Position numbers and translations under genes: made by a program. DNA of 64,000 bases, taken from positions 44,116,861-44,180,860 of the forward strand of contig JAHRHZ010000139.1 in NCBI GenBank assembly GCA_024137785.1, written 5' to 3'. The notes under the pieces are model-generated. The model was not told where the DNA came from. It searched no databases and saw only the letters and a list, made by a program, of their open reading frames with translations. The DNA comes from Ginglymostoma cirratum. Lineage: Eukaryota. How positions within the stretch are numbered: position 1 is the first letter of the stretch; each line of letters begins with the position of its first letter. Of the stretch, positions 1 through 64,000 are shown in pieces.

Positions 1-145
1 ACCCAATGAGTGAATTTTCCTGGATGACTTGCTGCCTTTGTGGTGGGTGTACCTGTTGCTCCTCTGTATTTTGAGTGCTGGTTCCTAGCCACTTTGATTC
101 ACACTGCATGGTGTCAAGATAAAGACATACCATAGTGATGCCTTG

Positions 146-190
146 TGTGACAATGGAATGGCTTTAAGAGCTGCATATTATTATGTCCTT
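146..190 (+). mobile_element. 5' fragment of LTR family A
   Basis: TGTGACAATGGAATGGCTTTAAGAG...TTATGTCCT matches the reverse complement of 1021-1064. Confidence 0.65.
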
Positions 191-431
191 TTTTTTTTCC
201 TGGTCCCAGCAAAGGCTATAGGTATGACATGATCCTGCCTGGAGTATTAGATAAATATTCCAGATCAGCTAGTTTTTTTTTTTAATTGGCTAACACTATC
301 AAAGAACAGGAATCATTGGCAGATAAAGGAACTTCGAAAAGGGTATAATTAAGCCAGACTTAAGTAAATGGGAGAACATGGTCAAGGAGTCAAAATGGCC
401 TTCTTGGGTTTATAAATACCTTTGATACAAT

Positions 432-1064
432 TGATATGGACCAGAAAAAGCACCCTTCAAATTTATCAAGAAGATTACCTAGGCCCTAACTTTTAATCTT
501 ATTTAGAAGCAAGTGTGAGCTGTGTGTTCCAGCTGTCATTCGATTGGTTACACTACTTGGCTTTACACAGAACATACTTTATTGCTACTCCAAAATTAAA
601 ATACAAACAAAAGAAAGAAGGATTGGAATAATTTAACTCTATAGGAAAACTTAAATAATCTATTATTCTGTTAACAGCAACCACTCCAATACAGTGCCAT
701 AAATAAACCTCTGGAAAAGGCAAATTCAGTAAAATTGATTGTCTTACATGCAATTCTAGCAGCAAGAACAGAACCTAAGCTTTTAGCTGTAACAGACAGA
801 AAGATGTAGCAGCTTTGACAACTAGCTTCAAAACCCCAACAACTGCTGAAAACTAAACTAAAACCCTGATTCTGTGGGAGTCTGACTCCACCCATTCATG
901 CTGCTTCTAGTGTTCCAACTTTTAAAAGAAACCCAAGGCCTCACAAGCTGTTTAATTTATTAGCTTGGAGGTGACAGCTCAGCAACTATGGCTCAAAACC
1001 TCTTCAAGAGTGAAAAAACTAGGACATAATAATATACACCTCTTAAAGTCATACCATTGTCACA
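432..1064 (-). mobile_element. Solo LTR, family A
   Basis: On the minus strand it starts TGTGACAATGG and ends TCCATATCA (TG...CA). It is colinear with the copy at 18079-18689, e.g. GCTGCTAGAATTGCATG and TTTTACTGAATTTGCC. Confidence 0.7.
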
Positions 1065-1259
1065 CATGGTATCACCATGATATGTACTTCCATATCTTTG
1101 CAGTAAGCTTCTATTTTCAGGACAATATGGCTTCTTACTCACTGCAAGTTGGTACATACAAGAGGTCTCATTAATCATTCTCAAAGAAACCATAAATCAA
1201 AGGTGATAAAAGTGCCCATAAAATTGAGAAGCAAAAGCCAGAGGCTACACTGATACTGG

Positions 1260-1850
1260 TGTTAAGATTCCATTTGATGCTGCTGGACAAGTCAGATCCC
1301 AATGTCAGAGCTAGCTGACAAGATTACAAGTTTCTTTTCTCCTCACTTAGGTTACCAAGCAGATCTGGCACTGAGCAAGAGGCTAAATTACTTTCAACAA
1401 GACAACAATAAAAAAAGTTTATTACACGAAATAAAAACAAACTATTTAATTATACAAGAATATCTGAAATGGTCTAATTACAAATATCAAATTCAATCTT
1501 TTCACTCCAACAGAAATTTTACAGACAGCCAAACCTCAGCAAAAAGGTCACCTGTCTCTGCTTTAAAGTTCTTTATTCACTTGGCACAGCCGTAACTGGG
1601 TTATTTTCAGCAAATTTCTGCATTCATTCAATGCTATTGTCTTTAATGCCTCCTCCTAAAGACTCTTAAAACATACTTCAATTTAAACTCTCATATTCCT
1701 TAACATGGGTTCCTTGACATCAGGTCTTCAACAACTGTGCAGGATGCCTTCCCTTCTGACACCTCAACAATCTGTTTCTACAGCTGTTCTCCTACTGACT
1801 TCTAAGCTACTTAGGACTTCTTTTCAGCTCAGATTGCTCAGAGACTTAAT
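1260..1850. mobile_element. Degenerate LTR-like repeat, family B
   Basis: The start TGTTAAGATTCC..TGATG..CTGGACAAGTCAGATCCC resembles 37621 GTTTATGATCCC..TGATG..TTGGACATG..ATCCC. The right boundary is uncertain. Confidence 0.35.
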
Positions 1851-3009
1851 AGCACCTTTGCTGATAGGCAACTTTTTCCCCACTCTGAAATAAGCTGCAC
1901 ACTGCCTTACCTCTTTTAGACTGTTCTGACTTTGTGTTACTAGACAACAGATGCCAGGCAACAGCATTATTTTTTCTCTCTTCTGCCCTTTCTCTTCTAA
2001 TGCACTGAACTTTAGAAATCAAGCTCTCAAACAATAACGATATACCATGAACCACAACCTCAATAATATTTGGATTAGCCATATTTCCATCCTGAATGAC
2101 CATCACAGAATTGAATTAAACTGTATCCATCTCTTCACCTTGGTGAAATTAAAATATAAATTTTGCAACCAATTGTAATTAGCTTTCAGACATTTAAAGT
2201 ACAAAATTCCTTCCCAAAACTTTATCACTCCACTCCGATTCCATCTAAAAATCAACATACTTGACCAATTATTGACCATCTGGTTAAAGTCCTTAGGAAA
2301 TGCCTTAGGCATATCATGATGTTAAAGTTGCAAAATAAATGCGGTCAGTGTTTTGTTCAAAGAGATAGCTATTTGAGTCCATATTTTCACATCCTGTTCT
2401 ATATCTGTTTTCTTAGGAGAGGAAGAACAGAATGAAACCACAGCTGCTATCCTTCAGGGAGTGTACTCATCACAGCACTCCGCATCATATCAACTACTAG
2501 TCCAAAGCCCCAAAAGATCTAGATAGTGAGGTCCATGAAACAGTAAGAAATTCAAAGAGAGAAAAAGTACAAAGAAAATGAAGCAACTGTTGGACAAACA
2601 TCTTGCAGATTTCCTGCCTGCACTGTTCACTCAATTCTGGAGATAATAGATCTGCTGATATTTGTAATGACTTATTTTCACTTCTTAATAATTATCCTTG
2701 GTGAAATAGGTGCAGAAATCATTGGTTCTGAGCCCTCCAATGCCAGTCATCTTCAAAAATAAATTTTAATGAGCTCTCAGCAGTATCTAAACCTACAGAA
2801 TAAAATTGAAACATTATTAATTTCAGGTCCCAACTCACTTAAGTTATGCTGGAAATGCACTGAAAAAAGCATGTGTAACTTCAAGTTTTAATTTTCATGT
2901 TCTTTGAAAGACGTTTGAATAGGCAGAGAAACTCTGAAATATTCACAGGGAAACCCCTGTTAGCTCCCATCGCAGCAAGAATTTTATGCTGGAAAGCTCT
3001 AATTGCATA

Positions 3010-3590
3010 TGTGCTGATATATGGCCTACAAAGACTGGTAAATCATACCAATGTGCATTTCCTTTTAGCTGTTCCGAACCAACAAAGTACTGATCATACC
3101 CAACAAGCCATGCTAACAAAACCCAAAGCATGAAGTCCGACATTAAAACTGTGTTTCCATCATCATATAACATTTGTTAAACATTTCCAAGTGAGGTAAG
3201 AATGTATGATGACAACCAATTTAGAACTGTCAGTCAGCCTCCCACTTGTGCATACTGGAAATTTTTGTTTCAATTCAACAAAACAGGTGACAGCCATTCC
3301 GGTTCATTTCCCAGGGCAATGTCTTGACCAAATCAGTCAGTCAAAATACCTGGTTTAACAAAACGTGTCAGTTAACTGCTCTCACCTCCTAACTGCTACA
3401 TTCTCCATAACAATGCCTCTACCAGAATTCATTTGCCAACCAGTCAGCACTCTCCTCTCATACAATACAATGCTGTTTTTACTATCATATCGGTATTTCT
3501 TATGAATTGTTCTGATGAGTGATTGACAAAAAGCTTTTCACAAAATGTCTTTCAGCAATTCTCGACTTCCATTCTACCAAATGACTAATT
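3010..3590 (+). mobile_element. Old Penelope-like element 3' remnant with hammerhead-like motif
   Basis: The peptide QRLVNHTNVHFLLAVPNQQSTDHTQ resembles the region following the PLE GIY-YIG motif. The tail carries CTGATGAGTGATTGACAAAAAGCTT at 3512-3536. Confidence 0.55.
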
Positions 3591-4169
3591 ATTTCAGTGT
3601 GGAAGATGGATTAAAAGTAGCTAGAAAAATAAAGTAGTTTTGATGCCTTTCATCATCAGTATTTCAAACGAAAATTAAACAGAAGCTGGTAGTGCTGTCA
3701 TAGCAGAGATCCACGAACAAATTTACCACATTGAGAGCACAGCTAATGTAAAAATTGATATGCATGCAGCTCGCATGAATCAAATTAGGCTTTTAAAAAA
3801 AATGAGTCAAAGTGAAGCAAAGATAAAACTATCATGGTCAAGTAAAAGGAAAAGTAATGCAGTTAAGAATAAAATGTGAACAATGGAAATAGCCTAGAAA
3901 AATAACAATTGCTTCCCAAGGACAACAGGACAGACTCAAAGGAAGCAGGAACTGCAACTTGAGCCAACTCAAATGAGGCAATATGGTTTAATGCAGCTTA
4001 TTTGTACAACCTTGGTAAATGTTGAGGTGTGATTAAAATTTCGTCGTTGCTTTGTCATTTATAAGGTCTTCTTACACTACCTTACTTATATTTGGAATTC
4101 TTGAAACCAGTGTCAGTGAAATGACTCCAATTGTTCGGATCAATCCAATTCTTAAATCAGGTAGTAAAT

Positions 4170-4340
4170 TGTTATGCTTCAGACCAAACCCCTCAAAGTA
4201 TATTAAGAAGATAGGGCCTAGAGCACAACGTTTTTGTTTTGTTTTTAATAAGACAAGTAAAGGCATTGAGTTCCGGATGCAATTCGAAACTACCAGGCTT
4301 TAAACAAAACACACTTTATTCATACATTATAATTAAAATA
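4170..4340 (-). mobile_element. Partial LTR related to family A
   Basis: TGTTATG..AGACCAAACCCCTCAAAGTATATTAAGAAGATAG..CCTAG resembles 432-490 and the reverse complement of 18630-18689. Confidence 0.5.
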
Positions 4341-4835
4341 CATATAAAATGAAAATAAATTCTTCACTCCCTACCACACATACAAGAGAAAAACATAATA
4401 GGCCCTTTTTGCTGTCCCTTACACCCTTCGCATCACTCACTCAACCACTCCTCCCACTCATTCACTCAATGCTCCTCTTCCAAACGCTGTTCCCAACGTG
4501 CCCAGTTATTCATCAGGCCATCTCCTTTTTGGGTCCAATTGTTTGCAGAGTCATTACTTTAGGTGAAAAAAGCCTTTACAAACAAGAGTAGAAACATTTT
4601 GAAGATGTCATACTCCAAGCTCAGATAGGGCCTCTCAATTATTCAGGCAGTTACCAAGTTATACTGGTCAGCTTCTGCCGATGACAATTTGGCACATAAA
4701 CGTCCCGCGTCAACTACAAGTAATATCTGAGGTTAAAAGATGCTTTAATTCACAATCCCCTTTTTGGTCTGTCAGCAGCATTCAAATTTGGTCAGAGCAG
4801 ACCCATCAAATTCTCTGGACTATGCGGTCTCCTTA

Positions 4836-5185
4836 GAACCTGTACACTGTGGAACCAAGCCATTTGGCCCAATAAGTCCACACAACTCTCTGAAGAACAT
4901 CCCACCCAGACACATCCCCCTAACCTATCCCTGTAACCCTGCATTTCCCGTGGCTAATGCACCTAATCTACATATCCCTGGGCACTATGGGTAATTTAGC
5001 ATAGCCAATCCACCTAACCTGAACACCTTTGGACTGTGGGAGAAAACCAGAGCAACCAGCAGAACCCCACACAGATACAAGGAGGACATGCAAACTCCAC
5101 ACAGCTGCCCAAGGGTGGCATCGAACTCAGGTCCCTGGCACTGCGAGGCAGCAATGCTAACCACTGATCCACCGTGCTGTCTCCT
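4836..5185 (-). mobile_element. tRNA-derived V-SINE (HE1-like)
   Basis: Minus strand shows an A-box head CAGCACGGTGGATCAGTGGTTAGCA, B-box GAGTTCGATGCC, V-domain TGTGGAGTTTGCATGT...CCCACAGTCCAAAG and a CR1-like tail. Confidence 0.85.
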
Positions 5186-6689
5186 CTCCACAACTGCAAT
5201 TGCTCTCTCATGGAAGAGGGGAGGAGGATTCATGACCTCTGCAATTCTGTTGGGAGTCACAACCCACCCTTTGGTAATCCTTTAGAACGCAACTTGGTGG
5301 TTACACTGAAATTGAGAAGACTACTGATCATAATGCAGGGGTGTCAGTCATATCATAGTGAGCTATTTAGAAGTTTAACATTTGGGGTTCAAAGGAAGCA
5401 TCTGTTGCTCAGCCTGGCCCACAAGCAGTGCTGTAAAATCACTTTCATTATGGATGCAGCATCTGGTGCGTCATTTCATCTACTGGGTTTCTTGAGGCCA
5501 GAATACCAGGAAACAGCAGTTATAATTAAATTCTTACCAAAATTGAGAAATGCTGTCCCTTAAAAAAACATTTCCATAGTCACGCTACCTATCAAGACTG
5601 GATTGAATATCTAGCCCTCATTTCACCTGAACTTGGTGGGATCACGTTAAATTTTAGAAATTTTAACATCCCACTTGACCTAAACAGATATTTCTGCCAG
5701 CTTAGTTACCTCCAAGACTGAATTACGCATGGATCCAAGTGGGAACTTCCAACTCCCAATAACAGGGAGGCCATGTGGCCAGATAGGTAGTAAAATTCAC
5801 TAAGGTTAGACTGTGGCTCAACTCAGCTCCAATACACTCACTTTCAGTTTCAGAGGCATTTTGAATACCTGCAAATAACATACAACAAATAACAAATGAC
5901 AAAGTCAAGACCTTATTAGTGCAGGAAAGCAACCACTTATAACACGAATTAATGTCCTTCAGAGGTATTAGTAATGTATTTTAAATTTAAATTTGACTTG
6001 CCTTCATTTTGTGTCTGAAACAGCTGGTCCAGGCTCTGGGATCTTGGTAGCTGAACGATACAAAGAGCTGTACCCATCAGTTGAATCAAGTGGAATTTTG
6101 CGGCTGAGATTTGTGGAACAGTAATTTACGTAATGTGCAGAATACTGCAGACAGGTGTACAGAAATTGATCAAACATGCACTGTGCAGGCCAGAAGGCTT
6201 GGGGAGCTAAAATAACCCAATAAAAGCTGCAGGCATCTTTTCTCCCGCATTTAAAAATCATTGGTCTGTGATTAAAAAAACTTTGAAGCTATGAAATGTT
6301 TAGTACAAGTCCCAAATATCGTAAAATCACATTGAAGCCAATAAACACTTGGTGGTTGTTTTACTGCGCTGCCAATTTTGAACTTCGTTAAAATCTAATG
6401 TACACAATTAACATAGATGAATTTAGGTTAACTCAAGTATTTTGAAAACTGATTGAATGGTGATTTATTGACACTTGCACTCCACAATGAACAACACAGT
6501 AAAAAGAAAGCAAAAAGCTTCAACTGTTGCCACAATCCAGCACCACTTTGAATACCTTAAGAATCAACAGAATAAAAAGATAAAGAGTCCATCATTGGTC
6601 TTCCACCTCTGCCATGAGTCTTGAGTCCTGAGCCAGGTGACCAATGACACCTGTGCCAGACCCACCAACGTTAGAGTAGCCATTCTTCA

Positions 6690-7212
6690 GACACTATCTC
6701 TTCATCGCTGGGCCCACCTCACCAATGGGTCATCGAAGCCAGGCCCCAAGCTGCACCCACACTCTTCCTGCAAACTGGAGCTCCCAGCTCCACTGCCACC
6801 GCCACCTCGCCAATAACCAGGAGTTGCCGCTCTGGGCCTACTGAAACCAGGAGTTTCTAGCTCCACAGCTGCTGGCGCATCGCTAATACCTGGAGTCCAC
6901 TCTCCAGGCATACCACACCATTGCTGCTTCAGCCACCACCTCGCCGATATCCCTGGAGACCCTGCTCCAGGCCTACCACAAACAGGAGTTCCAGGCTCCG
7001 CTGCCAGGCCAGGTCTTCACTGCTTTGCTAAGGGTCCTGGTTCAGCCACCCTCCTCTGCGATGTCACCTTCCCTACCATCGCCAACAGGAAGAAGATTAA
7101 GAAAAACGAAAAAAGACGAAAAGGTCAGGAAAGAAGGGGAGAAGTGGCCAGTAGAGAGGGAGTGGGCCCAGGAGCACAAAAGCTGCCTACTTTTCTGGTG
7201 CTGCCACCTTGG
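6690..7212 (-). repeat. Non-coding GC-rich repeat with degenerate internal tandem units, related in layout to 33920-34401
   Basis: Recurrent CCACCTCGCC(A/G)ATA..C(A/T)GGAG units, then an A/G-rich tract and a GCCACCTTGG end, as in 33920-34401. Confidence 0.4.
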
Positions 7213-7544
7213 AATACTGCAGAAATTGGTACAAACTAAATATTTATCTATGATATCAGTTTACACTTTGAAATGTAGGCAAAGAATTTGATAGGAAGCT
7301 TCTTTTTTCCTCAAACTATACATTCATCAGATAAACATTATTTTAAATTCACCAGACAATAACATGTAGAAACTCAATCAATTTAAGTTCTCTAATTGTT
7401 CAATTATCCTGTGATGATAAAATATGAGAGACCAGGAAAAGAAGCTGTTCTTCTATCTTAAAAACATCTCCAGCGTCCAGGAGTGATGGAATTAAGGTAA
7501 AGCTGACACAGGCCCAGAGGAGCATAACGATGCTCCCTCACAAA

Positions 7545-7700
7545 AGATGAGTGACGGTGAGTTTAACCTAACGGTCACTGCGCCTCAGGCAAGGTTAAGA
7601 ATGCAGGACCTTCAAGGTGACCTCAGCCAGTATGGGACTTGAACCCGCGCTAGTGGCGTTAATCTGTATTGCAAACCAGTCAACTCAGCTTAATGAGCTC
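7545..7700 (-). mobile_element. tRNA-derived SINE fragment
   Basis: Minus-strand tRNA-like head with B-box GGGTTCAAGTCCC followed by CTGGCTGAGGTCACC. Confidence 0.6.
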
Positions 7701-8899
7701 CAGCTGAAGAAGCCTTAAAACAGATGTACAGTAGCAAGCAGGTCTCTAACACCAGAGCTTGAACAATGAATTAGATGTCTTATTCGGAAATTTTAGCATA
7801 ATGTGTCTTTTGACAGGATTGTGCGTCTTGTCAAAATAACAAATATGTTGCTTACACTGGCATAAAAACTATTACAAAAAGTGATTCAATATTATACCAG
7901 GACAAGCTGGTCAGGTACTGAAGTGTACAACTGACAGCAGGTTGATTGCTCACAAAATGATCATGTGCATAACTTCTTGAAATGCTTTTCTGATTAATGG
8001 GTGTTTTACCAATGCGCTATTATATTGTTAGCCAGTTCCCCCTGCCAATTTACCAACTAGTAAAGACATTAGTGTCTGGGGTTGTCTCATTATTTTGCAC
8101 AGATCTCATATCTGAACACGACAGTAACCAGACAGAAAGTTATATCTCACACTGTCTTTATAGTACCAGTGTTTTTTTTGTATTCAGTTGTGGGATATGG
8201 GCATTATCAGCATTTATTGCCCATCCTTAGTTGCCTTGGGAAGGTGGTGGTGAACTGGTGTGAGATTTACAGAGGGTGCTGCCATACAGTAAGATGTCCA
8301 ACCCTTTAAATGCAAACTGTAGACCAGCAAGGCAATATGCCTGATTATGTGACTACTATAACTGGCACAGCATAGCAAGGCAATACAAGACAAGGACGAT
8401 GCGAGCAGGCACATGCTAAGCGAGTGAACAATAAGAGAATAAGCCAACCAGCATGAGATAAAATTTGGTCCAATGTGCTGCGTGCCTGTCCTTGTTTGCA
8501 AAGTGCCTTTCCGCTGCCTTCCAAAGTTACATGCTGGTGCATCCTGCTGGGCAGGTCTGCTTCCTGAACATCCTGACAGTGGATCATTGGAAGACAGCTC
8601 AACTGAGGCGATTAAAGAAGTTAGATGGCAGTAAGAGTCACGAAACTTGCTGGTTTATCAGCATATTCAAGGAGAGAAAGCAACTGAGAAGTCAGAGAAG
8701 TGGGGGCCATTCCTGACACTGTACGAAGATTGGAAGAAACAGTGTTGCCTGGCAAAGTGGTCAGTGTGTGGCAAATGAACTCATCACTCCTCAGCTACCA
8801 TGATTGTGTGACAAGTTGGGATGAGAAGTAAAAGTACTAACAACAAATCCTTACAGCAGACAGACAAAGAGGAAATACCTAGGTGCCATGGACAGCACA

Positions 8900-9415
8900 G
8901 AAGTGCTATGCTTAAAGTAGGGTTCACCACCAAAGAATCAGTTTCCTTGAAATGCCAGAGTCGCATTGTTTCCAGAAGCTGCACCCAGTGCAGCAGGTGG
9001 CTACAAGACCGTGCCTCATGGAAGTACAGTCCTTGCTAGTTACATGGGCGTACCCTGCCCATAGCTGTGAAAGTGACAACAGCCTCGAACCTGCATGGTG
9101 TATTACAGGGTGTTTTCCTCACAGGATCAAGCACGTTACAGAGGTCCTGAATGAGGGGGCATCAGAGAACAGAAAGTTCCAAACAAATGGGACCACTGAA
9201 AAACCATGGGGTCTGTCTCCATGTCAAAGCATGATTGAGTGCACCCAAGGCCCCACGAAGGCTCTCATGGGCAGCCATAAACATTTAAAATAGGAAGGCA
9301 ATCCACTCCCTTAATATTCAACTGAATGTCTAAAGATTACCAATATTTTTAAGATATTTTTGCAAAGTTTCCTGGTGGCTTTCATGCTGCCTTCATCCTG
9401 AGGCCATCGCAGATT
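8900..9415 (+). pseudogene. Decayed PIF/Harbinger transposase (HARBI1-like DDE) remnant
   Basis: Ordered degenerate motifs: LPIAVKVTTASNL (~9054), RIKHVTEVL, MIECTQ (cf. IDCTH), RKAIHSLNIQL (~9292, cf. NRKGFHSLNVQL), AKFPGGFHAAFILR (~9362, cf. ARFPGSxHDAFIL). Frameshifts and stops are present. Confidence 0.7.
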
Positions 9416-9520
9416 GCTGAAATGCGTCCTACACTGAACACTGGCCATACTGTGGCTACTGTCACTACCTGAGGCACTGTTATGATTCTGATTGATGGTA
9501 CAAGTCAGATCTCAGAGTGA

Positions 9521-9616
9521 CCAAAAACAGAAATTGCTGGAAAAACTCAGCAAGTCTGGCAGTATCTGTAGAGAGAAATCAGAGTTAACGTTTTGGGTTG
9601 AGTGACCCTTCCTCAC
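9521..9616 (-). mobile_element. Short Penelope terminal-repeat unit with degenerate hammerhead
   Basis: Matches the PLE tail at 22353-22450. Perfect 12-bp TSD ATCTCAGAGTGA at 9509-9520 and 9617-9628. Confidence 0.8.
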
Positions 9617-10891
9617 ATCTCAGAGTGAACTCAGACTGGCTTGATAGAACATAGTTTTTCAAGTTGGTCAGTTATGGCAGCTACTTGCTGAGTCAAATTC
9701 ACACAAGTTGCAGAGCTTCCTTAACGGTAGAAAAAGAAAAAAAAAGCTAAATAAAGAAAACAGTTAGCAAGGTCTATAAAAAAAATCAGCAAGCAAAGTA
9801 GTTTCAACATTCTCTATCTGAAACAGAGATTTAATTCCAGACGAAATACTCATCTAATTCAACTCTAAGTTTGTGCTTCACTGCCATGTTACAATTTCTG
9901 GAGACAATTCAATGAGTCCTTTCCAAATCTGCTGACATGAGCTTTTCTACAAATATGAGAGGCTAATACTTCTCAATTCTAATAGCCTGTAGCGTTACAA
10001 ACAAACTCTCCTGTTTCGAAAATTTCACGAAGTAAACCCTTCTGGTTCCTTGAACTGCCCTGAAAAGTTCCTTGTAGAAGAAGAGAAACTGTATTTGCAA
10101 AGAAAACTTCACAGAAATAACCAGCACCCATCTGTCTCTACTTTGAAATCCAAATTCCAAAAATAATTGATATAAATTACACACCTCAAATCACACTACC
10201 TCAATTCATACCTGCTTTTGCTGAATAGATGGTATTACCATGTTGCTCACCAGATAAAAACGAATTCCTGTAGCTTTTAATTGCACCTGTAAAGAAGGAA
10301 TCTGCAAACTAAAGAACCACCCTTGCAATGGTGTGTACAATACTGCTTCTCCACTGTGTTTCAGCCTTTGTAAATTACATAGTATTCACGGTAATGGCTC
10401 CTAGCTGCGCTTTAAATTGATTGCACCATATCCCACCACCTCAATGAATCTACTGTTGTCCACAACTAGGCAGTGAATATGCCAGTGGGCTATTACCTTC
10501 ATTAACTGATTAATTAATACTTTCAAATTAATAGTCATGGAGTCATACAGCACAAATGGCCAATATTCAGCAATGGTGCAGGTCTGGGACTCTAAAGTAA
10601 TGCCAACCCTGAATTGCAATTTCAATCAGACAGGTGAGACTATTTAACTCAATGTAAAAGCTTGTGGTGGAATAAACTCCACACTTGCAAAAAATAATTT
10701 TCAGTCCCAGAGAGGATTTATGGAAGTAATTTAGACTTACTAAATCATTTACAGTGACATGACCAAGTCCTAATTCTTTTTTACAAATATGTAACTAGTA
10801 TCTAGAACAAAGAACAAAGAAAATTACAGCACAGGAACAGGCCCTTCGGCCCTCCAAACCTGCGCCGATTGAGATCCTCTGTCTAAACCGG

Positions 10892-13835
10892 TCATCTATT
10901 TTCTAAGGGTCTGTATCCCTTTGCTCCCTGTCCATCCATGTACCTGTCCAGATACATCTTAAAAGACACTAACATGTCTGCGTCTACCACCTCCGCTCGC
11001 AACGTGTTCCAGGCAGCCACCACCCTCTGCGTAAAGAACTTTCCACGCATATCTCCCGTAAACTTTCCTCCTCTCACTTTGAACTCATGACCCCTAGTAA
11101 TTGAGTCCCCCACTCTGGGAAAAAGCTCCTTGCTATCCACCTTGTCTATACCTCTCATGATTTTGTAGACCTCAATCAGGTCCCCCCTTAATCTCTGTTT
11201 TTCTAATGAAAATAATCCTAGTCTACTCAACATTTCTTCACAGTTAGCGCCCTCCATACCAGGCAACATCCTGGTGAACCTCCTCTGCACCCTCTCCAAA
11301 GCATCCACATCCTTTTGGTAATGTGGCGACCAGAATTGTACTCTAAATGTGGCCGAACCAAAGTCTTGTGCAACTGCAACATGACCTGCCAACTCTTGTA
11401 CTCAATACCCCGTCCGATGAAGGAAAGCATGCTGTATGCCTTCTTGACCACTCTATTGACCTGCGTTGCCACCTTCAGGGAACAATGGACCTGAACACCC
11501 AGATCTCTCCTTACATCAATTTTCCCTAGGACTTTTCCATTTACTGTATAGTTTGTTCTTAAATTAGATATTCCAAAATGCATCAGCTCACATTTGCCCA
11601 GATTGAACTCCATCTGCCATTTATCTGCCCAACTATCCAATCTATCTATATTCTGCTGTAATCTCTGACACTGCCCTTCACTATCTGCTACTCCACCAAT
11701 CTTCATGTCATCTGCAAGCTTGCTAACCAGACCACCTATACCTTCCTCCAAATCATTTACGTATATCACAAACAACAGTGGTCCCAGCACAGATCCCTGT
11801 GGAACACCACTGGTCACAGGTCTCCAATTTGAGAAACCCCCTTCCACTACTACTCTCTGTCTCCCGTTGCGTAGCCAGTTTTTTATCCATCTAGCTAGCA
11901 CACCCTGGACCCCATGCGACTTCACTTTCTCCATCAGCCTGTCATGGGGAACTTTATCAAACGCCTTACTGAAGTCTATGTATATGACATCTACAGTCTG
12001 TCGCTCATCAATCAACTCTGTCACGTCCTCAAAGAATTCTATTAAGTTGGTAAGACATGACCTTCCCTGCACAAAACCATGTTGTCTATCACTGATAAGC
12101 CCATTTTCTTCCAAATGGGAATAGATCCTATCCCTCAGTATCTTCTCCAGCAGCTTCCCTACCACTGACATCAGGCTCACCGGTCGATAATTACCTGGGT
12201 TATCCCTGCTACCCTTCTTAAACAAGGGGACAACATTAGCAATTCCCCAGTCCTCCGGGACCTCACCTGTGTTTAAGGATGCTGCAAAGATATCTGTTAA
12301 GGCCCCGGCGATTTCCTCTCTCGCTTCCCTCAATAACCTGGGATAGATCCCATCAGGACCTGGGGACTTGTCCACCTTAATGCCTTTTAGGATACCCAAC
12401 ACTTCCTCCCTCCTTATGCCGACTTGACCTAGAGTAATCAAACATCTATCCCTAACCTCAACATCCGTCATGTCCGTCTCCTTGGTGAATACCGATGCAA
12501 AGTACTCGTTAAGAATGTCACCCATTTTCTCTGACTCAACGCATAACTTTCCTTCTTTGTCCTTAAGTGGGCCAATCCTTTCTCTAGTTACCCTCTTGCT
12601 CTTTATATATGAATAAAAGGCTTTGGGATTTTCCTTAACCATGTTTGCTAAAGATATCTCATGTCCCCTTTTAGCCCTCTTAACTCCTCGTTTCAGATTC
12701 ACCCTACATTCCCGATATTCTTCCAAAGCTTCGTCTGTTTTCAGTCACCTAGACCTTATGTATGCTTCCTTTTCCTCTTAGCTAGTCTCACTATTTCACC
12801 TGTCTTCCATGGTTCCCTAATCTTGCCATTTCTATCCCTCATTTTCACAGGAACATGTCTCTCCTGCACGCTAATCAACCTCTCTTTAAAAGCCTCCCAC
12901 ATAGCACACGTGGATTTACCTTCAAACAGTTTCTCCTCATCTATATTCCCCAGATCCTGCCGAATTTTGGTATAGTTGACCTTCCCCCAGTTTAGAACTC
13001 TTCCTTTAGGACCACACTCATCTTTGTCCATGAGTATTGTAAAACTTACAGATTTGTGGTCACTATTTCCAAAGTAGTCCCCTACTGTAATTTCAACCAC
13101 CTGGCCAGGCTCATTCCCCAACACCAGGTCCAGTATGGCCCCTTCCTGAGTTGAACTACATACATATTGCTCTAGAAAACCCTCCTGGATGCTCCTTACG
13201 AATTCTGCTCCATCTTGACCCTTAACACTAAGTGAATCTCAGTCAATGTTGGGAAAATTAAAATCTCCCATCACCACCACCCTGTTGCTCCGACACCTTT
13301 CCATAATCTGTTTACATATTTGTACCTCTATCTCACGCTCGCTGTTGGGAGGCCTGTAGTACAGCCCCAACGTTGTTACTGCACCCTTCCTATTTCGGGG
13401 TTCTACCCATATTGCCTCACTGCTCGAGTTCTCCATAGTGCCCTCCTTCAGTACAGCTGTGATATCATCTTTGACCAGTAATGCAACTCCTCCACTCCTT
13501 TTACCTCCCTCTCTATCTCGCCTGAAGCATCGTTATCCTGGGACATCTAGTTGCCAATCATGCCCTTCCCTCAACCAAGTCTCAGTAATAGCAATAACAT
13601 CATACTCCCAGGTACCAATCCAAGCCCTAAGTTCATCTGCCTTATCTACTACACTTCTCACGTTAAAACAAATGCACCTCAGACCACCTGTCCCTTTGTG
13701 TTCATCATCTGCTCTCTGCCTACTCTTCCCTTTAGTCTCGCTGACTCCATTATCTAGTTCCTTACAGGCTTTAGTTACTACCTCCTTTCTGTCCAATAAC
13801 CTGTCCAATATATGGTTCCCATCCCCCTGCCACAT
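10892..13835 (-). pseudogene. CR1 ORF2: apurinic endonuclease + reverse transcriptase, disrupted
   Basis: APE motifs FNVRS, IAITETWL, GDFNFP, SDH. RT motifs KSPGPDG, NYRPVSL, QHGF, DFSKAFDKV, GVPQGSVLGP, LADD. Split over ORFs 13533-13835, 13239-13436, 12756-13124, 11227-12726 and 10892-11392. Confidence 0.95.
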
Positions 13836-14760
13836 TAGTTTAAACCCTCCCCCACAGCGTTAGCAAAAGCACCCCCAAGGACATTGGTTCCAGTCTGGCC
13901 CAGGTGTAGACCGTCCAATTTGTAATAGTCCCACCTTCCCCAGAACCGGTCCCAATGTTCCAAAAATCTGAACCCCTCCCTCCTGCACCATCTCTCAAGC
14001 CACGCATTCATCCTGGCTATTCTGTCATTTCTGCTCTGACTAGCACGTGGCACTGGTAGCAATCCTGAGATTACTACCTTCGAGGTCCTACTTTTTAACT
14101 TGGCTCCTAACTCCCTAAATTCTGCTTGTAGGACCTCATCCCGTATTCTACCTATATCATTGGTGCCTATATGCACCACGACAACTGGCTGTTTGCCCTC
14201 CCCCTTCAGAATGTTCTGCAGCCGATTTGAGACATCCCTGACCCGTGCACTTGGGAGGCAACATACCATTCGGAAGTCTCATTTTCGACCACAGAACCAC
14301 CTATCTACTCCCCTTACAATTGAATCCCCAATGACTATAGCCCTTCCACTCTTTTTCCTGCCCTTCTTACAGCAGAGCCAGCCACAGTGCCATGAACCTG
14401 GCTACTGCTGCCTTCCCCTGGTGAGCCATCTCCCCCAACAGTATCCAAAACGGTATACCTGTTTTGGAGGGAGATGACCGCAGGGGAAACCTGCACTGCC
14501 TTCCTGCTCTTTCTCTGCCTTTTGGTCACCCATTCCCTTTCTCCCTCAGCAATCCTAATCTGCGGTGTGACCAATTCGCTAAATGTGCTATCTACGACCC
14601 CCTCAGCATCGCAGATGCTCCAAAGTGAGTCCATCCACAGCTCCAGAGCCGTCATGCGGTCTAACAAGAACTGCAGCTAGACACACTTCCTGCACGTGAA
14701 GGAGTCAGGGACATCAGCCGTGTCCCTGAGCTCCCACATTGAGCAAGAGGAGCATAACAC
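13835..14760 (-). pseudogene. CR1 ORF1: CxxC..CxxC zinc finger, coiled coil and SGNH/GDSL esterase domain
   Basis: CSSCSMWE...CRKC* followed by LLDRMTALE. Esterase blocks VVVHIGTNDIG and DGLHL. Disrupted by a stop and a frameshift. Confidence 0.9.
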
Positions 14761-15278
14761 GTAGAGAATAGTCTACTTGTTAAACTTCTTGCCATTATTG
14801 TATTTTATATGCTGAATCTCTGATGCTCTGGTGTAGCAAAATTTCTCAGGTGACAGGGCAATGTCGACAGAAACTGTCTGATTTCTACAGTGAGCTGCAC
14901 ATGTCCAGATTCCAGCAATTCTTGTGTGTTTGACTCAATCATAGCAGTGCACTGATATCCACAGCAGTATTCCTGCTGTAAATCTAGCTCTATGTGATGT
15001 AACTGATGCTTGAGAATTAATTTTATGGTGAATTTCACTTATTAAGCATGGGGTATATAATTCCGGAGTTCTGTTCCCATTGTTTTATGTGTTTACATCA
15101 TTAGTTGAAATACTTCACTTTTCAACTGAGTGCGAGTGGTTTTGTGAAACTGTTATTAAGCCAGTTATGCATGATTAGTTGAAACATAATGGAGTAATCG
15201 TTTTTCACAGGTGGACCTTTTTTTTTTACAGCAAGCAGTACATTCTGTTTATCCCTCCATTGGTAAAAAAATGTTTTT

Positions 15279-15385
15279 GTGGTGCAGTGGCAGTGCCTCT
15301 ACATCTGGGTCAGAACGTCTAGGTTCAAATCTTACCTGCCCAGATGTTAGTCATAACATACCTGAGCACGTTCATTAAAAATATT
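15279..15385 (+). mobile_element. Short tRNA-derived SINE (about 110 bp)
   Basis: A-box GTGGTGCAGTGG and B-box GGTTCAAATC. Related copies on the minus strand at ~39135-39225 and ~55252-55365. Confidence 0.55.
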
Positions 15386-16125
15386 TATCCTTCCACTACT
15401 TTGCTCAATTAAAAGTGTAGGTTCTACTCCAATGAACTGATATCCAACTATCCCCCCAACACATTGTCCCTTTTGACTTCTCTCGCCCATCCTGTGCAAA
15501 ACAGCTTTTATAAATTATGGCCGTTTACTGCTTCAGTAACACTCATGATAATTGATTCGGATAATGATATAATAAAGTAAACAGAATGCAAAAGGAGCAT
15601 GGTTAGCACCATTTCAAATTAAATGCTGAAAATAGGGTAAAGGATCATTGATTCACTCACACAAAAGACCAAATGTACAAGTGATCTGAGGAATCACTTC
15701 ACCCAAGAATTGAACAAAGGAAATGGACATCTGACTAGTCTAGGAAATTTCTGGTATCCATTTAACGAAAAAAGATGGACATTGAGATGTGGGCAGGATG
15801 ACTGGGTAGTTGAAGAAGGGAATGGGGTGGTGAGATATTAAGTTGTGTTGTCACAAAAATAATTATTTGCAGGAGAGTGGTGCACCACCCCTTATGCTCT
15901 GCACATTATAAACTGGATTCAAGGCTTGAATGAAACTGAATTGATCCTTGTGACAGTAGAATTCTGAATCTCTCACTGACAGAAGACCAGTGCTTCATCT
16001 ACAGACAGACAAAATGGAAGAGGTCATAGTACAGAAGAATGAACGGACAGGAAGAATGAGTAAAATACTTATAAGGTGTCTTATGATTTACAGCACTTTC
16101 CATACAATTAATTGTATATAGTGTC

Positions 16126-16745
16126 AGAGATAAAAGGTACTGCAGATGCTGGAGAATCCGAGATAACAAGGCGTGGGGCTGGATGAACACAGCAGGTCAA
16201 GCAGCATCATAGGAGCAGGAAAACTTGACGTTTCGGGCCTAAACCCTTCATCAGAAATGGGGGAGGGGAAGAGGGTTCTGAAATAAATAGGGAGAGGGGG
16301 GAGGCGGATAGAGGATGGATAGAGGAGAGAATAGGTGGAGAGGAGGCAGACAAGTCGAAGAGGCGGGGATGGAGCCAGTAAAGGTGAGTGTAGGTAGGGG
16401 GGTAGGGAGGAGATAGGTCAGTCCAGGGAGGACGGACAGGTCAAGGGGGCAGGATGATGTTAGTAGATAGGAGATGGGGGTGTGGCTTGAGGTGGGAGGA
16501 AGGAATAGGTGAGAGGAAGAACAGGTTAGGGAGGTGGAGAGGGGCTGGGCTGGTTTTGGGATGCGGCTGGGAGGGGAGATTTTGAAGCTTGTGAAATCCA
16601 CATTGATGCCATTGGGCTGCAGGGTTCCCAGGCTGAATATGATTTGCTGTTCCTGCAGCCTTCGGGTGGCATCACTGTGGCACTGCAGGAGGCCCAGGAT
16701 GGACATGTCATCTGAGGAATGGGAGGGGGAGTTCAAAGCAGCCAC
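16126..16745 (-). mobile_element. Penelope-like element 3' fragment (GIY-YIG C-terminus + terminal repeat)
   Basis: LNSPSHSSDDMSILGLLQC...RRLQEQQIIFSLGTLQPNGINVDF is a typical PLE endonuclease C-terminus. It is followed by a pyrimidine-rich UTR and a hammerhead. Confidence 0.9.
16223..16258 (-). ncRNA. Minimal type I hammerhead ribozyme motif
   Basis: AUUU-CUGAUGA-A-GGGU(UUAG)GCCC-GAAAC-GUC^-AAGU. Core intact, stem I AUUU/AAGU, palindromic ACGU stem III. Confidence 0.7.
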
Positions 16746-17189
16746 ATAATGTGCAGTTTGATCTTAACAACAGCAATGAAAGGGATGAACCCATTACTGT
16801 GTTGGGTGAGGGAAAAGTCTTGGTCAGGGCAATTTTTTTTTTGCTTTTTTTGCCTCAAAACATATCATTTTAACATTTTACCTGACGAACAATTTCGCAT
16901 TTTCTTATTTTGAATGTTAATCCTGTCTACATTCATGTTCTTAAGTAAGATTTGAATTCAAATCCATAATCTTTTGATGCAGAAGGAAGAGTTCTACCAC
17001 ATAACCTAAGTCAGCAAAGAACAAAATCTCTTTGCTATAAGACCAGGCTTTTCAAATGGACATTCGTTGTTGTGGTTCATCAGATATTCTACAATCTTTT
17101 CCAGTACATTGATAAAGTCTCTCTTTCTCATAACTAAACGTAGTTAAAAAGAAAAAACTCTATTCCTTCCTTGATTGCTTAAACAGTAG

Positions 17190-18890
17190 GTGGTCTTGAC
17201 TGCATGAAGACATGATGACGCCATACACTTCATGTCTGTTGGTGAGTTGCTGATTTCCTCTGCTCTTTCCATCCATGTTCTGTTATTTAGGTCAAGAGGA
17301 CTTTTTTATTCACTTTTGACCTCAGCATTCATTTGTACGTAGACCTGCCTTCTTTTCCTCAAGTTTTTGTGGTGTTTCCAATTCAGGAACGCACAGTGAC
17401 TTGGTAACCATTGGATCTTCTGATCATTCTTGGCAAGCCAGGCTTGATGTTTCCTGGGAAATGAAATCCAAAGTCTCCTTGTTGGCACTGTATATGATGG
17501 ATTCAAGTACAAACCAGGCACTTTTGGACACTCTGTGGTTCCTCTTCATTGATGTCACCAGGTTTACTGTGAGGTGCAACTGAGTAGGTCTTTTTTATCT
17601 GAAGTCCTTGAATCCATCAACATTGATGTTACTGCCTTGAGTGACAGAGGACAGACAGAGAAGCCAGCTCAGAGAACAAGGCGGCAAGTACACCTTCTTC
17701 TGGAAACGTAAACCAGAAGAATGCTGACTCAAGCGGGATTAAATTTACCTTACAAAAAACAAGCTAGTTGTCCATCTGAGCCTTTGTGTGATAAATGAAC
17801 ACACCATGATCCTTCGGTTCAACCTGATCACAGTCATCAATGCATACTCCCCAACCCTTGAAGCAACAGATGAAGCCAGAAAGAAATTCAATTGGATCCT
17901 TCATCAATTGTCTTGTATTCCAAAAGGGGACAAGCAGATTCTCCTTTGTGATTTCAATGCCAGAGTTTGGAGGTATGTAAATCTCTAGAAAGGCATGACT
18001 GACGAGGAAATGGCAGGGAAAGCTGACAGCAATAAAGTTTTCTTCCTGATTAAATACTTACAACGTGATCTGGTCATCTGAAGACACTATGGCTTTAAGA
18101 GGTGTATTTTGTCCTTTTTTTTGAAGATAGCTCTTACCTCTGTCTTAAAACCTATCTATTTGAATTTAATAAAGTAAACAGCTTGTGAGGCCGTTTTTTT
18201 AAAGTGGGAACAATAGAAGCAGCCTGAATGGGTGGGGTCAAGCTCCCACAGAACCAGCATTTTTAGTTTTAGTTTTTCAGTAGCAGTTGGACGTGGTCTT
18301 GAAGTTGGATGTGGAAGCTATTTTTTCTCTCCCGATTACAGCTAAAATCTGGGGTTTCTCCCTTTGCTGCTAGAATTGCATGTCAGCCTATCTATTTTAC
18401 TGAATTTGCCTTTGCCAAAGGTGTGTTTATGGGATGCAACTATATTGAAGCAGTTACTGTTTAGTAGTTAAATAATTTAATTTCTCTTAAGTTTTCCAAC
18501 AGAATTAAGTTATTCCAATTCCTTTGTTCATTGTATTTTAACTATTTTGGATGTTTCAAGGCTGGTAGTTTGACCAACTGAATTGCATTTGGAATGCAAC
18601 ACCTGGCACTTACCTCTAAAATAAGAAAAAGTTAGGGTCCAGGCTATCTTTTAAATATATTATGAGGGTGTTTAGTCTGATCCAATACAGTCATAATGAG
18701 CTCCTTATTTCATCAGTGAAACAAATACAAGGCTTCATTGCAAGACCCTTAGTCCAGACATTGGCAAATCACCCATGCCAGACTGGAGCTGGTCATACCA
18801 GGAGCTGACCATTCAGTATTCCAATCGATCTTCTTCCTCAACCTAGCCCAAAAATGTCAGCAGCAGCAGACATACTCCTGCAGGAATTTC
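17190..18890. mobile_element. RTE-clade LINE remnant with internal inversion, interrupted by an LTR
   Basis: Plus-strand part (17617-18890): DVTALS, QLREQGGKYTFFW, VINAYSPTL, LLCDFNARV. Minus-strand part (17190-17628): RKHQAWLAKNDQKIQ (cf. RKHQDWFDEND). Confidence 0.75.
18079..18689 (+). mobile_element. Solo LTR, family A, nested in RTE
   Basis: TG...CA ends, flanks GTCATC and GTCATA (near-TSD), homologous to 432-1064. Confidence 0.7.
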
Positions 18891-20532
18891 TATTCAATAC
18901 AAAAGGGATATCATCTTAAAGTATATTCTCCCATTTGAAATAGAAGGTGGATTTTCATTGGGTGGACCAGAATTTCAATTCTGCATTTTGTTCCATTTTA
19001 ACTAAGCATTTCTACTATAGTTATCAGTGCTAAAAATGTCCTACCATAAGACATTTAAATTTCAGTACTCCTCATCCTTTTACTTGAATAAATGGCTCAC
19101 TTTTTCCAGGATTTACCATCTTTCAGTTCCTCATTATTCTACACTTCTGGATTCTCTGTTCTCTTTCTGATGTGTGAATGGGACATTCAACCACATCCCC
19201 AACCACTCAGAATAAATCAAAAAGAGCAGTAGAAAATCATGTGAAAATCTTCACTTGTCAGATCGGCTTTAAAAGAAGCAGAAAGGTGTCAGAGACACAG
19301 ACATCAAAGGCAAGTAGGATAACAATTATTCTGGATCAAATATAATAGTGAAGGAAAATGGGAGGAAATGAAAATGAACAAACAGACCCAACTGGCATGT
19401 AACACTACTGATAGAATCTCCATCTAGTCACATTTTGCAGAGGCTGATAACACCATTAACAATATAATTCTTCACTCAAGTTACTTCATTAGCTTCCAAC
19501 TGAACCTTGAGATGGATTTCAAAGATAACCATTTTGTTGTTCTTGTTCTGGTACTTAATGTTTAAGTAGTTCTGCAATAATTTTTCACAAATTTCATGTT
19601 TTATATTTTGATTACTGCTGACGGACTAAGAAATCATTTCCTTTCACCATTGCTGTACACAAAAATCTGAAGTTCATAATTGTTAAAACAAAAGCTGCTT
19701 AAGGAGCTTATAGCTTGCTTATTGGTCCATCATTGTTTGATTTGGAAAAATAAAACTTCCATCTGTATCTCACTACAAATCATTTTGATACATGTGTTAC
19801 TGAGGCCGAACTAACTCTCTACCAGACTTTGGCAATAGCCCACAGCATAAATGATGTGAAATTTAATTCTGTATCCACCAGCAGCAAAAATAACTTTCAC
19901 TAACATATAACCATAACTTAAAATATGCTATAAAAATTGCAATTGAACATCAATGGATGCCAGACCAAATAATGAGGTATTAGGAGAAAGCAAAATTCGG
20001 TAAAACAGGTAATCAAAGGAGGGTTTTCAAGGAACTGATGATGCAAAGAGATTTACGTAAACAACTCAAGAGCACTGGACCAAGATGGCTGAAGGCGATT
20101 TAAAACCATACCCCTGTCAATGTTTTAAAATGCTTGCGGAGATTATCATCAGCACCCAGGAGATGCTGGATTGTCATTCACGCACCTGTCATGGATTCCT
20201 AGTGTCCCTCACTCATTATTGCATACAGTCTACCACACACAACGAATTTTACTGACCTTTTGCATTCATCAGTCAACAACCTAACAATGGAGTAAGGCGC
20301 CTGCTTTCTACTGAAGTTTGTAATTATGGAAAGTAGTTTAGCATTCTTTTGCTCAGGCAATAGATCTCATGAAATCCAGGTGACTGAAAAGAGACAGTGA
20401 ACACCCATACCTCCACTCTGTTAGGGTCTCTGAGAACAAGCAATTAAGTTCCTCATAGAAAACTTCAAAAGAGACTAATAGATGAGGAATGCAGGAAGAT
20501 AGTGACATTCTATCTCTTATTTATTCATATTT

Positions 20533-22490
20533 CAGACTTCCAAAAATCCACAAACAGGACTGTCCAGGTAGACCCGTTGTTTCAGCCTGCTTCTGCCCTA
20601 CAGAACTCATCTCTTCATACCTTGACTCGGTCTTTTCTGCCCAGTCCAGTCCCTGCACACATACATCCATGATTCCTCCGACACTTTATGCCAGTTTCGG
20701 AATTTCCAACTTGCAGGCTCCAGCTGACTCCTCTCTACCATAGACGTGAATCCCATTACACGTCCACCCCCACCAGGATGGTCTCTGGGCTCTCCGCTTC
20801 TTCCTGGAGCAAAGGCCTGAACCGTCCCCACCCACCACCATGCTCTTCCACTTGGCCGAGCTCATCCTTATCCTCAACAACTGCTCTTTTAACTCCTCTC
20901 ATTTTCTTCAGGTCAGAGGGATGGCCATGGGTACCCAAATGGGCCCCAGTTGTGCCTGTCTCTTTGTGGGGTATGTGGGACATTCCTTGTTCAAGTCCTA
21001 TTCTGGCCCCCACCTACAACTCTTTCTCTGATATATCGATGATATTGCCAGTGCTGCTTCCCTCTCATCCAGAATTGGAAAAATTCATCAACTTGGCTTC
21101 CAATTTCCACCCGGCCCTCACTTTCACCTGGCCTATCTCTGACTCCTCCCTTCCCTTCATTGACAATTCTGTTTCCATTTCTGGGGATAGACTGGCCACT
21201 AATATCCATTATAAACACACCAACTCCCACAGCTACCTGGACTACACATTCTTGCATCCTGCTTCCTGTAAAGACTCCATTCCATTCTCTCAGTTCCTCC
21301 ATCTCCGTCCCAAATGTTCCGATGAGGCCAACTTCGACAAGGGAGCCTCCAAATGTCCACCTTCTTCCTCAACCGAGGATTCCCTAGCACCGTTGTCGAC
21401 AGGGTCCTCAACTGGTTCCGACCTATCTCCCGCACTCACGCCCTCCCTTCCCTCCTGCAACAGCAATAGGGTTCCCCTTATCCTCACCTACCATCCCACC
21501 AGCATCCACATCCAGAAGATCATCAGGCGCTATTTCCACCAGCAAGATGTTACTACCAAACACGTATTCCCCTCCCCTCCCCTGTCCGCCTTCTGCAGGC
21601 ACCGTTCCCTCCGAGACACCATGGTCCACTCTTCCTTCACTCCCAAAACCCCTGCACAGCACCACGGCACCTTCCCCTGCAACTACTGGAGGTGTAACAC
21701 CTGCCTGTTTACCTCCTCACTCCCCAGTATCGAAGGGCCCAAACACACCTTCCAAGTGAAGCAGCACTTTACCAGCACTTCCCACAATCTAGTCTACTGC
21801 ATTTGCTGCTGACAATGTGGTCTCCTCTACATTGGAGAAACGAAGCATAGACTATGTGACTGCTTCGCAGAACATCTACGTTCTGCCCACAAAAATGACC
21901 CTCCTCTTCCAGTTGCCTGCTATTTTAACACACCACTCTGTTCCCTGGCTAACATCTCAGACTCAGGCTTGCTGCAGTGTTCCAGTGAAGCTCAGCGCAA
22001 GCTGGAAGAACAACACCTCATTTTCAACTTGGGGACACGGCAGCCCTCCGGACTTGATATTGAATTCAATAATTTTAGGGCCTGAACCCATGTCCCATGT
22101 CTTAGCCCCGTACCCTACATACCAGGCCTAGATATCACAGTCTTCCATTACATACTACCTATTGTTAGCCATCAACAGTCCCCTTTAACAGCTATTCACC
22201 CTCCTAGCCAAATCACTATCTGGACAATCCTTTGTCTGTCCAGTTGTTCTTCTCTCTCTTTGGGCTCTATCCCCACTTATCATTTACTGCTTACCCCTGC
22301 CCCCACCCTATCTTCTGCATCCAAACTGACATTTTCCTAGCTACCATTAGTACTGAGGAAGGATAACCAGACCCACAATATTAACTCTGATTTCTCTTCA
22401 CAGATGCTGCCAGTCCTGCTGGGCTTTTTCCAGAAAATTCTATTTTTGTTTCTGATTTACAGCATCCACAGTTCTTTTGGTTTTTATTTA
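20533..22490 (+). mobile_element. Penelope-like element, 5'-truncated (RT + GIY-YIG pseudogene + terminal repeat)
   Basis: LPKIHK..PGRPVVS, GMAMGTQMGPS, YIDD, YKHTNSHSYLDY, CKDSIPFSQF, CNYWRCNTC, NLVYCICC*QCGLLYIGET. Multiple frameshifts. Degenerate hammerhead CTGAGGAAGG at ~22354. Confidence 0.93.
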
Positions 22491-22616
22491 GATGTCAAGA
22501 ATGCCTGACATTAAATTTACTGACCTCCAATAAAGTCCAAGACTCTATCTTGGACACCTCACACCAAAATCTCGGAGTATACCTTCAGGGGCTGCCACCA
22601 CACACATCCCATGTCC

Positions 22617-22763
22617 GGGCCCTTCTTCAGACCCTTTTTCTGAAGAAGGGTCTAGACCCAAAACGTCAGCTTTCCTGCACCTCTGATGCTGCTTGGCCTG
22701 CTGTGTTCATCCAACTCTACACCTTGTTATCTCAGATTCTCCAGCATCAGCAGTTCCTCCTAT
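22617..22763 (+). mobile_element. Short Penelope terminal-repeat unit with short inverted 5' stub
   Basis: CCCTTCTTCAGA..TCTGAAGAAGGG inverted pair. Hammerhead with GAAA changed to AAAA. Flanked by CCATGTCC at 22609-22616 and 22764-22771. Confidence 0.75.
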
Positions 22764-23885
22764 CCATGTCCAAGGGCCTAGGTATTTGACCGTAAGCTTC
22801 TGTTGTTCAATGCTGCACTTTGGAGCACCACACACTGCAACGCTGCCGCAAGGACACTTTGCATGCAAGGACAGGACCAGGGCTGCTTGCTCATTCTGTC
22901 AGTGCTCACTCCGTTATTGCCTCCTTGGATGCTCACAGCATTCCTGCCTTGCCTGGATTTGTACTTTGCCCCCTTCGCCAGACCTAACGAGCTCACAGTA
23001 CTTTTGACATGTCTTGCCTTTCATTACAGACACAAATTCAAGCAGCTTGTCATGGCAGTCGTTGGAGAAGGTAGTGGACAACTTGCTGTATGGCAGTATG
23101 TTATGTCAACATAGTACAATGTGCTAGGAGTGTAAGTGCCAAAGGTACCGCACATGCTTCAAGCAAATGGCATGCCTCAAAGTCTAATGGAAGTAATGCT
23201 CAGCAAGCTGACCTTCAGTTGGGGGGCCCTGTCACAGTAAGTCAAGGGCAGCTTTTGATAGCAATCCAGGACCTTGGGCATGGTCAGTCAGCTGGTCAGG
23301 ATGGTCATGGTCAGGGAGTTCATACTTCTACAGTCCGGGGAGTGGGCATCAGTCAGCTCTGCAAATCCAGTGCTACCAGTCTGGAGCACTGTTTTCTTCC
23401 ATCATGCTACAAACAAGTGTGCAATGGAAAAGCATGTGGTAAAACCAGTAGTGGAGCTGCACAGATATCAGTCGGGAGTCTGGTCATTCATCTTACAGAG
23501 CTGTGTGGCTAAGTCCCGAAAAGGGGAGGGCCTTGGTCAATCCTGGGAGCCCATAAAGGGGGATAATGAGGGGCCACTAGTGAGGGAGGGAAGCTGGAGA
23601 GCTTAATTCTGGGAATTGCAGGCAACATGCTGGGGTGCAGAGGGAATTACTTGTGAATGGGAGCAAAGGAGATGATTCATTGTATTGACTGGGAAGGGAT
23701 AATGCAGGAAGGAATGTCATGAGATGTTAGCTTCCGTGACTTCCATGGGGCGGGGAGCGTTCTATCAAATCTGGCGTAATTACTCATTATGTCTTGGCCT
23801 GGGAACTAAAGTGGGGTATGAAGGTTTAGAGACAGAAACAGAAATTGCTAGCAAAACTCAGCAGATCTGGCAGCATCTGTGGGGA

Positions 23886-24582
23886 TGAGAGGGGGTGCAG
23901 GTCTTGGGATGAGGTTGGGGGTGGGGAGATTTTGAAGCTAGTAAACTCCACATCCCAGGCCCCAAAAACACCTTCCACATCAAACAGATGTTCACCTGCA
24001 CATCCGCAAATGTGGTCTATTGTATCCGCTGTTCCCCATGTGGCCTCTTCTACGTCGGTGAGACCAAGAGGAGGCTCATTGACCGCTTTTAGAGCACCTG
24101 CGCTTGGTTCGCAACAAACGATAACACCTTCCAGTCGCGAACCACTTCAACTCCCCCTCCCATTCCCTGGGCGACACGTCCATCCTGGGCCTCCTCCAGT
24201 GTCACAACGAAGCCACCTGGAAACTGGGAGAACAGCACCTCATGTTCCACCTTGGAAGCCTACAGCCCAATGGTCTCAATGTCGACTTTACTAGCTTCAA
24301 AATCTCCCCACCCCAACCTCATCCCAAGACCAGCACCTACGCACACCCCCATCCCCGCCTCATTGACCTGTCTGTCTTCTCTCCCACCTATCTGCTCCTC
24401 CCACCTCACTGACCAATCCCTACCACTACCTACCTGCTATCACTGCCCCACCCCTCTATTTATTTCAGAGCCCCCTTCCCCTCCCCCATTTCTGAAGAAG
24501 GATCCCGACCCGAAACATTAGCTTTCCTGCTTCTCTGATGCTGCCTGGCTTGCTGTGTTCCTCCAGCTCCAGACTCTGTTAC
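23886..24582 (+). mobile_element. Penelope-like GIY-YIG fragment + terminal repeat with inverted 5' segment
   Basis: FTCTSANVVYCIRCSPCGLFYVGETKRRL is the GIY-YIG motif. 23890-23953 is the reverse complement of ~24279-24345. Preceded by a minus-strand terminal fragment of another PLE family (23832-23885). Confidence 0.88.
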
Positions 24583-25329
24583 AACATAAGGATAGTGAGG
24601 TTCTGTACCTTCAAGATGGCGGTTGTGGCTGGATAGATACTTGCACAAACAGATAATGAAGGAAAATGAACAAATATTTCCAAATGTGATAACTTATTTA
24701 CAGTGTCATTGTAACGCATACACCAGTGTAACCTCAGAAGGTCTTCTCCTTCATTCCAACCCACTATGTCTCAGTACAGTCTCAGGGTGGATGAAGCCTG
24801 CCCTGAAGAAGACCTAATTGATTTCGGAATTTTGAGCAACTGACCTCCAGCAAACCTCCTCCCCAACCCACAGCAGTTGTGTTTAGAGGGCCCAAGCATG
24901 CTGAGTGTGTCCTGTCCAGGAACAGTCACACCCTCTTCAGACTGAACTCTCACAATGCCGAGAACGGCAAGCTGGATAGAGATGGAAGGTCAATTTCCCC
25001 TTTAAATGTCATGCCTGGAACACGTAAATTGCACTTTGCAGGGCAACTCTGGACTAACAACACTTGACTACGTTCACAAAAGCCTTTTACATCTGTTGCT
25101 GTCACCAGAAATCTCAGTCTATCCTGGCAGGGATGAATACTTGTGCTTAGGCCCATGGGAAATTCATTACCATCAGATAAGTGGGCTGTTACAGGGGTGT
25201 AGTAGACAGTTAATGAGGTGAGTTTGGGACAACACTGTGAGATAGTGTGATCAGCTTTGCAGAGAGAAACCATCCACAAAACTCAACAAAAATTACACTT
25301 ACTAATTTCTGGTAAAATCCAGCCCATGA

Positions 25330-26155
25330 GCTTAGAGCGTTGATCAGCATAGGGAATATGATATGCTTGCAATCGCTGACACATGGTTGAAGAAACGGCA
25401 GGACTGGGAGCTCAACATTCTAGGGTGTTGAAGTTTCAGGTGCGATAGTGAGGGGGGATGTCAGAGAGATGAGGGAATTGCATTATTGATAAAGGAGACC
25501 ATCACTTAAGTAGGGGGAGACAATAGCCCAATGGTATTACTGCTAGATTCTTAATCCAGAAATTTAACTCCTGTTCTGGGGACCCAAGTTTGAATCTGTT
25601 CCTACAGTTGGCGGAATTTGAATTCAATGAAAAACAAAACTCTGGACGGACATGATTGGCCTGGAGAAGGTGCAAAGGAGATTCACCAGGATGTTGCCCA
25701 AGATGGAAGATCTCAGTTATGGGGAGAGACTGGATAGGCTAGGTTTGTTTTTTTACCCTCCCGCCACCTCCTTAGCGGAGGTGGGATCTGACTGAGGTAC
25801 GTAGAATTATGGGAAGCATAGACAGAGTAGTTCATGAGAATTCTTTCCCTGGGGCTAACATATCTAAGACCAGAGGGCATACGTTTAAGGTGAGGTGTAA
25901 GTGGTTTGAGGGAAAGATTTTCTGAGCAAATATATTTTTCACCTGGAGGGTGGCAGAAATATGAAATACGCTGTCTGAGAGGGAGGTGGAGGCAGGTACT
26001 CCTACAACATGAAAGAAGCATCCAGACAAGCACTTAAAATACCAGGGAATTGTAGGCTATGGACGAAGTGCAGGTAAATGGGTTAAGTACAGTTTGGTGT
26101 TTGTTGGTTGGCACAGACACAGTGGGCTGAAGGACCTGTTTCTACGCTGTATGAA
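25330..26155 (+). mobile_element. CR1 fragments (APE piece, then 3' end) separated by a SINE head at ~25520-25630
   Basis: IADTWLKKRQDWELNILG; LEKVQRRFTRMLP; CR1 3' UTR GGGCTGAAGGACCTGTTTC. Confidence 0.8.
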
Positions 26156-26302
26156 ACAAAATATTTAAATGTAGTACACATACTAAATATATCAATATCA
26201 GGATATAGAGATAACAAGGTGTAGAGCTGGATGAACACAGCAGGCCAAGCAGCATCAGAAGAGCAGGAAGGCTGACGTTTCGGGCCTAGACCCTTCTTCA
26301 GA

Positions 26303-26402
26303 NNNNNNNNNNNNNNNNNNNNNNNNNNNNNNNNNNNNNNNNNNNNNNNNNNNNNNNNNNNNNNNNNNNNNNNNNNNNNNNNNNNNNNNNNNNNNNNNNN
26401 NN
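26303..26402. other. Assembly gap (100 N)
   Basis: Run of N. Confidence 1.
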
Positions 26403-26736
26403 GAGTCTCTGCGGTGCTCACACCTCACTCTCCCCTCCTTTTCTGCTTTTCAGGCCCCTTCATCAGGCATGGAGTGCATTTGAATGAAAAGCCCCTTTTC
26501 CCCAGTTTCAGAAGCCCACTTTCAAGCTTCCTGCCTGCTGCTGGGTGAATACCAAGGTAAGTGAGATGAGGAAGTGAGATAAAAGTAGCAAAGTGGCATC
26601 ATTTGCAGGCACCATCCTCCCTTTGAGATGCTTTTCCACCGCCAAATCTGCCATACCTGAAGGGATTACATTCCAGAGATAACAAGGTGCAGAGCCGGAT
26701 GAACACAGCAGGCCAAGCAGCATCAGAGGAGCAGGA

Positions 26737-27136
26737 NNNNNNNNNNNNNNNNNNNNNNNNNNNNNNNNNNNNNNNNNNNNNNNNNNNNNNNNNNNNNNNN
26801 NNNNNNNNNNNNNNNNNNNNNNNNNNNNNNNNNNNNNNNNNNNNNNNNNNNNNNNNNNNNNNNNNNNNNNNNNNNNNNNNNNNNNNNNNNNNNNNNNNNN
26901 NNNNNNNNNNNNNNNNNNNNNNNNNNNNNNNNNNNNNNNNNNNNNNNNNNNNNNNNNNNNNNNNNNNNNNNNNNNNNNNNNNNNNNNNNNNNNNNNNNNN
27001 NNNNNNNNNNNNNNNNNNNNNNNNNNNNNNNNNNNNNNNNNNNNNNNNNNNNNNNNNNNNNNNNNNNNNNNNNNNNNNNNNNNNNNNNNNNNNNNNNNNN
27101 NNNNNNNNNNNNNNNNNNNNNNNNNNNNNNNNNNNN
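26737..27136. other. Assembly gap (400 N)
   Basis: Run of N. Confidence 1.
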
Positions 27137-27170
27137 TCTGAAGAAGGGTCTAGGCCCGAAACGTCAGCCT
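27137..27170 (+). ncRNA. Minimal hammerhead ribozyme motif
   Basis: CUGAAGA-A-GGGU(CUAG)GCCC-GAAAC-GUC^AG. The same motif is on the minus strand at ~26272-26301. Confidence 0.65.
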
Positions 27171-27329
27171 TCCTGCTCTTCTGATGCTGCTTGGCCTGCT
27201 GTGTTCATCCAGCTCTACACCTTGTTATCTCAGATTCTCCAGCATCTGCAGTTCCTACTATCTCTGAAACAATATCTGGATATATTTGGGTTTCGGTTGA
27301 TAATTGGCAAGTAAGCTATGTGTTGTATA

Positions 27330-28035
27330 AACTGTCAGGCAATGACCATCTCCAACAAGTTTGAGTCTGATCACACCTCCTTCATAATCAATAGGTTCAC
27401 CATCACTGAATCCCCTGAACCATCAACATCCAGGGTACTGACTGGAAACTTAACACACCAGCCAGTAGTATTTTGGCTGCAACAGCAGATCAGAGGCTGA
27501 GAATTCTACAGCAAGTAACTCATCTCCTAGCTTCCCAATACCTGTCCCCATCAACTAAGTAGAAGTCAAGAAGTTTAATGGAATAAACTCCACATACTTG
27601 GATCAGTACAGCCCTAACAACACTCGAAGCTCCACACCATCCAGGACAAAGCAACTTGTTTGATTTGCACCCTATCCACCACAGGTACACAGTAGGCACA
27701 GTGTGCACTATGTGCAAGCAGTTCACCAATGATCCATCAAAAGCACCTTCAAACCTTTTCCTTCCAAAGACCATGGTTAGCTGGTTCATAGGAGCACCAG
27801 AATATGCAAGTTCTCTCCAAGTCATACATCATGCTTACTTGTGAATAAATTGCCATTTTGTCAAGTCACTGCACTAATACTCTGGAACTGCCTTCCTGTC
27901 AGCACTGTTGATGTACCTCCACAATTTCAGCTCAAGCAGGAGGATCACCACCCCCTTCTCATGGACAATTCGGAATGGGCAAAAACAAAACAAATGGCCT
28001 TTCCAGTGACACCCATATTCCATGAACAAATATTT
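27330..28035 (+). mobile_element. CR1/L2-group LINE 3' fragment (likely partner of the 32776-type SINE)
   Basis: QAMTISNK, CACCATCCAGGACAAAGCA, LWNCLP. The tail CACCACCCCCTTCTC..GGACAATTCGGAATGGGCAA..CCCATATTCCATGAAC resembles the SINE tail at 33060-33128. Confidence 0.65.
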
Positions 28036-28140
28036 ATTAGTTTGAAGAAGTAGCTGTCATATCATGGTGGAAGGAATTCAAAAATGATGTCCATCATGGA
28101 ACATATGGTAACCAATGGAATGTCTACAGGAATTTTTTTT

Positions 28141-28236
28141 TTCTGAAGAAGGGTCTAGGCCTGAAACGTCAGCCTTCCTGCTCCTCTGATGCTGCTTGGC
28201 CTGCTGCGTTCATCCAGCTCTACGCCTTGTTATCTC
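28141..28236 (+). mobile_element. Short Penelope terminal-repeat unit with hammerhead
   Basis: A T-run followed by CTGAAGAAGGGTCTAGGCCTGAAACGTCAGCC...GTTATCTC, near-identical to 27137-27230. Confidence 0.8.
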
Positions 28237-28971
28237 TAAAGGCAGAGGGTTGAATTATAGTCTCTGTTAATCCCATTCACCTTCAATCTTGTGTCATAGA
28301 GATTTAGGGTACGTGAACTAAGAGAGTTGTCATCAGCAATTGTGCCAGAAACATCAAGTAACTCAACGGCCTTCACTGGTTTCATTGACAGAATGAGTGA
28401 TTTTCTCTTATAAATCAGTGAGCATGCAGAGCCAGTGCCAGGGGTAAATGGAATAACAAGAGTACACAGGTAATGGTGGCAGAATGGATGTTAGACTTGT
28501 TTGAGATAGAATAACACAAGCAGATCCATTCAATATGTAAGGGCTACAATAAAAATCCCATGGCTCATACTGAAATACAGTAGCCACTCATCCATACCCC
28601 TTGTCTCCTAGTTTATCTCCAGATAAATTGGTTTATGACTTCACAAATGAAATGTTGGCAGTAATAAGAAGTATGGAAAGAAGTGAGTTGCAATTCCCAT
28701 CTTTGGTTAATTGTTATTGAATGCACTGAGGCTATTTTGAATGCAAATACATTATTTCACAAGGATAGAAAGTGGCGTTTGTCAGTAGTTTTGAAAAGGA
28801 AGTACAGAGTTGAAATACACAAGATTTTTTTTATGGCTTGATCCCTGCTGCTTTCGAATGAATCCTCCTCAAGCACCTACAATTAAACATTGTTAAAGAG
28901 AAGCTGTATGGTAGGAGGCACAGAAGCATAATCCTTGAAAACATAGCCAGACTAGATCTAAAGTTTTCAAA

Positions 28972-29165
28972 ACTGAAAACACTAGAAACGCTCAGCAGGT
29001 CAGTTAGCTTCTATAGAGACCACTGTAACTTTAACATTTTAGGTTAGGGCCGTGGAACAACAGAAACATTAACTGATCTGTTCTCTCCACCAACATTCCA
29101 CGTCCTACGGTCTGGTTCCATTTCCTTTTACTGTTTTCAGATTTCCTGCATCTGTAGCATTTGCC
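28972..29165. mobile_element. Old, degenerate head-to-head Penelope terminal-repeat pair
   Basis: Left arm resembles a reversed tail (GAAACGCTCAGCAGGTCAG). Right arm ends TTTCAGATTTCCTGCATCTGTAG. Confidence 0.45.
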
Positions 29166-29534
29166 TTTATTTATAATAACGTGTCCACAGACCATCAGAG
29201 GTCCTGACAACATTTCCACAATGATGATTTTGACAGCAAAATAAAAGAGCTACCAGTGGTGAAAAAAAAAAACATCAGTTCACACAATCTGCTTTGGATA
29301 ATAAACTGTTTCTAGGCATTTCACAGAAGTGTTAAAAAGCAAAATTTAAAATGAATGTTCATTAAGGGGTATCAGGCAGATGATCATAAACTTGGTCAAA
29401 GATGTTGTTTTTAAAGGTGGATCAAAAGAAGAGGCAAAGAAATTGAAAGATTTAATGTGGTGAATTCCAGAGTTTACACCCTTGACAGCTGAAGGGACAG
29501 CCATCAATGAGGAAATTAATGCAGCCGCATTATC

Positions 29535-29722
29535 TTCATCGGTAATCCCTCATAGACTCTCTTCCACTCTCAGGGTGAGTCTATAGGTGGCTGTACAGTC
29601 TGATGCAGCTTCCGGAGGGTCTGCCACACTTGGGGCAGAAGGTGGCTGCAGGAAGGGGTGGGCAGGGCGTTGGTGTGGCATCACGTTCTTCAGTCTGTTT
29701 CGTCTGGCTTCCACTTTTTCCT
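29535..29722 (-). mobile_element. RTE LINE 3' end fragment
   Basis: Minus strand reads TFCPKCGRPSGSCIRLYSHL (C-terminal CxxC..H knuckle), then GAGTGGAAG..GGGATTACC and a GAT-type tail. Confidence 0.6.
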
Positions 29723-30390
29723 GATAGCGAGTCTCAAAGTGCAGAGGGATGTGGCTGCATATGTGCGCAGAACACTGAAGTTGGCAGGGAAAGTTGTGAC
29801 AGCAGTTAATAAAGCAAGCAGTATCCTTAGCTTTATTAATAGGGGCATAGAGTACAAGGTACGTTGACTTGTATACGACACTTGTTAGACCTCAGGTGGA
29901 GTATCACGTACAGCTCTGGGGGTCACATTATAGGAAGGATGTGAAAACACAGGGGAGAGTGCAGAAATGGTTCACAAGAGCGGTTCTCGGCATAAGGAAC
30001 CTCAGTTACAAGAAGAGATTGAAGAAGTTGAGACTGCTGTCCTTGGAGACAAATAAGGCTGAGGAAATCTCAGAGGTTTTCAAAATCATGAATAGAATAG
30101 AATGGATACAGAAACTGTATCTGCTTGTAAAAGGAACATGAACAAGAGGTCACATATATATAAAGTGATGCATAAAAGAAGCAACAGCAATATGAGAAAA
30201 ATCTTTTTCACCCAGTGAGTATGGAATGCACTGCCTGGAAATGCGACAGCAGCAGGTTCAATTGAGTCATTCAAGAGGGTATTAGATGATTATTTAGATA
30301 AAAATTATGTGCAAGGGGATGGGAAGAAAGCAGGAGATTGGTACGAGGTAATGATGCTCATTTGACAAGTTGGCACAGTCATAATGTATA
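29723..30390 (+). mobile_element. CR1 3' fragment
   Basis: VNKASSILSFINRGIEYK, TLVRPQVEYHVQLW, RVQKWFTR. Confidence 0.85.
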
Positions 30391-31374
30391 TGATGTGCAT
30401 TGTTTGTAGATCTGGTCATGGCATGTGTCAAAGCCCACTGTTAGTTTCTTTTGTGAACAGCAGCTTCCCCAAGCATTGTTTTTGGACTAAATGGAGGCAG
30501 GGGCTTGTCAGACTATGCACATTGCTGCAATGATATTAGCTGGTGGGCAACATGCACCTCTGAAGTTTCATCCCCCTTGGTTCTCTTTATCATCCAAAGA
30601 AAAGGTACAAATGAACTCCCGATGGGAAGCCCATAATTCATGAATGACAGGGGCAGAGTCCAGAGCAGAAGTATGTAAATGTAAATTGTGATATGATTGT
30701 CAGCATTGAAAAACAAAGACGAAAATCACGACGAAAAACAAATTCCATGGGTAACTGAAGGCAGAGCCATCAATGAGGAAGCTAATGCAGCAGCATCATC
30801 ATAATCGTTGGTAGTCCCTGGAAAGTAGTTGCTGAATCAGACATACCTCACACATTCTGCGAAATGTAATTACTCTAGGTGTCTATTTCATAAAGGCTTG
30901 ATTGCATTTAAGGTAGCTGTGACGACTTGTATGATCTCACCATAACCCTAGGGATTGTTCCATCATCCATTGGAAATTTTGTTTTTAAATGCACATGGAA
31001 TCTTCAATATCTCACCCGTAATCAAATCAAGCGGCCTAGTCAAAAACTCACATAACACAATTCACTATCAAAGTATGCCCTACAAGCACACTCTAAAGTT
31101 GAAAATATATCTATCAAAATGAACCATTTGTTAACTTATGTCTAAAGACATAATAAATCTTTATACCTACTCTATTGTTACAAAACCCTTGATTTCTCAA
31201 ACTTGTTTTTTTTTCAACAACAGATTAATTTTTGTCAAACAGTAGGAGCTGAATAGAAGCACCCATTTTGTTTGACACTGCATGGAAACTAAAACCCTCA
31301 GAGGAAAAGTTTGCAAGAACAAATCTTGCGAGAAGCGTTTATGCATACGTGTCTAATCATACAGACATACAAAC

Positions 31375-32580
31375 TAAGAGCAGCAATAAGCCATTTGATC
31401 CCCTTCAGCCTGTTTCACCATTCAATGTGATCACGGCCTTAACTCCACATTCGTACGTGCCTCTGATAACCCTCAAATGCCTTGTTAATCAAGAATCTAC
31501 CTACCTCTGCTTTAAAAATATTCAATGACCTTAGCTCCACTACTTTCTGGGGAAGGGAGTTCCGAAGACTGAAGACCCTCAGAGAAAAATACATTCTCTT
31601 CATCGCTGCCTTAAATGGAAATGCTCTTATTTCTAAAACAGTATCCCCTAATTCTAGCCTCTACCACAAAGGTTGGTGTCATCATCCACCCAGTAAAGTC
31701 CCATCAGGATTTTACACATTTCAATAAAATCACCTCCTTTTTTCCAAAGAATGCATGCCCTGGCTGTGCATCTCACATGTTAGTCAAGTAAACATTTTTT
31801 TTGGAACGCTTCTGAGGAATTTACATCCTTCCTTAAAAGACTAAACTATACACAGTGCTCAAGATGTGATTCCACCAGTGCTCTGCACAACAGTAGCTAA
31901 ACAACCCTTCTATCCAATACGTTCCCCTTGGAGTAAATAAAAACCATACCATTTGCCTTTCTAATCTCTTGGTGTACTCCATCCTAACTTTGTGACTCAT
32001 GAGTATATCATGTATACCTTAAAGGTTTGCAATCTCTTCATTTAAAAACTGTGCTGCCTTTCTTTTCCTGTCAATGTGGAATGAGTCATGTTTTTCTACA
32101 TTATATTCTATCTGCCAAAGTTTTGACCATTCAATTAATGTATCTATAGCTCTTGGGAAACTCTTACGTCCTCTTCACAACTGACTTTCTTATCTATTTT
32201 TATGTTAATTTTTTCAACCATATGTTAAAGTCATTTAAAGAGATTCTGAGTATTTGAGGCCCTAGCACCAATCCGTCCACTTGTCACATTCTGCCTACCT
32301 GAAAATGACCCATTTATTTTAATTCTTGGCTTCCTGTTAGCCAACCAATCCTCTGTCCACGCTAATACGTTATCCCTAATGTTATGCATTACTAACCATT
32401 GCTGCAGTCCTTTGTCAAGTGCCTTCTGAAAATCTAAGTACAGCCCCCTTTTATCCACACTACTTGTTACCTCCTCCCAAAACTGTTAAATTAGTCAAAC
32501 GTTATTTCCCTTTCGGAAAATCATATTAACTCTGCTTGTTTGTACTGGGATTTTCTAAATACTCCACTATATCCTCCTCA
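31375..32580 (-). mobile_element. Degenerate CR1 RT/3' fragment
   Basis: YLDFQKALDK, LAWTEDWLANRKPRIKINGSFS; CR1 3' UTR at ~31380-31500. Confidence 0.75.
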
Positions 32581-32775
32581 AGAATCACTGGCAGCTTGCA
32601 AAGTAACAAAATAATGATGTGAACCAGTGAGCAATGCAGATCTTAAGCCACTGACGCCTCTTCCAACTCCAACGATCACTGTTTTTTTAACATTATACAG
32701 TTAAACACAACTTTAAAGGGAATGAAGGACTCTTCTGCCCATTATTTAAAGATACCATAATGCTACAAATCAGTG

Positions 32776-33128
32776 GGAGGCAATGGCCTAGTGGCATTTC
32801 CGCAGGACTGATAATCCAGAGACCCAGATAACATTCTGGGGAATCACGTTCAAATCCTGCCATGGCAGATGGTGGAATTTGAATTCTATAAATATCTGGA
32901 ATTAAGAGTGTAATGACGACCATAAATCCATTGTCGGTTGTCAGGGAAAAGCCCATCTGGTTCACTAATGTCCTTTAGGGAAGGAAACTGCCATCCTCAC
33001 CTGGTATGGCCTATATGTGACTCCAGACCCACAGCAATGTGGTTGACACTTAACTGCCCTCTGGGCAATTAGGGATGGGCAATAAATGCTGTCTGGCCAG
33101 AGATGCTCTCATCCCATGAATGAATAAA
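32776..33128 (+). mobile_element. Full-length tRNA-derived SINE
   Basis: A-box TGGCCTAGTGG, B-box GTTCAAATCC, tail GGGCAATAAATGC..ATCCCATGAATGAATAAA. Other copies at 36369-36720 (+), 49690-49945 (+), 48025-48145 (-) and 37440-37620 (-). Confidence 0.85.
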
Positions 33129-33651
33129 GGGGAAAAAAGGCTAATAGATTGTTTCTTCTGGCAACTGCATGCATATTTGAAGGAAATAAAATTGTTTTTT
33201 TGTTGAGAGACACAATAAGTGAAAATTTCCTACCCATATAATTTCAATGAAGAAAATAGAGCATGAAATATTTAATCTAGTTCAACTGTTGATAAACCTT
33301 TCACTACTCTGGAAGGCCGATTTCATCCTCATGGAGACTTTCTTGTCATCAATACGTAAGTTTTATGCATGTCAGAATTCACTTGGTTGCCTTGAATGAC
33401 GCTCTTACAGTTATATGCAGCCCACGTGATCATTAAATTAAACTTGGAATGATTAACTGTTCAAGTGTGCTCCGACTGCAGACTCCATTCCATGGTTTAT
33501 AAACTGAACAGGTTTGATTGACAAAATGTGTTTTAATATGCTTCATCACAGATTCTAAGCAAGCCATTTAGGCTACTGACGAAAGCCTCTTCAGAATATC
33601 TAACCATGTTATTATTTATCATTTAACCTTGACAGGTTTCCGGTACTTGGA

Positions 33652-34401
33652 TTTAGATTTATTGTCATGTGTACTTAAGTACAGAAGTACAGCAGTATAG
33701 TGAAAAGTGTCCAATGTCGCCACACATGGTGCCATCTTAGGAACAAAGGTACCACGGTACAAAAAGACTCAGGCACAAAGTAGCAAAATAAACAAAATTA
33801 TAGCATTAAGCATTATGGACTTTCACAGAATAAATGGAAAAGAAAGAAAAAGGTAATAGTTAACAATAAAGTCTTTCTTAATATAAGTTAGAAAAATAAG
33901 GGAATAAAGTTAAAAGTTTCTGATGAGTGCTTGCTGGAGCCCCAATCTCGCCACTCTTCAGGAGACCTCAGCTACCTGTTCTTGCTGCTGCCACAGATAC
34001 TGGGGGACCTCGCTCACCACTCGCTCTTCCTGTGTCGGGCCACTATGCCATCGCAGCAACTGCTGCTGCTGGAAGCGGCAGCCTCCAATCATAGGACCCG
34101 CTCGCAATCTTCAATCACCGGTTATGTGCTGGGCCCCACTCTCACTGCCAGCCATCTCAGATGCCAGGCTGAGAGACCATCAAGGGCTGCCAAGACACCA
34201 TCATGGGCCATCAAAAGACTCCTACACCAGGCCGGGAGGCCAAGATGCTGTGCCAGGAGGGCGCCTTGCTGGGTCTGCACTGAGGCCAGGAGAAGAAGAA
34301 AGGGAAAAAAAAAAAATCACGAAGACAGAACAAAGAAGAGAAAGAAAAAGGTGAAAGAAATGGATTCAGCTCCAGCTGAAGCATCCTGCTCTGCCATTTT
34401 C
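33652..34401 (-). mobile_element. Non-coding element ending in a Rex1/Babar-like 3' tail
   Basis: TTTATTGTCATGTGTACTTAAGTACAG..GTGAAAAG is nearly the reverse complement of the Rex1 tail at 63564-63596. The minus-strand 5' end reads AAAATGGCAG. Confidence 0.55.
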
Positions 34402-34925
34402 CAGTCCTCTTGTAGAATCTCTTTGGATTGTCCTTCACCTTATTTGCCAAGGCTATCGTATATCCCCCTTTTGCCCCCTTGATTTCCCTCTTAAGAATGC
34501 CCCTACATCCCTTATACGCTTCAAGAAATTCACCTGATACCAGTTGTCTATACCTAATATATGACTCCGTCTTATTCTTAACTAGATCCTCAATATCTTT
34601 ATTCATCCATTGTTGCCCACTCTTCCCAGCCTTATCCTTCACTCTAACAGGAACATAACGCCTCTGAATTGTCATTAACTCACTTTTGAAAGCCTCACCC
34701 TTGCCAATCATCCTTTTACCTGCAAACAGTCTGCTCCAACCATCTTTTGAAAGTCCCTGCTCCATACCATCAAAATTTGCCTTACCGCAATTAAAAACTT
34801 TAACTTTTATACAAGGCCTACCCTTTTCCACAACTATTTTAAAACTAGTAGAATTTTGATCACTGGTCTTACAGTGCTCCTCCAGTAACACTTCAGTCAC
34901 TTGCCCTGCCTTATTTCCCAAGGTC
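34402..34925 (-). mobile_element. CR1 ORF2 internal fragment
   Basis: LGNKAGQVTEV..SDQNSTSFKIV..KANFDGM..LKREIKGAK..KDNPKRFYK, homologous to ~12600-13124. Confidence 0.85.
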
Positions 34926-35260
34926 AAGCTTTGCTCCTTCTCTTATCAATTTTTTTAAAATTCAAATGCATTACGCACACTGATTTCCCCTTATTCACCC
35001 TACTACTTACAACTCAAAAACTCTTAACAGATTCATCAAAGATGTTTTCCCTTTCACAAATCCAAGCTGACTGTGCCCTCAGTCTTTGACAATGAAATCT
35101 TGTGACGGGTTTAGAAATATGGAATATGAAGAACGGACATTGTTTATTGTTTCAAACTCTACTCATTTTACTCACTTCAGGTTTTGTCTACTTTTCTCTG
35201 ACAATTGACAGCCCTGTTTCACGTGTTCGCTGTTCTCTGTATCCTTGCTTTGTTGGGAAT

Positions 35261-36075
35261 GAGATAACACAGTGTGGAGCTGGAGGAACACAGCAGGCCA
35301 GGCAGCATCAGAGGAGCAGAAATGTTGACCCTTATTCAGAAATGGGGAGGCAGAAGGGAGCTCAGAAATAAATAGAGAAAGGGGTGGGGCTGGGGAAGGT
35401 AGGTGGGATGGTGATAGGTGAGTGCAGGTAGGGAGTGGTGGGTATTGGTCAGTGAGGTAGGAGAGGCAGATAAGTAGGAGAGAAGATGGACAGGTTGTGT
35501 CAGGTTGAGGAGGCGGGGCTGAGAGGGAGGGTTGGTCATGGGATGAGGCCAGGGGTGGGAAGATTTTGAAACTGGTAAAATACACATTTGGGCTGTTGGG
35601 CTGTAGGCTCCTGAGGTGGAATATGAGGTGTTGCTCCTCCAGTTTGCGGGTGGCGTCATTTGTGAGGAGGAGGCCCAGGATGGACATATCCCCCAGGGAG
35701 TGGGAGGGGGAGTTAAAATGGTTCTCCACCGGAAGGTGTTGTCGTTTGTCGCAAACAGAGCGCAAAGCGGTCTCTGTGCCTCTGCTTGGCCTCACCGATG
35801 TAGAGGAGGTCACATTGGGAGCAGATAATGCAGTAGACCAAGTTGACGGATGTGCAGGTGAACCCCTGTCTGATGTGGAAGGTTCGTTTTGTGCTTTGAA
35901 TGGAGGTGAGGGGGGAGGTGTAGAGGCAGGAGTAGCACTTTCTGCAGGTGCAGGGAAAGGTGCCAGGGGTGGTGAGTGGGGAGCGGATGAGGGAGTCATG
36001 GAGAAAGCGGTCCCTACAAAAGGCAGATAGGGGTGGGGAGGGAAATACATCTTCGGTTGTGGGGTTGGATTCTAG
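35261..36075 (-). mobile_element. Penelope-like GIY-YIG fragment + terminal repeat
   Basis: HFNSPSHSLGDMSILGLL, RKLEEQHLIFHL..LQPN. Tail as in 16126-16260, with the hammerhead partly deleted. Confidence 0.9.
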
Positions 36076-36169
36076 GTGAGAATGAGGTGTGTCCTTTCTC
36101 TTCCCGACCCCCTCTATCTTCTCAAGGCAGTGAGACTGTCATTATTATAAGGTCATGTAGTTTTAACTT

Positions 36170-36360
36170 ATTTATTCATTCACAGTATGTAGCATTACTG
36201 TCTAGGCCTGCACTTACTTATCCTCAGTTGCTTTGGTGGTGGTGGTGAGTGCCTTAAAACACTGTGGTTGTGCGGAGTAGGTATGCCCACAATGTTGTCA
36301 GAAAGGGAAGGCCAGGGTTTTGATCCAGTGACAGTGAAAGTACAGCAATATAGCTCCAGA
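36170..36360 (-). mobile_element. 3' tail fragment of the 27330-type LINE
   Basis: Minus strand VTGSKPWPSL..CACCACCACC..CAACTGAGGATAAG..GAATGAATAAA. Confidence 0.6.
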
Positions 36361-36368
36361 TCTATGTT

Positions 36369-36720
36369 GGGGAGGCAATAGCCAAGCGGTATTACCGTGA
36401 GCCTGTTAATCCAGAGACCCAGACAATGTTCTGGGGACCTGGGTTTGAATCCTGCCATGGGAGATGATGAAATTTGAATTCAATTTAAGAAAAATTGAAT
36501 TAAGAGTCTAATGATGGCCATGAACCCATTGCCAATTGTTGGAAAAACCAATCTGGCTCGCTAATGTCCTTTAGGGAAGGAAACTATCATCCTTGCCTGG
36601 TCTGGCCTACATGAGACTCCAGTTCCATAGCAATGTAGTTGACTCTTAACTGTCCTCTGGGCAATTAGGGATGGACAATAAATGCTGGCCTAGCCAGTGA
36701 TGCTGTCATCCTGTGAATGG
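36369..36720 (+). mobile_element. tRNA-derived SINE (32776 family)
   Basis: Colinear with 32776-33128. Confidence 0.85.
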
Positions 36721-37619
36721 TTTCCTTGTTTGGCATGATATTTCCTTGGTTTCAGAAGCTCAGGAACCAACATGTTTCACGCAGCAATCACAGGCTGATG
36801 GATTTATTTATAAACATAAACCTGAGTCTGATTCATACTCATATTCAACAAGGTGATCTTCAGAAGTCAGCATGAGATACAATATTAACCTTTTTTAACC
36901 ATATTTTACTCTAATATCCATTGTTCTATAGTTACAAATCTTATCACGTTTTCCTAATGTTTTGTAACTTTCAGCTTTATGTTTTTTCACCTTCTACAGT
37001 TAACACCCAAATTATTATGTACATAACATCTTCAACATTTAAAATTCAACTCATTACAAATTTCTTTTCTCTAACAAAAATCAGTCTCAAATCTCCAAAT
37101 TAAACTCCAACCAGCTGCCTCATCCCCAGGGCCTTAGGACTTCCAGTGCAAAGAACCTCGGGCAATATATTCCTCCAGGCTGTCAGGCTGCACAGCGAGT
37201 TCATAAATACTGTATGAGAATGTACATTCTCATTTTATATATGTATATTTGATCATCTAAATGTGAATAGACTTCATCAATTTTCTATATGAAATCATCT
37301 TTAATCACAGATATATTTTATGAAGCAGTATGAAATGGTATTTGTATTTTCTGTAAAGAAAAGCACAGATGTACATCTAATGGTTTTACAATTTGTTTCC
37401 GAACCTGCTCCATACTTGCAATAACTTCATAAAATATTGTTAATTCATTCAGTCTTGGAAAGTAGGCATCACTGTCAAGGTTGGTATTTATTGCCCATTA
37501 CTACACAATTCTGATGTGTTAGGTCACTTAAGAGTCAACTACATTTGTGTGGGACTCAAATAATATATATGTCAATCTCAGTTAAAATGCCTTCCTAAAG
37601 GGCATTAGTGAATTAATTG

Positions 37620-38197
37620 AGTTTATGATCCCAGCTGATGATACTATTGGACATGTTGCATCCCAGAATAAAATCTGGCTTAATAGATCATATTTTTAAA
37701 AAATTTTAGTTAACATGGCGGTCAGCCATTGAAATATAAGCACATGATGTTCCAGGGTTTCGTTAACAAAACACCAATTTAGCACACAAAAGACAAAGAC
37801 ATAGGAAAACAAAGATTTCAACCAATTTTCCAACACTAACCGTTTAGAGAAATGTTAGTCGAGGGAACTTACTTTCCATATCATAGTTTTAAAGTTCTAT
37901 ATACCCGATTCTTCTCTTTTCTTTCCTGTGAACCATGGTGTCATGATCATGCACAAAATTCACAGTTTACATTTTCTCAGATTCTAATAACCTGCAGCTT
38001 TCTGCTCAGGAAGCTGCACAAACTAAACTTCTGCCAGGGTAACTTATTCCTGAACCGCTCTGAAAAACTGTTTTCTAGGACAGAAATTATACTTGTTTCT
38101 AATCTTTGATCAGTGTCCTCTAAAATGACCTGCAAACTTTCAGTATTTGGATTTTCCAAACTAAAATAAATCTTTGATGTTTAATCCACTTGTCACA
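37620..38197. mobile_element. LTR-like repeat, family B
   Basis: Start resembles 1260; ends TGTCACA. Confidence 0.4.
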
Positions 38198-40499
38198 GGA
38201 TAAACAATTTTCCATTAGCCCTCCAGAGGTTCACTGTCTAACCCTAACCTGTTCTTTGGTATATTAGATTAGCTCAACGTCCCAGAATGACTGTCTTATC
38301 TCATTAAATTTAAATCATGGCAGTAACATACATCTAGACGACACTATTTTGAAATCAAGCTGTAAAGATCATATTAATATATATAATTTATATTTTCAGC
38401 ACAGATTCTGAAAACAATCCAAAAGTGTCATGGTAGCTTTCAGATTGCCACTTGTATTTTAACTCGTAATCCATAGAGCATCAGTCAAGTTCCCTAGATT
38501 AATTACTAGACTATCAGACAGCAAAATTTGATCCAGTTGAAGATTTTGACTATCAACTGAGTACTGTTGAGAGCCATACTTGACCTACTCTAAGGAAGTG
38601 TCTGCTGAATTAGGAGCCAGTCAGGTGCCACAGTGGTCAACAGCGGACATCCCTGGGGAATCCATGACTCTAGATTTGGAAATCTCTTCCCTGAGAGCTC
38701 CTTGGAAACTGGCTGCACCTCAGCTCCACCACAGGATTGCAGTGGTAGCTGCCAACGATGCCCAGGAACTGAGGTTCCAGGTAAGACATGAGTGAAGATG
38801 GAATGGGGGCTGTGTGAGTTGACTTGGAGGCAGGGTAGCTTTCAGTTGTCCATGTCACTCGATCAGACACTGAGTGCCCAACAAGAGATAACACCCTCTC
38901 TTTCCCATGTGCCATGCGACCCCAGCAGAATCTTGAAGATGTATGGCAACTGTTATGCCCACTGCCTGTTGACTAGCAGCAGTGGTCTGGAAGAGGCCCT
39001 TAGGTTGACATTAACAGTCCATTTAATGGCTTCTACCAGCAGAAGGTAGGTAGGCTGTCCACAGGCCTTCTCAACTTAAAATACCAGCCCACAGAAACCT
39101 GTCATTACTGTGCCTTTAGTCCTCATTAATATAGATATGTTTAATCAACCTGTTCAGATGTATTATTACATAACTCTGGAAGAGGCGGGACTTCGTTCTG
39201 GGCCTTCCGGCTTAAGCTGGGAACACCTTCAGCGAAGTGATTATGTCTCAAAGTCTAAAGGGAATAGTCCTCAGTTAAGTCAAGAGAAACACCCTTCAAT
39301 TTGGGGGCTCCTATCACGGCAAGTCAAGAACAGTGCCCAATATCAGTTCAGCGACTTGGTTGGACACTTATGTTAGTCAGTGTCAGACAGCCTGTATCAC
39401 TACAACCCAGGTAGAGAGCCAAGGTTTGTCTTGTTGGTCTGGTTAGTCCATGGAGTTGTGATAAGTCAGTTGGTGAGCTGTGCACTGATCAGTCAGTGGT
39501 CCGATCATTGGTCACGGCTGTCCGTCCAAGTGGGTCAGTGAGTGGATCACAGTCAGTCTTTGGTTCAAATCGATGAAATAAAATCACAGATGGAAAACAA
39601 ATCTGAGTCACAAACCAACAGGGTTGAGGTGGGAAGGTTATCAGGGTTCACTGCTGTAGTTGAAGAGGGAGAGCTCAATTCTGGGGATTGGAAACAGCGT
39701 GTGAGGATGCAGAGTGGACTAGAATTGTGAGGGGGAAATCACTATGTATAAAGGGGAGAGAAAATAGTACCTTGTGGGACACAAGTTACTGCAGGAGATG
39801 GTATCGTCAATGGTCACTACTACTCTGGCCTTCACAGGAAGAGGGGTGTCAGTGCAACATGATGGTGGGCATGACTAAGCTGTAGGTTCACAGCTCAGGG
39901 GTAAATATTGAGAGACGAAGTACTAATTCAGAAAGACACGTGGGAATTTTTGGAAGCTCAGTGCTGGTGGGCCAACAATGAATGCAAGGATGAAAGAAAC
40001 GTAGAATTTGGGGGTTCCAGGATGCCCTGATTACCAGTCTGGGCCAGTGACTCACCTGACCTTCCATATGCAAACAATGGAAATGGAAATTGGCTGCACA
40101 CTTACCTTCCTGCTAGTTCTTAACGAAAAGTCACATACCCTTGAATATTCAGTTCTCACCTTTCAGCTCTGTGTAACCATGTCTGTGTGCCATTAGACTG
40201 TATTTGTGTGATTAATTCATCTACTCATTCTGAATACTACTGTTCCTAATCCTGCAGTTTCATTAGACTTTATTGTTGATATTTCAACAAGTGTTATTTT
40301 TACAGATCAGTCCACAATGAATGCTTCACTGAGGTACAAATGCTTCAAAGAACTAACAGACATTTATACAACTGAGTTGCAGTCTCTGAAAACTAAGGGA
40401 GCCTTCAAACCTACTCCTCTTAGCATTTTTCTGCCTCCAAGAGGAACTCCAAAAAGCCTCCAGTGATCATGGTACTGCAAGGCAATCATGCCCTGCATT

Positions 40500-40802
40500 C
40501 CTAGAATCACAGAGTGCGGGTAAAGCCATTTGGCCCAACAAGTCTGCACTGACTCTGCAAAGAGTGTCGCTCCCAGACTCGCCCCAAACCCTTTCCCCAC
40601 ATTGTCATGGCTAATCCACCTCGACTGCACATCCCTGGACAACATGGGGTAACTTAGCATGGCCAATCTACCTAACCTGCATATCTTTGGACTGTGGGAG
40701 GACACCACATCATGAGAACTTCACACATTCACTCAAAGCTGGAATTAAACCCTGGTCCCTAGTACTGTGAGGCAGCAGTGCTAACCACTGTGCCATCCTG
40801 CC
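40500..40802 (-). mobile_element. V-SINE (HE1-like)
   Basis: Colinear with 4836-5185, with an internal deletion. Confidence 0.8.
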
Positions 40803-40899
40803 ACACTATGAAAATGCCCATTGTGGAAGTCATCTCCAGGAAAATGGGTTTGCAAAGTTGGGAATTTTCCAACCACGTATTTGTATCTAGACTAAGGAC

Positions 40900-41500
40900 A
40901 CCTGCTTCCATCTCCACAACATCGTTCAACATAGCCTCTATCTCAGGCCATCTGCTGCTGATTCCTTACTCTTGTCCTGTTCTCTCGAGACCTAACTATT
41001 CCAATGCACTTCTGTGGGGTTTGCCGTATTCTACCTTGCGCAGACTTGACATTATGCAAACTCCAATGCTTGTTTCTTTACTCATACCATGTTCCTTTCC
41101 CCAATCACCTCTGCTGCTAACATATGTCAGCTCAAGCAATAGATTTGTTTTAAAATTCCTGTCCTTGTTTTCAAATCACTACATGGCCTTGGTTCTCTCA
41201 AATCTATGTAATCTCCTACAGAGTTACAATCCTCCAAAATAGCTGTGCACACCTACGTTTTGCTTCGCTCACTCAATTTAAAATCTCTACACCATTGGTG
41301 ACCCTGTCTCCAGTTGCCTCAGCTCCAAGTTCTGAAATTCCTCATCTTGACGTCTCTGGCTTTGTACCTTACTTTGAAAAGACTCCCTAAAACCTCTCCC
41401 TCTGATTACGCTCTATGTTACCTGCTCTAATGAGGGTTTGTGTCATATTTTGTTTTATAATGTACCTGCGATATGCTATGGACCAGTTCATAACATTACA
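40900..41500 (+). mobile_element. L2 LINE 3' fragment
   Basis: FHLHNI..SRPNYSNALLWGLP (cf. FHLRNI..SRLDYxNALLxGLP), FKIxxLVFK-like segment. Confidence 0.7.
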
Positions 41501-41924
41501 GGTACTATGAAAATAGCATACACATATTTAAATAATTATTGTTCACAAAATTATTATTACGAAGTAATACCAGTAAAAAAGTGTTTACCTCGTTCACTTC
41601 CAAAATAGGGTATTGTTATCAAAAATGAAGTAGGAATACAATTTTATCAACCTCTTTTCTTCCCTTTGCTTCCACTAATGGTATTTGCTCCTTGTTAAGG
41701 TGTGCTGCCACAAATGACAGCTACTTTCTGGTCTCACCAAACTGACCATTCTTCATGGATTAGTGATTATGCCTGTCCTATTCAATCAGCGCCTCCCTCC
41801 ACCACCTCCACCCCCCACCCCCCCACCTCCCCACACCCCCAACCCCTTGCTTTTTGTTCACATGCAGGCGATTCCTGCAGAGAACATCAAGAAGAAAACA
41901 GGGAATATACAGTCTTGGTTCTAG

Positions 41925-42520
41925 GATAGCATACCTCTGCATCAGAATGCTGTGGGCTTGAGGCCCCTGAAGACTTCAGCACAAAGTTCAGAGTGACACT
42001 TGTGTGTAATATTAAAAGATTGTAATGCTGCAGATGCTGCCTTTCAGTTCAGAATTTGTCTCAAAGACCCTGTCTATTCTCCCATGACACAATTCAAAGA
42101 GAAGGGGCATTCTAACTACGTCTTTGTCAATACTTATCCTTCAATGCAGTGACAAGAACCAATTACCTGGTCTCCATCTGGGTAAATAGGTATATTATGT
42201 TACAACAAAAACTAAACTTCAAACGTACGTATAGAGTAATAGAGTTGTACAGCACGGAAACTGACCCTTCGGTCCAATTCGTCCATGCTGACCAGATATC
42301 CTAAAATAACCTAGTCCTATTTGCCAGTATTTGGCCCATATCCCTCTAAGCCCTTCTTATTCATGTACCCATCTAGATGCCTTTTAAATGTTGTAATTGT
42401 ACCAGCATCCACCTCTTCCTCTGGCAGCTCATTCCATAAACATACCACCCTCTGTGTGGCCTTTATGCACATTAGGACATTCTGAATTAATGAAAGAGCC
42501 CAGATAAATTAAAGTCTTTT
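41925..42520 (+). mobile_element. Degenerate Deu-domain SINE (SacSINE1-like) interrupted by a minus-strand CR1 3' end (42233-42460)
   Basis: GATGCTGCCTTTCAG..CCCATGACAC..GAAGGGG..CAATACTTATCCTTCAA..TTACAACA..ACTTCAAA. The tail resumes GGACATTCTGA..TGAAAG..ATAAAT. Confidence 0.5.
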
Positions 42521-43558
42521 TGACTCTAGCTGCACTTCCTTTGCCTAACCCATGGATTGATTGACAGTACTCACCCCTGTACTATCTGAGGTCAGTTCAG
42601 CGGAGACCAAGGAATGTCCCCACATGTATGGTCTAGCAACTATTTGTCAATCAGCTGAGATGGCTCAGAAATGACACAGAATAAGAAATTACCAGATACA
42701 ATCACCAGAGGGAACATATGAAGTTAATATTTTCAGAATGTTAAATTGAAGATATGATGGGAAAAACAGGCTACTTTGTTACTTAGGTTTCAACCAATAT
42801 TGATTTTTTAAATTCTTACACTTGGATCAATTTATTTCCCTTATGCATTTGATATTTTCCTGTTTTCATACTTTTCTTTTTTGTAAATTGATGTTCCGAG
42901 GTACACGACACTTAACAAGATCAAAAGCATGTTATTCTTGTCTTTATTCATAATATTAATTGTGTTAACTAAAGAACAGCTTGGAAACAAATTAGGTTAT
43001 TGTTCTGACAAATGATAAATGAATGGAGAATTTATCCATGTTTATGCAAGTTAATAGAGCTTCTTCCTCCCTGGTAAAATACACAACTTTATTACATTGT
43101 TCTTTATTTCATTCAGATGTCTGGGTTATAATAGAAAAAGAAATTGTACACAATGCATAAAAAGTTAGCTCTACATTTTCATAGAGTTCAGTCTACAGGG
43201 AGTGAGTCAATCATCTCGAGTTTAAGATCTCAGTTGAGGAAGTAACAATGCAGAGATAACATATATCTGTTCAAAAACACTTACAACTTGTAAGTGAGGT
43301 AGATGAAGAAATTACTGGATGAGATAGTTGTAAAGAGCATGAAACTGCAGAGATCTTGGGAAAAGCACAATAATCTGCAGGAAAACAAGAGGAGTCATAT
43401 TAAAATTTCGGTGCCCCTTCTATAATTTCTTTCAACCTGTTTACAATGCGGGATTGATAGTTTCAAAATGTGTCTCAGTTTGACACTCCACACAAGCCTC
43501 ACCTCATGCCAATTACCTTTACCCAAGCTGCCCTACTTCTGTTATTTCCATCACAGCT

Positions 43559-43778
43559 AGAAGTGCTGGAGAAACTCAGCAGGTCTGTCAGCATCTGTGG
43601 AGACAAATACAGAGCTAATATTTCAAGGCCAGTGATCATTTGTCAGGAATGTTCCGAAGAGAAGTGACTGGTCTCAAAAGGTTTGCTCTGTTTCTCTCTA
43701 CGCAGATGCTGCCAGACCTGTTGAGTTTCGCTAACACTTCCTGTTTTTGGTTCAGATTTCCTACATCCGCAGTACTTG
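43559..43778. mobile_element. Head-to-head Penelope terminal-repeat pair (second family)
   Basis: GAAACTCAGCAGGTCTGTCAGCATCTG pairs with CAGATGCTGCCAGACCTGTTGAGTTTC. The centre holds two decayed hammerhead cores. Confidence 0.75.
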
Positions 43779-44239
43779 TTTAATTCCTGTATTTCCTTGC
43801 CTTCATAACTTAAGCCTCCTTTTGCATGCATCAATGCTGTTTTGACTATTTTATGCAGCAGGAAAGTTTGCATTTTCACCACACTTTGTTAACAATTCTT
43901 GTTCATTCTTTATTTGTTCACAATTTTCTGACATGTATGTCATGTGTTTTTGTCTTGGGTTATCCACAGTGCAACTGTTCCTCTGTATCTATATGAGTGA
44001 ACACCTTCATAATGTTTAGACCGCTATCAGATTACTGCTTGGTTTGCCTTTTTATAGAGAAGTAGTCACAGCCAGCAAACATTTCCTGATAAATGCAGCC
44101 TCTAAATTCTGTTTGAATGACAGTGTCTATTGCTCAGTAGCAGTATATTCATCCTAAGAAAACCAAAATTTATTTCAATTAAATGTGCACCAGACGATCT
44201 TCCCATATTGTATCATAGACCCACCCAACAGATTTTATA

Positions 44240-44760
44240 TGAAAAAAGTCCTAGACTTTACAAGTACAGGTATTGAGAACATAAGCAAAGACATTATGAA
44301 GAGCTTCGAGAACACACTATATTGGACTCATATGATTTATTATGTCCAATTCTGGGATGTAAAGGCATTAGAGAGAATGCAGAAAAGATTTACAAGATTA
44401 ATTCCAAGAGTGATAGATTTACAGTTATGTACAAAGATTGGAAAAGTTTAAGATATTCTTCTTAGAGATTAGAATATTGAAAAAAAACCTGATAGTTGTG
44501 TTAAAAGTTATGAGACAGAGCAGATGGAATGACATGGTATCCACCATTACTAGGGTCCAGAACTGGTGAATACTGGTTCTTCAACCCCATTCATCTTCAA
44601 CGACAACATGAGGAAATATATTTGTACGCAGCCTGGGGTTAGAACCTGCAATGCACTGCCGCTAGTGTGCTGGAAGCAGATTTCATTCCGGCTTTTAAAA
44701 GAGAATTGTATTGGTACCTTGAATCTATCCCTGCAGATATTGATACATTTTTTAAACAGA
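44240..44760 (+). mobile_element. Degenerate CR1 3' fragment
   Basis: YYVQFWDVKALERMQKRFTRLIP; VRTCNALP. Confidence 0.7.
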
Positions 44761-46667
44761 AAGGAATCCTCAGGACATCAACAGAAAGAAAGCCGATGAA
44801 CAAGATTTTACTTTATAAAACTTTTATTGTAACGAACCATTTAAAATTAACTTAATTCAAAACATTAATCAACTGATGAATTTTATTTCAAATCAAAAAG
44901 GTAAATTTCATGGTAGATAGTCTGTGCAACAAAGATATAGCCCACATCATTTGCATCACTTCTCACACAAATTTGGGAATTTCACAGCCCATCAAATTCA
45001 GACTCCAACAAATGGGATATCTCAGGATGCACAGTCACCCACTCAAAAAGCACATGCATACGAACTAAGTCCAAACAGTCTTAATGACATAGATTCCCAG
45101 AGACTTCTTTATCTGACTCCTTCTAATGTCTGGTTGATTCAAAAGAAACTGATACAGCTGCAATTGGGGTATCAACCAGTCCACAATACCTGTTCTCCTT
45201 GTCCTAAGATTTCCCAGTGCATAACACAAGATCTAATCTCACAGTCTTGTCTCTTTTTTTTTAAAGACCAGAATTTGCTTTGATCTGTAGGAACAGAGAT
45301 GTGCTTTATTTGATATCTCAAATTGCTACTTACATTATTAGGGTTTGCTATTTAGCCTTCATCCCCATAGCAACCTCAGGTCTTCTGGATATTTCTTGGA
45401 ACTAAAATGTTGGCTTGAAAGTTCAATTATGATACAAAATACCTATTCAAGATCTCTGCCATTTCCTTGTTTCCCATTACTTCTTTTACTTAGAAGGATA
45501 TTCTAATTTTTCCTTTTCATATTAATTTTTTCTGCTATGCAGAACTATTACCAATCTTCTGGGTAACTTCTAACCTTTGCAGCATTGTATGTCTTTTTAT
45601 TTCAATTTGATACTATCCTTAACATCCTTACTTAGTTATGGATGTTGCATCATTCTCATAGAACATTTCTTTCTGAATGGATCATTGTTTGCTGAATGCT
45701 ATCAAATATTTCCTTCAACATCTCTCATTGCTTCTTCTGCCATCTTACTTCTAATCTTTTCCCAAGGCCATTTTAGCCAAGTTTATCTACGTTCCTCAAT
45801 AATTCCCTTTAGTTATGAGACATTAATTTCAGACATATAATTTTCACCAAATAGAATGTAAATTTCCAATATTATAATTGCCTTCGCCACAAGATATTTT
45901 ACTATATAATCTTTCATTAAAGCTGTCCCTTTACTGATTTCCAAATCAAAAACAGCCCGCTACCTGGTTGGTTCCAGAATAAATTGTTGTACGCTGCAGT
46001 CCTGAATACATCCTATGCGTGCATCATTCAGGCTACTTTTGCTAATGTGATTTGTTTAATGTATTGGAAGATAAAAATTATTCATGACTATTGCCAAGCT
46101 TTTTATATATACCCCATTGTTTCTTGATTTATATTATGTCATACAGTACAGCAACCATTAAGGGGCCTATTAATTACTTGCACCAGTAAATTCCTTTCTT
46201 CGCTATTTCTTACTTCCTGCCACTTCCATTCTCTGTTGTGAATGATCAAAACAAGAACATTTTTCAATGCTGTTCTCATCTCTCCCATTTACTGATTACC
46301 TTAGTAACCAATTAACAAATTAAATAAGCTTGGGCATAAAGGCAGGTGCCATACCTGAAACTTAGGGTAGTTTTTGAAGAGCATTGCTATCCTGGACAAC
46401 CACATCTGCACTAAATATCTTCAACTCCAGGTCAGAATTAAGCTGGCATCCAAGTTCCTAAAATGGCTGGGCATCAAGGAAATAGAGAGTGCAGTGGCCA
46501 CTTTGCTGTGGGAGATGTTCACATCACTCAGTTAAGTAGAACTGTAGAGACGGTCAATAATAAAGGTCAGAAAGATGTTACTGTGAGTGAGGTAGGGATA
46601 GGGAGCCAAGATGTTGATGGAGGGGCCTTGATATTTTACTCTGACAAACAGGCAGGAGATATTTATA

Positions 46668-46794
46668 GAGGCTAAGCAACTGCAGATGCTGGAATCCAAG
46701 GTAGACAAACAGGAGGCTGGAAGAACACAGCTGGCCAGGCAGTAGCTTGAGGAAAGAAGCAGTCAACATTTTGGGTATTACCCTTCTTCAGGAC
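46668..46794 (-). mobile_element. Penelope terminal-repeat unit (another family)
   Basis: Minus strand CTGAAGAAGGGTAATACCCAAAATGTTGAC...CCAGCATCTGCAG. Confidence 0.65.
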
Positions 46795-46929
46795 AGGTAA
46801 TACCAAAACATTGACTGTTCCTTTCCAGGAGTTATCTTTAACCAATGTGGATGAGGACAAAGACTGCTGACTGGATGAGCAAACTGACCACAGCACAAGA
46901 AAGTGCAGGAAGCCATCCAAGTTAGAGAT

Positions 46930-47880
46930 GTGAAAAGGAATACAGTAGTGATCGAGCTAAGTACAGTCAGGGAAATAGTATTATTCCCTGTACTGGTGAT
47001 TGTGAGCTCCAAAAGTTATGTTACCTACATGGTACCAGGATTAAGGCATCTCATTGCAGCTGGAAATGTACTGAAAGTAAAAGAAGTGTATCCAGTTGTC
47101 ATGAGCCACCAGAGAACCAAAGACACAAATAGAAATAGGCATGATGTTCTGCTGACATAGTTTGAATACTTCAGGTCCAAAGATGATAGTGACCACTGAA
47201 CTGTAATGTGAACCATGTTCCAATTGACTCAGAGTCAAGCAGTTGAGACAATTAGACATGAATCTCAAAGAGTGGTGTCGGAAGAAAAGTATTTGATTCA
47301 TGTGCCATTGGTGTCACTTCCGCGGAAAGAGGGAACTGTTCCATTGGGAACAATGCCACTTAAATGGAATGAGATCAATACCCTGACAAATTGTTTAACT
47401 AGGTCTTTGCCTGGGGCATAAACTAAAAGAGGATGGGGAAGGGGAATGGATGAAGGGAAGTTTAGAAATCTTTAAAAGACAATAAAGTGCTGTAGCAAAT
47501 TGTATAAAGACAAGCAAGAGGGCCAGAGTTTAATAATATTAATGTGTCAGCGAATAAGATTCATCCAAAACAACAGTAAGAAAAAGAAAGGTAAAGGTGT
47601 TTCATCTCATTACAAATGATTCACACATTCAGATAGACAAATGCTTTAGATCAAATTACAATTACAGAGTTATGGTTTCAAGGTGACGAAGATTGGGAAA
47701 TAAATGTTCCACGTACAGGATGGTTAAAGAGGAAAAATGGTTCTGATGGCAAAAGATTGAAAGAAAGATTTAAGAAAGAATTTTGACTCAGAAGATCATA
47801 AAATAGAATAGTTTTTCATGGAGGTCAGGAATTAGAAGAGTCAGAAAATGCTGGTGAGAGTAGTTTATAGACCATTTGAC
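46930..47880 (+). mobile_element. Very degenerate CR1 ORF1-esterase/APE remnant
   Basis: VVIELSTVREI (cf. GDSIVR), TNRNRHDVL, ITELWFQGDEDWEINVP, LVRVVYRP. Confidence 0.55.
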
Positions 47881-48449
47881 AAAAAGTTAAACTAAGGGTG
47901 AAAAAGCTGTCAAATTCCTAGAACCTGTTGCCCTACACCCCATGGTTTTGAAGTAGCTACAGGTAGTGAATGCACTTGCCACCTTTTGCCAAAGTTCCTC
48001 AAATTCTAGAACAGTCCCAATATAATATTTTACTGAATTCAAATTCCACCATCTGCTGTCGTGGGATTTGAACCTGGGTCCCCAGAATATTATCTGGCTG
48101 TCTAGATTAATAGTCCTGTGATAATACCACAAAGTCACTGTCTCCCCTCCCTCCTCTAGTCACTGTCACTGGTCATCAGTAGCTCATTGGGGTCCTCTGC
48201 CATCCCTTTCGCCAAAGCTTTTGCTCCTTTAGGTGCCTGTCCTAGGTGTGGACTTGGTACCTTGACTCAGCCTGTGAGTCTGGGACTTGTCCCTCACTCG
48301 CCAGAAGACCCCAGGCTGGGGTAGAGCTGCATCCTGGCACTTCTGCCGGAGGGTCATGGTTAATCATTAAAAACAAAAGAATGTTATAATGATTCAGTGG
48401 TGGTAAAGCCATTTGGCTGTGTGATAATACTGAAGGCTCATACAGTCAC

Positions 48450-48640
48450 TGAGTCATAGAGTCAAACAACATGGAAACAGAACCTTCAGTCCAACTCATC
48501 CATGCCAACCAGACATCCCAATCTGACCTAGTCCCATTTGCTCGCATGTGGCCCATATCCTTCTAAACCCTTCCTATTTATATACCCATCCAGATGTCTT
48601 TTAAATGTTGTAATTGTACCAGCCTCCACCACTTGTTCTG
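48450..48640 (-). mobile_element. CR1 3' UTR fragment
   Basis: Near-identical to 42233-42430. Confidence 0.75.
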
Positions 48641-49036
48641 TAAGCTCAGTCAAAAATATTTTATATCCCCTTTGTCCCACCTCTCTCTTGTTTTGGAGGT
48701 TTGCACTGCCCTTGACAGGTTTTGCAGGTAAATATCCAACTGGCCATTCTGGTGATTTACTGGTTGTGGTTAGTAGTTAAAAACCAAAACAAAAGTCATG
48801 GTCATTTGGTGGTCGAAAAACTGTTCTGTTATGTGTGATAGCACTTCTGGGAATAAAGAAGAAAAAAGAACAAAAAGGGAAAAACAGCAGGCCCAGGAAA
48901 GGGTCTGCAGAACTGCCTGTCCCAGGCTGGGACCAGTGTGTTTACACAACAAGTAATTTTTTTTTTTTTGGTATTCAACTATAAATGGTATTCCTTTCCA
49001 ATCAGGCTTCCTGAGTTACAAGATCATTACTGGAGG

Positions 49037-49269
49037 TGAAATAACTCCCCAAGGCTGGTATCCTGTCGCCAAGTCACCCCTTATTTATACGTGCATAGTG
49101 CGTGACACTGACCCAGCTAGCACTGAGCTGGCTACTAGAGTGAGCAGAACTCCTGACACTTCTGTCTATAACCGTCAGCCAAGCCTCCCTGATTGCAGCA
49201 GGTTAACAGCCCAAATTAGGGAACTCATTCAATGAGATCCACCTGGCTCACCTCATTCTAATCATTAGA
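49037..49269 (-). mobile_element. Solo LTR (233 bp)
   Basis: Plus strand TGAAATAAC...ATCATTAGA (terminal CA mutated). 5-bp TSD GGAGG at 49032-49036 and 49270-49274. Confidence 0.7.
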
Positions 49270-50514
49270 GGAGGAACGAATGCTAGCGGTACTCCGCCCC
49301 AACATTCAGCTATCAGTGGTCAGTTTTGTAACAGAAGACAGACCTCACCTAAAGAACTGTGTGTGGCTTTGATCTTCATATCAACAGAAGAATGATTTTC
49401 ATTAGAGGTGAACAGTGTAAGTTCATTAGATTGGATCTTAGGATCTTAGGAGGAGAGTTTCGTCTGTGACAGTCTGAGTTAGTTGGGTCTAAATTCTCTG
49501 GAGTTTTGAAAAATGTTAGGGGATCTTGATGAAATATATATTATTCAAAGGTGCTTGGCTCTGTTAACACTGTGAAGTTGTTTCACTGGATGGCACACTG
49601 GAACATTGGAACACAGAAGAAATTTCTTCACTCGAAACGTTGCAAATATTTGAAAATTCTCTAGGCTAGTTAGCTGTGGATGGTACAATTTGAATTGAAT
49701 AATAATCTGGAATTAATGAGTATAATGACGATCATGAAATCATTGTCGATTGCTGGAGAAAAGCCCTTCTGGTTCACAAGAGTCCTTTAGGGAGGGAAAT
49801 TGCTATCTCAGCTGGTCTGGTCTACACGTGATTCCAGACCCACATCATTGTGGTTGACTTTTAATTGTCCTCTGAGCAATTAGGGATGAGCAATATATGT
49901 TGGTCCAGCCAGTGATGCCTGCATCTCGTAAATGAAATCAATAAAAGGTTGTAGTATAGGGGAGGAGGGTTGAATGGATGTCAGCATGCTGGCTAGCTGT
50001 TTGCATACCACATCTTGGATGAAATGCATTTTTGTAATGACGTTTCATTTTAAAAGTACAGAGGGATGTGAACATTGTATTATTTACATTTTCTGTATTT
50101 TTGATTCTGGACTAAAATGGGGAAAAAGGGTCAGTTTTAAAAAACAAAGACTGGGGACACTTTTTAGAAGCGGGTTACCTGGCACTCACGGTTTACACTT
50201 CGGGCGAGGTTTACTACAAACAAACTAGAACTGTTGGGTGGGAGGGGTGTGTGGGGACGGAATGGTGAATACATATGAAGGAAACTCAGGCAGCAGTGAG
50301 GAGCTGATTGGCCTATAGAATGGTGACCAATTGTTGATGACAAAGGCCTTCTACCTGCTAGCAATTGTGATTGGCTCCCAGGAAGCCTCAAAACTCATGG
50401 GTGTGAATGATTAGTCAGAAACCATCGGATCTCCAGCGAAGAAGGATCTGTCATCTGTATGCAGCAAATGACACTTCAAGCCTAAAGAAAGCCAGTTTAT
50501 TTTATCGTATCTAT

Positions 50515-50945
50515 TCTGAGGAAGGGTCTCTGGACCTGAAACGTTGTAGCATGGTGGCTCAGTCATTAGCACTGCTGCCTCAAAGCACCAGGGATCTGGG
50601 TTCAACTCTACCCTTGGGTGACCGTCTGTGAAGTTTGCGCATTCTCCCCCGTCTGCGCGGGTTTCCTCCAGGTGCCCTGGTTTCCTCTCACAGTCCAAAG
50701 ATGTGCAGGCTAGGTGATTGGCCGTGCTAAAGTGCCACAGTGTGCTAGGATGTGCAGGTTAGTTGGATTAGCCATGGGAAATGCAGGGTTACAGGGCTGG
50801 GGTGGGTCTTGGTAAGCTGAATGACCTGATTCCACACTGTAAGGATTCCATAACTCTGATTTCTCTCCACAGACACAGCCAGACTTGCAGAGATTTTCCA
50901 GCAATTTCTGTTTTTGTCTCAGATTTCCAGTATCCACTGTTCTTT
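50515..50945 (+). mobile_element. Penelope terminal-repeat unit interrupted by a V-SINE (50546-50850)
   Basis: CTGAGGAAGGGTCTCTGGACCTGAAACGTT | HE1-like SINE | TAACTCTGATTTCTCTCCACAG. The uninterrupted form is at 55921-56040. Confidence 0.85.
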
Positions 50946-53099
50946 CCTTTTTTTAATTTTCCCTTATCAGTTGGTGTAAACTGGGTTATTTAACAAATAA
51001 GTTAGAGACATTATAAAAGTGTGAACCAGTGTGCAGGTGGAAGTAACTGGAGAAGGAAGATTGAAGAGCAGGAACTCTTAACAAGCCAAAATGAGCAACT
51101 CAATAAAACCCTGCGGTCAAGGAAGAGTGAACAGCCTTCTCAATCTTTCCCTCCACTCACAACACCTATTTGATTTTTTGTCCATCTGTATACATGGATA
51201 GGAGGGATTGAATGAGGAGATTAGAATTTAACTGAGTAGAGTTATATGTCAACAGTTTCTAATCACATTATAAACTGAGGAATTTTGTGTGCTTTTTTGA
51301 AATCTAACTTTTGTGATCACTGCAGGAATATTAGGGCCTTGTTTCCAGCATTCTACCTCAGTGAGACATAACATGCCCAATTGTGGACTGTTTTCCATCT
51401 GGAATGTGAGACAGCCAGGTATTACCTGGAGATGAAAGTGGATGGCACATCTATCGCATTTGGCTGAGGTGAGAAGTTGTCCCAAGCGAGTGAATAGGCG
51501 GTGCGGAAGGCATGTAGTTATGGATGAAAGCAAGTGAGGGAAGATGTTGTACTCGGTTGTGGTAGTGCACTTTAAAACAAACATTCTTCCTTTTATTAAT
51601 GGCTGCATATAGAGATAAAAACACTCTTACAAATAAACTCTGTAGAATGGAAATGGTAAGTGCTGCATAACTGCAATAAATACTTGAGCCTGGCAGGTTT
51701 ATAGGAGTTCTTTATGTAATCAGGGACAGGCTGGTTACAGGACATCTGAAAAGAGCACGAGTCTTGGCAAAATTATGCTCTCTCAACCACCAAGGGTGCT
51801 GTCAACTAAAGTGATTCTGATAACAATATTTCATACACAAGGAACTGAATCCTGTATTACCCTTACATGGATCACTTCATTCTGTTTACAACTGTTGGAG
51901 ACCGCAATTTCTGCAAAAACTAATCAATGATTTAGCCAGCTCTATAAATTTAAATGAACGTATCCCCTACCAATTTCATTAATAGAAAATGTTACCTATT
52001 TCTCTCACATTGAGATATCTGTGATAACTTCATCAAGAATTGCAAAACACAATCAAGTAAAGTCAATGCATGGCAGAATTTACCTCACATTCAAGACGGA
52101 ACCATTCACTTTACTGTCTTTGGGCTAGGAAGAGAAAAGCTGGTGAGATCTCTGCTTCTGGTGCTGTCGGTAACACCTGCTTCAATGAGTGAAGGATCAA
52201 GTTAGGATGCCACACTCCCAACACCCCCATTGCAAGAAGCCTGTCAATATGCAGTTCTTTAGATTTTAGCAGATTAATACAGAGGGAGGAAAATCAGAGG
52301 TCAAAACAGAACTCTCAGATCAGTGAATGATTCTGCATTTATTAATTTAATGTAATGAATACAGAATGCTTATTTTAAAAAAAGTCAGACACCATGAGCT
52401 TGCAACTTTCCAAGCTGTGCCGTAAGCATTGCTTCAAGCTAGGAGCGCCCACTACAAAATTATTCTAAAAAGCACCCTGTTTTTCTATTTAATCAGGATA
52501 TGTTCCTTTTACACAAATGCTTGGTTGCATACTTTTGTAATCTTTTATTTATTTCAGTTTTATTTGTACAGTCAATAATTTCTGGTTCAGATACATATTC
52601 GCTACTCAGTCCGTAAAATACATCAGATGTCTCTTGTCCATCACGGGTCAACAATCTGATGCTGGCACTGTCAATGCATACAATTCTTTTCAAGGTAATG
52701 AAAACAGGTTCCAATAATACTTTTGAACGTTTGTGCTTCTACAGTGCTCTGTCCAAACTTTTTTCTCAGCTAAGAGCTTCAAAGTGCTCTTCATTCCCTA
52801 CTATTAGCCAATGTCTCAAGGAATGCTAATTTGGTTTCCATTTATTTAAAGAAAATCAACCTAAATTGCTATTTACTGCACTAGGATAATCACTGAACAT
52901 TACCCAGATAACGTACTCATCAGAAGGTGCTGGTCTCTGGTAGATTCCAAAGTGCATACAGTCCAAATGATGTTTCTGTCAGTCCTGCTTTAAATAGGCA
53001 TCCTCAAGTACAAAATAACATACATTGGACTTTAAATTACATCACTGGTGAAATAATGACTCACCCCAATGAGTACCAGCAATATTATTATATAGTCTA

Positions 53100-53560
53100 A
53101 ACAGACCATCAGCCCAGCAAGTCTGCTCCTCCTTTGAATGATACCATGGTTAATCTGATAATTTTCAACTCCACTTTGCTACCTTTTTCCTGTAATCCTT
53201 GATTCCCTTACTGATTAGGAGTATATCCATCTTGGCCTTTAATACACTGAATGACCCATTGCTGTCAGCCCTCTAGTATAAAGAGCTTCACAGATTCAAA
53301 ATGCTCAAAGAAGAAACGCCTCTTATCTCTGTCTTAAATGTGCAACTCCAAACTCTGAGATTGTGTCCTCTGGTCCTAGATTCTTCCACAAGGGGAAACA
53401 ACTTCTCAGCATCTACCTGTCAAGTCCTCTTAAGAATCTTCTATGTTTTGATAAGGTTGCCTCCTATTCTTCTAAATTCTACTGAGTACAGGCCCAACAT
53501 CTCCTCATTAGACAGTCCCTCCGGAACTGATACCAGTCTAGTGAACCTTCTTGGGACTGC
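53100..53560 (-). mobile_element. CR1 3' fragment
   Basis: CTAGTGAACCTTCT, TCCTCTGGTCCTAGA..CCACAAGGGGAAAC; CR1 3' UTR. Confidence 0.7.
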
Positions 53561-55499
53561 TTAAAGTATCCACTATAGAGTTATTTCTTCCATGATGTGG
53601 AAACAATAGCCTTTTAGGCCAGCAAAGGTTTTGAGCTTATTTGTAGGATTTTGTTCATTTCAATTAAATTTGTACCTACTCAATTCTGATTATAACTGCC
53701 CAATTCTATATTAGCACATCTCACATGATATTTCTGACTGTGCATGGAATCCTCCTGGTCCTGTAGGATTTGTTTTTGGTCAAACTGAGAGCAAGTTCAG
53801 AGATAAGGACGCGGGAACCAGATACCTTGCCAGAGGCGGACAAGAATTGATAGCAGCTATCTTCCTGACAGAGATGGGTAGCCAATACGACCAATGAATT
53901 AACTAAAAAAGAGAAGTTGGGAGGATGCTACTGGGCCAGATTCCCACTGACTGTGAAGTCTGGTGGCTCTGTGAAGACAGTCTCCTGAAGACTGGCCAGT
54001 TGGCTGGACGCAGGAGGGACAATGCAAATTACAGAGCCACAGAATGAAACACCCCCTGTCTAAATGAAATCTTGAGTAGGGTTCATTTTCCTCTCCTACA
54101 ATGGCCGTACCAGATCTGGTCCTCTTTATTTCTGCAATTTTATTCATGCTCACTCCATTCTTCTTTCTGTCTGACCAGGTCATCTCTGCAAAAGGAGTGG
54201 CTAATAATCCACAACTGTGGACCTCGAGTTTGGGCCTTCAAATTCACAAATCCACAAATCCACACTGCCTTTATTGGATGGTGAAGCCAATAATCTCCTG
54301 AAAGATCACACCAGAGCTTGTACTCAGGGATCGAGAGTTGGAAATTGCTCCCACTCCTGCAAATAAACTGTCCAAGGATTATGTCCAATAGTCAAGATAT
54401 TAATCTCAGGGTAGTTGTAACTTGGGGAAAGCTGAAAATTGTTTACCTCCTTATGATTTTCAATTCCATTAATGTCAACAGGGATGAAACTGGTGGACAT
54501 ACATAATGTGAGACTGAATCAATATGATCTGTTTTATCACTCACTGTCAGTGAAAATCAAAATTACTTGCACACTGTTTTATAATAGCATTGGTTTAAGA
54601 AATAACATTAGAGACACTTAGTTGCAAGGTCTCACATTCCACTTAAGTGTTAGACTGGAAATTTTTGCTCGTGTTTTGAGGACTGATTTTATGATTCTGT
54701 CCATTATTTTTTGTAAATCAAGTAAAAGTGCCTTGATACATCTGTTCAGCACAAATATTACATGTGACTTTTATACTTTTTAAATCAAAGGACCTGAAGA
54801 CAGCCAACATTTAATCACAGACATTGCAAAAATTATTGCTGTCATGGAGGTGGCAATGGTAGGAAACAACTTTTACTTATTCCTTTTACCTGCAGTTGAC
54901 GCCATCCAAATCAGTAGGGATTGAGTGTCTTTGAGAATTGGTGCTGCATTCCCACAAGCAGAAAATAGATACCTGACCGACAGAGGCACCGGAATTTAGT
55001 TGCTTCTCACAATTCCGAGAGGGTTACTGATGTTCAAATCAGGTAAAGACAATGTTACCATAGAGGCCATTCCTCAGTTACTTGATTGATTACTATCAGG
55101 TTTGTTCCTAATGGGTTTTTAACAGGTCCTTTGGAAAAACCTTTACTTTTCATGAGCAGATGCAAGTCCAACAGGTCCCATCAGAGATGTTTTGGACCCT
55201 GTTCCCAACAAAGGCGTGAAGCAAGGTTCCAAAGCTCTTTTCAAATTTAAGTTATTTTTCTAATCAACTGCTCGGAGATGTTGCTACACATTACCTCTGG
55301 AGCAGGTGGGACTTGAACCCAGGGTTCTTGGTCCAGGGTAGAAATGCTACATTTGCGTCGCAACAGAGTGCCAAGTTTAACAGGGAAAATTGAAGAAATA
55401 GCCTCTTTCATTGATCCAAAACTAAGTGGGAATATATAGGGGTATCTAAATTCAGCAGACTGAAACAGCATTGTTCATTCCACTGGTTTCTGGGTCAAA

Positions 55500-55900
55500 G
55501 TGATGCCCCACAATGACAGGCTGAGTAATTTGAGTCTACACTTTCCTGGGCCAAGAAGAATGAGAGGTAACCCCGCTGAAAGATAAAAAATAAGATTCTG
55601 AAAGGGATGTACAAAACAGACAGCAAGTGGCTGCTGTCCCCGGCTGTGGAATCCAGAACACGATGGATGGTCCCAGGATAAGGAGCTAATCATCGATGAT
55701 GTTTCGGAGGAAAGTCTTCCTCACCCAAAGGATTATGAGTGCTTGGAATTTCCACCCCAGGGAGTTGCGGACGCTCTTTTGTTGCTTACATTTAAAGCTG
55801 AAACAGAAAGATTTTTGGTCTCTCAAATAAATCATGGTTATGTGCAGAGGATGTGTCAATGGATTTGGAGTCATGATCATCTTGAATGGTGGAGCAGGCT
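55500..55900 (+). mobile_element. CR1 3' fragment
   Basis: Degenerate RLSNLSL, FLTQRIMSAWN, AGTCATGATCATCTTGAATGGTGGAGCAGGCT. Confidence 0.6.
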
Positions 55901-55914
55901 TCAGGTTTGCAGTA

Positions 55915-56040
55915 AAGTTCTCAAGAAGGGTCACTGGACCTGAAACATTAACTCTGATTTCTCTCCACAGATGCCACCAGATCTGCTGAGAATTTCTAGC
56001 AATTTCTGTTTTTGTTTCAGATTTCCAGCATCTGCAATTC
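55915..56040 (+). mobile_element. Penelope terminal-repeat unit
   Basis: AAGAAGGGTCACTGGACCTGAAACATTAACTCTGATTTCTCTCCACAGATGC. Confidence 0.75.
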
Positions 56041-56353
56041 ATAGATCATAGAATCCCTACAGTGTGGAAGCAGGCAATGCAAGCCATCAAATCCAAGCTG
56101 ACACTCTGAAGAGCAACCCACCCAAACCCTCCCCCTACCCTACCCCTGAATTTCCCTGGGCACGATGGGTAATTTAGCATGGTCAATCCACCTAACCTGC
56201 ACAACTTTGAACTGTGGGAGGGAACCAGAGCACCTGGAGAAAACCCACGCAGACACAGGGAGAACATGCAAATATGTCACTGGAGGGTGGAATCGAACAC
56301 AGGTCCCTGGCGCAGTGAGGCAGCAGTGCTAACCACTGCGCCACTGTGCTGCC
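56041..56353 (-). mobile_element. V-SINE (HE1-like)
   Basis: Minus strand GGCAGCACAGTGGCGCAGTGGTTAGCACTGCTGCC, B-box GTTCGATTCC, V-domain and CR1-type tail. Confidence 0.88.
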
Positions 56354-57294
56354 TTTTTTTTTGCTGTAAGGCTGGCTGCTGTTCCGATTTCTTATCGTTT
56401 TATATTTATTGCCAGTTTGCACCACATTGGTATTTCACCAGAGTGAGAGTGAAATAGCCATTTACTTTCCGTCCTCATGCAATTCCTGGATTCTGTATTT
56501 ATCAGTTCAGCTTTAGGAGTCATGCCCTTGGTGCTCCTGAGCTTTGGGAAACAGTCCAATCCAAAATTGCAACTACGAACCCCAAACTTAACACTGCTAC
56601 AATAGCGCTGCTATTTAGATTAGAGTTGGGTGAGGAAGTCATAATTACAACAAAACTGCAGGTGAAAAAAGGTGTCTAGTAGAAATCTTGGGGTGGTGAG
56701 CTCAATTGAATTTCTTCCTAAGGGGTGGAATTTTTGTGCCTGTTTGAATCATGTCTGCCTGGAGGCAGGCAACTATACAATATGGTGCTTAACCCTGCAG
56801 GTACCGGGCTGCTGCTTTCTATTCCTGACCATGCTGAATTTTGCAAGGGCAGGGGACAGCAGGGAATTGTAAATGCACGCATTGTTAATTAAACACATTT
56901 GAGGAGCTCAGTAAGAGTTCACCTTCTAACAGCTGAGACTTTTTTTAAGGTGGTGGATGTCTACCAGTAATGTGTAAAACTTATCAGGTCAAGTCTGTTT
57001 GGGACAGGGTCTACAACATTGAAAAAGTTGTGAGATTTTGATAAAAATCCTTCACACAGCAATAACTCTAACATCTTTCCACCCGACCCCAGGTTCCAGT
57101 TTTCCATCTGCCCTGGCCAATGAAGATCAAGATTTCTGTAGTTGTTTTTTAATCTTGTTTCGGGCCAGAATGTGGCCCATTTTCCTGGTATCACACCTCC
57201 ATTCCCATTCCCACCATCCTTCTGGCCATGAATTGCTCAACAATTAACACCCACTCCCCTATATCATCTCCAATCAGACATGACAAAAGTGCTT

Positions 57295-57529
57295 GAGATA
57301 ACACAGTGTAGAGCTGGATGAACACAGCAGGCCAAGCAGCATCAGAGGAGCAGGAAGGCTGACGTTTTGGGCCTAGACCCTTCTTCAGAAAAAAAAAAAA
57401 TTCTGAACAAGTGTCTAAGCCCGAAACGTCAGCCTTCCTGCTCCTCTGATGCTGCTTGGCCTGCTGTGTTCATCCAGCTCTACACCTTGTTATCTCAGAT
57501 TCTTCAGCATCTGCAATTCCTACTATCTC
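57295..57529. mobile_element. Palindromic double-hammerhead Penelope-derived insert
   Basis: Arms of about 95 bp (57295-57390 and 57401-57496) around an A-tract. 14-bp TSD TGAC(A/G)AAAGTGCTT at 57281-57294 and 57530-57543. Confidence 0.88.
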
Positions 57530-58630
57530 TGACGAAAGTGCTTACCAGTTCCTAGTTCAGTCAGGGGCAGGTTTGTGATACAGGAATAAATAAACAAAGA
57601 TATGAGTTCAGAACAAACTATTTGACCCATCAACCCCACTCTGCCATTCATTAAACAAGGAGACCAAAATAGTACACCGTATTCCACGCAGATGTGGTCT
57701 CACCGGTGTCCTGCATAACAGAGGCATAACCTCTTCTGTATACAATTCTCCTCACAATAAATGATAAATTTCCATTCATTTTCCAAACTAGCTGCAGTAC
57801 CTGTAACCTAACCTTCTGTCATTCTAGGACTAGGGCATCCAGATCTCTCTGTATCTCAAAGCTCTGCAATCTCTCACATTTAATTATACCTCTCTCCATA
57901 GGTGCTGCCAGACCTGCCGAGTTTCTCCAACACTTGAACAACATGAGCATTGACAGTCAGTTGGGAGAATCGGCAAAAATCAGAAGAAATTAGATCCTCC
58001 ACAACAAAAAAATCTGATTCTTCAACCAAATTCTGGACAGTCAGACAAGAATCTCACTGGAGAGTGGTGAAAAGCCTCTTTGCACACCATTAGTACCACT
58101 GTGCCTCATTGATATGCATTTTCCTATTCGCCCACAAGCCAGTTAGAAACTAAACAGCAACAATTCCTGACGTGGAAGCCCCAGCAGTTAATTGGCGGAT
58201 CCAGTTGGCTATTGCTTGTCCAGGCATCCATCATGGGCACCAATCTCCACAGGCAGTGACTTTCCAACTGTTCAGCTCTTTGACAGTCATTGGCATCAGA
58301 TGCGTACCAGCCTTATCTCATGGCACATCTCTGACCCATTTACAATAGATTCTGCACTTGAAAGCACACTGCAAGACACAATCACCCTGGCTTCGATGGA
58401 GGAGGGAGTGGTGGAGCACAGAAGGATAGTTGACATGACTAAGATGTGGGGTCTGAGGCTTAAGGGCAAATGTTGGGAGATGAAGGATGTAAATGAAAGG
58501 TGTTTGTGGGGAACATGTGACAGCTCAGTGCTGATGGAGTCAACAGGGAGTGAAAGCAAGAAAAGAAACAAACATTGGTGATTTGGAGTGTTCCTTTGAT
58601 TATCAGGTTGAGCTGCAACCTCCATCATCC

Positions 58631-58723
58631 AGGAAGAAGGTTCCAGATCCGAAACATCAGCTTTCCTGCTCCTCTGATGCTGCTTGGCCGACTGTGTTCA
58701 TCCAGCTCTACACCTTGTTATCT
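58631..58723 (+). mobile_element. Short Penelope terminal-repeat unit, hammerhead degenerate
   Basis: GAAGAAGGTTCCAGATCCGAAACATCAGC...GTTATCT. Confidence 0.75.
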
Positions 58724-59308
58724 ATGACCTACAGCGTTCAAGCTTTCCTTTCTGGGCCATGTCTTCAGTAATAATGGTCAAGCACTACTCCATGAGGGAC
58801 AGTTCCTACCTTGGAACAGTGTGCAACTGGACTATAAGTCTGACAGCAGTGGCGTGAACACCACAATGATATGGTTGTGGTGAATGCTTCTGCCTCTCCT
58901 GGATTGCAATTCCATGTGAAAGACACCAAACAGCCCAGTTGCACAGTTAATTGATTGCAGACCAAAAGATTGTGCAAAAAGCACTGTGAGTCATGTTAGA
59001 CTGAGCAACCATGAATCTCACTCATCAACAGCAACTGAAAATGAGAAAAATTCAACACTCATTAACTTGTGATACGTCTAGTACTGAAATCATGGAGTCT
59101 AATACATTTGTTGCATGGGCAACTTGTATTTTTAATTGTAACATTTATCTTTTTATACACCCCTTTGATTATTTTTCTCTCCATATCAGGTCTGTTCCTA
59201 CTTAAATGTTTTCTTTAAACACACAGTTTAATTCATACTCCATTAATTTCTTAATCTTCAAATTCTCCAAAGCCCCACAGCTCTTTAAAACATGTAAACT
59301 TTGACAGA

Positions 59309-59445
59309 GATAACTAGCGTGGGGCTGGATGAACACAGCAGGTCAAGCAGCATCCTGCTCCTATGATGCTGCTTGACCTGCTGTGTTCATCCAGCCCCAT
59401 GCTTGTTATCTCGGATTCTCCAGCATCTGCAGTACCTTTTATCTC
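59309..59445. mobile_element. Palindromic Penelope-derived insert lacking the hammerheads
   Basis: Inverted arms ~59307-59354 and 59365-59412. Perfect 14-bp TSD TAAACTTTGACAGA at 59295-59308 and 59446-59459. Confidence 0.88.
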
Positions 59446-59689
59446 TAAACTTTGACAGAATTTGGTTTGGTAGCAGGAGGGAAAAAGGAAGTCAATGAGA
59501 AGTAGGAATTGAAGAAAGGTAATGGAGAACAGGTGATGAAATAGACAGGATGAGTGAAGCAAAAGAACTCAAAAGCGGGACGCAAGATGATAGGCCTGTT
59601 AAAATAAATGAATGCGGAAATGAAATGATGCAATTATTAAAAAAGCAAAATCGGACCACAGGCCTCTAAAATTGAAAGATACCCTGTTG

Positions 59690-60020
59690 TGGGTGATGTT
59701 CACTTCCTTGAGTATTGATGGAGTTACAGTCATCTGGGGAATTGGAGAGAATTCCATCACGCTTCTGACTTACGCCTTCTTGATGGTAGACAGACTTCTG
59801 TGACACTTTACAAGCTGCAAAGCATCCAGTCTCTGATATGCCCTTGTAACCATGATATTTACATGGTCAGTCCAGTTTCATTACTAGTCAAGAGTAACCC
59901 ACAGAATGTTATTTGGGTGGATCCAGCGATAGCAATATAGTTGAAAGACAAGGAGAAATGGTTGGACACCTCTTGCTGGAGATGGGCACTATTTTTCACT
60001 TAAGGTGGCACAAATATGAA
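59690..60020 (-). mobile_element. Fragment of the 27330-type LINE
   Basis: Reverse-complement similarity to 27330-27600 (TTGCTGGAGATGG, GAGAATTCCATCACGCTTCTGACT). Confidence 0.5.
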
Positions 60021-61335
60021 CTTCTCAAGATGAATATTTTTATCCATTGCAGTTAAGGTGCATAAAATTGACAAAATAAACACCAAAAGTTCAGTGCGAG
60101 GATGATATTCAAGCTACGAGATGTGCCAATTCTGTTTATGAAATTGTAGTTGAAGTGAAAGAGGTGGCCTCATTCTGCAAAAACCTCACTTGTGAAGTAG
60201 CAGAGACAAGTCTTCTCCGTTAAAATGTCCAAGCCCAAACGCACACACTGGCTGCATCTTTGAAAGTGGATCTTAAGATAAAGACACGCACAAAAACAAG
60301 AGGAAAGTACCAAATGCATTTCCTGAATCTAGGCTTTTACTGTAACTGTCCAAATCCAGAAAAACTTGGTAAGCCTCTCTAATACCTCAGCCTACTGAGC
60401 ACATTTATATGGGTGATGTGCTCAGGAAGCGTATTCCACGCAATCCAGTCAGTATGTGCAACTGCAGTGATTTTCATTCTAACTTGCGGGATTTTCATAT
60501 TGAAATGAAGCTTTTACAAGGCTGCCTGAGAGTATTTCAGATTTGCCAGGTGATCAAACATAAATCATAATAAACAAAGATCTTGTAAATCAGTGCTCTT
60601 TCAGAATTTGGTCTTCTATTGACACCAAAGTGAGATCACTAGAAAGAGTCCCCTTGCCTTTCAAAGACATCAACATATTTTTGCTTCTGAAGCTCCTTTT
60701 TAATTAAAAAGGCTCCAGGTACTGTGGTTGCAAGTACGCTTTAGATATTGCTTTTGATTCTCAACCCAGAATCCTGTCTCCAATCACTGGCTCCATTTTG
60801 GCTTCAGCAGAATAATTAATGGAAAAAGAAAATCAACTTTACATTTTTGACACAAAACTCAAGGCACTTGTTTTATCCAAATAAGGAACATAGTTAAAGC
60901 AATGGTGCAGTGCAAGGGCTGAGAAATGGTGCTGATCTCCAGCAACATTTGGGAGTTAGCACCAGCTAACGCTATATGGAGAGGTGATTACTTAAAAGCT
61001 GATGCACTCAAAAAAGGTGATAGCTGCATCAAAAATTTGGACCTTAAGAATGATTGCCTATAAAAACGGTACTAAACATTGTACCTTCTACGATATTAAT
61101 GTCAAAGGTTTTTATTAATCTCTACTTTTGGCAAGAGAGTCAAAAGGGAGCTGTTCTGAATGTGAACCAAAAATGTTGAGTCAGACAAATTGAGTCAAAG
61201 GAAATTTTGATTTAGTTTTTCTTGATTGGAATAAAAGAGTGAATAGAGGTAAATTTGATCTCAAGATGAACATAAGGCAGAAAAGGTAACATTTTTCATC
61301 AGATTTCTAAGTAAAGGAGCAAAAACCATTGTTGG

Positions 61336-61441
61336 AAAAAACCTTTTCTGAAGAAGGGTCCAGACCCGAAACGTTAGCTTTCCTGCTCCTCTGATGCTGC
61401 TTGGCCTGCTGTGTTCATCCAGCTCTACACCTTGTTATCTC
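61336..61441 (+). mobile_element. Short Penelope terminal-repeat unit with hammerhead
   Basis: CTGAAGAAGGGTCCAGACCCGAAACGTTAGC. 15-bp near-TSD AAAAA(C/G)CATTGTTGG at 61321-61335 and 61442-61456. Confidence 0.85.
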
Positions 61442-61849
61442 AAAAAGCATTGTTGGTTAATTCAAGTCATAATTTTGAAGCTTCAGAAAACTGCACATTT
61501 CACCAAGATGTTGAATATTATTCTGATATTCTGCGAAAATAGCTTAGAGCTGTCTGAATGAGGACAGCTAAGCAGTTGTGTTAATCAAATGCAAGGAATC
61601 TAAAAGTAAAAGGAGGCACAAAGTGCAAAGTACGAACCAATGACGACTTCAATAAAACTTCAGAGAATTAAAAGCAGTCTAAAGAAAAATGCTAAATAAA
61701 CTGCCTCAAGACTTGTTCTAACCAGACAAAAGATGTTAACATTGCTCAGTTTGTCAAATGCTGGGAGTGGGGGTGGCATAAAACTCAGAAGCAAGTGCGA
61801 TGCCTCAGTCAGTGATGTTTGAACCCAGTCACTGAATCTGCATCTGACT

Positions 61850-63615
61850 CCTGGGTTTCTCAGCTATCAGCAGTCATCATCATGCCTCCTGAACCCTACT
61901 GAGTTGAGATCAATTCCAGTACTTAAAAGAGACACTGCAAAGATATCCCTGATGTGTTCAATGCTTTCTATGCTCGGTTCGAGCAGAATGCCATCAGTGC
62001 AACGTGAACTTACCCAACAGCCCCGGATGCACTGCTGCCCAAAATCAGCACTGCAGATGTCAGGTTGGTCTTCCTGGGGATCAACCGAAGGAAAGCAACA
62101 GGCCCGTACGGAGTCCCCAGACAAGCACTTAGACCCTATGCAGGCCAACTGGCGCAGGTATTCACTGACATCTTCAATCTCTCCCTCCTACAGGCCAAAG
62201 TCCCTACCTGCTTCTAGAAGACCACCATCATCCCTGTACCTAAGAAAGCACATGAAATGTGCATTAATGATTACTGCCCAATGGCTCTGACCTCCATAAT
62301 CATGGAGTGCTTTGAGAGGCTGGTCATGGCCCACATCAAATCCAGTCTCCCAACCTGCCTCAATTCCCTACAATTTGCCTACTGACATAACAGGTCCACA
62401 TCCCTAGCCCTGCACTCATCCCTGGAGCATCTGGACAACAAAGACATCTGCTCATCAACTACAGCTCCACCTTCAACACCATTATCTCCCTCCAAACTGA
62501 TCTCAAAACTCCGAGACCTTGGTCTGCCCTCCAGAACTGGATCCTCAGCTTTCTGACACACAGACTGCAATCAGTGAAGATAGACAACTGCACCTCCTCC
62601 ACGATAAGACTGAACACTGGAGCCCTCCCCCCCACAAAGGATGTGTCCTCAGCCCCCTACTGTACTCCCTGTACATCCACGACTGTGTTGCCAAATTCTG
62701 AATGAGCGCCATCTATAAGTTTGCTGACGACACTACCATGGTAGGATGGATATCTGACAATGACAAGTCAGGATATAGAAAGAAGATAGAGGGCTTGGTG
62801 ACGTGGTGCAATGAGAAGAACCTCTCTCTCAACATTGGATAAACTAAAGAACTGATCATTGACTTCAGAAAGAAATGAGAAGAACACACGCCCATCTACA
62901 TCAATGGAGCTGAGGTTGAGCGGGTAGAGAGCTCCAAGTTCCGAGGAGTGACAACAAGTGACAACCTGTCCTGGAGTTCCCAAATAGATGAGATGGTCAA
63001 GGAGGCACAACAACGTCTCTTCTTCCTCAGGTGGCTCAGGAAATTTGGCATGTCCATAAGGTCCCTCACCAACATCTACAGATGCACCACTGAAAGCATA
63101 CTGTCAGACTACTACTGAAGGCACATAATGGCCTGGTATGGCACCTACTCTGCCCTGGACCGTAGGAAACTACAGAAGGTTGTGTGCACAGCCCAGACCA
63201 TCACGGAAGCCAACCTTCCATCCATGGACTCTATTTACATGGCTCGTTGCCGCAGACAGGCTGCCAACATCATCAAAGACCCCTCTCACCACGGTAATGC
63301 TCTCCTACAACCTCTTCTGTCAGGCAGAAGATGAAGAAGCTTGAACACGTGTACCAGCAGGTTCAGGAACAGCTTCTTCCTGACCATTATTAGACTAAAT
63401 GAATGGACTCTCTAACTTCAAATAATACTGATCTTGCTAATGATGATCTTGCCTAGTACACGCCCTGTGCGATGTAACCTGTTTGACTTTGACTAAGCTG
63501 TTTTTCATTCTATGATCTGTATGTCCTTGTTTACCATGATCAGTCTAATGCTTATAAACAATGCTTTTCACTGTACTTAGGTACACATGACAATAAATAA
63601 ATCAAGTCAAATCAG
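61850..63615 (+). mobile_element. Rex1/Babar-clade LINE, 5'-truncated, disrupted RT
   Basis: [80 protein letters not shown]. Tail CTTTTCACTGTACTTAGGTACACATGACAATAAA(TAAA/TCAA)n. Confidence 0.92.
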
Positions 63616-64000
63616 TTTACAGAATTGTAGATGTGCTATAATGCAGTCGACAGCCATTCTGCCCATCATGTCTATACTAATCGACACACAACCTTGAGAT
63701 GGTAAAGCAAAAGAATGAACTATTGTGATGACAACATCTGCACCTCATGTCAGACATCTTCCTCGATGCTGGGGCCTGTATGAGCCCACAAGGAGACTGT
63801 GTTCCCTAAATTGTAACAAAGGAGCTTCTCAGTGAAAGATTCCTGGAGAGCCAATGAAAGAATATGCTGCATCTTCTCACAAATGCTGGCCAGATCTTCT
63901 GTTATGATGATGCCAGTGTATAATAGGTCACTGGAGGGTGGAAGTACCACCTGCCAGAGCCCAGCAGTTCTTGCAATGAGCAGCAATATGGTTCACTGTA

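Follow-up and report, generated by a model that had tools for sequence, protein, structure and literature searches.

Short hammerhead-bearing repeats in Ginglymostoma cirratum as probable run-off copies of a Neptune-type Penelope-like element

Penelope-like elements (PLEs) are the closest mobile relatives of telomerase, and their copying and insertion are only partly understood. The window analysed here, a 64,000-nucleotide stretch of Ginglymostoma cirratum DNA (contig JAHRHZ010000139.1, positions 44,116,861 to 44,180,860), contains many short PLE-derived units whose 5′ ends lie at or near a hammerhead ribozyme core. Do such units constitute a family of their own, as the first-pass annotation had proposed, or does their common boundary reflect a step in the copying of the parent element? 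Positions within units are numbered with the C of CUGANGA as 0.

End units in the window

The window contains 22 Penelope-like end units belonging to families A, B and D, in line with the earlier count of more than 15 terminal units from at least three families, and two further family B fragments at 28967-29047 (minus strand, old) and 57890-57935 (plus strand). One of the 22, a divergent unit at 46679-46791 with its core C at 46791, lies on the minus strand together with a short inverted piece (46679-46826) and may represent a fourth family. The full core, CUGANGA to GAAAC-GUH, had been ascribed to most units, but it was found in only 6 of the 15 that reach that position.

Six short copies previously listed at 9616, 22638, 28141, 55920, 58631 and 61345 do have the claimed 5′ boundary: they start at +1, -3, -3, -4, +2 and -6 respectively, two just inside the core and all no more than a few bases from it. 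The family B unit at 9522-9615 (minus strand, +1 to +94) has a degenerate core and a 16 bp target site duplication (TSD) with one mismatch (9505-9520/9613-9628). Family A units were found on the plus strand at 22637-22765 (-3 to +125, within 22609-22771), at 28133-28236 (-3 to +93, intact core, no clear TSD), where the unit follows a run of ten T residues, at 58633-58723 (+2 to +92, broken core, TSD not found) and at 61342-61442 (about -3/-6 to +94, intact core), the last with a 16 bp TSD containing one mismatch (61320-61335/61441-61456). The unit at 22637 is preceded by a tiny inverted piece (about 22616-22630) and has an 8 bp direct repeat that is weak as a TSD. Two plus-strand family B units complete this group, one at 55916-56040 (from -4, degenerate core, TSD not found) and one at 50512-50953 that is interrupted, where the hammerhead core ends, by a SINE-like repeat (50546-50849).

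All five TSDs noted in the first-pass annotation were present, with lengths of 14-16 bp, but the units at 57295 and 59309 proved to be head-to-head pairs and not single units. Both pairs belong to family A. At 57281-57543, a minus arm (-3 to +94) is separated by an A/T run from a plus arm (-2 to +129), within a 14 bp TSD with one mismatch (57281-57294/57530-57543). At 59295-59459 the arms run from +46 to +93 and from +34 to +127 and contain no hammerhead; the 14 bp TSD is exact (59295-59308/59446-59459). An old family B pair at 43561-43777 has arms ending at +84 and +123. The supposed stand-alone copy at 26208-27269 also has its TSD (15 bp, one mismatch, 26193-26207/27270-27284), but it is a composite of 1,060 bp spanning 26193-27284. 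Its minus arm (26208-26302) ends at +93 and its plus arm (27137-27267) at +129, and between them lie a third fragment (26676-26736), 273 bp occurring once in our genome sample, and 500 N.

Four copies in the window are long. A 5′-truncated family A copy at 16124-16737 (minus strand) consists of the GIY-YIG end, the 3′ UTR and a tail to +129, with a TATA-like box at about 16289-16283 and an intact hammerhead (C at 16254). A decayed family B copy at 20700-22486 (plus strand, start approximate) retains the reverse transcriptase (RT) and GIY-YIG region and the tail; its hammerhead at 22353 is degenerate. Truncated family D copies occur at 23965-24581 (plus strand, within 23828-24581), downstream of an inverted GIY-YIG piece and a minus-strand family B fragment (23828-23885), and at 35261-36078 (minus strand), where the GIY-YIG region is present and the hammerhead is partly deleted. 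None of eight decayed PLE-derived frames from the window matched Pfam, and two other frames tested were part of a LINE. Against Rfam, no hammerhead model matched the window; only hairpin-shaped miRNA models did, below their gathering scores.

Ends and duplications in a genome sample

Copies were collected from a genome sample of 31 blocks that together hold 1,176,234 non-N bases; the sample included the window, and all-N blocks had been dropped. It yielded 322 units, of which 32 adjoining N gaps or block ends were omitted, leaving 290 for the 5′ end counts. A peak of 106 ends was observed at -7 to -1. Upstream of it, 25 ends lay over -289 to -8 and 38 units were longer; downstream, 39 ends lay at 0 to +9, 35 at +10 to +24, 15 at +25 to +32 and 32 beyond. 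The peak was present in each family (A, 50/132; B, 45/114; D, 11/44). The 3′ ends were bimodal, with 171 of the 322 near +93 and 126 near +129. This distribution agrees with in vitro work on an anole element, which describes two sites of RT initiation and a tail (PMC11167929, in the sections drawn on here).

Head-to-head pairs numbered 54. Out of 47 that could be classified, 43 had one end of each kind and none had two tails (p = 1e-9). Such a pair may be equally expected from twin priming or from fold-back of one cDNA. TSDs were detected at 35 of the 54 pairs and at 23 of 88 short single units, as against 0-1 and 2-5, respectively, in five control sets with mismatched flanks, and their length mode was 14-15 bp. 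The earlier view of the units as PLE ends with minimal hammerheads, each a separate insertion by a PLE enzyme, with a nonrandom 5′ boundary, is borne out.

The junctions of short copies differed from locus to locus. A run of at least four T residues was found at 25 of 57 short junctions and at none of 11 long ones. Long copies carried no slippage scar at -4, and there is thus no sign that they pass through the run-off step proposed below.

Full-length and permuted copies

One near-complete copy, at locus L099, reads MDVQSLYT, GVAMG and YVDD, then VYCIRC..IGET, which we take to be an RT together with a C-terminal GIY-YIG domain in one ORF. The endonuclease is preceded by a cysteine linker, CNRRKCYTC, that fits CX2-5CxxC. 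That linker is given as a feature of Neptune, found likewise in Nematis and Naiad, in the part of PMC8557442 used here. Judged by these motifs, the element is an endonuclease-bearing PLE of the Neptune type. The sample contains 48 GIY-YIG loci, most of which terminate in the end units described above. In intact copies the pseudo-LTR carries a minimal type I hammerhead with its core, a stem II of 5-6 bp, a palindromic ACGT and a 4 bp stem I. The long ORF starts near +166, and in some subfamilies the hammerhead ATG opens a frame of 14 codons.

Thirty loci were chosen for the presence of the ORF start. Eleven begin at -6 to -2 (one is the query's own locus and two abut N gaps), and none of the 30 ends between -7 and -94. 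In six the repeat continues upstream as a partial tandem, with ends scattered from -95 to -427. The motif TATWWAW starts at -35 to -33 in 25 of 33 long copies, a count drawn from related copies, and occurs nowhere else within up to 300 bases upstream of them. In family B only one of four copies has it, and short copies lack the box.

The evidence for the common start, and for the permuted form described next, comes from family A. In 16 of 57 ORF-bearing loci the order of parts is permuted: a short unit comes after a piece from the ORF side, and that piece starts mostly at the common 5′ point. A single exact duplication of 9-16 bp encloses the whole in 12 of the 16 (controls, 0/80 at 11 bp or more). 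Nested insertion was considered as the origin of this form, but the ORF followed the short unit in none of the 16, indicating that these loci are not nested insertions. At the joint, a G immediately precedes the unit in 10 of 16 loci (p = 0.003), or in 9 of 15 after one possibly templated case is dropped, and runs of 5-16 A residues are present at four of the 16. The G excess comes from loci picked by their ORF; in the random sample a G was seen in 3 of 13, which is background, and in family B, which is decayed, the count is limited to 11 intact junctions. Among 146 random short units one clear permuted case was found. One permuted joint (+406, G, -5) is present in about 50 RNA reads, and contigs of X14 contain more; all of these may be plain genomic copies. 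Neither the shared start point nor the permuted form is reported in the titles and abstract openings surveyed.

Origin of the boundary and relation to known elements

We conclude, with a probability of roughly 0.7, that the mini-elements are separate insertions of the Neptune-type PLE with the same 5′ edge as its full-length copies, likely produced by run-off cDNA synthesis on the 5′ part of its RNA, and not a family of their own. The sequence evidence favours placing the boundary at the 5′ end of the RNA that the element itself produces. In raw RNA reads, however, no site with many molecule starts or ends was seen (X18 is unstranded, X19 comprises 15 reads), which counts against this reading. 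Capped RNA would start at -5/-4, the first bases of stem I, under the direction of a TATA-like box and an initiator located in the upstream repeat. The enzyme would make target cuts staggered by about 14 bp, and RT would begin within the RNA at +93 or +129. From a start in the 5′ copy, some 100 or 135 bases would bring it to the end of the RNA, with frequent slippage on the U run or copying of the cap. Direct joining of the cDNA would then give a single unit. A head-to-head pair would result if it were joined to a second arm, synthesised from the opposite DNA end with use of the other start site, and a permuted copy if synthesis jumped to another element RNA, at its 3′ end or in its interior, and continued there. 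The putative landing points of such jumps lie at about +620, +750-763 and +1680-1750. Hammerhead cleavage would have no visible role. Such a layout is not universal, since the D. virilis promoter is reported, in the portion of PMC2377424 cited here, to be internal and TATA-less. If the run-off reading is correct, each step is preserved many times over in this genome: the point where RNA begins, a pair of RT start sites of which each DNA end uses one, and jumps of synthesis from one template end to another. A lone minimal hammerhead in a vertebrate genome would then not have to mark a retrozyme. The repeats themselves are ordinary by-products of a known element class.

In retroviral minus-strand strong-stop synthesis and in R2 template jumping, cDNA primed near an RNA 5′ end runs off, moves to another RNA end and gains extra bases. 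It is possible, though we hold it doubtful, that strong-stop cDNA is likewise the normal first step of PLE copying, with a start in the capped leader, run-off and transfer to the RNA 3′ end. Misdirected transfers would then yield permuted copies, correct transfer onto a repeated end would rebuild the pseudo-LTR, and a downstream hammerhead cut could leave about 30 shared bases for transfer. The likeness would be functional only: priming here would be by cut target DNA and not by tRNA, and transfer would involve either no homology or 1-3 shared bases. The passages of PMC2377424 relied on here state that pseudo-LTR formation has no obvious mechanism.

Alternatively, the RNA might extend upstream and RT might stall at the hammerhead's 5′ edge, on a bound protein, a C-rich tract or the folded core, with skipping leaving internal deletions that resemble permuted copies. 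A roadblock of this kind predicts the same peak and a tree in which short and long copies mix, and for tandem read-through RNA it predicts an identical left edge. It is compatible with the RNA data, and some loci (L225, L231 and L237) do have internal deletions of an ordinary kind whose right ends lie in the 3′ UTR. However, a stem would halt RT 3′ of itself, at +20 to +32, and just 15 of the 290 ends fall at +25 to +32; family B, which lacks the C tract, has its boundary at the same place; and a stall would not explain why joints carry G or A-runs, or why a TATA-like box lies at the distance of a promoter. The stop at a stem or pyrimidine tract suggested in the first-pass annotation is therefore a poor fit, and we regard a roadblock as unlikely. 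Less credible still is a boundary set by a splice acceptor or nuclease site. In D. virilis, the intron stops at the 5′ end of helix I, according to the part of PMC4209133 used here, and AG stands at -4/-3 behind pyrimidines in family B and part of D; family A, however, reads AT there, and short copies share no upstream exon.

The retrozyme-like reading, under which the short units would form a separately mobilised lineage that is transcribed and cleaves itself, could draw on the very high share of short units (146/290 start at -10 to +9), on their own TSDs, on a minimal hammerhead that keeps its stem I pairing while that stem varies among families, and on the proposal, in the portion of 10.64898/2026.07.22.740005 cited, that animal retrozymes derive from PLE repeats. 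In a tree of 77 short and 48 long copies (94 columns; good support on 9 of 118 branches), however, no short-only clade was observed. The short and long labels changed 37 times, against a mean of 38.1 after shuffling (203 of 500 shuffles were as low), and the well-supported branches alone force at least eight changes. Head-to-tail arrays were lacking: the 322 units included one adjacent same-strand pair, from two different families. No pile-up of ends was seen at the cut site, +25 to +32, apart from a mild shoulder in family B (12/114), and the core was intact in 36 of 152 short copies as against 25 of 60 long ones. The absence of the TATA-like box and the locus-specific junctions of short copies also count against this reading. 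Cofolding of two window units gave no hammerhead fold, a result of little weight. The sole poly(A) run, unstranded, contained mostly element copies embedded in other transcripts. A retrozyme-like family is largely refuted and very improbable. The findings named beforehand as contrary to it divided: short and long copies do mix in the tree, but breakpoints are peaked and not uniform.

Animal non-LTR retrozymes resemble these units in being small and non-coding, with a type I hammerhead, kinship to PLE repeats and TSDs longer than 4 bp; in the parts of PMC7229834 and 10.64898/2026.07.22.740005 used, they are defined by tandem repeats with at least two hammerheads and by circular RNA. The units here, in contrast, are single or head-to-head, have a minimal and mostly broken hammerhead and form no separate lineage. 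Closer parallels are found in Neptune-clade PLEs which, in the sections of PMC8557442 and PMC3846280 consulted, share 5′-truncated copies, an inverted 5′ copy, TSDs, a one-sided tail of 30-40 bp, a hammerhead in the pseudo-LTR and, after a cysteine linker, a C-terminal GIY-YIG domain. Their 5′ ends are described there as variable truncations, whereas here half cluster at a point common to full-length copies as well, arms are strictly one short and one tailed, and permuted copies have G or A-run joints.

Poseidon PAc of Anolis carolinensis likewise has two internal RT start sites that delimit the tail, just over 100 bases beyond the hammerhead as here; both DNA strands are cut and extended, hammerhead cleavage is unneeded, and shortening the template 5′ end shortens the product (PMC11167929, in part). 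Its ORF starts inside the hammerhead, unlike the long ORF here, and that part of the paper neither maps the RNA start nor reports a template jump. In Pen1 and Pen3a of A. vaga, a terminal repeat is split from the rest by foreign sequence within one TSD, and template jumps are proposed for other inserts, in the text of PMC3846280 drawn on here. In the permuted copies, by contrast, the second template would be the element's own RNA, with the joint fixed at the putative RNA start.

Hammerhead-bearing end units and their parent element

A near-complete copy in the sample (31 blocks of the same genome, window included) carries RT motifs, a CNRRKCYTC linker, a GIY-YIG domain and a pyrimidine-rich 3′ UTR, followed by the end unit. 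On sequence grounds, the units belong to an endonuclease-bearing Penelope-like element (PLE) of the Neptune type. Full-length copies have a unit at the front too, continuous through its tail into a long ORF starting near +166 (numbered with the first base of the hammerhead core, the C of CUGANGA, as 0). Since the unit stands at both ends, it is both the element's end and the leader of its RNA. The N-terminal part of the ORF (loci L182, L201, L207 and L192) contains a run of Ala/Thr/Pro-rich short repeats of copy-variable length ahead of the conserved region, which resembles the low-complexity inserts of rotifer Penelope ORFs. Published work (PMC4209133, PMC8557442, PMC3846280 and PMC6765202) already describes the inverted arms, the tail, the TSD and the minimal hammerheads. 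The mini-elements are by-products of this known class, and give a useful, testable clue to its mechanism.

The first-pass annotation had reported a dense set of Penelope end units in the window, and this was borne out: 22 units were recovered when 33 long copies served as search references, and other comparisons added two fragments. All five TSDs it had named were present (14–16 bp, at most one mismatch each). Of the insertions said to stand alone, two proved to be head-to-head pairs, and a third is a composite with a gap. The six short copies that it placed at or just before the core start between −6 and +2. That most units retain a full core was too strong a statement, because it survives in 6 of the 15 window units reaching that position.

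The short copies had also been read tentatively as a retrozyme-like family, which should form its own clades. A tree built from 77 short and 48 long units of families A and D (125 in all; 94 columns, weak overall support) contained 37 short/long label changes against a shuffled mean of 38.1, and 203 of 500 shuffles were as low. Its well-supported branches alone force at least eight changes, and one group of identical rows includes both short and long copies. Retrozymes are defined in passages of PMC7229834 and 10.64898/2026.07.22.740005 by tandem arrays and circles; among 322 units no head-to-tail array was found, the one same-strand neighbour pair being of different families. The core is intact in 36/152 short and 25/60 long copies. 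With a mixed tree and no same-family tandem pair, a separate retrozyme family was rejected on the features tested.

Ends of copies and the shared 5′ boundary

The sample comprises 1,176,234 non-N bases and 322 units, 290 of them readable on the 5′ side. The start falls at −7 to −1 in 106 of the 290, across the next 282 bases upstream in 25 and farther upstream in 38; another 39 begin at 0 to +9 and 82 past +9, including 15 at +25 to +32 around the cut site. The peak is at −3 in all three families (A, B and D). Forty of the 82 downstream starts belong to head-to-head pairs and may reflect deletion of the palindrome centre there. At the 3′ side, 171 units end near +93 and 126 near +129. For an anole element, a passage of PMC11167929 describes RT starting at two internal sites bounding the tail, with both DNA strands extended. 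Head-to-head pairs combined one end of each type in 43 of 47 classifiable cases, and none had two tails. TSDs flanked 35/54 pairs (controls 0–1; modal length in pairs 14–15 bp) and 23/88 short singles (controls 2–5). The pairs may originate by twin priming or fold-back. Many short N gaps lie within or beside pairs, both in the sample and in L211–L240, and pairs are therefore probably undercounted.

The shared 5′ boundary is likely to be the start of the element RNA. Among 30 loci chosen by their ORF start, 11 begin at −6 to −2 (8/27 without the query's own locus and two gap-adjoining ones), 12 start no earlier than +5, and one adjoins a gap; six have upstream repeat with ends scattered from −95 to −427, and none ends between −7 and −94. 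The TATA-box consensus TATWWAW begins at −35 to −33 in 25 of 33 long copies, which are mutually related (1/4 in family B). It lies about 30 bases ahead of an A at −4 whose surroundings resemble an initiator. By contrast, the promoter in D. virilis is internal and TATA-less, according to a passage of PMC2377424. A lengthened T run was present at 25/57 short junctions versus 0/11 long copies, and a G directly preceded the templated end at 15/31 junctions (p 0.007), although 12 of the 15 belong to the 18 ORF-picked junctions and the random sample gives 3/13. Against this reading, no start site was seen in RNA reads, and long copies had no scar at −4. Stalling of RT at the ribozyme edge within a longer RNA would also account for the 5′-end peak and the tree, but leaves the added bases and the promoter spacing unexplained, and we consider it an improbable origin of the boundary.

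Permuted copies

In family A, 16 of 57 ORF-bearing loci had a permuted form, in which an ORF-side piece runs to a variable point and is followed immediately by a unit. The ORF-side piece begins at −5 to +5 in 12/16 and has its right limit at 398 to about 2,500; the unit starts between −5 and −3 and extends to about +93 or +129. A single exact duplication of 9–16 bp surrounds the whole copy in 12/16 (controls 0/80 for duplications of at least 11 bp). Of the remaining four, three have N on the left, and no ORF follows the short unit in any of the 16. Thus each permuted copy is one event. Reverse transcription proceeds from the +93/+129 end, which makes the short unit the part copied first. At the joints, G precedes the unit in ten and an A-run of 5–16 bases in four; most of the rest have 1–3 bases in common with the ORF. 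We infer that RT ran off a capped RNA end and then jumped to another RNA end, some acceptor RNAs presumably ending with an A tail. The inverted arm, where present and mapped, is again of the opposite end type (L188, L194, L222, L227 and L233). Among the paper titles and abstract openings listed in the literature searches, none described this self-jump form. Among random short units, 1/146 was clearly permuted.

In separate permuted insertions, the landing points fall into clusters at 619–620 (L222, L233), 748–763 (L218, L226, L227, L239) and 1679–1694 (L234, L240), and RNA reads contain more joints onto about +761. The clusters may mark preferred RNA 3′ ends, within a range limited by the locus selection.

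Other sequences in the window

A 273-bp stretch (26403–26675) lying between the two arms of the gapped composite occurs once in the sample, and is either captured DNA or an assembly fault. A LINE on the minus strand (10892–14676) contains two frames, one for RT (Pfam RVT_1, E 1.7e-36) and, upstream of it, one resembling a GDSL esterase (Lipase_GDSL_2, E 5.4e-14), the layout of CR1-type elements. One dispersed repeat family (32775–33091, 36370–36687 and 49679–49902) has 61 matches in the sample, and a second (42234–42439 and 48451–48656) has 49. A SINE-like repeat (50546–50849; 80 matches in the sample) interrupts a family B unit just where its hammerhead core ends, within 1–2 bases of the cut site, in a single case.
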